A stretch of 64,000 bases of DNA from assembly GCA_905178155.1 (NCBI GenBank), contig CAJINV010000004.1, positions 1,713,929-1,777,928 of the forward strand, written 5' to 3'. How positions within the stretch are numbered: position 1 is the stretch's first letter; each line of letters opens with the position of its first letter. Source of the stretch: Amoebophrya sp. A120 (Eukaryota; Protista; Dinoflagellata). This document shows, in pieces, positions 1 through 64,000 of this stretch. Made by a program: the position numbers and the translations under genes. The notes under the pieces were generated by a model. The model ran no database searches, was not told where the DNA came from, and was given only the letters and a program-made list of their open reading frames with translations.

Positions 1-810
1 GGCCTAGGGCTTTCGCCCCTTGGCCGCACGGTGTCCGGGAAGCGATTACAGCTGGCCCCTAGGCCATGACGCGGGGACCGAGTCCCCGCGCTGGCCTAGG
101 GCTTTCGATCGCCCGGCCCCTCGGGCGCACGGTGTCCGGGAAGTGCTTACACCTGGCCCCTAGGCCATGACGCGGGGACCGAGTCCCCGCGCTGGCCTAG
201 GGCTTTCGATCGCCCCTTGGCCGCCCGGTGTCCGGGAAGGAGGCGCTTAGCTACAGCTGGCCCCTAGGCCATGACGCGGGGACCGAGTCCCCGCGCTGGC
301 CTAGGGCCTTCGCCCCGTGGCCGCACGGTGTCCGGGAGCGAAGCGCTTACAGCTGGCCCCTAGGCCATGACGCGGGGACCGAGTCCCCGCGCTGGCCTAG
401 GGCTTTCGCCCCTTGGCCGCACGGTGTCCGGGAAGCGCCTACAGCTGGCCCCTAGGCCATGACGCGGGGACCGAGTCCCCGCGCTGGCCTAGGGCCTTCG
501 CCCCGTGGCCGCACGGTGTCCGGGAGCGAAGCGCTTACAGCTGGCCCCTAGGCCATGACGCGGGGACCGAGTCCCCGCGCTGGCCTAGGGCTTTCGCCCC
601 TTGGCCGCACGGTGTCCGGGAAGCGCTCAAAGCTGGCCCCGAGGCCATGACGCGGGGACCGAGTCCCCGCGCTGGCCTAGGGCTTTCGCCCCTTGGCCGC
701 ACGGCGTCCGGGACGGAAATGGTCACAGCTGGCACCTAGGTCATGGCGCGGGGACATAGTCCCCGCGGTGACCTAGGGCTTTCGATCGCCCCTTCGCCGC
801 ACGGTCTCGC
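1..810. repeat. GC-rich tandem satellite, ~92-104 bp unit with an internal hairpin
   Basis: Unit (gctggcccctaggccatgacgcggggaccgagtccccgcgctggcctagggc...) starts at 51, 152, 256, 352, 444, 540, 632 and 728 (degenerate); periods alternate 96/92 bp. Confidence 0.95.
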
Positions 811-867
811 GTGACTGACAGACTGGGCTTCGGGTCCAAACCCGGCATGACAAAGTCCGAAAGGTTG

Positions 868-1160
868 GCCGGGGTGTGTCCGAAAGTCTGCCCGGGGTGT
901 GTCCGAAAGTCTGCCCGGGGTGTGTCCGAAAGTCTGCCCGGGGTGTGTCCGGGGTGTGTCTGGGGTATGTTCGGACTTTTTGCCTGGGGTATGTTCGGGG
1001 GTCTGTCTGGGGTATGTCTGGGGTTTGTCTGGGGTGTGTCTGGGGTATGTTTATACCCCACCTGTTGGCTTTTCGGCATAAAATTGTAGTCCGCCCGTGA
1101 TTGAGGAGCATTTGCATACCCCTGACACACCCCCGAACATACCCCCGAACATACCCCTCG
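868..1160. repeat. G-tract minisatellite (21-bp and 11-bp units) followed by inverted C-rich copies
   Basis: ccggggtgtgtccgaaagtctg x3 and ggggt(a/g)tgt(c/t)y repeats at 868-1052; reverse-complement copies ccccgaacata at ~1115-1158. Confidence 0.85.
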
Positions 1161-1201
1161 CATGCATTTTTGACCAGCTGCTGCAGTTTAGATAGTAATC
1201 C

Positions 1202-1352
1202 GTCTGGCATGACAGCAAAAATCTGTCATGCGCAGATAGTACGTGAAAACGCCCCTTAATGGACCCTACGATGCATGCCAAGCATGACAAACGCAATCAT
1301 CTTGCATGTTGCGCATCACAAATTTACACTAGCAGCGTTTTTTTCTTGGATA
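1202..1352. mobile_element. Truncated introner, family D (left end missing)
   Basis: Reverse complement of part of the 33918-34126 element; ends ttttttcttggata. Confidence 0.75.
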
Positions 1353-1419
1353 CACCGGTTGCTACGGGCGGTTGGTGCCGGACGACCGGTTTGACACCTT
1401 TTTGCTCACTTCCTGCCGA

Positions 1420-1688
1420 TATCAACTGCAAAAATCCCTGGATGTCTGGAAGAGTCGGGGCTTCTCATGCACATTTTGCATGACCCGTGAGGTCTGTGAT
1501 GCTGGGGCTAGCATCCATTACAGATTTTTTGAGAGCGTCTTGATGCTAATTACGCATTAGAAATGTTGCCCTCTCTGCGTGCCAAGAGCTGACTCCTCTT
1601 GCTGCTCATGCAACACAGACATTTTTAGAATCCGCAGACAGCATTACAAGTTCCACTCTTCCAGACCCAGGCACTTTTTCAATCCATA
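1420..1688. mobile_element. Introner family A (TIR tatcaaatgcaaaaatgtctgggtctggaag)
   Basis: TIRs; DR gccga/gccga; frame restored. Confidence 0.9.
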
Positions 1689-1852
1689 GCCGACGCGCCC
1701 TGCCGAAGACGCAGGTGTGCCTGACCAAACTGGAACACGGGCAGTACTGTCGCGCACCCATGATCTACACGGGCAAAGCCCGGACGCCGGCGGAGTGCGC
1801 GCTGCACATCCGGAAACAGGGGAGTAAGTTCGTGTACGGAGATTTCGGGCCG

Positions 1853-2098
1853 TATGGCGTTCTCAAATGTCATATTTTCAACTGTTAAGTACATGATTTG
1901 TCATGCAAAAACAAAATCACATATCAGAATCGACACGATCAAGCTGCTTCGCATGACAGATTCTCGAAGAGCCAAACAGGTTGAGAATCTGCGCCAAATC
2001 TGTCATGCAAGACGCGCAAGATCACCCCTTTGACTTTTGCCATTCTTGCATTACAAATTCATGTAACAGTTGTTCTTGTAGCATTTGAGAACGCCATA
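1853..2098. mobile_element. Introner family C (TIR tatggcgttctcaaatg)
   Basis: TIRs; DR ggccg/ggccg. Confidence 0.92.
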
Positions 2099-2200
2099 GG
2101 CCGGACGCCGGAGGTTGTTACGAACTGTTCGACGACGGCGGTGAAGGGGTTTTGACGTCATTGTCCACAAGAACCACATTATTCGGTGGAGGTGGTGTTG

Positions 2201-2317
2201 TATCCAGGAAAAACACCCAGCGGCCCCATCCAATTTGTCATGCAAAACATGCATAAACTCCTGCGTTTGATGTCATGCAGAAAATGGATGGGGATCATGG
2301 GTGTTTTTTCATGGATA
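2201..2317. mobile_element. Introner family D (short subfamily)
   Basis: tatccaggaaaaacaccc/gggtgttttttcatggata; DR decayed; GT-AG register 2197-2318. Confidence 0.8.
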
Positions 2318-2401
2318 GGGTACTAGCACAAATTCCTACTCCGCGTCTCTCTTCGACGAGCCGGATGAATTCGCGGACTCTTCGTGCACTCTAGGCTTAG
2401 C

Positions 2402-2524
2402 TATCCTGTGCAAAAGTATCGTACCCGTATTGCAGGCATGCATTACAACTTTTTTTCTCAAGGTAAATCTGCATTACAAATTTTATTTCTCATGCTGAGG
2501 AATGCGATACTTTTGCAGTTCATA
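2402..2524. mobile_element. Introner family B (TIR tatcctgtgcaaaagtatcg)
   Basis: DR ttagc/ttggc. Confidence 0.88.
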
Positions 2525-2568
2525 TTGGCGCTAGACGTACATTACGACATGTACCGGGTATCAGACTG

Positions 2569-2804
2569 TGTAGGCATGCAGATCAAATCACCATGTAGAG
2601 CTCATGACACGCTGCAAACACGATGCAAATCCCACCTGAAATCCACGATCTGAAATCACATCCAAGAGCGAAGAGCGATGCAAATCGAGAGATGATGATG
2701 TGATGATGATGATGAACTTGTTCCTTTCCCCAATGCAACAGTAACGTGGACATACTAGCAGTAGGGTGCACACCGCCCTACATGGTGGTTAGTGTGTTCT
2801 AACA
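2569..2804 (+). repeat. 5' LTR
   Basis: tgtaggcatg...ttctaaca; first 182 bp identical to the 3' LTR. Confidence 0.95.
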
Positions 2805-2822
2805 ATCTTGAGCCCTGTGCTT
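2805..2822 (+). promoter_or_regulatory. Putative primer-binding site (internal/half-tRNA type)
   Basis: atcttgagccctgtgc directly abuts the LTR; no TGG (CCA complement); tgagccctg resembles the complement of the tRNAiMet anticodon arm used by Ty5/copia-type elements. Confidence 0.45.
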
Positions 2823-2939
2823 AGAGAGCTAAACCCCCCGGGTTTAGTTATAATTTTTTTGTTTATCCCCTTGAGTTTTACACTTGGACGCGCCTAGTTT
2901 TAGACTTTGAAAAATTTCGAAAAACTAGGAACCACAAAC

Positions 2940-5900
2940 ATGGCCACCGGCAACGAGAAGGATCCCCCGCCGAAGATGGCCACGAAGTTGGAGGCGGCGG
3001 AAGATTGGGCGCGCTGGAGTTTTGACCTCTTCCGCATCTTGGAAGGGTACCCGCGCAACCCGCCCCCGACCTCCACCGCCGTCGGCGCCTCCTCTTCTTC
3101 CTCCGCCCCGTCCTCGGGAGCTGGTACAGCCTGGAAGGATTGGGCCGAACTTTATGCGGATTACCGGAAGGATATCGCTAGCGGCACGGATATCCCGACC
3201 GCCTTGGCGAAAATCGAAACCGCTCCCAGTTGGAACAGCTGGACCGCGAAACCGCTCGCCGCCATGATTTCGCAAAGTTGTGGACCGGACCCCCACCAAA
3301 TTTTGCGCGCGATCACCGGCCCGCAGCCTACGCACCTGCTTCGCATGGTTTGGGCGCTCGAAAATAAGTACGCCAGTCAGAAGATGGCCACCCGCTTCGC
3401 TGCTGTCGTGGAACTTATCCGCATGCGGATGAACCCCGGCGAGTTTGCGGACGAATACGCTAACCGCGTGCGCGCTGTCTTCCGCGAGAAGCTTGGCGGA
3501 AAAATTTTGCTGCCTGAGTTCTTAGCCGGCTGCATTTTGTCCGGACTTCCCGACAACTTCGCCCCGACCGTTGCCACGCTCATGGCCAACGAGGTGACCG
3601 ACGCCGACCGCATCACCACCACCCTCCGCGAGTTCCAGCGCGTTGCCGGCGAAACCAAGACCGAAGACAGCAAGGCCAACAGCGCCAAGGTTGTCGCCTT
3701 GGAGAAGAGCCAGGAAAAATTGCGGAAGGAGTTGGCAAGCGTTAAGGCGATCGCCAACAAAGGCAAAGGCAAAACGCAGAAGCCGGAGGACACCCAGAAG
3801 GCTAAGCGCTGCCAATTTTGCCGGCACAAGGGCCACGACGTGAGCGAGTGCCGCAAGAAGAAGGCCGCCGACGCGAAGAAGACCGCGAGCGGAACCCCGC
3901 CCGGCACCGGTAAGAACAAGAAGGCAGGAGCGAACTGCGCGCGCGTTTTCCCGCTGCAGGTCACCGCCGAGGACGAAACCACCAACAAGCGCCCGCGCGC
4001 CCGGTCGGGTTCTTTGTCTTCTGTTGCCTCCCTGCTCTCCTCCTCGGAATCCCAGGAGCAGACGACCGCGAGCAACACCAAGAAGGCAAACACCAACAGC
4101 GCCGCCGCTGTTGTCGTCCACACCGCCGAAAAGAAGACCGCGACCGCCCCCGTCCAGCTTCCGGAGCTGAATGGGATCACCAACGGCGTCACGGTGGGAA
4201 AGAAGAAAAACACGCCTTGGGGCTTGTCGGATACCCTGCCCATGTTTGTGCGCGAGCACGAGCATCGGATGGCCACCGATGAGAACTATGCGAGAAAGGC
4301 GGTCGAGTTGCCTTACACTCTTGCAGGAGAAAAGGCGGAACAAGTTCGAAAGTTCTACGAAACGCGTCAACCACAGCAAAACAAGAACAGTGTGAACCAG
4401 GGATACTGCGAGCGTGCTCCGCTCGGTGTGCGTTCTCCGCACCTAAAAACAGTCAATTTTTACTTGGCCAGTGTTCTGCTCGCTCTGCTTCTGTCGGTTT
4501 TGTGGTTCTTCGTGTTTGTGTGTTTTACGTTTTTGAACTGCCCCACCCTCGTGATTGGAAGTCCAATCTACCGATTTACATCGTGTCTTGCGAAAGCTGC
4601 GACGCAAATCTGGAATCTTTTCGGTCCCTGCCCCCCCAAGATTTTGAAGAAATTCGGAATCTCACTCCCCCGGAATTCTTTCAAGAAATTGAATCCCAGG
4701 AGGTTGCTACGACTTCCCTCGTATGCCGCCGGTTGTGCCGCGTATACGAGTCTTCCGAACGTCCTTAACTCCTCCAGGCACGCGCGCGCGCACTTCGTGC
4801 AGCAGCCGAAAGCCAAGGATGGACTTCGAGTTTTGAAAGTCATCACGGACAGTGGTGCTACCCACCACATGTTCCCGCATGAGTCAATGTTTGAGAGCTT
4901 TACAGGAGAAACCGTGAGTCTCACAACAGCTGACGGCGAATGCTCAGAGCCTGCGAAAATCGGAATTCTCAAGCCCAATAACTTGGGTGCCCGGGTTGCG
5001 TTGTACCACCCTGCGTTGCAGGTTTGCCTGCTTTCTGTCGAAACGATGGCGCAGGATGGTGGATCGTACTACCACGCGAAAGAAGAACGATGGATCCAGG
5101 ATGCCTCGGGCTATCGCCACACGGTCAAAATACGCCAAAAGCTTCCTTGCGTGGGTTTCTACCTCTTGGAAGGCGAGGCGTTGGCGAACGTGATTGGAAA
5201 CCAGAACTCCTGCTCCGCCTTGCGGTTACACCAAAGGCTTGGGCATTTAGGAGTTCAAGGCATCAAGGTTCATTGCCCTGACTGCGCTGTTTCTAAGTCC
5301 TATGGTTCTCAACAGCATCGAAAGGTCCGCCCCGCGACCTATCTCCACAAGGAGTGGATGGACCAAGTTGAGACGGATTTCTTCTCCGGAGGATTACCCG
5401 CTTCCATGGATGGGAACACAATCTGCATTACGCTCCGGGACTCAGCCACAGACTGGCTCGAACCTTGGGGCATTACAGACAAAGCGCAATGTGGCAAGGT
5501 CCTTCGGGACTTTGCGACACAGGTCGGGGTCCCCAAGGTCGCTCGTTGTGACAATGAGCCCGTGCTCAAAGGCATGGAAGGACCATGGAAAGAAGCCTGT
5601 CGGGAAATCAATTGCGTCGCTGGCCACAGCGTTCCACGAGAGCCGCAAGGCAATGGGAACGTGGAGCGCTGGCACAGAACCCTTGGGGACGGTCTTCGGG
5701 CCAACCTTCAAGGAGTAGATCCCCGGCTCTGGGATTGGTGTGCGCGCTACGTTGCGTATGTCAAGAACCGAGTGCAGCGGAAAACCAAGTTCCCCGCCCC
5801 TTTCTACAAGCGTTTTGGTCGTCAGGCTGATGTCAAACACCTTCGCCGCTTTGGGTGCGTTGCGTACGTTCGCAAGCACATTCCAAGCGACAAAGCCGAG

Positions 5901-8369
5901 AGCACGAAGTTGGTTGACCGCTATGAAAAGGGAATCTTCCTCGGATACTCCAGGGAGTCAAGCTCGTACGTGGTAGGTGTTTTCCACCATGATGCACGCG
6001 CAAAGAGCGGCCAGAGATGGACGACAGTCGAATCTCGGTCGGTCAAGTTCGACGAGGACACGTTAGTGCCCAACGTCAACGCCCTTCGGAAACCGGATAA
6101 AGAACCGTCGCAGAGGCAAGCCCCAAACGCCGACGATTCCGCTGGAGCAGTGAGAAGCGATTCCGATCGCCTTCGCGCCGCGCTTGAGGAAGTCGAAAAG
6201 CGTTGGAAGCAAACTTCTGAGGGGGTTGAAGAACCGGCTCTGAAACGGAGAAAAACGGAGTCGCCCCCCCCGGCGCCGGAAACGGCCCAGGGCGGAGACA
6301 AAGAAAACGAGTCTGCCGGAAGTCCCACCGACGGCGACGGCCGTGGTGCGGCGCCCGCAGATGGTCCCGCGCAGGAAGGAGGAAACTCAGCTCCTGTCGC
6401 CCCACAAGTTGCGCCCCAGGTAGCGCCGCCGGACGTTTCAAAGTTGATCGATGACGACCTCAACCCCTACACGTTAGTGGAAAAAGACGGCGTCACCATC
6501 AAGAAAAGAAACCGTCGCGGACGGCCCAAGGGCCTCACTCGCGCACAATGCCCCCACTGGCGTAAGCCCGGTCGGAAGCCCAAGCAGCCAACAGCTTCGG
6601 ACCTTGTGCAGCCCCTTCGAGATCAGCCCCAGGGCAATGGCGCAAAAGCAATTTTTGAAAATGAAGTCGCTAGTGCGTTTGTTGCTTCTCGAGTTTTTGA
6701 TCAAGAGAAGGATGGCGAGGCGATTTGTTGGACAGTACAAGTCACCAGGGTGGAGGCGTTTACAGGACCAGACGCCGCCAAATGGCTGGAAGCTGATACG
6801 CTAGAGCGTACACAGCTAGAAGCACTTAAGTGCTGGAGGCCGTTACAAGATGGCGAATTCGGTAAGGACGACGAGATCATCCCGGCCGTTGTGATTTACA
6901 CTCGCAAACGGTGCGGAAGATTCAAGGCCCGCCTTGTTGCACTCGGAAACCGCCAGACGAAAGTCATGCGCGCCGAAGTGTTCTCCCCGACCGTTTCCCA
7001 TGCCGCGACCCGCACCCTGCTGGTTGATGCCGCCGCTTCGGCTAAGTTCGTTGAACAATTCGACATCTCGAATGCGTTCATCCGTTCTGCCTTAGACGAA
7101 TCGGATAGAGTCTTTGTTCGCTTACCCAAACACTGGAGCACGGATCCCCGTGGCGACAAAGTCAGACTTTTGAAATCCTTATACGGACTCAAAATCGCGC
7201 CACGCAAGTGGTATGATACGTATGCCGCGTATCTTCTGGAAGACGGCTGGAAACGCTGCCCCCAGGAACCCGGACTATTCAAGAAGAATGGGCTGACGCT
7301 GGCCATCTACGTTGATGACTCTCTCATCTCGGGCGAGAATTTCGACGAGGTGTCCGCCGCCTGCGCCCGTATCCTTGGTAAGTTCGAAGGCAAACTTATC
7401 CCCGCAGAGAAAGAAGGCTCTTTCGATGTTCGGGATATCCTTGGCGTTCGTATGCGTTACGATCGGCAACGGAAGACCTTGCGTCTTGATTTGGAGAAAG
7501 CCATCAAGAAGCTTGCGGAAAAGTTCAAAATCGACGCTGGAAAGCCACTTTCCACGCCGTGCGTTTACACCGACTTTGATGAAGGAAAGCCGCTGCCGGA
7601 TTATCCGCTGCGTAGCCTCATCGGGGGACTGCAGTACATTGCAACCATGGCCCGCCCAGATTGCATGTTCGCAGTGAACAGGGTCGCACGAGCTCAAGTC
7701 AAGCCTACAGCTTCTGTCGTGACAGCGGCAAAGCGCGTAGTCAGGTACTTGCTGCAGACTTCCCATGTCGTTCTAGAGTACACACCGGAACGGGAGCGGG
7801 AATTTCGCAAGCAATATACTGAAGTGCTTGAGGAGCAGAATTCCAAACAGTCCCTCCCGGATTTTGTAGGATTCAGCGATGCAGATTTTGCTGGGTGTTC
7901 CGTCACCCTCCGCAGCAGCAGTGGAAGCATTCTCTTTTTCAGGGGCATGCCCATCGCTTGGTCTAGCAAGCGCCAGACACTTCGCGCATACTCAACATGC
8001 GAGAGCGAGTACATTGCCCTCTTCGACACGTTGAAGCTATCGCAGGCTCAGGGGTATCTGGAGTGGCTCGATGAAAATCAGTCTCTTCCCGGTATTCTCT
8101 TTGTGGACAACAAATCTGCAATCGAAGTTGCGCGCTCGGAGTTACCAACCAAGAAGACGAAACACTTCTTGCTCCGTTTTCATGAAGTCAAGGATCACGT
8201 CGAAAACATCGCGCACGTACCCACCGGCGTGAACAAGGCTGATCCCTTGACCAAACCAATGGGAAATCCTTTGCTGTGTTTCCACGCGTGCGCCCACCCA
8301 TCTATTGACTTAGATGATAGCAAGATAGGTCTGCCGGCTGTCTACGCCGCTTCGGTTTTCGAATCGTAG
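2940..8369 (+). CDS. Copia Gag-Pol polyprotein
   Basis: Zn knuckle CQFCRHKGHDVSEC; protease ITDSGATHHM; HQRLGH..CPDC; integrase RCDNEP/GNVERWHRTL; RT FKARLVA, FDISNAF, KSLYGLKIAPRKW, YVDD; RNase H FSDADFAG, STCESEY, VDNKSA, ADPLTK. Confidence 0.97.
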   Translation: MATGNEKDPPPKMATKLEAAEDWARWSFDLFRILEGYPRNPPPTSTAVGASSSSSAPSSGAGTAWKDWAELYADYRKDIASGTDIPTALAKIETAPSWNSWTAKPLAAMISQSCGPDPHQILRAITGPQPTHLLRMVWALENKYASQKMATRFAAVVELIRMRMNPGEFADEYANRVRAVFREKLGGKILLPEFLAGCILSGLPDNFAPTVATLMANEVTDADRITTTLREFQRVAGETKTEDSKANSAKVVALEKSQEKLRKELASVKAIANKGKGKTQKPEDTQKAKRCQFCRHKGHDVSECRKKKAADAKKTASGTPPGTGKNKKAGANCARVFPLQVTAEDETTNKRPRARSGSLSSVASLLSSSESQEQTTASNTKKANTNSAAAVVVHTAEKKTATAPVQLPELNGITNGVTVGKKKNTPWGLSDTLPMFVREHEHRMATDENYARKAVELPYTLAGEKAEQVRKFYETRQPQQNKNSVNQGYCERAPLGVRSPHLKTVNFYLASVLLALLLSVLWFFVFVCFTFLNCPTLVIGSPIYRFTSCLAKAATQIWNLFGPCPPKILKKFGISLPRNSFKKLNPRRLLRLPSYAAGCAAYTSLPNVLNSSRHARAHFVQQPKAKDGLRVLKVITDSGATHHMFPHESMFESFTGETVSLTTADGECSEPAKIGILKPNNLGARVALYHPALQVCLLSVETMAQDGGSYYHAKEERWIQDASGYRHTVKIRQKLPCVGFYLLEGEALANVIGNQNSCSALRLHQRLGHLGVQGIKVHCPDCAVSKSYGSQQHRKVRPATYLHKEWMDQVETDFFSGGLPASMDGNTICITLRDSATDWLEPWGITDKAQCGKVLRDFATQVGVPKVARCDNEPVLKGMEGPWKEACREINCVAGHSVPREPQGNGNVERWHRTLGDGLRANLQGVDPRLWDWCARYVAYVKNRVQRKTKFPAPFYKRFGRQADVKHLRRFGCVAYVRKHIPSDKAESTKLVDRYEKGIFLGYSRESSSYVVGVFHHDARAKSGQRWTTVESRSVKFDEDTLVPNVNALRKPDKEPSQRQAPNADDSAGAVRSDSDRLRAALEEVEKRWKQTSEGVEEPALKRRKTESPPPAPETAQGGDKENESAGSPTDGDGRGAAPADGPAQEGGNSAPVAPQVAPQVAPPDVSKLIDDDLNPYTLVEKDGVTIKKRNRRGRPKGLTRAQCPHWRKPGRKPKQPTASDLVQPLRDQPQGNGAKAIFENEVASAFVASRVFDQEKDGEAICWTVQVTRVEAFTGPDAAKWLEADTLERTQLEALKCWRPLQDGEFGKDDEIIPAVVIYTRKRCGRFKARLVALGNRQTKVMRAEVFSPTVSHAATRTLLVDAAASAKFVEQFDISNAFIRSALDESDRVFVRLPKHWSTDPRGDKVRLLKSLYGLKIAPRKWYDTYAAYLLEDGWKRCPQEPGLFKKNGLTLAIYVDDSLISGENFDEVSAACARILGKFEGKLIPAEKEGSFDVRDILGVRMRYDRQRKTLRLDLEKAIKKLAEKFKIDAGKPLSTPCVYTDFDEGKPLPDYPLRSLIGGLQYIATMARPDCMFAVNRVARAQVKPTASVVTAAKRVVRYLLQTSHVVLEYTPEREREFRKQYTEVLEEQNSKQSLPDFVGFSDADFAGCSVTLRSSSGSILFFRGMPIAWSSKRQTLRAYSTCESEYIALFDTLKLSQAQGYLEWLDENQSLPGILFVDNKSAIEVARSELPTKKTKHFLLRFHEVKDHVENIAHVPTGVNKADPLTKPMGNPLLCFHACAHPSIDLDDSKIGLPAVYAASVFES

Positions 8370-8767
8370 TCCGTCTTCCGCGTGTCACACTCGAAGGCTG
8401 CACATGCCTGCGGAATTGTGTAGGATTCTAGTGCCCGTCTGATTTTCCTTCATCCGCGCCCAAAACTTCGACAAGTTTCTGAGGGGGGGAGGTTTTTCAT
8501 CAGTTTCGTGGTTCTTCTTTGTGCCGTAGCCATGAGAGATTGCTTGTCGGTCTCGTCGTGAGTGAGCCAAAGACGCTAGATTTATGTTTGCATTTGGAGC
8601 GAACCATCATCGTAGCATCGGGATTCAGTGGATTTATGCATCACGGTGTCGCTTTCTAGGATTTTGCAATGCCTATTTTCTATACTTCTGTGACTATCCA
8701 CTACACCAATATCGTTCCATCCTGTCACTAGGGGGAATGTAGGCAAGTGAATAGTCATGAGGGGGAA

Positions 8768-9004
8768 TGTAGGCATGCAGATCAAATCACCATGTAGAGC
8801 TCATGACACGCTGCAAACACGATGCAAATCCCACCTGAAATCCACGATCTGAAATCACATCCAAGAGCGAAGAGCGATGCAAATCGAGAGATGATGATGT
8901 GATGATGATGATGAACTTGTTCCTTTCCCCAATGCAACAGTAACGTGGATGCTAGAACTTGTAGGTTGTCTACCGGCCTACATGGTAGTTTTAGTGTTCT
9001 AACA
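8768..9004 (+). repeat. 3' LTR
   Basis: Preceded by the PPT, followed by TSD gactg. Confidence 0.95.
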
Positions 9005-9237
9005 GACTGCGAATTCGAATCCAAGTATCGAAGGAAAAAAGAAAACCATACACAATCGTATCTATCAGTCTGCTCCATTTTTTTTTTTTGGAAAACGAAA
9101 TAAACGTCACCAGTTCTTGCATGCAGTAGGTACTACACATCACAGCATGGTGGAAGATTGATCCGTCAACATGCACGGCAACTGTCTTCCTGTAGCTCTT
9201 GCCAAACGAGGACCTGCAAAATGGTGTTTGACTGATT

Positions 9238-11465
9238 GTGATTAGTGATCATGTTTGTCTTTTTTCTCACCTCCATACCAGCGTGATTTCTTTCGCCTGG
9301 AACACTTTTTGCTGGCTGGTTTTCGTCTTGCTTTTCGGAATTCCGTTGTGGTTGTTCCTGTTTTGCTGCTTCCTGTTTTGTATGAAATGTAAAAATGTCT
9401 GGGTCTGGAAGAATGCGCGATTTGTCATGCAGCTTTTCCATGACCCATGAGGTCTGGAATGCAGGACATAGCATGACAGATTCTGCGCGATCTTTCCCAT
9501 GCCAATCCTGCATGAGAAACTGCCTCCCGACTTGGTCAAAACTGGACGACTTTTGGTAATCATGCAATACAGATTTTTGCATGCTTCAGATTTAGCATGA
9601 CAAGTTGGATTCTTCCAGACCCAGACATTTTTACAGTTGATATTTTGCTGCGACCCACAGTACAGCATCAACGCGTATTTTAACGAGCCGCCGGACGGGT
9701 ACTTCCTGCGAAACAGCGACTCGAAATATTGAGAGAAAAAATCCCCCCTCCCCATATCGAAAAGGTATGTTTCCGAAAATTTGTCTTGCTGATTTGGGAC
9801 AACAAATCAACACGTCTGTCTTGCAAGAAGACAACCCCGCAGGCTCTGCCGCATTATGCAGGCGGTTCGTGATGCTGCTGGGCCTACAGCATAGTCGTTT
9901 CTCATGCTAAGCGCTGCGCCTAGGCCAAAAGCTCTCTACTCAGGCTCGGCAGGAGCCTGCAGCCCTCTACTGCAAGACAGGCCTGATTTGTATACGCATA
10001 CCCAGCATCAGAAACTCCCTTTTGATATGCGGAGGGGGGATTTTTCCTTTTGATACGAAAGCTGCGGTGGCGAAGGAACTACAGGCGGAAGCGAATCTGT
10101 ACGCTCCGGGGCGGGCGCTGCCGCGGGCAGTGGTGCAAGCAGGGGCTGCATCAGGACAACTAGATGGTGGAGGTGGTGTAGCTGGATCGGTAGGAGTACA
10201 ACTAGGACCGCAGCCAATTTTACCCGCACCTGGAGCTGCAAGAATTCCACCCCAAGACCAGGCCGCGGCCGCGGCATCGCAAGCAGGCCAAAAAGTTCAG
10301 ACAAACGCCACGAACTACTTTACAGCAAGTGCGGTGGAGAATTACGGTTACATGGAGAGTACAAATGCACCGGGAGCAGGTCTTGTTCCATACGCCGCGC
10401 CGCCAGACTCCTCTTTTGTCGCAACCGGAACTTCTGGCACAGCAGCTGCTTCATCAGCAGGCACGGTGAAGACCGCGCTTCAGCAAAGCCGTGCAGTGGT
10501 GGAAGAAGTGCCGCAAAAGCAATCGGCGTCCTCCACCGCATCGGGAACAACTACTGTTGGCACCCGTTCGGTGCCGGCGATACAGCAAATGCCAGTACTG
10601 CAAGAAGACCAAACTGCCCTCGTTTCTGGGCGGACCGATCAAAACGGTGGACTGGCGGGTACGGCCGCGGTAGCAGCAACAGGGAACAATTATATCAAAC
10701 CATCGGGGGCAGGAGCAACAACGAGTAGTGCCGACCCGACTGTCGTGACGAGGAAAACGCGGCGGGCTCTTATCAAATGCAAATATGTCTGGTTCTGGAA
10801 GAATGCAGATTTTTGTCATGCTGTTTTTGCATGACACAGAAAGTCTGTCATGGAAGCCCTAGGAGCATCACAGATCTCGAGAACGTTCCGCAATGCAACC
10901 CCCCTTTTTGGTGACAGAAAACGGAAACCTTTTGCTGCCTATGCATGAGAGATTTGCGCGCGTTGTGGAATTCGCATCACAAATTTTTTGGATCCTTCCA
11001 GACCCAGACATTTTTGCATTTGATAGCTCGCGGAGTAGAAGAACAAGTCCTAACCGGACCTCCATCGGCCAGATTAGGCGAGAATGATGAAAATTATGGA
11101 ACAAATGATCAGCAACAACCGAATGGAAACGTCTTCTTCAGCACGGATGACGGGCAAGCATATTTCTCAAGCGACCAGGTTCGATATGAAGATGGACTGC
11201 AACAGTATCGTACTCGTATAAATGCATATACAAATTTCCTCAGCATGAGAAATAAAGTTTGTATTGCGGATTTGCTATAAGAAAAAGATTTGTAATGCAA
11301 GACTTGCATTTCTACGAGTGCGATACTTCTGCACAGGATATTCGATCCTCCGAGCAGCAAATAAGCGGAGCAGAAGATGACGGATCTGCATCACCGCGGT
11401 TGGCGGGCACGCCGACCGAAGATACGCTGGTACAGGATACGCGAGGGAAAGTTACTCCTTCCTAG
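9238..11465 (+). CDS. Hypothetical protein with one hydrophobic (TM-like) segment and a low-complexity tail; 4 introner introns; start uncertain
   Basis: Frame joins across elements 9381, 9727, 10771 and 11185: FLFC|CDPQY..DSK|AAVAKE..TRRA|RGVEEQ..QVR|SSEQQ..TPS*. Confidence 0.65.
9381..9642. mobile_element. Introner family A
   Basis: DR ttttg/ttttg. Confidence 0.92.
9727..10055. mobile_element. Introner, single-copy family G
   Basis: aaaaatcccccctcc/ggaggggggattttt TIR; DR cgaaa/cgaaa. Confidence 0.85.
10771..11025. mobile_element. Introner family A
   Basis: DR gctct/gctcg. Confidence 0.9.
11185..11340. mobile_element. Introner family B (reverse orientation)
   Basis: DR ttcga/ttcga. Confidence 0.88.
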
Positions 11466-12427
11466 GACCTGTTGAATGTGCTGGTGTTGGTTCCTGTAGA
11501 TCAAGGTACTAGATGTTGACCGTGTAAAAATGATGAAAAGGGGTCTGAGCTTCATGTTTCAACATCTCGTGTGCGACCAAGATTATATCGACGTCGACGA
11601 AAATGTACGATTGTATTAAAATTGATAAAATGTGATACTGAGCACAAACACCGAAAATCAAGCATGTTGCGTCTCGTGATGCGGCGTCATCGCCGCGGCG
11701 GCATCCTCGTGAGGAGCATTTAGTTGGCGGAAAGCTGTCCGAAACTTGGAGCAGCTAATGTTGTTCTTGTGGTTATCATATTGGCATAGGTATTAGTGGG
11801 AGCAGGTCAGCAGATCTCCATTTGCAGAGAAACCATTTTGAGAATGATCCATGAACAATGGCGCGCATGGAACCTATTGTCGTTTTTTTCTGCTTCAATG
11901 ATTTTTTTGGATACACTGCTCACACAACCTGCATCTCGATCTATGTGCTGTCTGGATCTGCATTTTGTGAGGTCTGTGATGACGATCGTTTTTCATCTTG
12001 TAGCTCTTGTGAGATCAGTTTTTCGACGTCATTTTTTTCTTCTCTATTATACCAAGGAAGGACTAGAAGTCCTTCTGGTGTTATTACCTCCGCTTGTGTA
12101 GTGTTGGTCTTGGTTTTCGCTACACTAGTATCTATCTTCTAGTCTAGCTGTAGCCCAGAGGTAGTGCCAGGTGACCACCACCACGCTGTCCTCGTCATAA
12201 AATTGGCCGCTTTACATATGATTCTACACGACGTTGCTTTCTTATTGGCCGTGAAGCATGGCCCTAGTGACGGACGGCACCGGCATCTGGGTAAAACTAA
12301 AACATCATCAACCACTCGATATTATGAGTAAAACCAGAGGAGAACTTAAAATTGCAGTGGGTTGAAATTTTTGTAACTGCCTTGTGCTTGTTCTCTCACT
12401 CTCAGCCAAGTTCAACAAGGCAGCACC

Positions 12428-15400
12428 ATGATCTCCTCACCGGGTCCACATGGAGGACTACTACAACCTGTTGGTGTCCTGGTGCGGCAGAGCAGTGCGT
12501 CATCTTCAAGTGCTTATCCTGTGCAAAAGTATCGTACTCGTAGTAATCGCAATTATGCATTACAAATCTACTTGTTAAGGTAAATCCGCATTACAAATTT
12601 AATATTGTAATGCTGCGCCAATTTGTATTGCGATTTATACTAGTACGATGCTTTTGCAATGCATAGTGCTTCGTCTAGTACAACGTCCGGCAGATGTTGG
12701 CCGTGCAGAGGACGCGATGTCGGCGCGACCTGTCGTCGAGTGAAGGTGTCGTCGACATCAAGTGTGTCTCATCATCTACACGTGCGAAAAAGATCCTCTA
12801 CGCCGGTCCCGCACGACGACCAAGGACACGCAATAAACAGAAGAGCTGCAGCCTTGTTCCGATGTTTCCCCAGCAGATCTTCTGCTTCGCAAGTCCCACG
12901 TCTTCTAGTCGTGGTGGACGAGGACATATTTCTTTCAGATGGGCACCTCCGACAAGGATTGTTTCTTCACAACCTGATGAAAATAAATCCTGTGCTCGGG
13001 AGGTGTACCACAAATATCAATTTTTCATCGCAGAAGCGTTTTTTCTCGAAGAAAAACCGGAAAGAGGACAAGCGATGGCTTTCTCGGGTGGACAACCCGG
13101 TGAAGTATGCCGAGGAGCATATCAAATGCAAAAATGTCTGGATCTGGAAGGATGCAACTTGTGATGCTGAATTTGAATTCGACAAAAATCTGTATTGCGA
13201 GGACAGCAAAAGAGGTCCAGTTTTTGCCACGGCAAGAGGGCATTTCTCATGCGGTATAGGCATCAGGAAGAGGAAGCCCTCACAAAATCTGTGATGCTAG
13301 AGCCTGCGTCACAGACTTCAGGAGTAATGCAAAGTGTGCATGACAGACCTTGCATCCGTCCAGACCCAGACAGTTTTGCATTTGATAGAGCAGTACGGCG
13401 AGCAAAGCCGCTTACAAGACAAGATCGAGGGCCACATGTTCGTGCCCGAGACGCTGTCCGTGCAGCAGCTCGTGCTCCACTGCAGCAAGCTGATGCAGGC
13501 CCGGGATAAGCACACCCCGCAGTTGCTGGACCAGTACGCGAGCCGGTGCTTCGCTCTGTCCAGCATCTTTCAAGCCAAGGACTTGTCTCTCTTGCTAAAC
13601 TGTTTCGCCAAGGCAAGGTATTCGCCCTGGATCCGGGTCTTGAAGCCGGAATTCCGGAGAACGCAAAAAGAAATCCAACGACAGAAGCTGCCCGGAACGA
13701 ACTCGCCCTTGTTGGCAAGGTACGCGGGAGAAGGGTCCGGGGGGTTCAATCCGCTGCAGGGGAATAGAGACGGCATGCTGGAACAAGCAGGGAACAAAAT
13801 AACTACCGACGGCAGCAAGGATAAGGATCAACATCAAGGTCTTCTGCGGGAAGATGAAAATGAAAATGAAGACGGCTACGGGGCGAGCCTGCCAAGTGAC
13901 TATCTGGAGGGCAGACCGTGTTCGCTCGAGCAGAAAAAAAGTGCACACAGCAACACCGGACGAGTTCTTGGCGTCGAAGCAGCTGCTTGTTCCGCCACAT
14001 CGTCCTCTGCCCTAGAACCACCTCTTCCAGACTCCTCGTTAACAACACCCCAACATGACGTCGGTGAAATCGAAAACTCGCAGCACGCGCGAACCAGAAC
14101 GAACCTGCAATCCCTGAATAATTCCACGATCGACTTTGACAAGGACACTCTCCCGCACCCGCTCCTGCTTGCCATCGCCCCGCGGGTGAAACGCGTGTTG
14201 CGCAAAGCCGTGGCGCAGGACTTGGCCCTGTTTTGCAACGCATACGCCAAATTGCAAATCCGCTGCCTGTACGTAGTGCAGAAGTGATATCGCACTACTA
14301 GGTAGTGAAAAAGAAAACTCGAACTGCATGATTTACAAACTTGCGCAGCAGCATATAATGATAAATGTAAATCAAATTTGTCTTGCCGATTTACATTTAG
14401 TGTGGAAAGGCAAAGGAGCTTTTCTGTCATAATGCTTAACGACCGCAAGTAGTACGAGTGCGACACTTTTGCATAGGATAGCCTGCCGGTCTTTAAGTGG
14501 TTGTCAGCGGAGATCCCGCACAAACTGACGTTTTTTGATATGGCGTCCTCAAATGTTACACTCAGTCACTGCTGTTACATGAAGTTGGAAAAATGCAAGA
14601 ACTGATTCCTGTGGTATAAAATGAAAGCGGGGCGCCGGCGCTTGCGCGTCATGCTCCACAGATGATTTGGCAAGGATTTCAATGCTTGCTGGCGCATGAG
14701 AAACTTTTCATGCGAAGTGGAAGCAAGTTGTAGCTGGATCGATCGTGTGAAGAGTCGCCTTAGTTGTAATTTTGCATGACAAATTCAAATCACGTGTCTT
14801 ATCAGCGACTAAGTGATGTAGCGTTCTTTGAAAGTGCCATATTTGAACCGCAACACCTCGCCATGGTTGCGTCGGCCTTCGCGAACTTGCAGATCCCCGA
14901 TAGACTGTTGATGGGCGAGATTCGGACGGAGATCCTGCAACGCCGGCCCGAAGATTTCGAGATGTCGCAGATCGTCATTCTGGCGAGTGCGTATGCGAAG
15001 GTGAAAGGGAATTTCTACGCGCAGAAAGAAATCATGCTGATGCGGACGAGAAATAGTTTGTTAAGGTTGAACAAACTAGGTAGTGTTGGACGGCATAATT
15101 CCCAGGGACTGGGACACGGACAGCAGCAACAACTTCTGCAAGATTCAGGAAGCTGCACGGCTGCCAGCGGTTCTGATTTACTGCGAACGACGAGGTTGGA
15201 ACTATTAAATGAGGACCCGGCTACGAAGGACTACGGTGCTGAGGACGAGATAATTGCGCAGGGAAATCATGATGTAGTTGACCCTAAAAATGCGAATGAT
15301 TTTCCTTCTGCAAATCCGAAAAGTAGTAGTTATACCAGTGCAGGAGATCTGACAGACTCTTCCTCCGAGGAACAGGATCTCTTCCGTTTCGCCGCCGAGT

Positions 15401-18400
15401 TTGTGATCGAGAACCCGACGGATTTGACGTTTGCACACTGTTATCAAACGCAAATACTTATCTCTGGGCGCCGGGAAGGCTGTGTAACTGAAATCTGCCA
15501 TGCAGGTTCCGCATGGCCCAGAAGATCTTGAATAAGAAGCCACCCTCCGAAAGTGAGTGAGTTTTATTCCTGCTCACGCAATACATTTTTTTGTATAAGA
15601 ATAGAACCCAGACCCAGCAGAGCAAACTCAAACTGGAACTCTTCCACTACAGACGTCCAGGGATAATGTTTGCAATGCATAACTGCATTGGCGGCTTGAA
15701 CGCATTTTCAAAGACGAGTCTGTGGCCCGCGGTGCTGCCGGTACTAGTAGATGAGTTGACTGCTCTGTCGAGACCGCGGAGGTGGACAGATCTGCACCAT
15801 GATGACCCTTGCACGACCAGCATGTCAAGAACTTCTGCTCGTTCCAAATGGACACTTTTCGACGTGGGCACGGTTTGCGCCGCATTCCGGAGGATTTTCG
15901 CGCAGTTTCCGAGAATAGAGCAGTTGCACAAGAACGGAGACGAGAGTGGAAAATTCATGCCGGCGACCTCCACACGTGGGGCGGGAAAAGAACCAGAGCC
16001 CGATCTCTACACAGGTGAATTGATGTCCACAGGAAGTAGTTCAAGCGGAAAAAATGTTCACCAAATTGCAGCTGAAGAGGGTACTAGCAGGGCTTTTTCT
16101 TATTCAGAGGATGACGATTTTGACGACGTTAGCTATATGGAGGACGAGCTGCAGGAAGGATATAAAAATTCTGCACACGACGTCGACCACAATCGACGCA
16201 CGTCGAAGCCCGGCGAACAAAACGACCGAGCCACGGTGCTATCTCCTGAGGAGCTGATCTATTACAACCTCGCCATCGATGGGTGGACGCGCGTGTGGGA
16301 CTTATTTCACAAGCACTCCCTGGTTTTGCACGACCCGTTAGTGTATCAACAAGGCAGTGATCATCTAGAAGTTGTACTGGAGACAACTACTACGAGTGAA
16401 CACGGCCGCGGCTGTGCACCTTTAGCTACATCTAGCGGCACACAATCATCGAAAGAACCCAACACCCGAAGAACACAAGAACAACCGCGCTTATTAACAC
16501 AAGCCAAACTTTCGGAGCAGCTTGACAGCTTCCTGCCGTGCACATTTCTCGCTCTGGCGCAGCTGTGCGCCGACGTGCGGGTGCCTGTTGTGACGTCGTC
16601 TTTCAGTTGTATTGCAGGCCCGGCGACGAGCAGCTGCGTCCCTCCAACTTCAGCCTCGGCACATTTCGAATTGACGAAGTGGCTTTTCGATTTGGTGGAC
16701 GCAAAAGCGGACCGCGTATCCTCGAGCGCAGCTGGTGGTGCTTCTAGTAGTTGTACTCCTTCGGGCACCAGAGCTGCAAGAACCGGAGCTAGTAGTACTT
16801 CTTCATTTTGGAACTCTTTCGACACGCCCTTTGTCCTGTCCTCTTCCTTATCAAATGCAAATATGTCTGAGTCTGGAAACTTGTAATGCTGGAAGTGAAT
16901 GAGGGTTCCACTGCAATACGGAGCCAAGCATGACAAATTTTTCGGCGCCTATGTGTTGCGTTTTCCGCATGGCAAACTGCGTTTTTGCATGACAGGTAAG
17001 AGGACCGCTTCGCGCCTATGCAGCACAAATTCTTGAGTCATGTCAGACATGCATGACAAATGTAGCGATCTCGCAGACCCAGACACTTTTGCAATCCATA
17101 ATCCTTAACTGCGTTGGCGAAGCTTCACGGTCGAGTTGCACATGCTGATCTGGGTGAGGTAGAGCTGCGAGAGGAACACGAAGTAGAACTCCAAAAATTC
17201 ACACCACGGTCACCTCCTGGCGAGCAGGAACAACAAATTGAACTGCAGAGAAGGAGCTCGAGCTGCATGAGGAAAGAAGGCCTGCAGCTCCGCATTCGGA
17301 AAGTGGGGATGCTTTTGGGAAAGCGGGCAGCCACGATGTTGACCAAGCAAAAACTCGAAATCAGCAGTCAACAAGCAGGTGTTCCGGCTACAACTAGCGA
17401 AGACGAGCAAGAGATGAGGAAAACTTCGACAATCTCCACTGCAAGAACGCCCGCTTTCCAGGCTATCGGCAGTGCGGAGGTGCTATGCACTGCAAAAGTA
17501 TCGTATTTGTATAAATGCATTACAAATTTTCTCTTCATGAGAAATAAAATTTGTAATGCGGATTTGACTTAACAAAAAGATTTGTAATGCATGACTGCAA
17601 TACGAGTACGATAGTTTTGCACAGGATAGGTGCTGGAGTTTGACACACAGAATCCCCACATTGGGGTTCTGAAACACGAACCGGTGCATTATCATTTGTA
17701 AAAACGTCCCTACCCCAGAGTTGTGATGCAGATTTGCAATGGCAGGAGCATTTGTATTGCGCATCTCCATGAGAGGCGTTTGTAGTCATGTTTTGCGATT
17801 TGTAATGCTGTCACCAGGATAAGCAGATGGATTTGAGATGCGTTTGTCGTTGCTAACCTGCACTACACTACGGACTGCAACTTGTGATGCGTGAGTCCCA
17901 AAGCTTCTAGGTTTGTGTTGCAAAATCCCCAGGTTGACTCTGGGGAGGTGGGGACGTTTTTACTCAGGATATGCAGAACGAGAAAAGTTTTTCGCTACCG
18001 GATTTGTGCAACATCCTGCACGCGCTCGGGAAATTGAAGATCAAATCCAAGATATCCCACGAAAAAACTGTTTCACTGTGATGATTTTGCAAGATTTGCA
18101 TCACAAGTTTGTTACACATGACAAAGAAAACTTGGCATGCGTGCTTCCTAAGGGAAAACACAGCGAAAAATCCAATGTCTTGCATGTGTAGCAAGACAAA
18201 CACATTTGCGTTTGGTTCTATGCATCACAAGTTTACAGTGAAACAGTTTTTTCTTGCGATACAAGATCTTGCTCTACCTCTGCTGCCACAAAATGCTGTA
18301 TCCTGTGCAAAACTATCGTACTCGTATTGCAATCATGCATTTACAAATTTTTTTCCGAAGCTAAATCCACATTCCTCATGCTGAGGAAATTTGTAATGCA

Positions 18401-18965
18401 TTTATACGAGTGCGATACTTTTGCAATGCATATGCTGCAGCCGAAGACAAACCGACTTGTGAAGCAGCTGGACGGCAGAAGCGTATTGAAGTTGGTGATC
18501 GGACTGGCAAAATTGTACCCGAAAAATGACGCAAAGGATTTTACATCACCTTTGGACGCTGTAGAAGTAGTTGCGAGAAGTTGTAGACGGCACGGGACGA
18601 GGACCCCAACTACAACAACTTCGAATTATGACAGCAGTGGTTCATCATCCTCCCCTACCGCCTCCTCGGAGGAAGACGAAATGATCCGGCGGTTGCTACT
18701 GCTCGTCGTGAAACCGGTGTTGCAAAGCACGCCCTTGCACCTCGAGACGGAACAAGTCGCGCTGAACAAGGCTCTTTTTACGTTGGGGCACTTCGACGAA
18801 ATGTTTGGACTTTTCGAGGAGATGAATTCTAGCAATTCCTATCGCCCTCGCGACTACAATAGGGTGGCACAGGAACACCAGAGGCCGCGAGAGGTGCAGA
18901 CCGGTAGTAGCGAGCAGAATGGTGCGCTGCGGTATGGCCAGCACGTGGTCACGTCACATGCGTAG
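12428..18965 (+). CDS. Helical-repeat (RAP/FASTK-associated, HPR/OPR-like) putative organellar RNA-binding protein; 10 introner introns
   Basis: Continuous frame after removing 10 elements; repeated motifs AKDLSLLLNCFAK, AQDLALFCNAYAKL, EPQHLAMVASAFANL, EMSQIVILASAYAKV, SLPDLCNILHALGKL, GRSVLKLVIGLAKL; R/S-rich N-terminus. Confidence 0.7.
12515..12665. mobile_element. Introner family B
   Basis: DR gtgct/gtgct. Confidence 0.9.
13120..13387. mobile_element. Introner family A (reverse orientation)
   Basis: DR gagca/gagca. Confidence 0.92.
14270..14480. mobile_element. Introner family B-like (diverged)
   Basis: DR gcctg/gcctg. Confidence 0.82.
14539..14841. mobile_element. Introner family C-like (diverged)
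   Basis: DR tttga/tttga. Confidence 0.82.
15442..15681. mobile_element. Introner family A-like (diverged)
   Basis: DR actgt/actgc. Confidence 0.8.
16849..17100. mobile_element. Introner family A
   Basis: DR ttcct/atcct. Confidence 0.85.
17484..17628. mobile_element. Introner family B (reverse)
   Basis: DR ggtgc/ggtgc; GT-AG register 17480-17629. Confidence 0.92.
17690..17971. mobile_element. Introner family F (TIR tatcctgagtaaaaacgtcccc)
   Basis: DR tgcat/tgcag. Confidence 0.85.
18053..18261. mobile_element. Introner family D
   Basis: gaaaaaactgtttcactgt TIR; DR caaga/caaga. Confidence 0.9.
18299..18432. mobile_element. Introner family B
   Basis: DR tgctg/tgctg. Confidence 0.9.
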
Positions 18966-19752
18966 GGGGACATAAAATTGTGCTGTTGAGCGTAGGAGGG
19001 GAAGCGCTTGCTTCGGTCCAAATAAAAAAGCTTATCTTTTTCACGTGCAGCTGTTTCTTCTTTCGCGAGGCATACAGAGTAAATATCACGGTCCTCTTAG
19101 ATGAAATCAAATGTCGCCCCGTGTGATTGACGTTGTTTCATCCGTTGATGGTGTGATCCCCCGTGTTGTTGCGCCGGGTCACTTGTACTTGACGGCGCTT
19201 CGCCGGACTGATTTCTGCAAGTACCTGCTACAAGTTGACGCCGTCGCATTGCTTTCAGAACCAGAAGATCTTAGTGCAGGATGAAAACTGCTGATGTAAA
19301 AGAATAGCTTGAAGGTAGATCATCATTACAGCTGCGTTGAAAGATCAATAATAGTCGTACTACAGCAATCGTCGTCAATAAGGCGAATAGGAATACAATC
19401 GACGACGAGGAGGACGATACAATTGCCATGAGGTTGATCTGACGCAAAAACGTTCTCGACCGCCAGCACCCGAACATGGGGGCATCTTTTTTTTTGAAAT
19501 TCCTGCTTTCTTCATGATCCAAGCATCCAAGCATGTAAGTACTTACTCGTTCCCCTAGCTGTAGGTAGTTTGTTGCATTGACTTTTACACCAAGTTGACT
19601 GCTCACGCAGACGAATGTGAACAGGCGCAACCGCGGGCCAATCCAGAGTAACGCAGCCCCAGATTACCTAGATTGATAGCACGACCGCATTGCAGCCCTA
19701 GTGCCGCTTTCGTCTCTTAGCAGTGACTGGTTCGAAGATCAAGACCAACATA

Positions 19753-22618
19753 ATGGTTCTGGTACAACTACCCACGTCCCTACGCGCAGGGCTTTCAAGG
19801 TCCTCCTCCGCAGCTCCATCATGGCCACTCTTCTCGACTATTTTTGGAGCTCCGACCACTCCGAGGGCAAGTTGGAGGGCACCGAGTTCTCCAGGGGTTG
19901 ACGCGCCACCAGTGGCACTACGGCGCAATCGTGATGCGTTTTATTTTCGACCTGCTGCGATAACTAAAACTATTACTAGGGGAATATTTTTTGCAACAGG
20001 ACGAGGGGACAAGAAGAACTCCTCTACATCTTGCGGTTCTACCACCACCGCGAAAGGAAGACGTGTGTCGCTAATGTTACCCCCGCAATTGAATGAGAGT
20101 GATCTTCTTCTTCCAAGTATTGCATTCGGACCCGCGCAAGCAAACGCAAAGTTCTGCAACATCACGCCCTTCCAAGAACTTTCGAAAATGCAGATTTCAT
20201 CTCGCAGGTTGTTCAGTTCATCGCCGCTGTCAGGGACACCGATACGTACTGGCGCCGCTTCTGGACCTACAGCAACCTCACCCCCGCAATCTTCTGCGCC
20301 ATCGGGAACAGCACGAGAACATGAACAAGCGACAATAGACGATAGTATTACTAAAATGCAGAAGAACATCCAGTATCCAGTGCAAATATGTCTGGGTCTT
20401 GAAGAAGAGTAGGACTTGTAATGGCTGTCTTGCAACATTCCTGGAAGGCGAAAGCCTGTGTTGCGTGAGCAGCAAAAGAGCAGCTTCCTTTGTCATACAA
20501 AACCGAACTTTGTCATGCGGGCTAGTCATGATCAAAAAGCGTTCCAAAAACTTGTCATGGTCAGCTGCCAAAAATGCAATGCGCAGCAATCTATCATGCG
20601 CATTCAGCATCACGGGTTTCCAGACCCAGACATATTTGCACCGCACATACAGAACGACGCAGCAAGTCCGAGTACTAGCACAACCACTTCCACCAGCTCC
20701 ATCCCCGTCGAAGTCCTGCAGACCCAAGTGACCGACCTGCAGACCCTATGCACTGCAAAAGTATCGTACTCGTATAAATGCATTACAAATTTCCTCAGCA
20801 TGAGAAATAAAATTTGTAATGCTGATTTACCTTGACAAGCAGATTTGTAATGCATGATTGCAATACGAGTACGATACTTTTGCACAGGATAGACCCGGGT
20901 CGAGAAGCTGGAGAAAACAGCTAAGTCTGCCATATGGCGTTCGCAAACGCTATATTCTCAACTGTTACATGAATTTGTAATGCAAGAATGCCAAAAGTGC
21001 AAGGGTGAAGATTGCGCCTTTTGCATTACAGGTTTGGCACAGATTTAGATGCTGTTTAAGTAGCCCTTTGGAAATTTGTCATGCGAAGCAGCTTGATGAT
21101 AGTGATACTGATGAGAGTTTTACATGACAAATTCACGCACCACTTGAGAGTGTAACGTTTGAGAACCCCAAATCCCAAGTCCGCAGGTTTTCTCGCGAGG
21201 TTCATGAGCTTTTTCCAGGAGTACGGTACGCCTTTCATCATCTACTTATCAAGTGCAAAAATGTCTGGGTCTGGAAGGGTTGAAACTTGTGATGCAAACT
21301 CTGGAACGCACAAAAATTTGTGTTGCATGAGCGCCAAAAGCTGCTGTCCATTTCTTGGCACGTAAGTAGGAAGTTTCTCATGCGGGACAGGCATCATGAC
21401 GCTTGCTCAAATCCTGTGATGCTTTTGCCTGCATCAGACGCCATTTGCGTGATCCGAAACATGCATGACAAATCTCGCAATCTTCCAGACCCAGACATTT
21501 TTACATTTGATACTACTACGGGGTCGCGTATTGCGGAATGTTCGTAGGGTTTCTCGCGCTGTTTCAACTAGAAACTATGCCAGTGCACAACTGCTTCTGT
21601 CTCTCCTCATTTGTTATGCTGAAAGAACGCAATTCCATACGATGTCGATGCGTTGCCTGGTGTCGGGACTGACTGGCATGACAAGTTTCAGCTTCATCTC
21701 GAACAACACTTCTTCTAGGATCCGCAGGTAGATTTGTTATGCAGAGCATGCATCTCATTCTCATTCTCATCTCCATCTGCCACCCTTTCTTGCTAGTTCG
21801 CCATAAAATTTCAAATGGGTAGGAGTGGAGGTCATGATTGTGCAATCTGACAGAAATCCTCCCGGATCCGTTGGATTTGCTGGACCAGTTTGGGTTCGAG
21901 CTGCCGGAGTCGCTATCCAAGTTGAAAATGACCTGTTTTAGTGTGTTAAGTCTGTGTATGTACAAACACTACAGTAGCGATGACGTATGCGTGTCCACAT
22001 GTTAGCTGCGCATGAGGATGAGTAGCTTTCTTTGTCGTGCAGAGTAAATTTTTGATGCTAGCACTGTCCAACTCCAAGAGTGCTATGCCAACATGCACAC
22101 AATTTTTTTCCTGGATAGTCGCTGCTCAGCAGGGTCGAACGGGGTGGCGTCGGAGGCGGTGAAGATGATAACAACGGGCCTGATGGAAGAAACGATGCAT
22201 CGGTGGGAACACCCATATGGGATTGTTCTCAACTGTTACATTCTCAACTGCTATATGATTTGTCATGCAAAATGAGCATCAACATCCACACAGGGAAGCT
22301 ACTTCGCATGACAAATTTTGGAAAGGCGAAACAGCGCCTAATTTGTGCGGAATTTGTCATGCTAAAGGTGCAACCTCCCTGCTTTGACTTTTGCCAACAT
22401 TCTTGCATTACAAATTCATGTAACAGTTGAGAATGTAACACTTGAAAACCTCATAACCCAGTCCAAGCAAGCGCCCACTCTCCGAACGTGTCGACCCCTT
22501 CTGGCTGCGAGTTTTGGTCTCGTTCGTACTAAACGAGGCGCTCGAGGTACCCAGATTCTTGCTGGTCGCAGCCACGTTCAAACCGCTGCTGGCACTGTTC
22601 CAGAAGCTGAAACGGTAG
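19753..22618 (+). CDS. DUF1279/FAM210-like mitochondrial membrane protein; 7 introner introns
   Basis: Spliced product contains RFMSFFQEYGTPFIIYYGVAYCGMFVGFLALF and VLVSFVLNEALEVPRFLLVAATFKPL, resembling the DUF1279 pattern; transit-peptide-like N-terminus. Confidence 0.7.
20374..20647. mobile_element. Introner family A
   Basis: DR tccag/tacag. Confidence 0.82.
20747..20891. mobile_element. Introner family B (reverse)
   Basis: DR gaccc/gaccc. Confidence 0.92.
20933..21172. mobile_element. Introner family C (reverse)
   Basis: DR tgcca/tccca. Confidence 0.85.
21247..21512. mobile_element. Introner family A (reverse)
   Basis: DR ctact/ctact. Confidence 0.92.
21576..21852. mobile_element. Introner family I-like (diverged)
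   Basis: tgcacaa/ttgtgca termini; DR gaaac/gaaat. Confidence 0.7.
21914..22117. mobile_element. Introner family D-like
   Basis: DR gtcgc/gtcgc. Confidence 0.8.
22216..22455. mobile_element. Introner family C
   Basis: DR accca/accca. Confidence 0.9.
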
Positions 22619-23423
22619 CTGAACATGTACAGAAAAGACGCGACGAAAGATTGGTCTTGACAAGCCCTTGGAAATGAGTGCTGAAGACAGGGAGGGTGGT
22701 CTCTTGAACAGGTCGCGCTGTCGTGATCTTACTTGGTAAGCATAAAGTAAATGCGCAAAAAAACTTTCGCTCAGTGCCTGAGGACTACAAAAAGCCTCGC
22801 TTTTGTAGACTACTACACGAACACAGATCCAGATGAAACACCGGCTGACCAGCGCCACGTGGTGACTCACTGCTTGATCTATGGTGTGTGCTGCTGTGAT
22901 GTTTCTTTATATAAACGTTGCTGAAGAACTGTTGAGTCGTGAATTTCTCGCATCTCGTGTAGTATCTTCATCCGTCCTTGCCCCGGTTTTTTCATTTTCC
23001 AGGGTCGTTGCGTCATCTCAAGAGCTTTCCAACACTTCTCGGGGACAGTACACCGGTTCTGTTTTGCACGAATCGCCACGATGTCCCATTCTCGCACTTG
23101 CTATATTTACGATGGATAAGTCGTAAGCGTAACACAACGAATTCTGTTGAGTGCGGATCGTGAGAGCAGGGAGACGGAGAGCATAAGGAGAAAAATCGAA
23201 TGCACTTCCCTGCAGAAGATAAAAGAACAGCACCCGAGGTCAATAACAGTCAACATATTCGTACCTGTTTCGACCTCGATCGCCGCTATCGAGTAAGTAG
23301 CACCTGATACTGTACTTCCAGGACCTCTAGTGCCGAGTTCAGGAGGCTGGGCTCTGCGCTTCATACTGAAGCTTACTTAACGAAATTGTTTCGAGCACAC
23401 TTTATTTCTCAAAACCAAACAAG

Positions 23424-24544
23424 ATGGCCTCGCCCTACCTCAACCTCAAGCCGACCGTGAGACTCGGACGCGGCATTGTCGTTGTTCCCGTACTTCTCGC
23501 GGTTCTCTGGGCTTTTCTCGCGTTCGCCGAAAGTCAGAACCTCCGGGGCGACAATGCGCCCCCCCCCCGCGAAAGTGTCGTTGGCACTGTCAGCGGGGGG
23601 AACAGCGACAGCACCGAATGCCCTCACGAAAGAGGATCGGGATGCCTTTCGCGAGATTTATGAGAAGAAAATGAGTAAGCAACAGTATTTTATTCATTGA
23701 ATAGAGTCAACATATTTTATTGATGTTCAATTATCAATGTGTGTTCAATGTTTTTTTGCGATTGCTGCTTAGTTCCTTTGTTATGTTGATGCGTGACCAT
23801 TTCTATCTCATTAATCAATGAATACTTTTCTGTGTCGTGGTCGTGCTGGTGCTGTTTGTGTGGTCCTCCTTTTCGCTGTTTTGAACAAAAGTGGGTTCAA
23901 TTTGGCAAGAGCGACATTGAAAAATGTATGCGTGACATTTGTCAGGTTTGATCGAGAGAAGCGGGCTCGGCCTCCCGACAATCGGCTTCATGCTGCATGT
24001 CATGGACCTGACCGGCGGAAATCTGGACTTTGCCGTGCAGGTGTACAACTCGGGGGAGATCAACGCGTTTCTCGCCCTGGATGTCAACAAGGACCGCAAA
24101 CTCGACGGCCGCGAGTGCCCCTGCTTTTTTGCGCGGATGAATCCAAGCGCCGCCACGACGGAGGAGGATCCCGCCACCGGCCTGGACTTCATCGCGTTCC
24201 GGAACGCCTGCTCGGTGCCGGCAGGGGAGGACTCCGCGTTTCTCGAGAGGAGTCAATGGGACTGGCGCGAGCAATCGGCGTGGGAAAGAGCCTGGCATCG
24301 TTTTGAGAAAGGCGGCCCACTAGCGGTTTGTTTTAGCTGCTGGCCTACCTTCCAGGACACGGGCAAACCTTGGCTCCGCGGCGAGTCTAGTGGCCCGGAG
24401 AACTCCGCAGCTAGGGAGTCGGACGAGGAAATAGTACGTGATAAATATACCAAAACTTATTTCAACTTTTTCAGTCAGTGCGGCTGCGGGTGCGGTACAG
24501 AGCTCCATTTCGTACTCTGCAGGCCGTGTGCTCTAGCGATATGA
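23424..24544 (+). CDS. Signal-peptide EF-hand protein; one canonical GT-AG intron (23675-23945); apparent 1-nt frameshift in a C10 run near 23560
   Basis: Hydrophobic N-terminus VVVPVLLAVLWAFLAFAES; EF-hand loop DVNKDRKLDGRE; the phase-1 intron gtaagc...gtcag joins KKM-S-LIERSG. Confidence 0.6.
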
Positions 24545-24788
24545 ATGTCATGTCGCCGTTGATACTACAAAATGGATACCTCGATCTTGTCAGGTAATTG
24601 ATACCAGGTCGAGCTCTATTTCGTCGACGTCGAGCTCGGCCTCGTCGAGTTCGGGCTCCTCGTTCTCGGGCGACGCGTAAAAATCCGCTTCATGAATTTC
24701 TGATCGACACACGACCTTTTAGAAAGTCACCTCCTGACGCAAACGCGACCGTGTGCGGACGAGACCTGATTTTGATCGGAAGCTGCAC

Positions 24789-25078
24789 TATGCATTGCAA
24801 CTATGTCTCCGCCTGGATCTCGTCTCTGTGATGCTATTTTCTACAATAAACAGAGTCTGCATATATTGCACGAAGCGGTTTGGGGAGCTTTTTCGTCGTG
24901 CTGGAGGTCGGTTTGGCATGCGATTTCCAAACGACTCGGCAACAAGCTTGCAAAAACTTGCCATGCATTTATTATCTGCAGCAGACCGGTTTCTCATGCA
25001 AGAATTAGCCATACACACGCGCACAGGTCCGCTACTTCTACTTTCCAGACGCAGACAAAGACATATTTGCAGCGCATA
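24789..25078. mobile_element. Family A-like element; host gene not resolved
   Basis: tatgcattgcaactatgtct/agacatatttgcagcgcata; DR decayed. Confidence 0.6.
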
Positions 25079-26229
25079 TGGGCGTAAGTCGCATTCTTGC
25101 GTTTGCGAAGCAGCAGCCGTAGTACCATCTTCCGCTTCTGCGGCACCCGCATGAAGATGTGCAATCAGAAGAGGCAATCTAAAAACTTCACTTTTATACA
25201 ACTTTCAGAAACTTTATACAGCTTTCCAATCTCACCTTTTATTTTATTTGCACACTTATTATTACTTTTTCAGATTCAGTGTATGTAGATTCGGCTCAAG
25301 AACTGTTTTAATTTCCGCAAATTAGGGCGTACAAGCAGAAGCAAGCCAAAGTCGCTTAGCCGCGTCCTCTTTTTGTTTAAGCACTTAATAAGCACTAATT
25401 AATAATTTGTATTGTTACACTGAGCAACTTCTTGTTTCTTTTGTCAAAAGTTGTACGAGGGCGCACCAAGGAGCACGCACGTACAGCAAAACGGCAAGGA
25501 GACTAGACTTCTGCATCCGACAAGAAACCCTCTTCATTCGAACTCCCGTACTATTGTATTTGAAAGAGCGTATTTATTGTTACGCTTACAGTTGCGCCTG
25601 AAGTAGCTTATTGTATTCGGAAGAGGTTCGTAACGGGGAGAGCGAGGTAGACGAGCAGGATAGAGAATCGCATCTATATCTGTTTGCTTATCGTGCCTTA
25701 CAGAATACCTTGCTAAGTTTACGCTTTTGCTTTTACATCTGTCACGAAATAAAAATGAAATTGTGACGCGCTGAACTACGAGTTTGCGCAATATTTGATG
25801 CAAGCGTTTCTGATCTCTTCGGTCGCCAGTCGACGCAAGGAAAAGAACGGTCGTGCACTCGACACAAACTAAAATCCGAACGCCTGTGGGCGATCAAGAA
25901 AATTTCCAAAATTTTTGAAATAAATGTCATGTACTCACCGCAAATAACTACAACGAACCAAATACGACGTGAGCACGCCTCAATAAAGCAGAGCCAGTGT
26001 CACATCGACTGTGGTCGTGTGCTCGCAGTGTAAAAGCTATACGAACGCTCCGACTTTTCTGGGTACAATATGTTGAAAGAGTGATCGCGTGGCGCAGTGT
26101 GTATCGCCGACATTTATTGCCAAAACAGAAAAGCGAGCAGCCACTTTTCTCGCCCCGTGTCATGTTTTCGGGTGTTGAGCTGTGATGGTGATCTCATCAG
26201 CTCATGATCCCATTTTTGAGCTACAATAT

Positions 26230-28270
26230 CATTGCTGTGTCACAATCACCTCGATCTCAAGTGATTGGCGGCCTATTTGCCGAAATAACGAAAACTCTAG
26301 CGAGGTTAGTTGTCCCGTTTTAGCTGGTCCATCAAGTAAACTTTTCACATCTTTTCTTTAAATTATTTTTCGCTTTTTCCAGTAAAACTTTCTCTACCGC
26401 CGCTTTCGAGCGAGCATTCATGAACACTCTTTCGAGTTATATGTGAGTGGGTGCTCCCGTTCGGACAGGCGCTACCCCTACTATTGCTTAGTGGTGAGGT
26501 TAGGTATCATCTAGTAACTTCTAGCCCTGTTGCCGCCAATCCAGAGCCATAGGAAGATAGTAGCCTGCCGCCTCCCCCGTTGAAAAAAAAAACATTCTAA
26601 TTTATCCAGCGGGCTAAGCATTCACCGCAACCGAGCAACAGCACGTGGAGCTCCCTATGAGCCTAGTGGAAAAGTCTTATGAGCCCATAACAGTAGAAAA
26701 CTGATAACTTAGGTTTGTATAGAACGGGTGCTCCCGTTCGGACAGGCATTACCCCTGCTATCGCTTAGTGGGGAGGTTAGGCTCCATCTAGTAGCTTCTA
26801 GCACTGTTGCCGCCGATCCAGAGCCATAGAATGATAGTGACCTGCCACTCACCCTCTGGAAGCTGGAAAACACTACTTGAGCTCGAGCTTGATCATTGCT
26901 GTGTCCCAATCACCTCGATCTCAGGCGTTTTTCTGCCAAAGGAGGTTCTTCTAGTTGCAGATCCCGTCGCCGCTCGGTTCTTTTCAAAGTGGCTCGGATC
27001 CATCGAAGCTTGCGAAAATCTTCGTTCCTGCAACGAACAAGATCTTCAGACATTTTTGGTTTCTTCGTTTTTTTTCTCTCGTCGTTTTTTTCGTTTTCTG
27101 GGTCATGACCTACATGATTGCAACAAACTATTGTGCTTCAGGAGTCGCTCGAATACCAATGCGAGGTCTGGTGTAAAACCAAGTATAGCTTAAGCTTTTG
27201 AAAATTTACATCAAAGTCGAGCGCCTCGTGAGTAGAGCCTTCATCTCATGTCCCCTGACATGAACAAATATCTGTGAAGACGCGACCCCCCGGGATAATC
27301 GGCTAACCACCAATACAAACGTCATGTCCACCAGCACAAACCGCCACCCAGCCCAGTTTCTGGTTTTGGACGGTCTCAACTTGCTGGAGATTCTTCGCGT
27401 CTGTTGCACCTTTCTGTGCATTGGTTTCGTCACAACCACGTTTTTGCAATACTGCGGCGAAATCGTGAAATATCATCGAGCAAGGAACCCCGGCGTGGTG
27501 GCGAATTTCGTGGCAGAAGATGTACTTACTCTAAAACTGCAAATAAGCGGCAATGCCCTGAAGTCCTGCGAAATCCATGCCCCGCGAACTTGCCCCTCTG
27601 TTGGCCTGGGACAGAGCGGAAAGTAGTTATATATTACAAAGGGTCGCCTTAGCATTGTGAGTGCATTTTGGGAGCAGGAGGGCCTCGGTATTTGGAGAAG
27701 TGAGGAGATGTCCTCTCCTTCGTAAGTTGATCGCCTTGCACTGGCGCCATAGCCAAAAACAGGCAGCTGCAAAGTCGAAACCGTTCGCAGAAGAGCTGCG
27801 AAAGAGGCAAGGAAGGCCATCAGCAAGTAGAAAAGGGCATGGGCCACCCCAGTAGCCCTGCCAAGGAAGAGGCTGCACCCGTCGCAACGTCGCTCCGCCA
27901 ACGAGGTTCCGGACCGGGCTACCTAGTGGCCGTCGCGTCGCCCTAGCTTTATTTCGTCCGTGTTAGGTTTACATCGACCTCCTGAAAGCAGAGGCTGCTT
28001 TTATTGTCCCGAAATTTTCGCAACCACAGAGTCAACCTTTTGGAAGCATAGGTTGATTTTATGGTTGCGAAGTTTCCGGAGGCATAGCCATAGAATCGAT
28101 TTCCTGGAAGCAGATGGTGATTTTATGGCCACGACGTTTTATTTTCTTCAGCCATTGGCTGGAGAAGACGCGACCCAAAATGCGCCTGCTTTGCCCCTTT
28201 TAGGTCAGGCCCTATGCCAGATTAAGGAACCCCGGCGTCGTGGCGAATTTCGCGGCGGAAGACGTATCTA
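26230..28270. repeat. Degenerate dispersed direct repeats
   Basis: gggtgctcccgttcggacaggc... (~110 bp) at ~26448 and ~26726; cattgctgtgtc.caatcacctcgatctca at ~26230 and ~26894; aaggaaccccggcgt.gtggcgaatttcg at ~27482 and ~28224. Confidence 0.6.
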
Positions 28271-28515
28271 TGTGATTCTCATTTGGCCATAAAGATGAAC
28301 ATCATGGCAGGGAAGATCCTGCTTAAAACTGCCTGCACAAATAAAATAAATCCGAACACAATGAAAGAACGTGACTCATTGCCATTTTTTTCCACGTGAT
28401 CAGACCTCCTTCAGTGTATTGTAAGACAGGCTGAAGAAAGACAATGACAAACACAGCCTCATATAACCAGCAAAAAGAACTTTAACTTACTTCGCACGAC
28501 AATCTATACCTACAG

Positions 28516-31500
28516 CTCATCGCCGTTCCCTTTTTTGTCGGCATTGGAGCGGTACCAATATGGGGACTCGTGTTGGACTACCTCGAGTCAAAGCGCACAC
28601 TGACCACCGCGACCATGCTTGCGCTCGTAGGATGCTTCGCCCTCGGGCAAAACCCTGGGTACTTCAGCGCGTTTCTGCTCTTCCTTGGCGTCAACGGCAT
28701 GCGGCTTAGCATCGCCGCGCTAGTGCAGCAGACGTGCATATGCGGTGCGAATAGGTCTGGACCCTCTGGAGGAATGCAAGGTCTCATGCTGTCGACTTGG
28801 CATCAGTATCACAGTAAAGCGGCTATCCTGCTGGTGCACATGAGCACCAGGAGCAAAAGTGCGTAAGTACTCTTCACCACGCGAAAATGACATTCCCCAA
28901 GCCTAGTAGGCATAGAGCGCGAGAGCAGATCTATTTCTCAAAACTTGTCGTGTCGCGCGTATCGCAGACCATCTTTTGTGTGATGCGAAAGCTGCATCAC
29001 TTCAAACAACCACAGTCTTCCAGAAGATCCGGACGTATTTGCGTTTGATAGTGGAAGAGCAGCTACGGGCAGGACAGATACGGTATTGGAAGCAAGGTGA
29101 ATAGTGCTACTGCTACCATGCCCATGTCCATTGAGGACCATTGAGGAGCTGTCTTGCATATTTGATTTGAATGAAGCATCAGTATTTTATGTGATGAGTA
29201 GATGCTCGCCAGCACTCCAACTCATTTGTCCTCCAAGCGTCGATCGCACTACATCACAGGCAAAGCGTTCTGTTTGGCCGCCGCGTTGGAGCTCGTAGGC
29301 GTTTTTTTCGGGCTACAAGTAACCAATCTTTCCTGGGCTGCGCACTACTATCGAATGAAAAAAGTTCGTCACGATCACTCATGCTCATTTTTGCGAAAGC
29401 GAATACAAACCTGTCATGCTTATAAAATGCATTGCCGTCAAATAAATTTCGATTTCCTCCGTGATTTGGATTTCAGCCCTTCTCTTGTGTTAATGCAATA
29501 CAAGAAAAAACTGTGACGCCAGTGCCAGAGACATTTGTCATGCCAGACCTGCAAAAAAAAGTTGACTGTGGGGAATTTTCTCCTGTCCATAACTACGTCG
29601 CCGGCAGCAGTAAATGCGTGGGAATGTGTGTGGATTTCAAATTTGCGTTCCACCTCTGCCTTCCTGTAATTACGGTTTTGTGTGTTAGCCTGGCGCTTCT
29701 AACACGGATCCCGCAGGTGACTGTACTCGCAAATAGTAGCGCCCCGAGGTCACCTTCGGCCTCGCTGCAGGGGAGACAGGTATGTATTAAAGAAGTAACA
29801 AGTTTGCTTGTTGCGATCATGTTGATTCACGATTTTTTGAAGCAAGTACTGGTTTTCTGGTGCTGTCCGGATTTGTGTACCTACTCATCAAGGAAAAAGA
29901 GACATTTGGAAAGCTGCATTCACACGCGCACACCACATCCAACACCGAGGTCCTCCGCCCGCGGTCCATTTCCGGTGCCCGACTTTTCTACGTCGTGGCT
30001 GCCATGAGCTGGTGTGGCTGGGGTGCGTTGCTGTGGTTTGGTGCATTGTTCGTGACGAAGGAGCTCTATCGAGGAAAAAAACTGCGTTTAGTGTAAGTAA
30101 GTCTCTGAAGACTACAACAGCATGACGAATTCACTCTGCAGAAACAGAGCAAGCCTGTCATGCATGGTCAGTAGGTGAAAAGAAAAACGCGTATGAATAA
30201 TAAAGGGCGGGACTTCAGGGCTGTCTGGCATGACAAGTGTATGACTACGTCGTGACTATATTTTTCTGCACATGTAGACGATGACGAGACTTGACTTCTT
30301 ACAAGCACATGCACAGTTTTTATCTTGCATAGGCTCTACCTCGTGTTCAATGTGTTCCGGGACGATGTCCGGGTGCTGGGTATCCTGTGTGCTAAAAACG
30401 TCCCCACCCCCAGAGTTGTCATGCAAAGTCGATGGCATGCCTAAAATTTGTCTCATGCGCAATCCGCCCATGAGGGCCATTTTCTATTATTACTCTCTGG
30501 CAGATTTTCATGCTACAATCATGATAGATGAGATAAATCGATTTGCAACGTGGCTGCACTCCCTAAATACACTCAGTGACACTGACACTACTTACCATCC
30601 CCGACTCGTCATGCCAAAAGAACTTGTTGATTATGATTTGTGTAGCCAAACCCCCAACCATCTTGACTGTAGGGCGGGGGCGTTTTTACTCAGGATACTG
30701 GGGAATCCGATGCTCAGGTATCATGGGTCGTGTTGATGCAGTGGCATGCTTTTCGACGTAGAACGCGTTCTATACTCTTTTTAGTCACTCATGTCATCGG
30801 CAAGAGAAGCAATCCAAATGTTCTCCGGAAGTAGGAAACAATCAGCCACATTTACACTCGATTGTTGATTGTTCGAGTGGTTCTTCAGCGGATCGTTCTG
30901 TGTTATACGAATAAGTACGGATGCACCTCGGTGCATCATTTTCGAGTCGTTGGTGTAGCGTCTACTAGGCTAGTGGGCTTGGTCATTGGCATTCGGCCCT
31001 GCCCCGCGGAGTGTTGGCAGGGGCTGTTGGTTTTTAGGCGTATTTGTTTTCCTGCATCCTCAGGGCTACGGAATCTCCCAGAACGGAGGCTGAGGGGCTA
31101 GGGGCCCCCTTTAGACTGCCCGGGGAGGGTCTCTCTTGTTGTCTCTGCCCCGGGGCAGTGAAAGGCTCTTGCTTCCAGGTTGGGTATATGACTTTGCAGC
31201 GTTGATTAATATGCCGCCGCTGGCGGCCGTGGCAGCGGGCCTACTCCTTGCAGGCCAGGTCCAGGTAGGCGGGGCCCTTAGTTGTTCGCAAGAAGTTGCA
31301 ATGGGTTAGCTCTCCTCTCCTGCTGGTTTTTCACGGTCTCTCATTTGTCCGGGCTGGTTCAGCGCGTCCCTTTCCATGTGGCAGGGCCCTTGCAGTTACA
31401 CCTCGGAGTGCAAGGGACTCGGGTAGATGGCTTTGAATTCACTGGGGGAAACGGCTGTGCCCTACGCCTTGGGTTTTCTGGTGCGGCAATTGTGGTATTC

Positions 31501-34500
31501 ATTCATCGGCTAACTTCGGGTCGGGAACGGAAGCTGGCTTTGCGGGGATGTCGCGGCTTATGGGGTTAGCCTTTGCCTTCGGAGGCCAGCATTTTCACTG
31601 CGCGCACCCAGGGGTGCTGGAGGTTGGTGCCTATTGATTCAGCTTGGAGTTGAAAGCCCGACGTGGACAGGGACTAGGGCCGCAGGCGGCCACGGCACTG
31701 CTGGCACTCGAGGACGTGTTTCCCGGGCATACCGGGCGGACAGGGGAGGGCTGGCTTTGTTACCACAAGGCGCGCTGCGCGCCCGGGGCGCATTCGGGGG
31801 GGGGGGCAGCAGGCCCCGGATGCTTGTCTGCAGGATGCACCGGCTAGGTGTTAGCACTCACGCTCCAATCAACTGGCACGCAACTCTTGGCCAGGCGGCC
31901 ATCTCTCTTGGGCCTGGTGACATTTTTGCCCTTGGGGGCAGCAGGGCTGTTTCTGTACTTTGGTGTTCTTTCTCTTGCCGACCGGACAGGAAGCGCCATC
32001 TCATACTCATGGCTGGGATAGGAGTATTTTAGTCCAAAGCTGTAGGCTCGGAGGCACTAGCAGCTCTCTGTGTGTGGATTGGCGCTGTGCGGCTCTAGAG
32101 CTTCGGCAAGCGATTTCGGACCGCCGAGCCCGGCGGGGGGCCTGGCATTTGGGATCTTAGGCGCTCTGGGTCGGGTTAGCACACATGGTTGGATTTGGCA
32201 CGGGCCTCATAGGTTGATGGCAGATGGCTACTGGCGCTGCCTCCCCAAGAGCCTGATAGAACCGCGTCGGGGCGCCCCGGGCAGGGCGGGTCTAGGCGAT
32301 GTCGACGCTTCTACAAGTAGAAGCAGCGTCTGGGCGGATATCGCAGGGGTGGTCTCCCCCTTGCCTTTCTCTCTCTCTTGGCTGGTCTAGTTTGGTAGCG
32401 GAACCCACATGCGCGCCGGTTATTTGGTGGCGGCCAGGAGATTTAGTCGCTTGGGAAGTTATGAGCACGCACAGGCCCGGTTCCGGAAGCGTTGTTTTTA
32501 GGCCGGGTTTTTTGAGGCATGAGGCCCTTGTGTCCGAAGTCATGGGAAGCATATCATACATCCTGGGGGCAGACGCAGGGCCACTAGTTGGGTCAATAGC
32601 TTGGGTCTCATTCGGGGACTACGCCCAACATAGGTGGAGCAGGGTCGAGGACAGGCAGGCCCAACATTGTTGATTGTTCGAGTGGTTCTTCAGCGGATCG
32701 TTCTGTTTTATACGAATAAGTAGTGCTGTAAGTACGAGTACGTTACATGATAGATCACTACAGTGAACAAGAATTTCAAATGAATTGTAAGTTGTAAATA
32801 ATATTATTACTTATTTTCCAGCTCACCCTTACCCCTGACCGATCCGGGGAAGCAATCTTTCGCGCTGGTTTTATCCCACGAAAAAATTGTTACCGTGACA
32901 CATTGATTGATTTGTAACTTCAGCAATACAATAAACTCGCTCTGCATGACAGAGAAAACTTGCAATGCAGAGATCATAAGGTGGAAAAACACGTATGAGG
33001 CGAGGTTCGAAAGCATATCGTGCATGACATGCGTAATTCTCTGTATAACTGCATGTTCTGCAAGATCACAATGTGTGACTGTAAAAACGGTTTTTCCTTT
33101 GCATACGTTTCGCACCTGAGCTACACCACGATTATCTCTTCCATCGTCGGGTGCTTTTTGCTCTTGAGGTTTGTTTATGCAATGCAAAAGCATCGTACTA
33201 GTTAGTATAAAATTGCATTACAAATTAGCCCAGCATTACAAATTGACTTTGTAATGCTGATTTACCTTGAGAAAAAGTTTTGTAATGCGTAAATGCAATT
33301 ACTACGACTACGATACAACTTTCGCACAGGATATTGTTTTCCTGAACAACCGGAAAAACTACCTGATCACGATATCCTGAGTCAAAACGTCCTCCCCACC
33401 CCAGAGGCAAGATGCCCATTTTGCTACACAAATGAGCAAGTTTTGGCTGTTTCGCATGACAAAAGCTTCGAGATGGCATTATAAAATGCTTTTGATGGGT
33501 CTCCGCATGAGAAACATTTTAAGCATGCAGATTTGCATATGCAGCTCTGGGGTGGGCACGTTTTTCCATGGGATACAGGAAACTGTACAGCGACGTGGGC
33601 AACAACCTTCTCTGCGCAAACCTGCTCCTCTATCGCAAGAAAATAAAACCGTCTCAGTCTCAAACCGTAGTTACTGTAGTTGCAGACCCAGCAATACAAA
33701 TTTGCAGCTCAGCATCATGAAGACACGAAAATAAGACTGTGATGCGTCAGACACTACAAGGGTGGGACACACATAATATGAAAGAAGACTCTCTAGCATA
33801 TGGAGCATGACAATAAAAATGACGCAAGGAAGTTGCGCAGTGCAAGTTGAGACTGTGAGGCAGTTTTCCTTTTCTCTCGCGATATCCTCCCCTTCCTTTT
33901 CACTTCCTACCCACTGATATCCAAGGAAAAAACGTTGTTAGTGTAAATTTGTGATGCGCAGCATGCAAGATGATTGCGTCTGTCATGCTTAGCATGCATC
34001 GTAGCGTCCACTAAAGGGCGTTTTCGCGTGCTATCTGCGCATGACAGGTTTTTGCTGTCATGCCAGACAAATTTGTAATGCTGTTCCTCCAAAAAAGTTA
34101 CACCTACAATCTTTTTTCCTGGGATAACTGAAGTTTTTCCTCTACTAACAAATGCATAATACATTTGAGTCTGGAAATTGGTGATGCTCTATCTTGTATG
34201 GTTCAACCAGTTATTTCAAGCACTGCCAAGCATGACAAGTTTTTAGTTTTACCGTGCTTTCGCGTAGATAGTACGCATAACTATTACAAAGTAATGCGTT
34301 CCACCTGCGCAAGAAAAAAGCGCCCCTACTTTGCTGGTCATGCAACACAGATTCTGCAGGCATGCAGGAGAAGTACCAGAAGTTCCGCACTTCACGATCC
34401 ATACCCAGACACAATATTTGCAATGCATATCTACTGCTGGGCCGCAAGTCTGGGACTATGTCTTGCAATGCAGCTGTGTCTACCGCCGCTGATTGTCACG

Positions 34501-35860
34501 CGATTTGTGGATAGCAACAGCCTCCCAAACGGGAATGGCGAGGAGGGCAGTGAGGAGAATAATAGCAACAATTTTATTTCAACATCCGATCCATCTGCAC
34601 CCGGGATGGTACATAACCAAGCGACCTCGTCTTCATCCACAGCGGGAATATCAAACAAGAACAGAATAGATGGAGTAGGTGGACCTCCACCACAACTAGG
34701 TAGCTCTGGCTCCTCCTCTTCCTCTCAGCCGCTACCCGACCTGCCCTCCCATGCAGCAGACGCGGCTTCTACTACCACCGTCAAGCCGCCCCCTTCTGAA
34801 CATCGCCATCTGGCCGGGCTGCTGTTCTGCCAAAACTTAGCGATAATAGCAGCGAAAAGCATTGCGGACAATTTCGCGGTGGCCGACGTCTTCGCCGCCA
34901 GCGGGGAGCCACCAAGCCACGCAAACTGCTTCGTGCTCTTTGCGACGGTGTTGTTTACGGCGAATCTGCTGCTGGCAAATAAACTCGCTTACCCTCCAGA
35001 AGAGTACACGCGTTATTATACCGGAAGAGCATAAGTTTGTCTTGTACTACCTGAATTCCTGTCATTGTATAAAACACTGCAAATGAAATTAAAATGCAGA
35101 TGAGACCGAAAGAGTAGAGGCAAGTTTGTGTCATGCAGAGTGCAGTTTGCGTTGCGAGTTAGCGACGGGAGAGCTACGACCACAAAGAAGATTTGCGCGA
35201 CGCTAAAAATTGTTGCAACGCAAACTCATTTTTTTTCTGGTATTCGATGGGTGTACTTTTCTGCAGAATATCGCTACGAAAGAGGAAGAATTGGCAAGGG
35301 TGAAGATGGGCCTCGCAATATCTTGTGTAAAAACGTACCCATGATGAACCCTTAGTCAAGTACATGGGAGACCTGCTAAAAGACATTCACATCAAGATGG
35401 GAGTAGAGGATGCTGCTATTAAAGCCAGAGGAAAAGAACCCGGCAATCTTGTTCATCTGCTTCTGGTTTCTAAGACCAGCATGGTACGTCCTCGAACCTC
35501 CGGCTACGCATTGATTATGAGCGTCATCCTTTATTTATATTTATTCCCGGGCACGCAGATTTGCATGGCAGCTGTGCGGTCGTGGGTCCGTTTTTCTTTT
35601 TGCACTGGATACGGTATGGGCGGCGGAACCGGCGTTGGCGTTGGTGGAAGACAGCAGCTGCACGGTGGGTTGCAGGAATGAAGATGATGATCACTATATT
35701 ACACTGGATGGTGGATCACATACAACTTCTATGTAGTTCTTGTCCCTGCGCCTTGTTGACCTCCGGCCACGCTGCCTCTTCTCGCTCTTACGTGGCACTA
35801 CAACTACTACAGCACATTTCTCTAGTAGAAGCCGCCCTATGTTGCCGCGAATACACCTGA
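28516..35860 (+). CDS. Multi-pass membrane protein, MFS-transporter-like; 5' end not found; 3' end possibly degenerate
   Basis: Exons VGIGAVPIWGLVLDYLESKRTL (MFS motif-A-like), LFYVVAAMSWCGWGALLWF, IISSIVGCFLLLRFVF, LLCANLLLPFLF, LHGSCAVVGPFF; joined across ~11 introners plus canonical introns (e.g. 30718-32821). Confidence 0.5.
28728..29050. mobile_element. Introner family A-like (diverged)
   Basis: Right end cttccaga...atttgcgtttgata; DR gtgca/gtgga. Confidence 0.6.
29349..29591. mobile_element. Introner family D-like
   Basis: DR actac/actac. Confidence 0.75.
30067..30331. mobile_element. Introner family D
   Basis: DR agctc/ggctc. Confidence 0.78.
30381..30697. mobile_element. Introner family F
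   Basis: DR ctggg/ctggg. Confidence 0.85.
30861..32722. mobile_element. 1.75-kb GC-rich insertion bounded by 57-bp direct repeats, inside a canonical intron
   Basis: attgttgattgttcgagtgg...gaataagta at 30861-30917 and 32666-32722 (1 mismatch); interior is GC-rich with no recognisable domain. Confidence 0.6.
32872..33105. mobile_element. Introner family D
   Basis: DR ggttt/cgttt. Confidence 0.78.
33176..33333. mobile_element. Introner family B (reverse)
   Basis: DR ttgtt/ttgtt. Confidence 0.9.
33373..33575. mobile_element. Introner family F
   Basis: DR cacga/cagga. Confidence 0.85.
33631..33884. mobile_element. Introner family D-like
   Basis: DR tcctc/tcctc. Confidence 0.85.
33918..34126. 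mobile_element. Introner family D
   Basis: tatccaaggaaaaaa/ttttttcctgggata; DR actga/actga. Confidence 0.9.
34146..34429. mobile_element. Introner family A-like (diverged)
   Basis: DR tctac/tctac. Confidence 0.78.
35319..35553. mobile_element. Introner family F-like (degenerate)
   Basis: Left end tatcttgtgtaaaaacgt; DR cgcaa/cgcag. Confidence 0.55.
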
Positions 35861-36754
35861 GCCAGAAGGTAGTGCAGTAGGCAGAAGAAGTGTTGACAAT
35901 ATTGAAGAAATTGATCTTAAGTGCAGACTTGATGACGAAGGTCATTTTTGATCGCTTTGGTCGTAGTGCTGTGTTTTTGTCAATAACAATATGTTGATAC
36001 AGGTAGAGTTATAGAAGTTCGTTGGGTTTTTGGATGTTGTGCTAGTACTCTCTTCTACTCCTCTCAAAGACAAAGGCTTGGCATTGTTACAAATTAGTTT
36101 TGTAAAAAATACCTCGACTGCTGCTGTTTCGTCAAAATATTAAACGCAACCTCATCCTGGTTTTGCGTAAGACGTAACTGATAATTTTGTATGAAAAAGT
36201 GTCCTCAGATCTGGTTCGAAAATTACAAAAATGCGTTCGTTTTTTTCTCCGCCTCGTCTGCTTTTCGCTGCAAGAAGGTCGTTCCTGCCCGATGATCATT
36301 TTGGTGAAGTTTTCTTGTCAAAGTCAACCACGGCTTTGTTTTGATTTTTATCTGCCGGGCCACCTCAACTAGTATTCTTCGCAACTACCTCCTGCCTTGC
36401 CCGTCACATATTGATTGGAGTCGACGGGTTCTGTCTCCTGCAAAAATTCTCTTCTCCAAAGCGTCGCAAAGACCACCCCCCGAACGGGTAGCTAGACGGA
36501 GTTGGGCAGATTTGAGGCGACGACCACCTTTTCTGAGGACGGCAGCGGTGCAGGCTCAGACAGCATTTTTGCTGGCGTCGAATCCTCCTCAAGAACCAAG
36601 TGCGTCGGTAACCGCACGTGAACTACCGTGCAGCATGAGAATGGGCAGCACGAGACGGTGCGCCGTAGCGAGGGCATGCACGACGCGTGGAACAAGTAGA
36701 AGATGCGCATCTTTCATCCGTATTGCGGGAGGGAAGAATTATACTACCACCAGG

Positions 36755-39700
36755 ATGAACAAAACCCCCTCCCACAGTCGTGCCGCGATCGTGCTGGCCA
36801 TGATGGTGTTGAAAATGAATTCTTTGCTCAGCCTACTATTAAAGCCGGCATACTTCTTCTACACGACGAGTCCCGTATCATTTGTCGCAGTTCACGCGGC
36901 GCATTGGAACCCGAACGAGATTCCGCCAGAAATGTTTATGTCCGCCATGGACTTTGATCCCGCAGCAACGACACCAGCGTCCTCCAGCACCTCGCCATTC
37001 GATGGAGAACGGAAAAATTTTCGTGCGGAGCACCAAGCGGCACCTGGTGCTGTCAAAAAACCTACTGCTTCCCCGTCGGCCGGCGCGAAAGCAGGTGGCA
37101 CGAGGAAGCTCGGCAAGGAGACGAAAGAGAAATCTAGCTGCAGTGACGAGGGCGCCAGAAAAAACAATACAATGACAATTTCTGAATCTGAACAATCCGT
37201 TGAGGGAGGTACCAGCATGGATGTCGATAATATGGCGAGGGAAGGGAGGGACGTCGCGTCTGGCGGGAGCACGACAAGGAACGCTGCTGAAGAAGTTGTT
37301 CCGATGATACAAGAGCAGGGAGGGCAACACCATCACCAGCAAGAAGCCGCGGGATCAGCCCCCGGCGCATCCGTATGAACTGCAAAAGTATCGCACTCGT
37401 ATAAATGCATTACAAATTTCCTCAGCATGAGTAGAAAAAGAAATAAAATCTTTAATGCGACTTTACCTTAAGAAAAAGATTCGTAGTGCATGATTGCAAT
37501 ACGACTGCGAATGCGATACTTTTGCAGTAGTTCATAATCCGGGATGGACAGCAGCTGGATTTTCAAAAACACCTCGGCGCTCTTTCAGGAGGCACTATCA
37601 CACAGAAAAAAGCAGGCAGGTCTTCATGGTCACATTTGTAATGCAAAAACAAATACACGAAAGAAATCTGCATTGCATATCCTAAACAGCATGCTATGGG
37701 GCCAGGCATGACAGATTTTTCTGTGTATTTAAGGTTTGCATTACAAATTATTTGCCCACCTGCCTGCTTTTTTCTGTGGGATAGGCACAGCAGGCAGCGT
37801 ACTACCTTGCGCGGTCAACGGCCATGGAGGCAGCGCAACTGCGGGACCAGATGTCCCCAGGGAAGATGATGATGGAGAATTATATGATGAAAACCAAAGC
37901 ACTCTTGGTCCCCTCCTCGCCTTCGAAATTGAAGAACCCCATGGAGTATGCACTACAAATATAAAGTATCGTTGTAGAATAAATCGCATGACAATTATCA
38001 AGGACTAGCAAAGAAACATAGAATTCGTTGATACACCGCCACAATTTCAATTTGTATGAAAGCGAGAGTGGATGTGCTGTCATGGCCTGATTGCGTTTAC
38101 AACGAGCGCGATGCTTCTCGTTTTGTAGTGGATATGGGAAGACTGAAGTCCGCCGGAACTAGCATGATGCCCAAGATCACGGACTTTGATTTCTCGCATT
38201 TCGGAGGCGGAGGAACAGGGGGCACAACTAGTAGTACAGTGCCAGCATCAGGAACCGCGACTGCGGGGGAACAAGAACGCCATGGAGCAGACACTAACGC
38301 ATCAAAAGGAACTAGTACTTTTAGGAAAAACAAGAAGGAGAGGAAGACAGGGACGAACCTTCACGACGGAAGTAGGGCGTCAGCGTCGACGTCCATCAAT
38401 TCCGCTGGTATTTTGAAAACAAAAAAAGACAACCGCACGAATCTTCCGACGGCAGACGCCAGTGGGACAAGTACCGGCTCCTCGTGGACGAGTGCGATGT
38501 TTGCGGAGAGTCAAAACCCCCCGCAGGTTGCTCCTGCTGTCGAAGTTGTGGGAGAAGCAGTCGCACAACTAGGAGCCGCGCCCGTCAGTACATCTGCCCA
38601 TAAAAAGCAGAGCAGCAAAAGCTCCAAGCACGCGAAACAGAATATGCACTGCAAAAGCATCGTGATCGTCGAATGATCGTGCGTAGTCGTAATTGCATGA
38701 CCAATTATTTCCTTGGCATTAAAGTTAAATATAATCAGACGTGTAAATCCCAAATCAGGTACTTACAACCAGGAGACCACATCTATCATGATGCATGATG
38801 GCAACTATTACTGTAGTAGGACGCATTCGAGTGCGATGCTGTTGCGCAGAATACAGAAAAAAAAACCGAAAAACTTCTTGGAAATCGAACCTTCGAGTTT
38901 TCCGTATGGGATTCTCAACTGATACGTTCTCAACTGTTCCATGGTTATGGTTTGTCATGCAAGACTTCCAAATTTGTAAATGCAAGAGGCGCAAAATATC
39001 CCTGGTCAATTCAATTGGCCAGGGATATTTGTTTGCGCCGCTTGCATAATAGAATTTTTGGAACAACGGATGGCCATGCTATTTAGCCCTTCAAGTAGAA
39101 TTTGTACTGCGAGCCAGCTTCATGGCGTTGAAGTTGCTGGCAATTTTGCATTACAAAGCATGTACCACTCGAGAATGTTGCGCCGTTTGAGACTGTCATA
39201 TACCGCCGAGTCCGCCAGACAGCGACGAGATTTCGGTGGTAGATGCTGTGGATGTGGCAGAAAGAGGGTACTATACTGTTTTTTGTATTTACGTTATGAA
39301 ATTTGGAGCAAGTGGTCTGCTCTGCACAACAAGTACCGATAGAGAGCGCATACTGAAGTCCTTCGGCGTTCCTGTTTATTGTAAAGAAAAGTTGTAAAGT
39401 CTTGATCTAGATCTTCTTCGTGCCACCTGTACAAGTACAAGTAGTGCCGCTATATATTTTCTCAAGATAAAAGCAAAATTGGAAAAATCACAGTTCTTCC
39501 CTCGCGGCGATGTCGTCTATTGGGGAGGAGATTCTGGTATCAAGTGCAAATATCCCTGCAGGGTCTGGATGATTGCACGGCTTGTCATGCAAGTTTTCCT
39601 TCACGTTCAGTTCACGCCTCACAAGAACAGATTTTTCTGTGAGAGTGAGGTCTTGTTTCTCACACCCACTTATTCTGCACGAGAAACAAGCTTGATGTCC

Positions 39701-42700
39701 ACGATGGGCACGACCATAACTACGACGTGTGCTAAGCAACATGCGAAACAGAAGATTCTTGTGAGTGTGACTCTGACTGACAGGACAGCGCATCTTCACA
39801 AGTTTGCAGTCTACAACTTCCAGACGCAGAGCGATATTTGCAACGCATAAGTGGGTATCAACTGCAAATATGTCTGGGTCTGGAAGAATGCCAGACTTGT
39901 GATGCAGGTTTTGCATGTCCCATGAGGTCTGGTATGTAGGACAGAGCATGACAGATCATTTGAGCGCTCTATCATACCTATCCTCCATGAGAAACTGCCT
40001 CTCGATTAGGTCAAAAGCGGACAGCTTTTGGTAATCATACAACACAGATTTTCACACGATTCAGATGTAGCATGACAAGTTGCAGCTTTGTTCCAGACCC
40101 AGACATTTTTGCATTTGATAGTGGGGCAAATTTACGACAGTATGCCCGACCCGTCGAGTATCACCAGCCCGCTCGAGGAATTGGGGAAGAGACTCTCGAG
40201 CCTTGTGTTGCACGACAGCTTCTCAACGACCTCATCCGGTAAGAGAATACTGGAACAAAACCTGGACCCGTTTTTGCTGAAGACCACTGTAGGAGGTGGA
40301 GCAGGAGAACAACGAGGTGACAGTGACAGCAAGTCGGGACGAAGAACCACCACGACTAGCACGACGAAGTGGGATGAATCAATCTCGTCATCTAGTACGA
40401 GCCTTCTCAACAACGGCGCGGAAAACATGAGTAATACGGTCATCAGGGAAGATTATTTCTCCTCAGGAGCTGGTGCACCACCCGCGAGGAGCCAGGCACT
40501 TACCACGGTTGCCGAAGACGAGCTGCAGGACGAGTCATGTTGTGGTAGTTCCCCCAGCAGTATCAGTAAATCTAGTTCCACCTCGAGGGATACGAAGAAC
40601 AAGCCTTCATCTCCGCTACAATCAAATGACAAGCACGTTTCTCCTCCGCTTTCTGAGACCGATGGAGGAAAGGGAGTACTAGCAGTCGAAAGCATTCAAG
40701 CACTACCTCTTGTTCTCGAGGAACCGGCGAAAAAGTATGACTCACAGGCAGGCGAGCAACAAGATGAAGTACAACTCCGGGATCATGAAAAGGATACCAC
40801 GCACCACAGTACCTCCGCACAAGGACATCAACAGAACTACACTGGTAAAAAATCTTGTTGTAATGCCGCAAGTGTAGTTGAACGACAACCATCTCCCCAC
40901 CGGATCATGTTGTCCACTGGTGAAAAGGGACGGGAACAAACTTCCCCCGTCGGGGTCGGGGCTGCAGGTGGTCAGCTGGGACGAGATGATAGTAGAGGTA
41001 CGGAGCTCGAGTTGAACCCAAAGCCAAACTCACCTCCAGAAGTGCAAGAGAAGATCAAAGGCGGTACAAGAATTTTTACAGCCGAAATGGACGTTGATGA
41101 GGATGAAGACAAGGAGGACTTCCACGATTCTAATGAGGTTGAACAAACATCGGATAGTGGTGGTGCAGCTCCAGGGGAAATAAACGATGCAAGTGCATCA
41201 AATTCAAAGCGACATGTACATGACGTCGACAACAATGAATCCGACTCGGAGTTCCACGAAGCGCTCTCCAACGACGAAGATTTTGCGAGCTCCTGGTGCG
41301 TTCTATCAAACAAATGCACAAGTAGAACTGAATCCTCCTGGCTGCGTTTGTCATGCAAAACTTCTACAGCATCCATCATTCTTTGTGTCTTGTGGCGCTG
41401 GGAGCGGGTGTCCATGATGATGATGATGATGTCTTAGCACGACCGGCTGCATTTTGACAAGTCTTGGGAATTATACAGTACAACACTTCTCCGCGTGTAA
41501 GTAGACTCACTTGCCATGCGAAGAAAGCTGCACTCTTGCGACTGTTTCTATTCTTGTCGATGCCATGATGCCTATGCAAATGAGGGGCGGTTGAGTAGTA
41601 GTTCTTGTGTACTGTAATACATTTTGTCCGACGAGGACTATGGAATTCCAGCGTCTTCAAAAGACGAAGAGAACGATTCGCCTGCAAGTGCTGGGGACGA
41701 GGATCATACAACAGAAAAAATTCAGCACCAACTACGACCAGACCAAGACCAGGATGAAATAAAAAATGCAGTTGTCCTGGATGGCGGACCACCAGCAGCG
41801 ATGCCCGACAGCATCAAGCCGCGCAAACTATATGAATTGCAAAAGTATCGTACTCGTATAAATGCATGACAAATTCCCCCAGCATGAGAAATAAGATTTG
41901 TCATGCGGATTTACCTTGGGAAAAAAACTTGTAATGCATGACTGCGATTGCTACGAGTACGATACTTTTGCACAGGATAAACTACAGCGCGCAACCACGA
42001 TCTCCACGCGGTGCGACTCGTCCGACACCCTGCCAATTCCGTTCTCGCCAGCTGCATCAGAATATGCTGCGCGAAAGTATCGCACTCGTATAAAAAGTGC
42101 ATTACAAATTTCCTCAGCATGAGAAAAAAATTTGTAATGCTGATTTACCTTTAAAAAAAAGATTTGTAATGCATGATTGCAATTCGAGTACGATTACGAT
42201 ACTTTTGCACAGGATACAGAACAGCCGGGGTCGCCCAGAAGTAGCAACGCGAACGGCGACGATTATTACGCGAATGCCGAGGAGGATCAGGATGCTCATC
42301 AAAATGCCAATTCGCAACTGCTGCTGGAGGGCGTGGATTTTGACAACAGCACCGAGGACAACTCACAAAGGCGAACAAGCACTCGCGCTGCTCTCCGAAG
42401 AACTACGACCTCACAAGAGACCAAAAAGATGGAGCTGCAACTGGAAGCTTTGGCTACGGCTGCGCTCGCGGAATCGGAGTGGGTCATGCCGAACCCGGCC
42501 GTCACGGATGCGGCGAAAGGCGTGACGACGATGACTTTCTTACGGAAAGTCCAGCTGGACCTGACTGGTGTCAACAGCGTTCGCAGCGCGGAGGGGCAGA
42601 GTCTTGTCACCGCGAAATCCTGGCCGCCATGCGAGTTTGGGTTCGATCTCGCCCGCTTTTCGAAGCAGCTCAAAAAACTACCCGAGTACGGAAGCGAAGA

Positions 42701-44405
42701 GGAGGCTACGCATCGCAGAACGATATCGTAAGAGCGTGAATTGCATATGCAAACTTGACGTTGAGGAGGAAGATTGGAATTTGTCCTGCTGATGAAGGTG
42801 GGGAAGCAGACTTGTGATGCATGTTACTGCAATGAGTACGACTACGATATTACTTTTGCATCGGATAGAGGCTGAGAAGGTCTGGAAGGAGGACGTGAAG
42901 AAGGAATTGGAGATATTGTGTGTAAAAACGTCCCCATACTTCAATCATCGACAAATCTGCATGCTTCAAATGTTTCGCATGCAAAGTTTCATGAGAATCA
43001 TTTTCCAGTGGTATACGTGATGCTCGAATCAGCATGAAATGCTCGCTAGCTATACCTAAACACGACTGCAATATTGCGAGCCCAAAGTTGTCATGCCCGA
43101 AAGCCAAAACGCATTGAATTTTCTAGCAGATTTCCCATCTTGCCTCTTGGCTGTGGAGTCCGTTTTTACTCACGATAGGAAAAGCGGGAGAAACTGGCGA
43201 AAAGCGGAGGGAAAAGTGCTGAAGTAGGAACAAAGGCAACAACGACAGCCACGACGAAAGCCTCAACACCGCTCTGTCTGTATCCTGTGCAAAAGTATCG
43301 TACTCGTATAAATGCCAGACTAGCATGACAAATCTGGTTTCTTAGGTAATTTAGCATGACAAATTCATTTTTTCATGCTGAGGAACTTTGTAATGCATTT
43401 ATACGAGTACGATACTTTTGCAGTTCATAGTCTTGCATCGGATGACGCGGCCAAACACTTGTATTTTCGCTTTGGATATCAGCTGCAACTATGTGCCTGG
43501 GTCTGGAAGATTGCAAGACTTGTCATGCTAGTCTGGCATGACGCTGCACATGCACTCTGTATTGCCTGGCCGCAAACACGCTCTCCCGCCTGTCATGCAA
43601 AAACGCAGCGTCTCATGCGGGATAAAAAGTACGCAGCACAGAAGCACGAGAAAGCTTGTCATGCTTGGCGGCGCATTTTTACAGTGCGCTTCTATATAAT
43701 TCTCTGACTGGCATCTTCACAGCTTTCCAGATCCAGGCGTATTTGCAGTTGATATCGGGTTGGACACGGTGTCGATGAGCCGCGCGAACCAGTACATCGA
43801 CAATTTGGTGCTTCCGCCGAAGGTACTAGAAGTAGTTGTATTTTGTGCACGAGTTTTGTGTCACTTGCAATGATCTTGCTCCTCGTTCTATTTTATAGAA
43901 AAGTAGTATAAAGAGAAATGCTTCTACGTGGTCTTAGTCTTACTGCGTTCGTCTTTGATTGTGGTGACACATCAACTTCGATTCTTGCATCAGTTTTATG
44001 TTTGTAAAAAAATATTTAGAAAAGCAGGATCGCATTTTTTTCAAGATCAAGGTAAAGAATCGACACAAAATCCACGCAAACCTCCAGGTGTCTTTCGGCC
44101 CCACGCACTACCGGCAAACGCATGTGACATTAAACCAGCCCGCTACTGTGCAAGACACGACGAAAACCGAAGTTTCGCTCGACATCTTTTCCGCCGAAGA
44201 CACCCCGTACCTCTGGACGCTCCAGGTAACGGCGGAGGTGATGGTGCAAACAGGCGCGCGCTTCAGGGTGGTTGCGAAGTTAAAAGAGATGATCGCGAAA
44301 GCTGTGGCGCACTGGGGCCTCCCCGAGCTGAATCACGAGCTTTCCCCCTTCCGGGAGATTGCGGAAAGTTTGACGCTGCTGTTTGTCAAGGAGGTTCTGG
44401 TTTGA
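36755..44405 (+). CDS. Large low-complexity hypothetical protein with a signal-like N-terminus; 14 introners plus 2 canonical introns (39268-39493, 43823-44027)
   Basis: Frame traced continuously through all junctions, ending ...NLVLPPK|DRIFFKIKV...KEVLV*; start codon uncertain. Confidence 0.65.
37374..37536. mobile_element. Introner family B (reverse)
   Basis: DR atccg/atccg. Confidence 0.9.
37596..37783. mobile_element. Introner family D
   Basis: 26-bp near-perfect TIR; DR ggcac/ggcac. Confidence 0.92.
37947..38134. mobile_element. Introner family B-like (degenerate)
   Basis: DR tggag/tggga. Confidence 0.7.
38643..38853. mobile_element. Introner family B-like
   Basis: DR cagaa/cagaa. 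Confidence 0.8.
38905..39200. mobile_element. Introner family C-like
   Basis: DR ttccg/taccg. Confidence 0.78.
39538..39849. mobile_element. Introner family A-like (old)
   Basis: DR tctgg/agtgg. Confidence 0.75.
39856..40120. mobile_element. Introner family A
   Basis: DR gtggg/gtggg; only 6 nt from the previous element. Confidence 0.92.
41304..41619. mobile_element. Degenerate introner
   Basis: tgcacaag/cttgtgta termini; DR cgttc/cattt; frame restored. Confidence 0.6.
41831..41979. mobile_element. Introner family B (reverse)
   Basis: DR aacta/aacta. Confidence 0.92.
42063..42216. mobile_element. Introner family B (reverse)
   Basis: DR cagaa/cagaa. Confidence 0.9.
42707..42867. mobile_element. 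Introner family B-like (diverged)
   Basis: DR gaggc/gaggc. Confidence 0.78.
42914..43177. mobile_element. Introner family F
   Basis: DR ggaga/ggaaa. Confidence 0.82.
43281..43429. mobile_element. Introner family B
   Basis: DR gtctg/gtctt. Confidence 0.9.
43477..43754. mobile_element. Introner family A
   Basis: DR ttgga/tcggg. Confidence 0.85.
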
Positions 44406-45609
44406 CGAGGGAACAATGGGAAATTTGGAAGCAGGTCAGTGATACATAGCTGTGCCGGACGAGATGTTGGACGTGAATAAAGAAGGCAACCGGCACACTA
44501 GCTGCATTTCTGACCGATATGAAGGTGATTCCGATAGCAGGATGTTTTTCTAGATATAGATTAAGAATACAGAAACAAAACGAAAATGAAAAAATGGAAC
44601 ATTGCTCTGTACTATGAATGTGGTATCCGTAAAGAAATTCGATAGATGCGCCATCTTTTTACAGGATCGATGGCCATGAATATTACACTGGATAATTTTA
44701 TACTGTCGTACGGATTTGCAAGAATATCAATATCGTTTCTGTTTATATCGTTTCGCCATTGTCGTGGCCATGCAATAAATTGAACTAGTACAATCATGTA
44801 TCAGAACAATCAATGTTTTGACGGCGCCGCCGCCGCGGCCGCTCCCTTGCAAGATTGAGTAGAATTTTACGCAGTGTTTTGTTGTAAAAGTTCCAATCTC
44901 TTGTAGGTGTTGTGTCTTGTAATTACTAATGTTGAAAATAGAAGGAGTCAATAGCTGCATTGGATACAAGAAGCTATGACATACTTGCAGCTAGGGTACT
45001 ATTGGGGAACGAGAACGGTGCTGTAAAAAAAATAGAGCAGATGGGTTTCAAGTGGAAGCTTCCCATTTACCTCCGGAGTTTTGAAGTTTGCACGAATGAA
45101 ACTAAAACGCCAGATGACGAAGAAACAACATTGTTGAGCACGGTCTGCAAAACGCAAAGGTGGTGGAACAAGGTATGATATAAAGCATCTGAGTCAACAG
45201 CACACACTCCAGTGCTGGAGGATAGCATCAACGTCGCTGCTAAAACTGAAGGCGATAGTGGTTGAAGAAAAGTCGTCTATGTATTTGCATGTTTTGATTG
45301 GTAAAATATGATAGGTATATTTTCTCCTGATGCTCCGGCACAGTGTTGGCGCAGCCGCTGCGATGAGGGACAAGGAGGCAAACTCGATAATTCATTGTGT
45401 TGAAAGAGAGAGGATATTATATTTGGGAAGACCAAGACGACGACCTTGGAGCGGACAGTGAAGAAGGTCAGGGACAGGCTTTGTTTTCCTCCTGTCGTCG
45501 TGCACTAACACCACGACTTCTTGCCGGGGAGTTTGTTTATAACGCTGAGTGGTAAAATAAAAATAAAGAATTGAAATCATAAAATAAAAGATCATCACAA
45601 TAAGACATC

Positions 45610-48600
45610 ATGGCCGTTCCACTTTTCGTCCGCTACCTGTACTCCCTCATTCGCAATGGGATGTGGGAGGATGCGGCTGTCGCCCGGACGGACCCTGTGT
45701 TTCAGAACTTCAAAGATATTCTGTTGCTGAATTATAGCAACACCAGCCAAGAAGTAGTCGCTGGGATATCAAAAAAGCCTACAACACCAGCACCAGCAGG
45801 AGGACCCCAGCAAGGACCACCACCACGTGCTGTCGCTGCCAGCTATTTGTTTACCAATGCTGAGGAACTTGTCGCCCCCTACTTGACCTGGCGCTTTTCG
45901 TACCTGGTTTGCGGGTCGTTTTTCGGGCTTTGGAAAATCATTCTGGACTCGCCCATACCCGCGTTTGGGGGCAAGAGCTACGAGGAGCTTAAGCAGGACT
46001 ACAAAAAGTTTCTCCAGGAACAATTGCCTGTCGAAGTGTCGCTGGATGAGTTCGACAGTCTGCTGGAAGTGTTAACCTACGAGGATTTGGGGTTCTTCAT
46101 CGTCTCAATTGTATCGGTGTTCTTCACGATTGTATCTGTCTTGTTGCTGCTTTCGCTGTTTCGGACACTGCCGCGCGCGGTGGGGCCGGCGCGAAGCGGT
46201 GCTGTTGCTGTAGTTTCTGATGCTAATTTATTTCGAAGAAGCGCGACAACGCGCCTCGGGACGACGAGGACGAGCTCGGCTTCATTCTCTCCATATCAAA
46301 TGCAAATATGTCTGCTGGGTCTGGAAGGTTCGAACTTGTGATGCTAACTTTGGACTCTAAAAATATCTGTATTGCATGACCAGCAAGAGGAGTGTAGTTT
46401 GTGCTACGCGGGGAGGGCATTTGTCATGCGAAGTAGGCATCAGGAAGCCCTCTGAAAATCTGTGATGCTAGGTCGTGCATTACAGACATCCTGCTGGGCC
46501 ATGCAAAATATGCATGGCAAACCCGGCAACATTCCAGACCCAGACACTTTTGCATTTGATACACCAACGGCCTACGCAAACCCACACGGCGCAGCAGCTG
46601 TACCACAGGTGGACGAAGCCGTAACAGTTGTTCTTGGGAAGCCGCAAATTTTTTTACATGGCGGGGGAAACAAGCAAGTGCAAGGAGGGCCGCCGAGGAC
46701 GTCAGGGGCAAATAAAGAGGTGGGAACATCATTAAACATTCAAGACATTCTTATGGAAGCGTCAGGATCGAAATCGTGAAAGTTGAAATAGTTTGTGATG
46801 CATAAAATGGATACCAGTTGTAACCCAGCTTCCAAGTGGCGCATGACAAATTTGGGTAGAGCCGAAAGGCAGTTTGTCATGCTGTCTGAGTAACGAAGAC
46901 GCCTTTTGTCATGCTACTTTAGCAGCTCAGTTTCTACCTCTCAACAGGCTTACAATCTGCCTAGCTTGCCTACTCTGCAAGACAGGCACTTCGTGCGCTG
47001 CATTTTATGCATGACAAATCATTTCAACTTTGTCGATTTCGATTCTGACACTTCCATAATTCTCCAGGAAGAAGCCGAGCGATTGAGGGCGAAGCAACAG
47101 AAGTTCTTCGTGAGTCAGTCGCCAGCTGCGCATATCCTGTGCAAAAGTATCGTACTTGTAGTAATTGCAGTCATGCATTACAAACTTTTTTCCAAAGGTA
47201 AATCCGCATGACAAATTTTATTTCCCATGCTGAGGAAATTTGTAATGCATTTATACGAGTGCGATACTTTTGCGATGCATAGCGCAGCGCGCCGAGGACA
47301 AAGTTGCTCTGGAGGGTCACCATAACCTGCCCCCACCAGGACCTCCTAGTCGTGAAAATGAAAATGACATTTATTTCTCGTCCGCAGTAGATGGGCGAGG
47401 AGCCGCACAACTAGACCGCCAGCCTCTAACCCCCGCAGTTCCCCCCGGCGTGACTATTCCCAACCTGCACTCGGCTCCACCGGATAAAAAGAATGTTAAA
47501 CCTGCCACTACGTCGTGGTCGCAGGCTTCTCTAGCGGGCGGAAGTAGTGGTCTTCTAGATCCGTACAGACCTACCCCGGAGCAGCAATATGAGTACAACG
47601 CAGTGGACTTCGATTTGTCAGACTACAACACCGCAACGTCATCAAATGTCGCAAGGCATCTTCAAACGGCGCATCATGCAAGAGCAAATGGCTCTACTAC
47701 AACTCACGGTCAAGATGAGCCCGACGTTCTCCGCGCTTTGCCGGAAGCTAAGGAAAAAACCAAATTGCTTTTCCACACCATCGCTTACTCCCGCAAAACC
47801 GTGGCACTCGCTTGGCTGATTGCGTTTGCTCCCCCGTTTCTATTCCTCCTCATCTACCCGATTCGGTCGGCAGTAGATTGGGACCAAGTCGTTGCGGACG
47901 TGTGCGTTTACAGTGTGAAAATGGTCTTCGACAGCCCAGGGACGGAAGTGCAAAACACCTTGCGACTCGTCAGCGAGGCCGGGTTACTGGATGCCGACAC
48001 AACTCTGTTAACCGACGTGGACAAGCTCCCGGAGTGGTGCAGCCTGCAAAACCGGGAGTGGCACGAAAAATTCTACAGCAACGCGCTCCGCTGCGCCTGG
48101 GTCGTGGAGGACCGGTGTCGCGACATCTATTGTGCCGCCGCCGCATTCCCCGCGAACGAAGTGAAAAAAGTACCGGAATGCTTGACGGACTGTCTCTCCT
48201 TTGCCATCGCCAAAGTGGGCGTCGCCACCGTCCGCCGACAGACACTGAACATTTTTGCCACTTGTTCCGACCGCAACGCGCCATTCACTTTGGGGATCAA
48301 ACCTATGTAATCGGAATAAATCTATCGCAATACTACATGCAAATCGCCTACGCCTGCTATATCAATATACTTACACTGTCATCTAATTTTTATCAAGTTG
48401 ACAAGGCAGTGCACATTGTAATCAATGCTGAATCATCTGTAGAAAAAAGTTATGTCATGCCAGATGCCATTGAAGAAATACATACGAGTATCGGATAGTA
48501 CTTTTGCAGTGGATCCTTCCCCCAAAGTTACGATTTTCATCGTCCACCAGCACACCGAGGGAACTGTTACCGCCGCGCGAACAAGGCCCTTCTGTTTCTG

Positions 48601-51592
48601 GTGAAGGAGCAAAAGATCAGCAAAGAAGTCGCGGTGCTTCATCGGCACTACACACGAAGGCGGAACAAGCTCCACTGGGATTTTTGCCTGGCCAGAAAAC
48701 AGCAACTGTAGAGGCTCCTGTAGATGACGCACCAGAACTACTGGAGCACAAGAACGGCAGAGGAGGTGCTGACCATGGCGAGATTGTCCTCGCGGCTTTG
48801 CAAGATGAACTCAAGCTGCAACCTCGAGGATTTTCCTATCAACAAGCTTCTCCTGCTACTTCTTCCGGGTCAAGAATTTCTGGAAGGCTTCAAGATCACG
48901 CTTCTTTGACGGAGAACTTCCCTATGCAGCAGGAGGAGTCTACTTTTCACGCCGCCCTCTTAGCACGCCGACCACACAGCAGGCCGCCGCGACGTGCTCT
49001 CACGACTGTGTCCACCACTCTGGCCCTGGCGGACTACTTTTCCACCGTCATATCGACAGTAAATTTCCTGTACACGTACAAATGCTGTCTCTGCATGAAA
49101 AAATTTGCCTTCAATCCTAGTGTAGCATGACAAGTTGTACACTGCAAGTTAGCAAAATGTGTCATGCATTTTGTACATGTACAGGAAATTTTAATTTACA
49201 TTGCATACGTCACTCACCACTTTTACGACATTTTCATTTACACCAACCGACAACTGATTCTCACCGGCAGCGCCGCTGCCACCTTTGCCTCGGTCCAGGC
49301 CGAGTACGTGGTCGGCTTACTCGTCGCGATCGCGTCCAGTAGGGTCCTCGTGGCGTCCGCTCTGTCACTGCTGGGCGGTCTGGCGGAGGCGTTGCTGAAC
49401 CAGAAGGCGCTTTTTCCCTTGTCTCAGCACGGCGGCTGGATTCTCATTTTGACTCTGTGCGAAGCGCTCCCGGTATACGCCGCATTGCTGGCGCTGTTGC
49501 AGCAATTAATCGGAGACTACGTGTTCTCCCTGGTGTGCCTGCTGTTCTTAGCGTACATCTATCCACTGCAAATTTATATTGCCTGGATGTAGAAAACAAA
49601 GGAAACTTGTCATGGTGCTGAAGTACAACTTCGCAGATGAGGAGCAGATTCAATCATCGCAGTTGGCAAGCTCAAGCAAGCATGACGAGTTTTTTCTCGG
49701 CGCCAGTTCCTCGCTGTGTGAGTATTTGATATGAAAACATCCACTTTCGTCGCGAGTAAGCACTTACATCAAACAAGTCCGAGTGATGTTGTCGGACAGC
49801 ATGCGGTTGTACAAACGCTAGATCCACATTAGACACACATAATGTCCAGTTCCAAGAAAGCCAGACATAAATATTTGCAATGTCGATGACACCGCGACGG
49901 GAATCCGCACCGGTTGGAGACTGCTGACTCTGCGGAAGATGAATTTCGACTTGAGTAGCCTGAGTGCGTCCTCTATCAAGGAGAAAAGACCCATCCCCAC
50001 GATCCAATTTGTCATGCACAACATGCATGAAGTCCAGTGTTTGCCATGCAAAAAATGGATGGGGATGGTTTTTTTTCTAGGGATATCCTCGGGCTTTGGG
50101 CTTCTTCGTGGAGCGGACGCGGAGGAGGCGAACCTGCCCAAGGTGGACGGACAGGCTCTGCTACCCCCGGCGGAGGACGGCGGAAGGCAAGAAGGCACTC
50201 CCCCTGGAGCCGGGGCGGCAACAAGTACAAAGCAGACGGCGAGCAGTGTGCCAAGAACATCGGCAGTTAGTGCCTCCGCAAACGTGGACCACAACGATAC
50301 AAAGAGAATCAGCACCGCGCAGCTTGTTCGAGATGAACAGGAACCACACAGCTTCCAGAGGGCACAACCTCGGCCAGCGGCATTCCGGCAAGGCAGCGGC
50401 AACCTCGAGTCCTTTAACGAGCACCTCGAATATGCAAATACAGATAATTCCAATTTCCCGCACACGTACAGAATGCATGAAAGTTAATGAATTCTGGCAG
50501 CTATAATTTAAGAAGAGCCTGCATTCAGAATTGTAAAAATGCTGAGCACTACTAGTAGTACTAGTAGCCCTTTGGCTAAACGTAGCCCTAGTAACTAGGG
50601 CTAGCGCCGTACTAGCTCAAAGGAAAGCTTTTGTCAACATCATGCGGGAACGAGCGCAAATCGTACGTGTAGTCTGGAGGGAAAAATGAATTTTCTTTGG
50701 ACATCAAGGAAAAGCGGGATGTGATGTATCGTTACATCTGGCTCGATTACGGGATGAAGTTTCTCTGTCTAGCCCTTCTGGTTTTCACTCTCTTCCTATG
50801 AGAGTGCACAAGTCCCGACCCTCATCCAACTCATTTGTTTCCACGAGCCGTTGCCTCTTGTTTGCACTGCTTGCATGACCAGTTCCGGAAGGCGAAACAC
50901 GACTAGAATCGGGCATCAATTTGTCATGCAAAAGCTGCATTCTTGCCAGGGCTTGTGTTGCTGTGAATGCCATCCAAATGAGGGGGAGGGGGAGTTGTGC
51001 TCTCTCATACTTCCACTGGTGCTCGTCGCGCGGCTACACGGCGCTGCAAGCCGAAATCTTAAAGGAATTGCTGGAGCCGATCACGTTGATAGGATTGATT
51101 GTTGATGTGGTCACGAAAAAGATCATCACCGCTGTCGCCGGGACGGATCTGATCTTGTTATCAACTGCAAATTATGTAATCTGGGTCTGGAAACTTGTGA
51201 TGCGCGTCGGACGAGCATGAGGACATTTGTCGCAATTTTTGCTGGAGCAAATGGCAAACTCATTTGGAGCATTTGGGTACAACATACATGACAGACTTTG
51301 GAGTTCTTGTTTTCATGCTGGCCGAGCATGGCAAACCGTGCACTACTCTTCCAGACCACCCAAACATATAATTTGCAATCCATACTGATACGGCTACTGC
51401 AAGACCGAGCTTTGGTCCTTGCGGAACCGCAACAGGCTTGCCGGGTTAGACGTGTCGGAGTTCGCGGTCAGCGACAAGCAGATGCAGGTTTCTTTGGAGG
51501 AAATGGGGCTTTTGGTAGGGGCAACGGAACTCGACGCGTTTTTAGCTGGGCCGGGGGGCGGTGGAGTAGAGAGCGGAATAAAGCGGGCGTAA
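45610..51592 (+). CDS. Multi-pass membrane protein of unknown function with a Cys-rich loop; 10 introner introns
   Basis: Several hydrophobic segments (FFIVSIVSVFFTIVSVLLLL, LAWLIAFAPPFLFLLIY, GGWILILTLCEALPVYAALLALLQQ, FLCLALLVFTLF); frame restored at each element. Confidence 0.7.
46294..46561. mobile_element. Introner family A (reverse)
   Basis: DR ctcca/cacca. Confidence 0.9.
46752..47058. mobile_element. Introner family E (TIR tatggaagcgtcaggatc, ~58 bp)
   Basis: DR attct/attct. Confidence 0.92.
47133..47281. mobile_element. Introner family B
   Basis: DR gcgca/gcgca. Confidence 0.92.
48304..48515. mobile_element. Degenerate B-like introner
   Basis: Right end tacttttgcagtggat; DR decayed; frame restored. 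Confidence 0.55.
49051..49207. mobile_element. Introner, single-copy family H
   Basis: aaatttcctgtaca/tgtacaggaaattt TIR; DR cgtca/cgtca. Confidence 0.85.
49560..49888. mobile_element. Introner family A-like (degenerate)
   Basis: DR acatc/acacc. Confidence 0.7.
49974..50085. mobile_element. Introner family D (short subfamily), in-frame and stop-free
   Basis: DR tcctc/tcctc; homologous to 2201-2317. Confidence 0.88.
50431..50706. mobile_element. Degenerate introner
   Basis: Starts tatgcaaat; approximate right end; frame resumes KRDVMYRYIWLDYG. Confidence 0.45.
50797..51009. mobile_element. Introner family I (TIR tatgagagtgcacaa)
   Basis: DR cttcc/cttcc. Confidence 0.88.
51159..51384. mobile_element. 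Introner family A-like
   Basis: DR cttgt/ctgat. Confidence 0.78.
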
Positions 51593-52554
51593 TGAAGTAT
51601 CGAGAACGGTGAAGCAGAAGGTGGAGGCTTTTGTGCCACTAGTTGTTGCCCAACCACACGACAGTAAAGCGTTTTTTTCTTTCCCACTTCAGGTGCATTA
51701 GTATTTTCTCTTTACTTTTTTACTTTTGAGATTCAGCATCAATGTCAATCATGAAATATTCATCACATGATGAATCCATCACACAAGTGATTTTCAAAAC
51801 AGTGCAGTTGTGCCCTCTGTAAATCTTTTCGCCGCATCATGGATGGTCTCGCTTCTAATTCAATCTCAGATGAAAAAGAATATCTCACTCAACTCGTGAC
51901 GGCTTTTTCTGTTTTCTCGCTTACTATGCCGTGGCGATTTTCTGTTCAATGTCAACTTACGCATTAGTCATTGTGAACCTTCTGGTTCTGTCAAGGTTGC
52001 TTTATCGGGGTCATCATCGAAATCGAACTTACTATGCATTCTGCTTTTACGTATATGTTCTTCGTAGCATGACCCGGGGAAGGCATTCATCGCGAATGAA
52101 GCGTCCATTATCGTCGTCTTCCTATTGAAACACTGAGAAAAAGGAAGGATGACGAAGCGTAGATTGAGGCAAAAGGTCTCTGCGTCAATTTCGTCAAGTC
52201 GTTAGTATATATTTCGTAGTCAAGAAATCATCGTGGCTTGGATTTCGAGGGTCTACTGGGGGCAGCTTCTGTAAAAACCTTTTCGTAAACCAAAAGGATG
52301 CAACTTCGTGTTTCATGCATGTAGATTGTAGAAGTTCTAGTTGTTCTTCAACATTACTCGTATACAAAAATAGAAGGGATCGATTGATTTTTAGCAAATG
52401 ACTTTCAACAAATAGCAGTACTTCTCAGCTGCGCGGTCCAGGATCAGGTGGGCTCTTCGATTCGCATTGTTTGGTTAAATATCCCTGTCCACGAAAGTAA
52501 ATAAAAAATAAAAAATATAGATAACAGACCACGTACAAAACAATAATAAAAAAG

Positions 52555-55049
52555 ATGCTTCTTGTACTTGTTCCACCTTTTACATCGTGGCGAGGACGGC
52601 CACGCCTACGAGCTCAGCCACCGCTCGTGCTAGCCGCTCTGAGGGTCATCGTCGCGCACCTCGGATGTCATCTAGTATCGCCTTCCCACGGCCATCTCCG
52701 AGGTCAAAACGGAATCAGATCGCGAGCAGGAGAACAAGAAGACACGACCGCGGCTGGGGAAGACTCGACTCAGTTGATGACGAATGATCCACACGAGGAC
52801 ACGATACAGACACAGGCGTTTTTGGAGCTGGACACGTCGGGAGAGGGCCGTTCTACTTCCATGCTGGAGGAGGGAGAACAAGACCAAGATGATCTACTTC
52901 TCTACTCGGGAAAAACGTCAACAACAAGAACAGCATCAGCAGCCCCCGCCGCGAGCTCGACCCTGTTGGAGATGGAAGTCGGGACCAGAAGTATGGAAGC
53001 GTCAGGATCCAAATCGACAAAGTTGAAATAGAAATTATTTGTCATGCATAAAATGCAACCCACAAAGTGCCTGTCTTGCAGCGTAGGCAAGGGAGGCAGA
53101 TTGTAAGCCTGCTGAGGGATAGAAATAGAGCTGCTAAAGTAGTATGACAAAAGGCGCCTTCCTTACCCAAACAGCATTACAAACTGGATTTAGGCACCAC
53201 CAAAATTTGTCATGCGCCACTTACAAACTGGGTTCCAACTCGCATCCATTTTGTGCATGACAAATCATTTCAACTTTGTCGATTTCAAACCTGACACTTC
53301 CATAAGAAGCAAGCTACCAGAAGGTGGAGCCTTCTCGTTCCGAGTATGCAATGCAAAAGCATCGTACTAGTATAAATTGCATTACAAATTAGCCCAGCAT
53401 TACAAATTTGATTTGTAATGCGGATTTGCCTTGAGAAAGAGATTTGTAATGCATGAATGCAATTACTACGAGTGCGATACTTTTGCACAGGATACAGAGA
53501 GCCGCTGCGGCCGCACCAAGTGGGACTGATCGGAGGTAATCACTCGTTGCGTGGTGTCAAAACGATCAACGATCTGGATTTCTACGACGAGTATCGCGGT
53601 CACAAAATCGGGCACCTCGAGACTGTGGTCGGCCTCTTCACACAGTGTCACAAGCTGCCGGCAACCAGTCCCAATTCCTGTCCCGATACGAGCATCGTGT
53701 TCCTGTTGGGGGATAGCTCTCTGGACAACAAGCACTGGCTGTATCCCACGAAAAACGACAAAGGAGAGCCAGACAAAGCCAGCCTGGCCGACGGCTCATT
53801 CACCGCCCCGGCTGTCAACGGCTACGAGAAGGTTGTGGGTGCGAGCGGGCGGATGGTCAAAGACGTCTGCTACTGGCTCAACCGGAAGTCCGCAGAATCT
53901 TCGAAATGGTTCAAGCAGAACGAGGAGGACGTGCTGGTGAAAGAGCACCCGTACCCACACCTCCTCTTCGTGAACTCTGCCGTCGAAGAGTCGACGCTTT
54001 CCAGCCGCGCATCGGGGCTGCTTCCCCAGGACAAGTTTGTTTCGAACCACCTCAAGCCGCAGGATATTCTCTTGGTCTCCGTGGGGCACAATGACATGGC
54101 GTTTCTCCACGTGCAGCAAGCGGCGCGGGTCTATGCAAGAAAAAAACTTTGTATAGTGTAACTCTGAAATGCAGAACATGCAAGAACAGAGTTACGCCTG
54201 TCATGCCAGATAACCATGAAGTCCTCTTTTCGTGTGTGTTTTCCCTTACAAGTCACGCATGACCGGATTTCTCTGAGATGTAGAGCAAATTTGTCATTAC
54301 ACTTACGCTAACCAAAGAAGGTTACACTAACACAGTTTTTTTCTTGGATAAGGTCCTGCAAGAGGGCACGACGGATGAAAAGCTGACCCAGTTGGCGGTC
54401 GAAAACTTTTCCCATATTTACAAGGAGGACACGGAGCGGTACATCAACAGTATTCTCGGGGACTCGACGTGCAAGATGGTGGTGGTGTGCATGCTCTACC
54501 ACCTGGATGAGAATGACGAAGCATTTTCGTGGTGGGAAAGGGGGTTCCAAGCGCTGGGCCTCATTGGCAACCCGGAGAACAAGCGGCGCATGAAGGTGGT
54601 GCAGCACGCGCTTTTCGAACACGCGTTGAAGCAGCTGCAAATCCCGAACGCGGAGAAAGTGGTTCCCCTGGAGCTGTCGCGGGCACTGGACGGGACGAAC
54701 TCGCTGATGTACGAACAACGTGTTGAGTATGGCGTTCTCAAATGTTACGTTCTCAACTGTTAATACATGATTTGTCATGCAAAACTACAATCTATCAGAA
54801 TCTGAATCGGCACGGTCAAGCTGCTTCGCATGACAGATTCTTGAAGGGCCAAACAGGCTGAGAAACTGTTCTTCCAAATCTTCCATGCGAGACGCGCAAG
54901 GTCACCCCGTCCACTTTTTTCATTCTTGCGTCACAAATTCATGTAACAGTTGAGAATGTAACAGTTGAGAGCGCCATATGGAGCCCAGTGTCCTGGGGGG
55001 CGAAAAACTGGCGGACTTGATTCTGGACACCATCAAGGAAAACTTGTAA
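52555..55049 (+). CDS. SGNH/GDSL-hydrolase-like protein; 4 introner introns
   Basis: Block I IVFLLGDSSLDN, block II NSAVEESTL, block III LVSVGHND, C-terminal VEPSVLGGEKLADLIL in the last exon (54979-55049). Confidence 0.75.
52992..53304. mobile_element. Introner family E (opposite orientation to the 46752 copy)
   Basis: DR agaag/agaag. Confidence 0.92.
53345..53494. mobile_element. Introner family B (reverse)
   Basis: DR ccgag/cagag. Confidence 0.9.
54132..54350. mobile_element. Introner family D
   Basis: DR gggtc/aggtc; GT-AG register 54129-54352. Confidence 0.88.
54728..54978. mobile_element. Introner family C
   Basis: DR ttgag/tggag; alignable with 1853-2098. Confidence 0.92.
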
Positions 55050-56619
55050 ACGCCGGAAAATGTGGTTGACGATGTACAAACATGATTCAGTACCTGATTT
55101 TCAATGAACAAAATGAGATTTTTGAATGTTCCAATGTAAATACGACTCTGCTCCGTCTGCATGCTTAAAATTAATATAGATATACACGACTGCTCGTGCT
55201 CGTCGTTCCGCCCTCCGTGATTTTACCACGCAAGCGCAAGAATACGATAGTGCTACCCTCTGTTTAATTAGCATCACTGATTATTTTCAACAACATCCTT
55301 TCTAGGAACCCAAACTTTTAAATGTACGAACAACTCGAGCAGAGCGACGACGTTGGCAAATTGATTCATTGACGTTCAATAATCTTGCATCTACCCTTTA
55401 CCTTGACAATTGGGCTGCACTTGATTGTTAAGGCTACTACTCGCACAAAAATACTCAGAAATTATAGAGTGCGGCGATATAATGTAGAAGAAGTAATTGT
55501 TGAACTACTTCGTGGTCGTCTCGTGCATTTCCATTTCGTTGCCTTCGAAAGAAAAACAGTGGCTTCGCTTGAGAAGCGTCGCTGACTTCTCTTTAGAAAA
55601 GGTCTAGCTTCAGTTGATGTAGATTTCTCTCGACGTTAGTAGCAACCTACAACCACGTCACCTATTGGAACGACGCTGGATAAAATAGAAAATGTAGTTG
55701 CAGAAAAACAACGACAGGCAAATAAAGAGATTTTGCCGATCGTCGCTATTTGACAGACCACACGGACCGCTTGATGAATTGCACCAATTGCATCAGCATT
55801 CATCCCGTGCTGCTTCTGCATAGTTGCTAACGCTATCCACCTCTTTTTGAGCGAAGCAAATGTGAAGGCGATGAAGCCCGCCGCTTTCGCGCACTTCTAC
55901 TTGTTACGAGGGCCAACTCAATTCTCAATTCCACATGTTGGAGTGGTATTTTTCGCAGTAAGTACATTGCGTGATCTTCTTGAAAAAAGTGGGCTATGTT
56001 GACTGACGCGAAGGATGGCGAGCGCGCATTACACCAGTGAGTGTTGAGGGAAAGTAGGCCGCTTCACAATCCTAAGAGTGGTGTTCGAGATGAAAGAGCA
56101 TTTTTGTCAAATGAAAAACCTCAGGTGTCAAACTTCGAAGCATTGGCTTGTTGGCCTGGACGGACACAGAAAGGAAAGAGCGCAAACTCATCTTCAAATC
56201 GTTGCAAAGAACTTCGTTGCTGCAAAAGCTACTTTTAATTCTTCGTTCTTTGGAGTCGAGAAAACAGAGAAAAATCACGTTACTCAGGATCGATCCGAAG
56301 CGAGATAGGCTACCAGCATGCAGCGACCTACTTTTCGAGCATCCATCGATTCGTGTTGCTGCAAACGAGCTCACGACCGTGTTGTGGGCCTCTGCGTGAA
56401 AGATTAACAAGACAACCCGATGCTGGATCGGCGGCGTGACTTTTTGCTGGAAAAGACAATCATCAAGCAGGAGCGGAGCCGCAGGAACTACATCAACGCT
56501 TCACAAATTCCACGTCCTCCGAAATAAAAACGAGGACTGAATCGGCGCAAGACCTACAGCACCATCATATCACAACAGACAAATCCAGTGAAACTGCCAC
56601 GGCATTCGATCGCGGCAGC

Positions 56620-59600
56620 ATGGTGGTCCACCTCCAGCAGGCCCCGCCTGTGATGAATAAGCTGCGGGTGCGTCGCAGCACCGACCACGCAGAGTTCGTA
56701 TCCTGTGGAAAAATATCGTACTCGTATAAATGCATTACAAATTTCCTCAGCATAAGAAATAAAATTTGTAATGCTGATTTGCCTTAGCAAAAAGATTTTT
56801 AATGCATGATTGCAATACGAGTACGATACTTTTGCACAGGATACTTCGATTTTGACGGCGAAAACGAAGAGATCCCGACCGAGTACCACGACCACCCTAT
56901 TGTCGTGTCTCTACGCATTGCAAAATTAAAATTATCGTACCGAGTACAAATTGCATGACAAATTTTCTCAAGAACAACAATGTTTATGTTGCAACTTGTC
57001 ATGCTAGATTACTTATGCACCGAAACAACCAAAATATAAGACAGACAGATCTGTAATGCTGATGGATGACTGCGATTAGAAGTACTACGAGCGCGATGTA
57101 ATATACTTTCGCACAGCATAGTCTCAGACATCCAACACGAACTCCGCTTCGTCCTCCTACGCAGAGCCGGTACTGTACACGAGCGGGCTACAACAGCAAA
57201 AAGGGACCACCACTGCGAACAAAAGTGCCACCTCGAATCAACAGGTAGTTAAAAGCAGCTACAATGTATCGAACAGGATGGAAATGCTGATGAACCCACC
57301 CAGCTGCACATCATCAGCGACTCAGCAACCTACAAGAACCCTTCCGCCGAGCTTTCTCCCCAACAAAAACAACAGTGGCATCGCGTTGCTCCGGAAAAAT
57401 CAACACCAGGGAGGTGGTGGCGGGAGTACTAGTGTCTACAACCAGCGTTCGGCAGCTCCATCAAGAGCTGCAGGAGGAGGAGTTGCAGGAGCAACCCGCG
57501 TATGCTGTGCAAAAGTATCGACGTACTCGTGTAAATGCATTACAAATTTCCTCAGCATGAGAAATAAAATTTGTAATGGGGATTTGCCTTTAAGAAAATG
57601 ACTTGTAATGCAAGACTTGCATTTATAAATATGAGTACGATACTTTTGCACCGGATACCGTGCGCGCAGCGCCAGCGTGACGACGCACTATACCCGCGGC
57701 GGTGTTGGCGGTGTAGCAGCAGCAACGACCGCTCCAGTGACAGAGGCCATCAATCGGGCGCTACAATTCGGGCATAGTGTTAGTAACGATGATTCCGACG
57801 TATTTTTAAACACGAGCTACGACAACGACTCCTTAGCTTCGAGGTCGACCAATTTTCAGCCAATGGCCCCGCCTTTCGTGCCATCTTCGACAAGTAAAAA
57901 CCCAAGGAATCCACCGCCCGTAGTTCACCAGTCTTCAACGGCATCGCTGCATCGAGGAAATTTTCTGCTGAGACATCCCACCGCGGGCAGTGGTGGCGCG
58001 CCACCGCGGGCAATGAGCGCAACGAACCGCAGATTTGCGACGCGGCGTGGAACAAATTTGGGAGCGGTGAGCAATGTGCTGCTCGTTCCGATGCACGGAT
58101 ATCTTGTGCAAAAGTATCGTACTCGTATTGCAATCATGCATTACAAATTTTTTTCTCAAGGTAAATCCGCATTACAAATTTAATTTCTCATGCTGAGGAA
58201 ATAATGCATTTATACGAGGACGATACTATACTTTTGCAATGCATAACGGAAAAACGGTGACGACGCCAGAGAACTCGGTGAATACCTCGTTGCTGAGTGG
58301 TGCCAGTGGTAGTGGAATGGCAGGCCAACACGTGGTCGACCGAAATCGACGAAGCCCTCACAGTTGTGCAGCAGCTGCAACTCCAGGCGGAGTAGTCGAC
58401 CCGTTGCTCCAATCTGCTGCCGCGCTCGAGCAAGCTCTGTTGGAGAAGGAGCACGAAGCACAGGAACAGAACATTGAGTCCTCTCTGATTGCCAGGACGG
58501 TTTCGTTCTCCAAGTTAAGTGGTAAGCACGACGGAACAAATACCGGGACGAACACTACTTTTGCGAATCTTCATAATGCAACTTATGATTCGGCGGGGGC
58601 TTCGAGCAAAAATTCGGCTCTGCGTCATTCGTTTTCGGAGCAACACCTACAGCATCCCGCGCGCGCGTCTCCTGGTGCGGTCGACTCTGCAATGCAAGCA
58701 GTGTTGTCGAACTCTTCGCCGATCGAGAGAGATCATAATCAGGGACAAGGAGGAATGCCGGCGCGGCCGCAGTATTACGGAGCGCAGGAGCAGCATCATA
58801 GCTTCTATCAACACGAGAACTACACAGCTGCCGTCGCTGTAGGAGTACCACGGCAACACGCAGTCCCTTCGAATAGCAGTGGAATAAATGGTGCCATCAT
58901 GCGCATGCACTCTGTCCCGGTGCTGAGTCACTCACATCGAGGACATCCCATACAACTTGCGATGTCGCAACAGCAGGGCGGCCCTTTTTACCGGTTTCAT
59001 TCCGGAAGGCAAGGGCTGCAACCGACTTCTATGGGTTTTGCTCCCGCCTCCGAAGCGGGACATGAGCACCACGCCGCTCCGTACGCTTTTCCGGCCACGA
59101 CTTTTGCTTTTGCGGGGCATTTTTACCCACATCAACAGCTCAAGAGTTCGCAGCCTAACGCTAGTACAACAGGCAGCAACCCCTTCGAAACGCCGCAGCA
59201 AAGCATCATTCCGCCCCACGTGGCCAGTGCCGGACCGGTCCCGGTGCATTCTAAATTATCTGTGTCCCTTATGACAGTGCACAACTCCCCCTCCGCCTCA
59301 TTTGTATAGCATCAACGGCAATACAAGCGTCAGCAGGAGTGCGGGTTTAGCATGACAAATTTGCACAGGAGTGTAGTGCTATTTGGGCTACCAGAACTTG
59401 TCATGCATCATAGTGACAGGAGGCAAAGCGTAGATTTGGCACTTTGCATGAGAAATGAGAACGAGGGGGAGTTCTAGTGCACTCTCATATCCCTGCAAGA
59501 ATCGCAACAGACAGTCCTGGAGGCCGGCGCCGGAGCACAACATCAAGCACCACCGCCAGTGCCCACATCGCACTTTTCCACGCTTCAGTTCCAGCCAACG

Positions 59601-62600
59601 ATCGTCCCGCAACATCCGATTCCGAGGAGCCCGAGCGCGGCGGCTGCGGCGTCGTTGGCGTTTCCGATAGTTGTACAAGCAGCTGCACCAGTGGCGAGCA
59701 GAACTGGTACTGCGCCAAGAATGGTCGAGGACCACTCCGTAGTTCCTCCTGTCGTCGTGAAAACCCGGAATCACGATTTTTTGAACGGGAAGCCGATGCA
59801 GCTGCCCACCTCGACTACTGGAAACGTGGTTGTTGTATCGAGCGGAAGTAGAAAGGAGCGGGCTCGTGCTGTCGTGGTACCAGACCGGGGCCGCCAGGAG
59901 GATGATCAGAACGTCCCCGAAGAGCAGCTGGGGAATTCTAATTCTACTTTACCAGGCGGTGTAATCCATATTCCCACGAAGGAGCTGGCGGTGGTCGAAA
60001 GGTACTACTCGTCCGAAGCTGAAGCACGGGACGAGCAGGACGGAGAGCACGACCTGAATGGTGATCGTGAAGACGTAAACCAAAACGCAATAAAACGCGA
60101 TGCAGCGGATCATGATGATCGTGACGTGCTGCACAAAGATCCTCCCGGGCGTGTTGCTGAAAACAACAAGAAGATGAATTTGGCAGCTGTATTACTAGAG
60201 GAGGAGTTCAACAATACGGAGCATTGTCAGCTTGCTGGAGGAACACTACAACAACCGGAGGAACATCTACATCACCAAGGTCTTGCACAGCATCACACTA
60301 ATTTCGAAATCGCGCCACTGGATGAAAAAGAGAACAGCAAAGAGCTACGAGAAGCTGCAGGAACCTCCAGTAGTGTATCATCTGCTACATTTTCCAAAGC
60401 CGTCAAGCTCCCGGCCATGAACCAGTTCTGTTTCTATCAGGAACCGCCCCCATGTGTAGTAGCTGCATCTGGTACAACTTCTTCGGAGCACATCCATTTC
60501 TCGGACGAAATTGCGCTTCCACTGCCTGAAAATCTAGTACAACACGACGACTGCTCATCTTCATCCTCAATAGTTTCGAATTCCGAAATGGTGAAGAATA
60601 ACATACTGATCAGCATTCCAGTACCGGTAGAACTCGGCGACAGTGAGAAGGAAGAACAAGAAGGAGAATCTGAAGACCCCCGGCACGACCTCGGTGCAGA
60701 AGTGAGAGTAGAAGTTGTGCACGACATAGAAGAATGCAACAAAAACCTCCTGCGAAATCACAACGCGAGCGGGGTTGTAATGAAAAATGCTTCGTCTGTA
60801 AGCGGCGTAGCTGGAGGCGGTGGTGGGACAATTACTTCTTCCACACAGGGCCAATGCAACTACACGGCGACAGTGGGAGCCGTACAAGGAGACGAGACGG
60901 AAAAAGCTCCGTTTGCTGCACCAGCGCAACAGGATCGGCGCGAAGATGGTGGTATCGCCGGCAACTACAAGGGAAATAAGTTTGTCGTGGATGCAAATAA
61001 GAACAGCGGCACTTCCGACAAAAAACAAAATGCGATAAGGATCAATGCGCCTACTACAAGAACTCGAGTACAATCACCTACAACCGCCGCAGCTGGTTCC
61101 TGGACTCCCTCCGTCGCCAAAGAGCGGTTTGTCCCCCAACACACGCAGGACCAATACTTCGAGCAGACGCTCCGGTCGCCAACCTCGACGCCCAGCAATC
61201 TCACGCCGGGATTTGGAACGAACAGAAGTTCAAAAGCAAACCACTCCCGATATGGCGCTCTCAACTGTTACATTCTCAGCGGTTACATGGATTTGTGATG
61301 CAATAATGGCAACAGTTAAAGGGGCAAGCTTGCTGCTTTCGCGTCACAGATTTGGCACAGATTTAGATGCTGCTTAGCCTCTCGGAGATTTGTCACGCGA
61401 AGCAGCTTGGTCACGTGGCGGCTTAGGGTAGTCTCGCATGACAAATTCATGCAACAGTTGAGCTTGAGAATGTAACGTTTGAGAACTCCATACCCGAGCT
61501 GCTGGCGCTGTGCCTGCGTTTAATAATACTCGCAGCAGAAGAGCGAGCTCCGTGGACAAGCTCGTCGCGGATAGAGTAGAACAAGAAGATTTAGCACCAC
61601 CTACGCCAACATCAACTTCAGAACGAGAAATGAAGGCGACAACTACCAGCACAACTACAACGGAGAGAATAAAGCAGAATGCGAAGCCGGTTCTTGTGAA
61701 GATTAGTCTGAGCAAGCAGATCGAAAAATCCGCGAAACTGCGCAACCAATTGGAGCAGCAGTTGGTGGAAATTGAGCGGCTCAAGCAGAAGACGGAAGTA
61801 TCACATGAGTGAAAACTGGGCCCACAGCACCCCAGACCCAGAATCAAGATGGAACTATTGCAACACAAGTGCAGAAGTGTGACCCATCTGTGGTGTAGTT
61901 CAATTTAGCAAGGCCAGCCGCATCACAAAGCCGCTTTCTGTTTCTTATCTTCTTTACAGCATTACAAATGCCAAAAGAAACACGAAGATTGAAAATGCCA
62001 CTCATGGTCATGGCCATACTAGAGGGTGCGCCTAATTGAAAATGTTTCTGCAAGAATTGTAAATCTGCGCGCAACATGACAGCTCTGGGCTGCAGCTGGG
62101 GCAGACGTTTTTACCCCGGATACGGAGATTGCCGAGCAGAATTTGCGAAACGGGTGAAGCACTTAACGCGGGGAATGGCACAGTTGCGGAAGGATTTGTT
62201 GACTACGCCGAATCGGAAAAGGACCAATGAAAAATCTCTTGCGGAGCTGAATAGGCAGAAAAGGGATGCCGAAGAGGGGGTGGTGGCGGCTGTGAAGGAG
62301 TATTTTGTCCTGTGTGTACTTAGGTTTCTATTTCTTGCCCTACGCAATACTAACGTGGTTCTTAAAAGGATTTCTTCTTGGTCATTTCTGAAAAACTAAA
62401 ACTAAAAACAAATTGATCCTATTCCATTCATATAAATACAGGTGGGAGTCCCTGGAGCGTCGCGAGCGCGAAGTTCGGGCGCGACTGCAGAGCACGAGGA
62501 CCAAAGCTTTGTCTGCGATCAAGAAAGACCGGGAATCCAGTGTACAACAGGAGCGGCTGCAGCGTGGAATTATAACACCGGCGAACCACAATATGCTGTT

Positions 62601-62916
62601 CAATCAGCAAACGTATCTGTTCAACCCGGAGGAACGCGAAGATCTCGAGCACCTGGCTCTTCCACCACGGTCGGTGCCTCAACCCGGTGTAGTCGGCGGT
62701 AGTCACGCGGCAGCGATGGAGCATCTCCGGGCACTGGAACGGAATGTGGTACAGCACCTCAACCTTATTCATTGTTTTCTGTAACAACTTTCCGGCAAAA
62801 GGAAAAGCTGCCCGAGTGACGTTCTTGCACTGCATCTCACTCTTCGTCTCTGTTCGCTTTTGCTTTTGCTTTTTCATCGTTTATTCTTGCAGACCACGTT
62901 GCAAGACAAAGAGTAA
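56620..62916 (+). CDS. Large low-complexity protein with a C-terminal coiled coil; 7 introners plus canonical introns (62300-62441 and probably a final one ending at 62892)
   Basis: Frame restored across elements 56699-62122; heptad-like KLRNQLEQQLVEIERLKQK; start and last exon uncertain. Confidence 0.6.
56699..56843. mobile_element. Introner family B
   Basis: DR gttcg/cttcg. Confidence 0.9.
56912..57120. mobile_element. Introner family B-like (diverged)
   Basis: DR gtctc/gtctc. Confidence 0.8.
57501..57657. mobile_element. Introner family B (reverse)
   Basis: DR ccgcg/ccgtg. Confidence 0.9.
58100..58245. mobile_element. Introner family B
   Basis: DR acgga/acgga. Confidence 0.9.
59270..59489. 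mobile_element. Introner family I
   Basis: DR tccct/tccct. Confidence 0.88.
61251..61492. mobile_element. Introner family C (reverse)
   Basis: DR cccga/cccga. Confidence 0.9.
61799..62122. mobile_element. Introner family F-like
   Basis: Right end acgtttttaccccggata; DR ggaag/cggag; frame restored. Confidence 0.75.
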
Positions 62917-62959
62917 GATTTTTGCAAAAGTATAGAATTCAAATTTTATCAGATCGACA

Positions 62960-64000
62960 ATCTCCGTCCGGCCTTTGGCGTTTCGGTAAAAACCAGAAGA
63001 TTTTCCCCCGCCAGAATCCCAAAGAGGTGGAGCCGCCCCGGCCGCGGGCCGGGGAGCACTTGGCAGAAAACAAACGCCCGCAGCCCGTAAAACGCCGGCA
63101 GAGGCTTGGCGCTTTGGCGCTTGCGAGCGCAGAGACCCGGGCCTCTGGGCCCCTCACATTCGGCCGGGCCCGGCCTTCTTGGCTTCGCGTGTTCCTCTGC
63201 TTTGGGGGCCCACATATGCAGGGCCCCTGCAGTGGCTGCTGGTGGTGGTGCCAGGCGGTGCAAATATTTCCGCATTGTGCCCTCCGTTTTGTTTCTTGTC
63301 CCGGTAGTGTCGCAAGGACTGCTATTCAGGCCCCAGCTTTGCGCCACGACAATTTGCGCCCAGCCTTAGCGTAGGCGAGCCGCGCATGCCAGAAGTGGCA
63401 CGCTTTTCAGGTGCGCGCGCCTATCAGAAAACAAAGATGATTGTGCTGTAAGCCCCAGTGCTTACCCGTTGCCCACAAGTTTTCGCAGCGCGATCATGAT
63501 CCAACTGCGCATCCGTTTTGTCTGCCAATGAGACGAGGAAGCTCAATTTTTTTCGGCTCCAATCGCGAATTCTTTCGGCTGGCGGATATGTCCCTAACTG
63601 TAATTTGTCCATTCATATCTCCGTCCGGCTTTTGGCGTTTCGGTAAAAACCAGAAGATTCTATCTCGCACGGGCGACCGACAAATATTTTTTTGGCGCGC
63701 CGTCCTCCGCTTCACTGCACTGCTTTGACCTGGCGCCCTTCTAGTTTCTTGCACGGGTGGCCGACACAATTTTTTTCGCGCGCCTGCCGCGGGCGTGCCC
63801 TTCTTCTTCGTTGCCCTACGCCGAGGGCCATACGCGTTCGCTCGCGGCTGGCCGGCGAAAATTCTTTCCACGGGGGCGCGTTTTTGCTTCTTGGGTGTGG
63901 GCATTTGGAGTGCTGTACTCGGGCTACCCCGGGTCGTGGGTCCACGGGTTTGCTGCCGAGTCACCATCTCAGTGTGTGGCTGGGGTGCCGGTCGCCGCAA
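62960..64000. repeat. GC-rich repetitive region with a 43-bp direct repeat
   Basis: atctccgtccggcYtttggcgtttcggtaaaaaccagaagatt at 62960-63002 and 63617-63659. Confidence 0.5.

Follow-up and report, generated by a model that had tools for sequence, protein, structure and literature searches.

We analyzed a 64,000-nucleotide stretch of the Amoebophrya sp. A120 genome, hereafter the window, whose genes are interrupted by 74 complete inverted-repeat elements of 112-329 bp (Table 1). Together with their repeats, these elements make up 27% of the window. An earlier note on this DNA had described about 70 elements of 110-330 bp with terminal inverted repeats (TIRs) and a 5-bp flanking repeat, acting as the introns of nearly every gene. 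Number and size are borne out, but many TIRs are imperfect, 7 to 19 of their first 20 bases being paired; likewise, the elements do provide most introns, but canonical GT-AG introns occur too. As had also been claimed, the elements sit almost exclusively within genes: gene spans and Copia leave 16.9 kb uncovered, and none of the 74 lies there, the spans having been drawn with the element positions already known.

Table 1. Elements, host genes and related features of the window.
Feature	Position	Strand	Elements	Basis or remark
5'-truncated element	1202..1352	.		keeps the 3' 151 nt; family of the 209-bp element 33918-34126 (92% by blastn)
5' part of Copia-split gene, 4 elements	1420..2524	+	1420-1688, 1853-2098, 2201-2317, 2402-2524	frame only
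3' part of Copia-split gene, 5 elements	9026..11340	+	9026-9277, 9381-9642, 9727-10055, 10771-11025, 11185-11340	
Gene, 1430 aa predicted, 10 elements	12428..18965	+	12515-12665, 13120-13387, 14270-14480, 14539-14841, 15442-15681, 16849-17100, 17484-17628, 17690-17971, 18053-18261, 18299-18432	open frame and X1 contig
Gene, 394 aa predicted, 7 elements	19753..22618	+	20374-20647, 20747-20891, 20933-21172, 21247-21512, 21576-21852, 21914-22117, 22216-22455	open frame; an X1 piece stops at 20370
Element, probably in a minus-strand gene	24789..25078	-		host frame weakly tested
12 elements in membrane-protein-like gene(s) also with GT-AG introns	28739..35611	+	28739-29050, 29349-29591, 30067-30331, 30381-30697, 32872-33105, 33176-33333, 33373-33575, 33631-33884, 33918-34126, 34146-34429, 35014-35270, 35319-35611	frames open
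Gene, 14 elements and GT-AG introns	36716..44405	+	37374-37536, 37596-37783, 37947-38134, 38643-38853, 38905-39200, 39538-39849, 39856-40120, 41304-41619, 41831-41979, 42063-42216, 42707-42867, 42914-43177, 43281-43429, 43477-43754	each of the four runs skips the last four as element+5
Canonical GT-AG intron (control)	43823..44087	+		joint 43820-44086
Gene, about 1228 aa, 10 elements	45610..51592	+	46294-46561, 46752-47058, 47133-47281, 48304-48515, 49051-49207, 49560-49888, 49974-50085, 50431-50703, 50797-51009, 51159-51384	open frame; three single joints
Weakly GDSL/SGNH-like gene (513 aa), 4 elements	52555..55049	+	52992-53304, 53345-53494, 54132-54350, 54728-54978	open frame; homolog alignment
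Gene, 7 elements and GT-AG intron 62300-62441	56620..62784	+	56699-56843, 56912-57120, 57501-57657, 58100-58245, 59270-59489, 61251-61492, 61799-62122	probable-RNA contigs
Empty site, single GGTGG	57413..57417	+		ortholog L144: 156-bp element between two GGTGG copies

The ends had been described as nearly all TAT...ATA; this is exact for 64 of the 74 elements, and the ten others deviate by a single terminal base. The left end is TAT in 70/74, the seed scan having required TAT there, and positions 11-14 are A-rich. Comparison of the flanks, in the window and in metagenome loci, shows a direct repeat of 5 nt only: over the 74 elements, identity is 0.859 at this length versus 0.25-0.31 at all other lengths from 2 to 10. 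The repeat is perfect in 39/74 and has at most one mismatch in 61/74, in a set where 59/74 were seeded from scans, one of them filtered on the repeat. In an unbiased scan using TIRs only, 31 of 35 candidates had a 5-nt repeat whose two copies differed at one position or none; 20 shuffles gave 0-1 candidates each, without any repeat. In 146 metagenome loci, the repeat is perfect in 236 of 320 cases and has at most one mismatch in 279. Instead of the nine or so families announced earlier, clustering within the window yielded 7 multi-member clusters (31, 7, 5, 3, 2, 2 and 2 members, taking in 52/74 elements) and 22 singletons, the largest cluster combining a ~150-bp type with a ~260-bp type. Relatives over at least 70% of the length were present in the metagenome loci for 49/74 elements, and the motif of the 150-bp family had 0 matches in viral contigs. 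Both orientations are represented, and members of one family are removed whichever way they point.

As the earlier note had reported, deleting each element plus 5 nt restores an open frame in 12428-18965 (10 elements), 19753-22618 (7) and 52555-55049 (4). In these genes and in 45610-51592, the frame is broken at +0, 1, 3, 4, 6 and 7, and is likewise kept at +2 or +8; we chose +5 over the latter two because of the RNA junctions and a homolog alignment. Indeed, an A120 protein 93% identical to the product of 52555-55049 aligns without gaps across its last two junctions; the two best homologs of the spliced protein (93% and 47% identity) are both named A120. The SGNH label of this gene goes back to sub-threshold Pfam matches in two homologs, with none in the window exons. 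Of 11 host-gene exons, none had a Pfam match above threshold, 28519-28737 having a weak MFS_1 match; the longest exon of 12428-18965, used as a query for homologs, gave no matches. The elements of 28739-35611 are placed by open frames, the short-exon frames at 28.5-30.7 kb being weakly tested. The truncated element at 1202-1352 adjoins GC-rich tandem repeats.

Removal is seen in contigs X1-X4, from one sample, which we take as probable RNA from the guessed label "RNA?" only. All 15 junctions that span one element each, among the joints listed (15 of 29 in the main comparison), skip the element plus 5 nt, and 8 further elements agree with this rule as sums over several elements. For example, an X1 contig of gene 12428-18965 skips 16845-17101 (252+5) as well as 790 nt (770+20) over four elements, and 1178 nt (1153+25) are skipped over five elements of 45610-51592. 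In 56620-62784, 7/7 elements are skipped as element+5 in X4 contigs, six of them being listed in X3 too. An X1 piece, 10056-10765, ends at the repeats on either side. The DNA-like X5 contigs retain elements, e.g. 13360-16877 in one piece; their element-to-element joins, from other loci, were left out of the joint evidence. The raw RNA runs X9 and X10 gave no mapping to exons. The loss of element+5 expected from transcripts is thus found in these contigs, with neither retention nor unrelated cryptic GT-AG splicing. The latter was rejected: the GT/GC-AG ends of U2-type introns can be read in any register from -2 to 7 for only 8/74 elements, and GT-AG stands at the fitted cut in 1/74. No terminal dinucleotide rule appears at +1 or at the 3' end, nor any AG, G+1 or branch-point consensus.

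Mismatches between the two repeat copies were used to place the cut. A cut at k=4 fits 15/15 joints, versus 13 for k=5, 12 for k=3 and 7 for k=0. Three joints demand k>=4, and two listed joints, the only ones to speak against k=5, demand k<=4; nine joints are informative and none contradicts k=4. The piece ends at 51389, 10765, 20370 and 46290 are consistent with this value, and a stop-codon register test, informative at one site, gives a stop at 51159 for k<=2. Such agreement has a chance probability of 0.003 under a uniform cut, or as much as about 0.02 when k is allowed to be picked after the fact. Removal of the whole left or the whole right repeat copy as a single rule was rejected, 7 and 13 of 15 joints fitting. 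There is probably a single fixed register, in which the cut precedes the 5' arm by 1 nt and follows the 3' arm by 4 nt, the intron being N-UAU...AUA-NNNN. The removal of the element plus one repeat copy proposed earlier stands as element+5, but the 5 extra nt that leave most likely comprise 1 nt from the left copy and 4 nt from the right one. Judging from the nine informative junctions, the cut would fall between the fourth and fifth repeat bases at both ends; the mRNA would keep left bases 1-4 and right base 5, so that the pre-insertion sequence would be restored at any target.

It is very improbable that the skipping contigs are DNA, from an element-free strain or after programmed DNA elimination, rather than spliced RNA. 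Their RNA status is guessed, and element presence does differ between related strains (locus L144), but these same contigs are also missing two GT-AG introns, agree with the exons at 99-100% and have lost every element they cross, whereas X5 retains elements; moreover, the covered parts of PMC7789003 give RNA-seq support for A120 introns. One could also imagine that each element is cut at its own position inside the direct repeat, k=4 being the overlap of a small sample of just 9 informative joints. The covered text of PMC7789003 indeed calls the splice position variable relative to the hairpin, with inverted repeats 1-5 nt from the splice sites, and automated calls in the rows considered of the PMC12130899 Dataset conflict between families. 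However, 0/9 informative joints contradict k=4, and all 9 predominant A120 non-canonical ends of Table S4 (PMC7789003) begin with N-T, matching the N-UAU register and compatible with k=4 only; the A25 rows covered begin with TT. Perfect repeats let aligners slide the junction, which accounts for the published spread, and we consider a sliding cut improbable.

Altogether, we favor, with a probability of about 0.6, the reading that A120-type introner elements are skipped as element+5, likely in one register, and that the machinery is likely a spliceosome that takes its distances from the terminal stem. The covered parts of PMC7789003 report U2, U4, U5, U6 and 83/89 spliceosomal proteins in A120, and no U1; the missing AG, G+1 and branch-point consensus speak against spliceosome chemistry. 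The paired ends would bring the junctions together, replacing U1 and AG recognition; U+2/A+3 would act as what is left of a GUA donor. At the 3' end, a spacing of 4 nt from the stem would define the site, with A-7 as a possible branch point. U+2 and A+3 are present in 74/74 elements. In the ten elements with a variant end, positions +2, +3 and -7 stay unchanged (product of the mirror test 0.008); with ten variants and a seed scan that required TAT on the left, this is a weak sign of a strand asymmetry sparing U+2, A+3 and A-7. Fold prediction puts the terminal stem in register in 47/74 elements, the other 27 not being in exact register, and the poor-TIR elements 48304 and 61799 (7/20 paired) are still cut exactly. 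With the same elements and register, a nuclease/ligase that measures the hairpin and is non-spliceosomal or at least separate, of the kind put forward for Euglena nonconventional introns, would suit the missing dinucleotide rule at +1 and the 3' end, the removal of one family in either orientation, the U1 not found in the covered parts of PMC7789003, and the similar short-5'/long-3' geometry of Euglena (fixed spacers on the two sides of the paired motif, 3 nt at the 5' side and 5-6 nt at the 3' side, in the parts of PMC12501133 used). We find such an enzyme less likely, as U+2/A+3 are more conserved at the transcribed 5' end than at its mirror and are common to the A25 TT(A) starts covered, resembling a GUA donor; in addition, the remainder of the major spliceosome is reported present and weak-TIR elements are exactly cut. 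Returning to the spliceosome, a geometric code can tentatively be proposed: a U1-less spliceosome would take its measure from the transposon-end stem, with one cut 1 nt ahead of it and the other 4 nt beyond, and would read no bases but U+2, A+3 and the branch A-7. Removal would leave no scar, whatever the orientation or the target, and families could be swapped at occupied sites with the mRNA unchanged.

This system is the already known one of the A120 introner elements published in 2021 (Farhat et al., PMC7789003), and the link to Amoebophrya introners made earlier holds, by hallmarks and nearest proteins. In the covered parts of that paper, the inverted repeats likewise start with TAT, 7 variable bases and an A-run, mean length is about 240 nt, families are many, and removal without GT-AG is RNA-supported; direct repeats are of 3-5 nt (5 bp in the Fig. 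S19 legend), against 5 bp here. The splice position is variable or unknown there, whereas one register fits all our junctions. Beyond those parts, our analysis adds a probable fixed cut, empty and replaced orthologous sites, and a weak +2/+3/-7 asymmetry; no statement of a fixed register or of element replacement was found in the Amoebophrya literature covered. As far as the parts used of the respective sources go, Polarella glacialis introner-like class 12 (bioRxiv 10.1101/2020.10.14.339549) shares the 5-nt duplication and, when the target is NNAGG, the register, its donor combining the final base of the duplication with the one that opens the element and its acceptor lying inside the downstream copy; however, it requires target AG and G and one orientation, whereas here any target and both orientations serve. 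Euglena nonconventional introns (PMC12501133, PMC11282704), excised as circles, are alike in proposed MITE-like origin, terminal pairing, absence of GT-AG and fixed spacers, but have spacers of 3 and 5-6 nt, CAG/CTG and an exon-start purine (PMC12501133) instead of 1 and 4 nt and TAT/ATA. Their signature N3CDG...CHGN5-6|R is not that of our elements, which read N-TAT...ATA-N4 without exon-start purine bias. Micromonas and Aureococcus introners (PMC11282704, PMC7789003) are also non-autonomous TIR elements with target duplication that leave coding sequence intact as introns, but with canonical dinucleotides, one carried and one from the duplication, in contrast to the non-canonical ends here.

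The splicing mechanism of A120 introners was left open in 2021, according to the covered parts of PMC7789003. A fixed register makes sharp predictions on where a branch point or circle junction lies and which bases matter, explains the dozens of differing end dinucleotides reported by aligners, and offers a simple rule for correcting thousands of gene models. It also shows how a transposon can cease to do any harm to coding sequence, whatever the target.

Concerning origin, the original interpretation of MITE-like copies removed as introns with 5 extra nt is supported. The elements are short, have TIRs and lack coding capacity, and one empty site shows target duplication; they are likely non-autonomous, MITE-like copies inserting into coding DNA with a 5-bp duplication, from which we infer a DNA-transposon origin. 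No transposase gene was found in the window, as the earlier note had stated, and none is reported for A120 in the covered parts of PMC7789003. Among nine long candidates with TIRs and repeat (457-2632 bp; 483 kb of loci), judged by eye from their ORFs, none was recognisable as an autonomous partner: they were nested pairs of ordinary elements or had no ORF recognisable as a transposase. Because the Copia in the window also makes 5-bp duplications, the mobilising enzyme could possibly be an integrase-like DDE protein. The empty orthologous site with a single 5-mer that had been proposed as a check exists at 57413-57417, one such site, inside a GGT repeat, and shows that the 5-mer was duplicated upon insertion. 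Where the window has element 57501-57657 (157 bp), the orthologous locus L144 of a relative carries an element of a different family, 262 bp long and flanked by the same repeat, suggesting that intron sequence can turn over while its position persists.

Three scans and manual curation yielded 74 complete elements in the window (112-329 bp, median 240, 16.9 kb in total), in line with the earlier note, which had counted about 70 of 110-330 bp. TAT...ATA ends are found in 64 of them, and the ten others differ by a single terminal base. The left and right 5-bp flanks of the 74 are 85.9% identical (39 perfect, 22 with one mismatch) versus 25-31% for all remaining flank lengths between 2 and 10, so that the proposed 5-bp direct repeats stand. 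Because one seed scan had filtered on this repeat, the test was redone on candidates chosen by their inverted repeats (TIRs) only, and 31 of 35 in the window had at most one mismatch; each of 20 shuffles gave 0-1 TIR candidates, none with a 5-bp repeat. A motif scan of metagenome contigs, an assembly separate from the window, gave 146 loci (483 kb), in which 236 of 320 TIR-only candidates carry a perfect 5-mer and, when the end motif was not demanded, 138 of 147 have TAT...ATA. Clustering by blastn produced seven multi-member clusters, six with both orientations, and 22 singletons, instead of the nine or so families suggested earlier. As had also been claimed, the elements keep almost entirely to coding sequence: none lies in the 16.9 kb outside manually drawn gene spans and a Copia element, versus about 23 kb of exon.

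This system is already known. In the part of PMC7789003 consulted, A120 introner elements are MITE-like, begin with TAT and have repeats of 3-5 nt, a start and short direct repeats also seen here, and repeated introns number 29,850. Among 21 of the 58 rows of a PMC12130899 table, most A120 families are classed as DNA with TIRs, superfamily unknown, the duplications being called at 2-5 nt and the mechanisms mixed; in PMC12005148, also seen in part, only some of the genus Amoebophrya has introns of this kind. Polarella class 12 introners, as partly described, share the register fitted to the window elements but require an NNAGG target.

Coordinates of individual features
Feature	Position	Remarks
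Truncated element copy	1202-1352	only one
Copia LTR retrotransposon	2569-9004	LTRs ~236 bp, TGT...ACA; 5-bp duplication GACTG; intact-looking
Single junction from contig piece	59264/59490	skips element plus 5 nt
Single junction from contig piece	16844/17102	skips element plus 5 nt
Probable GT-AG intron, element-bearing gene	29097-29259	
Probable GT-AG intron, element-bearing gene	near 29779-29846	
Probable GT-AG intron, element-bearing gene	39268-39468	
Longer metagenome element	L017:367-1470	these four: 630-1100 bp, family TIRs, perfect 5-bp repeats, unrelated filler DNA
Longer metagenome element	L023:632-1465	
Longer metagenome element	L048:3862-4492	
Longer metagenome element	L069:5024-5995	

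Deleting each element plus 5 nt opens the frame in four genes (31 elements), as the earlier note had held, and adding 0, 1, 3, 4, 6 or 7 nt instead breaks it. The remaining plus-strand segments are likewise open once two GT-AG introns are added, the short ones being weak tests. Four runs from a single sample, all probably RNA, supplied contigs that were placed on 42600-62599; among the 15 of 29 joints listed, two fall at GT-AG introns and 13 at elements, and all 13 skip the element plus 5 nt. With the two junctions from contig pieces, 15 of 15 single junctions in this sample show the loss that the note had expected of transcripts. From the piece table, a four-element gap (790 = 770+20) and a five-element gap (1178 = 1153+25, one of the five already counted singly) match the same rule, bringing two-sided support from probable-RNA contigs to 23 of 74 elements. 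Contigs of a DNA-like run retain the elements, and over the junctions at 54132 and 54728 the alignment with a protein named Amoebophrya sp. A120, 93% identical, has no gap. One low-depth contig (depth 3.4) links 47980 to 49864, within the 3' end of element 49560, an aberrant splice or an assembly artefact.

At sites with mismatched 5-mers, the base that was retained sets a limit on where the cut lies. With k the number of left-copy bases kept, k is at least 4 at 42914, 49560 and 57501, at most 4 at 43281 and 43477, and may be 4 at 48304, 61799, 56699 and 16849; only k=4 fits all 15 junctions. Piece ends at 51389 (at least 4), 10765 (at most 4, by the tool's leftmost convention), and 20370 and 46290 (at least 2) are consistent with it. 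We infer a single fixed register from nine informative joints of one sample, only two of which exclude k=5; the intron therefore reads N-TAT...ATA-NNNN. Position +1 is then any base, the 3' dinucleotide has no preference, and GT-AG occurs once in 74. Independent support comes from Table S4 of PMC7789003 (seen in part), where all nine predominant A120 non-canonical ends begin with G, C, A or T followed by T. Element 39856 sits in the right repeat of element 39538 (at 39854); cutting both at k=4 would leave a 1-nt exon, one G, between two introns, and the frame remains open.

Direct evidence of the 5-bp duplication came from L144, a relative's locus orthologous to 57359-57725 (exon identity ~95%). 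In L144 two copies of GGTGG flank a 156-bp element, whereas the window has a single GGTGG at 57413-57417, within a GGT repeat; the empty site that the note had hoped for thus exists. At 57501, both carry an element after an identical CCGCG, of different families (157 bp in the window, 262 bp at L144:69-330; local score 21, versus 419 between the L144 element and window element 9381). The window's right copy there is altered at base 4, intronic under the fitted cut. This single case may reflect replacement after excision or an insertion hot spot.

The elements have paired ends, a 5-bp duplication and both orientations, and are skipped exactly. For their removal we favour, with a probability of about 0.6, a spliceosome lacking U1, which the terminal stem would guide to the junctions. 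A separate, Euglena-like machinery seems rather unlikely; Euglena nonconventional introns have fixed spacers, of 3 and 5-6 nt (PMC12501133, in part). As to a stem-guided spliceosome, the part of PMC7789003 consulted gives A120 U2, U4, U5, U6 and most spliceosomal proteins, U1 not being reported there. The k=4 cut places UAU(G/C) at +2 to +5, the matching positions of the GUAUGU donor of yeasts, Giardia and Trichomonas (10.1101/2022.06.08.495308, in part). The ten terminal variants avoid +2, +3 and -7 and strike their mirror images (three mirror tests, with a product of 0.008, an asymmetry that the left TAT demanded by the seed scan may bias); two strand-called variants in metagenome loci agree. 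Purely DNA-level constraint does not predict this sparing. In the spliceosome, G+1 and the 3' AG touch each other and the branch A, so their joint loss is coherent. In Giardia and Trichomonas the branch-to-acceptor distance is short and fixed.

No transposase was seen by eye in the window, as previously stated, or among nine long candidates, so that the long same-TIR element enclosing one, which the note had proposed to look for, did not turn up. In the four longer metagenome elements, possibly deletion derivatives or captured sequence, no transposase was recognised by eye. The Copia element has a single ORF of 1809 aa, with the Pfam domains gag, protease barrel, SH3 and RVT_2, and lies within coding sequence: once the element and 5 nt are deleted, 1333-2568 and 9005-11465 form one 545-aa open frame. 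The Copia attests to the presence of an integrase making duplications of equal length, and among the A120 introners in PMC12130899 (in part) is a family that has TIRs as well as ORFs resembling Copia/Gypsy. One could speculate that a Copia-type integrase mobilises the small elements.

Other repeats were noticed, all but the last of them by eye. GC-rich tandem repeats (~60-bp and 20-bp units) at 1-1150 cut off the truncated element and the first gene, and other GC-rich repeated DNA occupies 62900-64000. A GC-rich 1.8-kb stretch (~30860-32720) lies between two copies of a ~60-bp sequence, apparently in an intron or between exons of a membrane-protein gene. Two diverged ~250-bp intergenic copies (~26440-26910), covered with many differences by contigs of one probable-RNA run (X1), form another repeat family.

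What the first reader, a model, noticed from the sequence alone, without database searches (positions are those of the whole stretch)
9381..61492. One 8-bp motif, GCAT(G/T/C)ACA, recurs in multiple inverted copies inside otherwise unrelated introner families
Seen: gcatgacaa, gcattacaa, gcatcacaa and their reverse complements (ttgtcatgc, ttgtaatgc, ttgtgatgc) appear several times per element in families A, B, C, D, E, F, H and I, often just inside each TIR. They are rare in exons and in the Copia ORF. All families also share TAT(C/G)...(C/G)ATA ends and the 5-bp DR. Inference: a single trans-acting protein serves all families. It could be a transposase binding subterminal repeats (as in hAT/CACTA elements) or a factor that marks the RNA/DNA for removal. 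The motif persists even in copies whose TIRs have decayed, which hints at selection for splicing rather than for mobility.
Basis: partly seen in the sequence, partly recalled or inferred. Interest (0 to 1): 0.75.

Follow-up and report, generated by a model that had tools for sequence, protein, structure and literature searches.

The report
Spaced binding-site code in mobile introns
In a marine parasite whose genes are full of small mobile elements that act as introns, many element families share a short, precisely spaced DNA motif that likely serves as the docking code for the still-unidentified protein that copies them, while their removal from transcripts likely depends on the element ends instead, because copies that have lost the motif are still cut out.

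Summary
The motif is real. The window is Amoebophrya sp. A120 or a very close strain, and the elements are its known MITE-like introners (TAT…ATA ends, 5-bp target duplication).

- Enrichment: 146 of 155 GCAT[G/T/C]ACA sites lie in 73 elements, 8.7/kb against 0.19/kb outside.
- Conservation: across 20 families the seven fixed bases diverge 4.5%, background 17.2%, base 5 23.8%.
- Spacing (not found in the literature searched): the first site lies 33-35 or 40-48 bp from each end; same-strand pairs are 30-33 bp apart (29 against 4.1 expected).

'Selection for splicing' is not supported. One motif-free element is spliced and a second is inferred to be. Motif density falls with TIR decay. The motif shows no gene-strand bias. 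Constraint is three times stronger on internal tree branches than on terminal ones (0.12 against 0.38).

All 16 splice joints fit one fixed cut, 1 nt before TAT and 4 nt after ATA. The terminal T is protected only at the gene-5′ end (0 against 8 of 321).

Best reading: a dsDNA binding array for the mobilising protein. No transposase was found, and an ortholog test leaves some host constraint open.

The parts
1195..1350 (.). 5′-truncated element (approximate start), 4 strict sites, intact right end
1420..1688 (.). introner F1, 2 strict sites
1853..2098 (.). introner F9, 4 sites
2201..2317 (.). introner F17, 2 sites
2402..2524 (.). shortened F0-like introner, 2 sites
9381..9642 (.). introner F1, TSD TTTTG, 3 strict/5 broad sites
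9727..10055 (.). introner F7, 0 strict/5 broad sites
10771..11025 (.). introner F12, 4 sites
11191..11340 (.). F0 introner with damaged left end (start approximate), 1 site
12515..12665 (.). introner F0, 3 sites
13120..13387 (.). introner F1, 3 sites
14270..14480 (.). old introner, 0 strict/1 broad site
14539..14841 (.). introner, 1 site
15442..15681 (.). old introner, 0 strict/1 broad site
16849..17100 (.). introner F2, 4 sites; skipped (+5 nt) in contig of run X1
17484..17628 (.). introner F0, 3 sites; removal inferred from X1 contig length
17690..17971 (.). introner F3, 3 sites; removal inferred from X1 contig length
18053..18261 (.). introner F11, 2 sites; removal inferred from X1 contig length
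18299..18432 (.). introner F0 in opposite orientation to 17484, 1 site; removal inferred from X1 contig length
20374..20647 (.). introner F13, damaged right end, 1 strict/4 broad sites
20747..20891 (.). introner F0 (family centroid), sites at 20780, 20815, 20846
20933..21172 (.). introner F9, damaged right end, 3 sites
21247..21512 (.). introner F1, 3 sites
21576..21852 (.). introner with right end ACA, 1 strict/3 broad sites; retained in one X1 contig
21914..22117 (.). introner without any strict or broad site
22216..22455 (.). introner F9, 4 sites
24789..25078 (.). introner, 1 site
28739..29050 (.). old introner, 1 site
29349..29591 (.). introner F15, 2 sites
30067..30331 (.). introner, 2 sites
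30381..30697 (.). introner, 1 site
32872..33105 (.). introner F8, 2 sites
33176..33333 (.). introner F0, 4 sites
33373..33575 (.). introner, 1 site
33631..33884 (.). introner, 2 sites
33918..34126 (.). introner F5, 5 sites
34146..34429 (.). old introner, 1 site
34990..35270 (.). introner, 1 site
35319..35611 (.). old introner, no site
37374..37536 (.). introner F0, 1 site
37596..37783 (.). introner F16, 3 sites
37947..38134 (.). introner, 1 site
38643..38853 (.). old F0-like introner, no site
38906..39202 (.). introner with approximate ends, 2 sites
39538..39849 (.). introner, 1 site
39856..40120 (.). introner F1, 3 sites
41304..41626 (.). probable old introner, right end not placed, 1 site
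41831..41979 (.). introner F0, 3 sites
42063..42216 (.). introner F0, 3 sites
42707..42867 (.). old introner, 1 site; joint skips element +5 nt
42914..43177 (.). introner F3; joint limits cut to TSD offset 4-5
43281..43429 (.). introner F0; joint limits cut to offset 0-4
43477..43754 (.). introner F2; joint limits cut to offset 2-4
43823..44087 (+). canonical GT-AG intron in the same transcript, no motif (control)
46294..46561 (.). introner F1, shared with L071, 4 sites all intact in both
46752..47058 (.). introner F6, 5 sites; absent in L071 (empty site)
47133..47281 (.). introner F0, 3 sites; absent in L071 (empty site)
48304..48515 (.). old introner, TIR 6/16, 1 site; spliced (offset 3-5)
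49051..49207 (.). introner F10, 2 sites; spliced; absent in L071
49560..49888 (.). old introner with NO strict or broad site and right end ATG; spliced (offset 4-5)
49974..50085 (.). introner F17, 1 site; spliced
50431..50703 (.). very old introner, no site; removal inferred from 278 missing nt and ORF continuity
50797..51009 (.). introner F4, shared with L071; a different site is broken in each strain
51159..51384 (.). old introner shared with L071, 1 site
52992..53304 (.). introner F6, 4 sites
53345..53494 (.). introner F0, 4 sites; shared with L108
54132..54350 (.). introner F5, 1 site; shared with L107
54728..54978 (.). introner F9, 2 sites
56699..56843 (.). introner F0, 2 sites; spliced; shared with L106
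56912..57120 (.). introner, 3 sites; spliced; shared with L106
57501..57657 (.). introner F0; joint limits cut to offset 4-5
58100..58245 (.). introner F0, 2 sites; spliced
59270..59489 (.). introner F4, 2 sites; spliced
61251..61492 (.). introner F9, 2 sites; spliced
61799..62122 (.). old introner, 2 sites; spliced (offset 3-5)

Best explanation
The elements are short non-coding insertions with TAT…ATA ends and 5-bp target duplications that are removed from transcripts, and the motif they share at fixed spacings is likely a double-stranded-DNA binding array for the as-yet-unidentified transposase (or its DNA-binding partner) that would mobilise all families. SHOWN: enrichment, base-specific conservation, the spacing rule, recent insertions with clean empty sites, removal of element plus 5 nt from RNA-type contigs, and splicing of a motif-free copy. 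INFERRED: (1) a multimeric protein binds 2-6 sites per element. The first site lies 33-35 or 40-48 bp from each end, partners lie about 32 bp away on the same strand, often with an opposite-strand site about 16 bp between them, or 35 bp (convergent) or about 47 bp (divergent) apart. (2) Only copies with a good array are copied again, so the motif is filtered at each transposition and drifts after insertion. (3) Host splicing uses the ends as a ruler: the 5′ cut falls 1 nt before TAT, which puts the terminal T at intron position +2 as in GT, and the 3′ cut falls 4 nt after ATA. No flanking GT or AG is needed, so either orientation and any target can work.
For: Conservation: fixed motif bases 4.5% (432 changes, 9,674 cells) against background 17.2%, base 5 23.8% and terminal 15 bp 9.7%; the motif/background ratio is below 0.62 in all 20 families.
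Spacing in 20 consensuses against 5,000 random placements: same-strand 30-33 bp 29 vs 4.1; divergent 45-49 bp 12 vs 2.4; convergent 34-35 bp 7 vs 1.0; no simulation reached the observed value. 37 elements outside these families repeat the same-strand peak, with 14 pairs at 31 bp. Spacer identity across superfamilies is only 0.30 vs 0.24 shuffled.
DNA level, not RNA level: elements insert in both orientations (F0 50:43); motif divergence is 4.7% sense vs 4.6% antisense, p=0.76; base 5 shows no clear complementarity between opposite-strand sites (408 vs 395±8); five families have single-strand arrays.
Mobility-level filter: motif/background change ratio is 0.117 on internal and 0.381 on terminal branches (14 families, 523 copies). 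Full neutrality after insertion would imply 2.5% post-insertion drift, and the terminal T at the gene-3′ end shows 2.5% (8 of 321, CI 1.1-4.9%). The TSD-mismatch clock gives d(motif)/d(background) = 0.78 (CI 0.24-1.94). Copies with no intact site number 7 against 7.4 expected under independence.
Splicing without the motif: 49560-49888 is skipped in X3 and X4; 50431-50703 is inferred from 278 missing nt, and removing ten elements at offset 4 gives one 1,228-codon ORF.
Cut geometry: 16 of 16 joints skip element plus 5 nt and all allow offset 4; three exclude offsets below 4 and two exclude 5. The terminal T changed in 0 of 321 gene-5′ ends against 8 of 321 gene-3′ ends (p=0.007), with a strand-symmetric interior mutation spectrum. 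The TSD shows no G or AG bias (341 elements).
Precedent: Lemi1 proteins bind MITE subterminal repeats cooperatively (PMC1636448, abstract).
Against: No autonomous element or transposase was found in 608 kb of loci or by an integrase-core search, and Farhat et al. report no putative transposase in A120 (PMC7789003 section 16).
Orthologous copies reflect post-insertion change only, and they show fewer motif substitutions than neutral: 3 of 181 against 92 of 1,641 background (pooled Fisher p=0.02; about 9.7 expected when stratified by hand). Counting indels too, 6 of 22 sites are broken against about 8.5 expected, which is inconclusive but leans towards some host constraint.
The terminal-branch ratio (0.38) is well below 1; I ascribe this to unsampled transposition history, since only about 0.6 Mb was sampled, but that is not shown. 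Parsimony on short elements can also push recurrent changes onto terminal branches.
The spacing windows were chosen after seeing the data, and families within a superfamily are not independent.
The p=0.007 at the terminal T is one of 30 positions tested and would not survive Bonferroni correction alone; positions 16-30 are also slightly better kept at the gene-5′ end (6.9% vs 8.3%, p=0.008).
X1-X4 are contigs of one sample, only guessed to be RNA. One X1 contig retains element 21576-21852.
Confidence: 0.62

Rival explanations
1. Dual use or host factor: a host DNA-binding (chromatin) protein reads the spaced array and marks the element for co-transcriptional removal, replacing part of the role of the apparently missing U1 snRNP; mobility may use the same protein.
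For: Ortholog substitutions in motifs are lower than neutral (3 vs about 9.7). The terminal-branch ratio stays at 0.38. U1 was not detected in A120 (PMC7789003). DNA-level binding would also be blind to orientation.
Against: Motif-free copies are spliced. There is no deficit of copies without intact sites (7 vs 7.4) and no 5′/3′ asymmetry of outer sites (3.7% vs 4.4%, p=0.26). Constraint is three times stronger on internal branches. Motif density falls with TIR decay.
Confidence: 0.22
2. The motif is an RNA-level splicing signal, either a single-strand protein site or a stem formed by inverted copies that brings the ends together.
For: Many elements have sites on both strands, and Farhat et al. 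propose hairpins.
Against: Sense and antisense sites are equally conserved; base 5 does not clearly covary; five families have single-strand arrays; ±1-bp spacing over 32-47 nt suits rigid duplex DNA; motif-free copies are spliced.
Confidence: 0.05
3. The motif is a vestige of one ancestral transposon end, shared by descent and no longer functional.
For: Families group into superfamilies, and 40-50-bp motif-bearing modules are alike between some of them.
Against: Within-family conservation is four times background with a free base 5; the internal-branch ratio is 0.12; spacing is kept while spacers diverge.
Confidence: 0.03
4. The mobilising enzyme is a retroelement-type integrase acting in trans (from an LTR element or an integrase-derived Ginger-like gene), guided to the ends by a separate motif-binding protein.
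For: LTR elements mostly make 5-bp TSDs (PMC6839031 passage). A120 family 38 has integrase-like ORFs (PMC12130899) and is annotated 'Ginger; 5-bp TSD, TA/TA termini' (its supplementary file 8). The window holds an intact Copia ORF.
Against: The window's Copia LTRs carry no motif and its ORF carries one site. I could not see the family 38 sequence. This reading overlaps with the best explanation and differs mainly in which enzyme cuts.
Confidence: 0.08

Closest known systems
Amoebophrya sp. A120 introner elements (Farhat et al. 2021, PMC7789003; passages, section 16 and supplement legends read, figures not seen)
   Same: IRs starting with TAT and followed by an A-run, 3-5-nt direct repeats (5 bp in their Fig. 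S19 legend), non-canonical splice sites, no coding capacity; the top two protein hits of a window exon are A120 proteins.
   Different: The passages read describe no internal motif or spacing rule, call the splice sites variable (IR 1-5 nt from the site), and argue against general transposase mobilisation. Here a shared internal array and one fixed cut offset are found.
A120 TIR-DNA introner families of Gozashti et al. 2025 (PMC12130899; passages and 41 of 58 A120 rows of supplementary file 8 seen)
   Same: TIR elements of matching lengths (about 149, 209, 252-260, 305, 317 bp); family 38 is listed with 5-bp TSD and TA/TA termini.
   Different: Most rows are superfamily 'Unknown'. The two motif strings searched do not occur in 13 of the 14 supplementary files (file 14 not searched).
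IS3EU/GingerRoot DNA transposons (PMC10045372, PMC6839031; passages read)
   Same: TA…TA termini, TIRs, no target sequence preference with a GC-rich lean.
   Different: They usually make a 6-bp TSD; here it is 5 bp. No transposase is available to compare, and the terms 'subterminal' and 'sub-terminal' do not occur in the GingerRoot text.
MITEs with transposase-bound subterminal repeats (Emigrant/Lemi1, PMC1636448, abstract only; hAT and CACTA subterminal repeats recalled, not checked)
   Same: Short non-autonomous elements whose internal repeated motifs are bound cooperatively by a trans-acting transposase.
   Different: Here one motif spans about ten superfamilies with different TIRs, follows orientation-dependent spacing, and the elements double as introns.
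Euglenid nonconventional introns (PMC11282704, passages read)
   Same: TIR-bounded, TSD-flanked introns with non-canonical junctions and conserved bases at fixed distances from the cuts.
   Different: The passages give CAG/CTG pairing at +4-6/-8-6 and pyrimidine|purine junctions; here T at +2, ATA ending 4 nt before the 3′ cut, and no junction base bias.

Membership tests
Amoebophrya A120 introner elements | IR beginning TAT with downstream A-run | tested here: met
   End logos of 421 elements; the first three bases were part of the search rule, the A-run at positions 11-14 (80-94% A) was not.
Amoebophrya A120 introner elements | 3-5-nt direct repeat at the boundaries | tested here: met
   5/5 match in 411 of 558 copies found without a TSD filter; empty sites with one copy.
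Amoebophrya A120 introner elements | Spliced from mRNA with non-canonical sites | tested here: met
   16 of 16 joints skip element plus 5 nt, in contigs that also skip a GT-AG intron; the runs are only guessed to be RNA.
Amoebophrya A120 introner elements | Host is A120 or a close strain | tested here: met
   Top two hits are named Amoebophrya sp. A120 (89% over 44% of the query, 44% over 91%).
MITE (non-autonomous TIR DNA transposon) | Short, non-coding, TIR, TSD, high copy number, recent insertion polymorphism | tested here: met
   summed contig depth over element bins is up to about 160,000 against about 30 on unique DNA (not a copy number).
MITE (non-autonomous TIR DNA transposon) | Cognate autonomous transposase that binds the ends | tested here: inconclusive
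   None in 608 kb of loci or by integrase search; the whole genome was not available.
IS3EU/GingerRoot | TA…TA termini | tested here: met
IS3EU/GingerRoot | 6-bp TSD (usual) | tested here: not met
   Joints skip exactly element plus 5 nt in 16 of 16 cases; insertions add 5 bp.
IS3EU/GingerRoot | IS3/integrase-like DDE transposase | not testable with these tools
   No autonomous copy in hand.
   TAT ends and 5-bp TSD. It may work like their subterminal repeats but is not a member.
Canonical U2 spliceosomal intron | GT/GC donor and AG acceptor | tested here: not met
   No G enrichment before TAT and no AG in the TSD among 341 strand-assigned elements; only T at +2 is kept.

The most novel reading that the evidence does not exclude
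A120 introners split their two jobs between two codes. An orientation-dependent lattice of GCATnACA sites (about 16-bp pitch) lets one unidentified TA…TA, 5-bp-TSD transposase mobilise roughly ten unrelated MITE superfamilies. A spliceosome apparently lacking U1 cuts by ruler from the TIR (1 nt before TAT, 4 nt after ATA) with no splice-site sequence from the host, so any insertion in either orientation becomes a perfect intron. That would explain the tens of thousands of 'variable' non-canonical introns with one rule.
Probability: 0.45. Interest if true: 0.8.

Novelty: new variant of a known kind. Interest (0 to 1): 0.6.

Why it matters
How A120's tens of thousands of non-canonical introns move and are spliced is an open question: Farhat et al. 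found no transposase and no U1 snRNA and called the splice sites variable. The shared, spaced motif gives a precise bait and search key for the missing mobilising protein. The fixed cut offset turns 'variable' boundaries into one testable rule, which would also correct gene models. It shows how a transposon can make harmless introns anywhere without carrying or borrowing GT-AG. The elements themselves are already known, which caps the score.

Tried and rejected
- Whole genome: none held for the window; locus records not held for genome search.
- Viral contigs: 0 matches to the family pattern.
- Autonomous element: 7 long TIR-bounded candidate rows in the loci. Four share ends with short elements. 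The others are L030:6184-6998 (listed twice, also as L114) and L041:821-1792, known-family elements with motif-free inserts; L030 has no long ORF and L041 was not translated. tblastn with the window's Copia ORF hit only itself. The 529 ORFs extracted from spliced loci were not scanned against Pfam.
- Integrase-core protein search: 1 hit (41% identity, not named as Amoebophrya), no lead.
- Raw RNA runs X9 and X10 matched only small pieces and gave no evidence on splicing. No holder is on record as RNA.
- ORF versus non-ORF context: only 9 family-assigned copies lay outside ORFs (motif 5.9% vs 4.6%), too few.
- Broken-end copies: 36, ratio uninformative (CI -8.5 to 9.4).
- In one search the pair at 51159 was mislocated; it was dropped and redone. 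In one search four elements had imprecise ends; three were corrected and 41304 was dropped for the 72-element test.
- RNA-stem role rejected. hAT/CACTA membership rejected.
- Earlier scan findings: three look-ups returned nothing.
- 'Not in print' rests on paper searches and supplement searches. Figures, subscription papers (for example Roy et al. 2023) and one supplementary file were not seen.

Full report
WHAT THE WINDOW IS. An exon at 53502-54131 has two Amoebophrya sp. A120 proteins as top hits. The repeats match the introner elements described for that strain: IRs starting with TAT, then an A-run, and short direct repeats (PMC7789003, passages, section 16, supplement legends). No genome was held. 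A pattern scan of metagenome contigs returned 140 loci with the same families, 608 kb after removing overlaps. L071 is orthologous to about 44-52 kb of the window and L106-L108 to parts of 53-57 kb.

THE OBSERVATION. One search found 157 GCATnACA sites, 155 with G/T/C in the middle. Four of the outside sites belong to a truncated element. Because curation partly followed motif hits, I also used motif-blind calls. 421 elements defined by ends, TIR and exact 5-bp TSD (2.7 false calls per shuffle) carry 10.4-12.5 sites/kb against 1.33 outside; 407 of 421 have at least one site. After masking all detectable pieces the loci give 12.0 against 0.23/kb. The Copia element has one site, and three canonical-type introns (one RNA-supported) have none. 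The full motif is GCA(T/A)nA(C/G)A(A/G)(A/G)T.

FAMILIES. 384 of 421 elements fall into 20 families of three or more. These join into about ten superfamilies (F1/2/12/13; F5/8/11/15; F7/18/19; F4/9/14; six singles). With ends and motifs masked, only two within-superfamily matches remain. So 'unrelated' holds between superfamilies only.

CONSERVATION. Against family consensus, the seven fixed bases diverge 4.5%, the fifth base 23.8%, other interior positions 17.2% and the terminal 15 bp 9.7%; the ratio is below 1 in all 20 families.

SPACING RULE. The outermost site starts 33-35 bp (14 ends) or 40-48 bp (24 ends) from the terminus in 38 of 40 family ends. Same-strand pairs at 30-33 bp number 29 (4.1 expected), divergent pairs at 45-49 bp 12 (2.4) and convergent pairs at 34-35 bp 7 (1.0). 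None of 5,000 random placements reached these values. Smaller peaks lie at 15-17 bp for opposite strands. The windows were chosen after looking, but 37 elements outside the families show the same 31-33 peak. Spacers are nearly unrelated across superfamilies (0.30 vs 0.24 shuffled), and several hold a partial opposite-strand site midway. I infer a lattice of alternating sites about 16 bp apart, read on duplex DNA.

DNA OR RNA. Elements sit in both orientations in genes (F0 50:43; strand assigned for 341 of 579 elements by ORF length). In 321 family-assigned copies, sense and antisense sites diverge equally (4.7 vs 4.6%), outer sites at the gene-5′ and gene-3′ ends do not differ significantly (3.7 vs 4.4%, p=0.26), and base 5 is not clearly complementary between opposite-strand sites (408 vs 395±8). 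Five families have all strict sites on one strand.

MOBILITY OR SPLICING: evidence for mobility. On trees of 14 families (523 copies) the motif/background change ratio is 0.117 on internal and 0.381 on terminal branches. If the motif drifts freely after insertion, this implies 2.5% post-insertion divergence, and the terminal T at gene-3′ ends shows 2.5% (8 of 321, CI 1.1-4.9%). Copies with mismatched TSDs gain motif changes at 0.78 times the background gain (CI 0.24-1.94; 558 of 575 copies). Copies with no intact site are not rarer than chance (7 vs 7.4). Motif density falls with TIR decay (rho 0.37, p=0.0014). Element 49560-49888 has no strict or broad site and a damaged right end, yet is skipped in contigs of X3 and X4. 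Element 50431-50703, also motif-free, accounts for the remaining 278 missing nt, and removing all ten elements of that gene yields one 1,228-codon ORF.

MOBILITY OR SPLICING: evidence against. In 11 orthologous pairs motif substitutions were 3 of 181 against 92 of 1,641 background (p=0.02 pooled; about 9.7 expected by hand stratification). With indels, 6 of 22 sites were broken against about 8.5 expected (one pair redone). A partial host constraint is therefore not excluded.

HOW THEY ARE SPLICED. One search listed 15 joints (15 more not shown): 14 elements and one GT-AG intron. With one more joint from its pieces table and one, all 16 element joints skip element plus 5 nt. Mismatches between the two TSD copies bound the cut: three joints need offset 4 or more, two need 4 or less, and all allow 4. 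That places the 5′ cut one base before TAT and the 3′ cut four bases after ATA. Independently, the terminal T never changes at the gene-5′ end but does at the gene-3′ end (0 vs 8 of 321, p=0.007, one of 30 positions tested). The eight cases keep recognisable TSDs (most 4-5 of 5), and interior mutation is strand-symmetric. Flanks show no G or AG bias. Farhat et al. placed the IRs 1-5 nt from the splice sites, the ambiguity a 5-bp repeat creates. Caveat: X1-X4 are contigs of one sample, only guessed to be RNA; they do skip a canonical intron, while contigs of X5 run into the elements. One X1 contig retains 21576-21852.

MOBILITY IS RECENT. 46752, 47133 and 49051 are absent from L071, and L071, L107 and L002 have their own insertions, each leaving or adding one 5-bp copy.

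THE MISSING PROTEIN. None was found, in line with Farhat et al.. TA…TA ends recall IS3EU/GingerRoot, but these usually make 6-bp TSDs, so membership fails on a tested feature. A120 family 38, with integrase-like ORFs, is annotated '5-bp TSD, TA/TA termini' and is the best lead; I could not see its sequence. Cooperative binding of subterminal repeats by a MITE's partner transposase has precedent (PMC1636448, abstract). hAT and CACTA features are recalled, not checked.

VERDICT. The elements are known. The shared motif, its spacing rule and the fixed cut geometry were not found in the papers and supplements searched (PMC11282704 and PMC11453091 passages); figures and subscription papers were not seen. 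New variant of a known kind; best explanation 0.62; interest 0.6.

Noticed in passing
window 2569-8952: Copia LTR retrotransposon with an intact 1,809-codon gag-pol ORF (2940-8366; RVT_2, SH3, Pol_BBD and gag hits) and LTR-like direct repeats about 93% alike over 235 bp including flanks. It contains no introner, and no clear TSD was seen at the putative ends.
   Followed up: partly
window 1-1157: GC-rich tandem array of about 96-bp units (7 copies, 116-784) followed by 11-23-bp GGGGTGTGT-type repeats and an inverted short repeat; possibly subtelomeric or satellite DNA.
   Followed up: no
window 21576-21852: Element with right end changed to ACA is retained in one X1 contig (21545-21881). Its length plus 5 is a multiple of three, but all three + strand frames have stops. 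It may reflect retention, pre-mRNA or DNA.
   Followed up: partly
window 44144-51912 vs L071; L002 vs L018: Indels between strains look very often 3 or 6 nt long even inside introners and non-coding DNA, mostly short tandem duplications; not counted.
   Followed up: no
L030:6184-6998 and L041:821-1792: F9 and F1 elements that carry several hundred bp of foreign, motif-free sequence while keeping both ends and the TSD. Part of the L030 element matches L014 at 98% over 190 bp. Its 815-bp length is close to the 808-811-bp families 38 and 196 in PMC12130899's table, but no integrase-like ORF was seen.
   Followed up: partly
window 9556-9643 and 11310-11341: Raw RNA runs X9 and X10, which do not cover the host exons, contain reads with element-end fragments joined to other sequence; probably element remnants in transcripts of a related strain.
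   Followed up: no
window 39538-40120: Two elements only 6 bp apart (39538-39849 and 39856-40120), sharing the GTGGG target region; a near-tandem insertion.
   Followed up: no
window 26160-26930 and 30860-32720: Duplicated non-introner repeats (two similar blocks near 26.2-26.9 kb; direct repeats near 30.86-30.92 kb and 32.67-32.72 kb around a GC-rich 1.7-kb insert) suggest further mobile elements; seen by eye.
   Followed up: no
motif context: The reverse strand of the motif with its usual flank (TTTGTnATGCAAA) resembles the animal Sox-Oct composite site. This is recalled from memory, probably coincidence, and was not tested.
   Followed up: no

What the first reader, a model, noticed from the sequence alone, without database searches (positions are those of the whole stretch)
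21242..59494. Many introners cannot be GT-AG, GC-AG or AT-AC in any register, so removal seems to read the stem-loop rather than dinucleotides
Seen: the DRs ctact (21247), accca (22216), actac (29349), tcctc (33631, 49974), tctac (34146), aacta (41831), attct (46752), cttcc (50797) and tccct (59270) contain no G. Because the elements begin and end with TA, none of the six equivalent excision registers starts with G or ends with AG, and none gives AT-AC. The DR sequences across the window look essentially unconstrained. Inference: the paired TIRs bring the two DR copies together. Excision would then be by a radically relaxed spliceosome or by an endonuclease/ligase route (compare euglenid non-conventional introns and tRNA/IRE1-type splicing). 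A DNA-level alternative, like TA-bounded ciliate IES excision, is not excluded by sequence alone.
Basis: partly seen in the sequence, partly recalled or inferred. Interest (0 to 1): 0.85.

Follow-up and report, generated by a model that had tools for sequence, protein, structure and literature searches.

The report
Hairpin introns cut at fixed offset
These are the already described hairpin-ended, transposon-derived introns of a marine parasite (likely Amoebophrya); transcript contigs lack them exactly, without GT-AG ends, and where the cut can be placed it falls one base before and four bases after the hairpin, which likely reflects a relaxed spliceosome.

Summary
Observation confirmed. All 12 quoted sites are real, 59 of 65 elements have no GT-AG, GC-AG or AT-AC register, and the 5-nt repeats have exon-like composition. 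The class is published: the introner elements of Amoebophrya A120 (Farhat 2021), with the hairpin idea and the missing U1 snRNA. New here is the cut position, which that paper left open. Mismatched repeat copies at 12 sites allow one common register only: exon|N-TAT[CG]...[CG]ATA-nnnn|exon. Its polarity follows the transcript although elements insert both ways round, which argues against DNA excision. A related strain shows empty sites (5-bp target duplication). So removal is not blind to sequence: U+2, A+3 and A-7 are constant in all 20 introns tallied. Best guess (0.5): a U2/U6 spliceosome with relaxed +1 and no AG need; rival (0.33): nuclease plus ligase. The scan noted similar introns in two other dinoflagellate genomes.

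The parts
21247..21512 (.). TIR element, G-less 5-nt repeat; strand of host gene unresolved, not RNA-tested
22216..22455 (.). TIR element, G-less repeat; possibly in a minus-strand frame (236 codons), not RNA-tested
29349..29591 (+). TIR element, G-less repeat; removal of element+5 gives a 185-codon frame
33631..33884 (+). TIR element, G-less repeat; one of 8 whose removal gives a 307-codon frame
34146..34429 (+). TIR element, G-less repeat, same gene
41830..41983 (+). intron of G-less element 41831-41979; skipped in RNA-like contigs, no canonical register
42913..43181 (+). intron of element 42914-43177; mismatch at repeat position 4 sets register 4-5
43280..43433 (+). intron of element 43281-43429; mismatch at position 5 sets register 0-4
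43476..43758 (+). intron of element 43477-43754; mismatches at positions 2 and 5 set register 2-4
43823..44087 (+). ordinary GT-AG intron in the same transcript (control that the contigs are RNA)
46293..46565 (+). intron of element 46294-46561; register 2-5; mRNA keeps the derived upstream copy
46751..47062 (+). intron of G-less element 46752-47058; skip of 312 nt from piece arithmetic; empty site in L052
47132..47285 (+). intron of element 47133-47281; empty site in L052
48303..48519 (+). old intron, repeat copies match at 2 of 5, no significant end duplex, still cut in register 3-5
49050..49211 (+). intron of element 49051-49207; empty site in L052
49559..49892 (+). old intron with decayed 3' TIR; register 4-5
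49973..50089 (+). intron of G-less element 49974-50085; empty site in L052
50430..50707 (+). old intron with decayed 3' TIR; register 3-4
50796..51013 (+). intron of G-less element 50797-51009
51158..51388 (+). intron of element 51159-51384; register 4-5 from piece arithmetic
52991..53308 (+). intron of element 52992-53304 (same family as 46752, opposite orientation)
53344..53498 (+). intron of element 53345-53494; register 2-5
54131..54354 (+). intron of element 54132-54350; register 1-5, a GT-AG reading also fits here
54727..54982 (+). intron of element 54728-54978; register 2-5
59270..59489 (+). TIR element, G-less repeat; removal keeps a 1407-codon frame; only the 5' side seen in RNA

Best explanation
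These are TIR transposon insertions with a 5-bp target duplication that are removed from the RNA at one offset (exon|N-TAT[CG]...[CG]ATA-nnnn|exon), likely by a relaxed U2/U6 spliceosome that would use the TIR hairpin to find the intron and the TIR sequence as its splice signals. Shown: insertion with a 5-bp duplication; exact removal of element+5 nt from transcript contigs; the mRNA keeps positions 1-4 of the upstream repeat and position 5 of the downstream one; no need for G+1, for AG, or for matching repeats. Inferred: the hairpin stands in for U1-based recognition; the 5' TIR is read as a donor N-U-A-U-S, a GUA-like site with a free first base; the A at -7 in the 3' TIR serves as branch point; the acceptor is set by distance from it. 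Because the TIR is symmetrical, either orientation of a new insertion is spliceable at once, whatever the target sequence.
For: 14 element joints shown directly and 7 more from piece-end arithmetic all equal element+5. Registers 0-5 fit 1, 2, 6, 8, 11 and 8 of 11 informative sites; a twelfth (41304) also fits register 4. Joints rebuild a 1230-codon + frame over ten junctions; over the window the median open frame is 858 codons against 236 and 217 for cuts 1 nt shorter or longer. Mirror register 1 is excluded at 10 of 12 sites though one family lies 34:32 in the two orientations. +2 T, +3 A and -7 A are constant in 20 of 20 RNA-defined introns while their pairing partners vary. All nine top A120 splice pairs in Table S4 of PMC7789003 have T at +2, and the A25 ones start TT with a TIR starting TTA. 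A120 keeps U2, U4, U5, U6 and 83 of 89 proteins, U1 snRNA not found. Giardia uses a donor VTATGTT and a branch point at fixed distance from the acceptor (PMC6679479); Fritillaria splices TIR introns with the U2 spliceosome (via review).
Against: Nothing here tests the enzyme. The 5'/3' asymmetry (p 0.008 in the window, found after looking) only reaches p 0.057 in 251 independent elements, 0.049 after a post hoc filter, and 9 of those 251 vary at +2 or +3 (not RNA-tested). TIR conservation is expected from transposition alone. No U2-type branch motif and no strand-biased word near the 3' ends (79 against 78 of 251; best p 0.009 of 675 words). No link between +1 and -1 beyond exon dinucleotide bias (p 0.54), whereas known spliceosomes pair these two bases (recalled). 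20 of 21 RNA-defined introns keep an end duplex better than shuffles, so a pure stem reader fits too. RNA evidence is contigs of one sample, + strand genes only.
Confidence: 0.5

Rival explanations
1. A non-spliceosomal duplex-reading endonuclease makes a staggered cut (1 nt before the stem, 4 nt after it) and an RNA ligase joins the exons, as proposed for euglenid and diplonemid non-conventional introns.
For: Random +1 and -4..-1; 57 of 65 elements fold end to end; 20 of 21 have a significant end duplex; no orientation-specific internal signal; similar geometry in Euglena, where +4..6 pairs with -8..-6 and introns leave as circles.
Against: Four RNA-defined introns show almost no end-to-end pairing in whole-intron folds and one (48304) none locally, yet cut in the same register (its L052 orthologue pairs better). 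The constant positions are not pairing partners. The offset puts TA where GUA has UA.
Confidence: 0.33
2. The elements are excised from DNA at some life stage, like TA-bounded ciliate IESs, and transcripts come from the cleaned template.
For: TA ends and TIRs; only one DNA-like run was laid and 1,390 of its joints were hidden.
Against: Single contigs of run X1 span five elements (42707, 42914, 48304, 50431, 51159) intact at depth 43-54 with 0-1 differences. The cut follows transcript direction, not element orientation. The duplicated target is 5 random bases, not TA.
Confidence: 0.04
3. The skips are reverse-transcriptase template switches between short repeats at the foot of a hairpin (a recalled library artefact), and the RNA keeps the elements.
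For: Short repeats flanking strong hairpins are the classic setting; all RNA data are cDNA contigs of one sample.
Against: Exact skip where the repeats match at only 2 of 5 (48304); one register at all informative sites; 44 of 65 skips are not a multiple of three and 57 of 65 elements hold stops in all + frames, so retention would break long conserved frames.
Confidence: 0.03
4. Ordinary splicing at nearby GT/GC and AG pairs removes the elements.
For: 9 to 20 in-frame canonical pairs lie within 40 nt of each of 7 G-less sites checked; at 42707 and 54132 a canonical reading fits the RNA joint.
Against: At the other 18 of 20 element joints listed no canonical pair fits on the coding strand; the joints seen are not the nearby pairs.
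Confidence: 0.01

Closest known systems
Amoebophrya sp. A120 introner elements (Farhat et al. 2021, PMC7789003)
   Same: TIR starting TAT, seven looser bases, then AAA; 3-5 nt direct repeats; about 240 nt; non-canonical ends; hairpin proposed; RNA-supported.
   Different: The paper calls the splice position relative to the hairpin variable or unknown (Fig. 3 legend); here one register fits all 12 informative sites. [quoted passage not shown]
Euglenid non-conventional introns (PMC12501133; review PMC11282704)
   Same: TIR/TSD introns without GT-AG, fixed offset between stem and cut, slidable junctions solved with non-slidable cases.
   Different: Signature N3CDG..CHG-N5-6|R; +4 pairs with -6, here +2 pairs with -5; no purine needed after the acceptor here; circles shown there, untested here.
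Fritillaria borealis non-canonical U2 introns (seen only through review PMC11282704)
   Same: MITE-derived TIR/TSD introns without GT-AG, removed by a modified U2 spliceosome.
   Different: Preferred ends AG-AC and AG-AT; here +1 and the last four bases are free.
Giardia/Trichomonas introns with fused branch point (PMC6679479)
   Same: Donor VTATGTT with relaxed first base; acceptor at fixed distance from the branch A.
   Different: They keep AG and a CTRAC branch motif, are few and not mobile.
Ciliate TA-bounded IESs (recalled)
   Same: TA ends, precise removal from coding sequence.
   Different: DNA-level with a separate germ line; one TA kept. Here a 5-nt random target is kept and the DNA-like run holds the elements.

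Membership tests
Amoebophrya A120-type introner elements | terminal inverted repeat starting TAT, 7 looser bases, then AAA | tested here: met
   matrix of 50 ends; 251 elements; definition
Amoebophrya A120-type introner elements | 3-5 nt direct repeat at the exon borders | tested here: met
   5 nt; empty sites in L052
Amoebophrya A120-type introner elements | repeated families, spliced out of RNA with non-canonical ends | tested here: met
Amoebophrya A120-type introner elements | host is Amoebophrya A120 or close kin | not tested
   inferred from the motif; no marker gene examined, no genome held
U2-type spliceosomal introns | GT/GC-AG ends | tested here: not met
   0 of 65 GT-AG at register 4; 3 of 251
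U2-type spliceosomal introns | YTRAY branch motif near the 3' end | tested here: not met
   79 sense against 78 antisense of 251
U2-type spliceosomal introns | lariat product, dependence on U2/U6 | not testable with these tools
   no excised-RNA data
U12-type introns | AT-AC or GT-AG with U12 consensus; U11/U12 snRNAs present | tested here: not met
   ends random; minor snRNAs reported absent
Euglenid non-conventional introns | N3CDG ... CHG-N5-6|R signature | tested here: not met
   +2..+5 is TAT[CG], -8..-5 is [CG]ATA; signature
Euglenid non-conventional introns | intron ends pair | tested here: met
   20 of 21 end duplexes beat shuffles
Euglenid non-conventional introns | full-length circular product | not testable with these tools
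   contigs only
Ciliate IES (DNA elimination) | element absent from the somatic DNA | tested here: inconclusive
   five elements intact in one DNA-like run; most of its joints hidden; one stage only

The most novel reading that the evidence does not exclude
Amoebophrya runs a spliceosome that has dropped U1 snRNA, G+1 and the AG acceptor altogether: a transposon's terminal repeat is a complete two-way splice signal (donor N-U-A-U-S at one end, branch A at -7 at the other, acceptor set by a 7-nt ruler), shared in logic with strain A25 (T-T-A donors), so any insertion at any site in either orientation is a perfect intron from birth.
Probability: 0.35. Interest if true: 0.8.

Novelty: already known. 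Interest (0 to 1): 0.5.

Why it matters
How more than 60% of Amoebophrya introns are removed is an open question since 2021. A single, transcript-polar register turns it into sharp tests: where the lariat branch or circle junction must lie, and which TIR bases matter. It also gives gene finders a rule for this lineage. If the spliceosomal reading holds, it shows that the GU-AG ends, thought to be held by the catalytic core, can be given up wholesale.

Tried and rejected
No whole genome was held, so snRNAs, Prp8 and genome-wide counts could not be examined. In one search the DNA-like run swamped the joint table with repeat artefacts, 4 of 19 joints were not shown. A search for annotated full-length proteins with one exon found none. 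Rfam: 0 matches. Pfam: 0 families for 5 host exons, Copia domains for the long ORF. A stop-codon test of register on related contigs was uninformative. Orientation of 43477 against 46294 and 51159 from internal sequence was too weak to use, so polarity rests on the 34:32 count. A +1/-1 link (p 0.027) vanished against exon dinucleotide background (p 0.54). The -2/-1 pair departs mildly from background (p 0.015), unexplained and not toward AG alone. 'The stem is dispensable' was weakened by the local duplex test. One paper search on fixed branch distance listed nothing.
Full report
Observation. A matrix of element ends reads TAT, C or G, six looser bases, AAA. After curation the window holds 68 elements, 65 of them past position 9000, plus one found later; they make up 15 of those 55 kb. 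59 of 65 have no GT-AG, GC-AG or AT-AC in any register on the + strand; the ten G-less sites have none on either strand. 14 of 65 are G-less against 12.9 expected, so the repeats are as free as exon sequence.

What they are. A scan of metagenome contigs with a 20-base TIR gave 142 loci, 746 kb. L052 is the orthologue of window 44.1-51.9 kb at 84-95% identity. It lacks element+5 nt at 46752, 47133, 49051 and 49974 and has elements of its own, each with a 5-nt repeat, at four coding places where the window has none. These are recent insertions with a 5-bp target duplication. The motif is the one given for Amoebophrya A120 introner elements in PMC7789003 (read: abstract, passages, sections 10, 11, 12, 16, 25, 36, supplement part 3 of 5 and passages; figures not visible). 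That paper reports over 60% non-canonical introns, hairpins joining the ends, no U1 snRNA and a likely different mechanism. The host is inferred from the motif only.

RNA test. Contigs of runs X3-X6 (one sample; RNA is the tool's guess, but they skip the plain GT-AG intron 43823-44087) were laid on 41700-51120 and X3 on 39510-59500. Of 19 joints, 15 were shown: 14 elements and the GT-AG intron. Seven more element joints follow from piece ends and record lengths. All 21 equal element+5. In-frame GT/GC-AG pairs exist within 40 nt (9 to 20 at each of 7 sites) but are not the joints seen. At 2 of the 20 element joints tabulated (42707, 54132) a canonical reading also fits. The joints rebuild + strand frames of 1230, 836 and 523 codons.

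Register. Where the two repeat copies differ, the contig shows which copy was kept. Three sites need at least four upstream bases kept (42914, 49560, 51159); three need at most four (43281, 43477, 50431), as does 41304. Registers 0 to 5 fit 1, 2, 6, 8, 11 and 8 of 11 sites; chance for independent uniform registers is 0.0006 for this register, about 0.004 for any. The intron is thus N-TAT[CG]...[CG]ATA-nnnn. Strain comparison agrees: the downstream copy has drifted at positions 1-4 (48304, 49560, 51159), and the mRNA keeps a derived upstream base at 46294 and 53345. The published Table S4 lists nine top A120 pairs, all with T at +2, while the figure legend calls the border unknown. Six searches listed no paper that fixes the register; the library lacks most subscription papers and I could not see Figures S19-S25, which may bear on this.

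RNA or DNA. One family lies 34 to 32 in the two orientations relative to the inferred transcript. A cut tied to the element would show the mirror register at about half of the sites; it is excluded at 10 of 12. Single contigs of the DNA-like run X1 span five elements intact at single-copy depth, though its joint table was mostly hidden and contigs drop rare forms. Template switching is unlikely: the skip is exact where the repeats match at 2 of 5, and retention would break the frames. All RNA-tested genes are on the + strand.

Stem or sequence. 57 of 65 elements fold end to end. Four RNA-defined introns hardly do (42914, 48304, 49560, 50431), but in a local test only 48304 lacks a duplex better than shuffles, 1 of 21. 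In 20 RNA-defined introns +2 T, +3 A and -7 A never vary, while their partners -5, -6 and +4 do. In the window, changes in TIR positions 1-2 fall only at 3' ends (4) and in position 3 only at 5' ends (5), p 0.008, seen after the fact. In 251 elements of related contigs, oriented by reading frame (216 of 468 could not be oriented, 1 lay at an edge), the counts are 9 against 15 and 8 against 2, p 0.057, or 0.049 for the 174 with perfect repeats. This is a hint, not a result. There is no selection for G+1 or AG, no +1/-1 link and no strand-biased internal word: every signal lies in the symmetrical TIR.

Mechanism. I favour a U2/U6 spliceosome with the hairpin in place of U1: the offset places TA exactly where GUA has UA, strain A25 shows T-T-A starts, the snRNAs and proteins are there, Giardia uses VTATGTT donors and a fixed branch-to-acceptor distance (PMC6679479, passages), and Fritillaria splices TIR introns with U2 (review PMC11282704, passages and section 6). 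That U6 contacts +2 to +6 and that +1 pairs with -1 in known spliceosomes is recalled. The rival, a duplex nuclease plus ligase, is what is discussed for euglenids and diplonemids (PMC12501133 and PMC12621601, passages). No call tests the enzyme. Other papers seen as passages: PMC12130899 (A120 introner families, one TIR family with Copia-like sequence), PMC12005148 (a canonical-intron Amoebophrya with U1), PMC11453091.

Verdict. Real, correctly observed and published as a class. The addition is one transcript-polar cut register from 12 sites in one sample, which makes the open mechanism testable. Two earlier notes of this scan describe like introns in other dinoflagellates; I did not check them.

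Noticed in passing
window 2569-9004: Copia-type LTR retrotransposon with an open 1821-codon frame (RVT_2, gag, SH3), TG..CA ends, 182 nt of identical LTR and a 5-bp target duplication, the same length as the introners'. A Copia-like integrase could be their mobiliser; PMC12130899 describes an A120 TIR family with Copia-like sequence. Its ends are not TAT..ATA.
   Followed up: partly
window 39538-40120: Two elements 6 nt apart with overlapping repeats; at register 4 the exon between them is a single base, or they are removed in sequence. The contig start at 40122 fits either.
   Followed up: partly
window 50163: All four RNA-like runs read T, the DNA-like run C and the window A at this exon position: assembly error, strain difference or editing.
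   Followed up: no
L052 1588-1735 (window 45307): A strain-specific element upstream of the start codon, in a likely 5' UTR or intergenic stretch.
   Followed up: no
window 1-2530: Tandem repeats (about 96 nt and 11-23 nt units) followed by three TIR elements and two unpaired TIR ends outside any long frame.
   Followed up: no
window 9000-62000: Nearly all long frames lie on the + strand (59 of 66 elements in + frames of 150 codons or more), and five host exons tested have no Pfam match.
   Followed up: partly
L049-L073 and other loci: Related contigs carry the same TIR families at high density (468 distinct elements in loci over 1.5 kb), a ready set for presence/absence and insertion-bias work.
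   Followed up: partly
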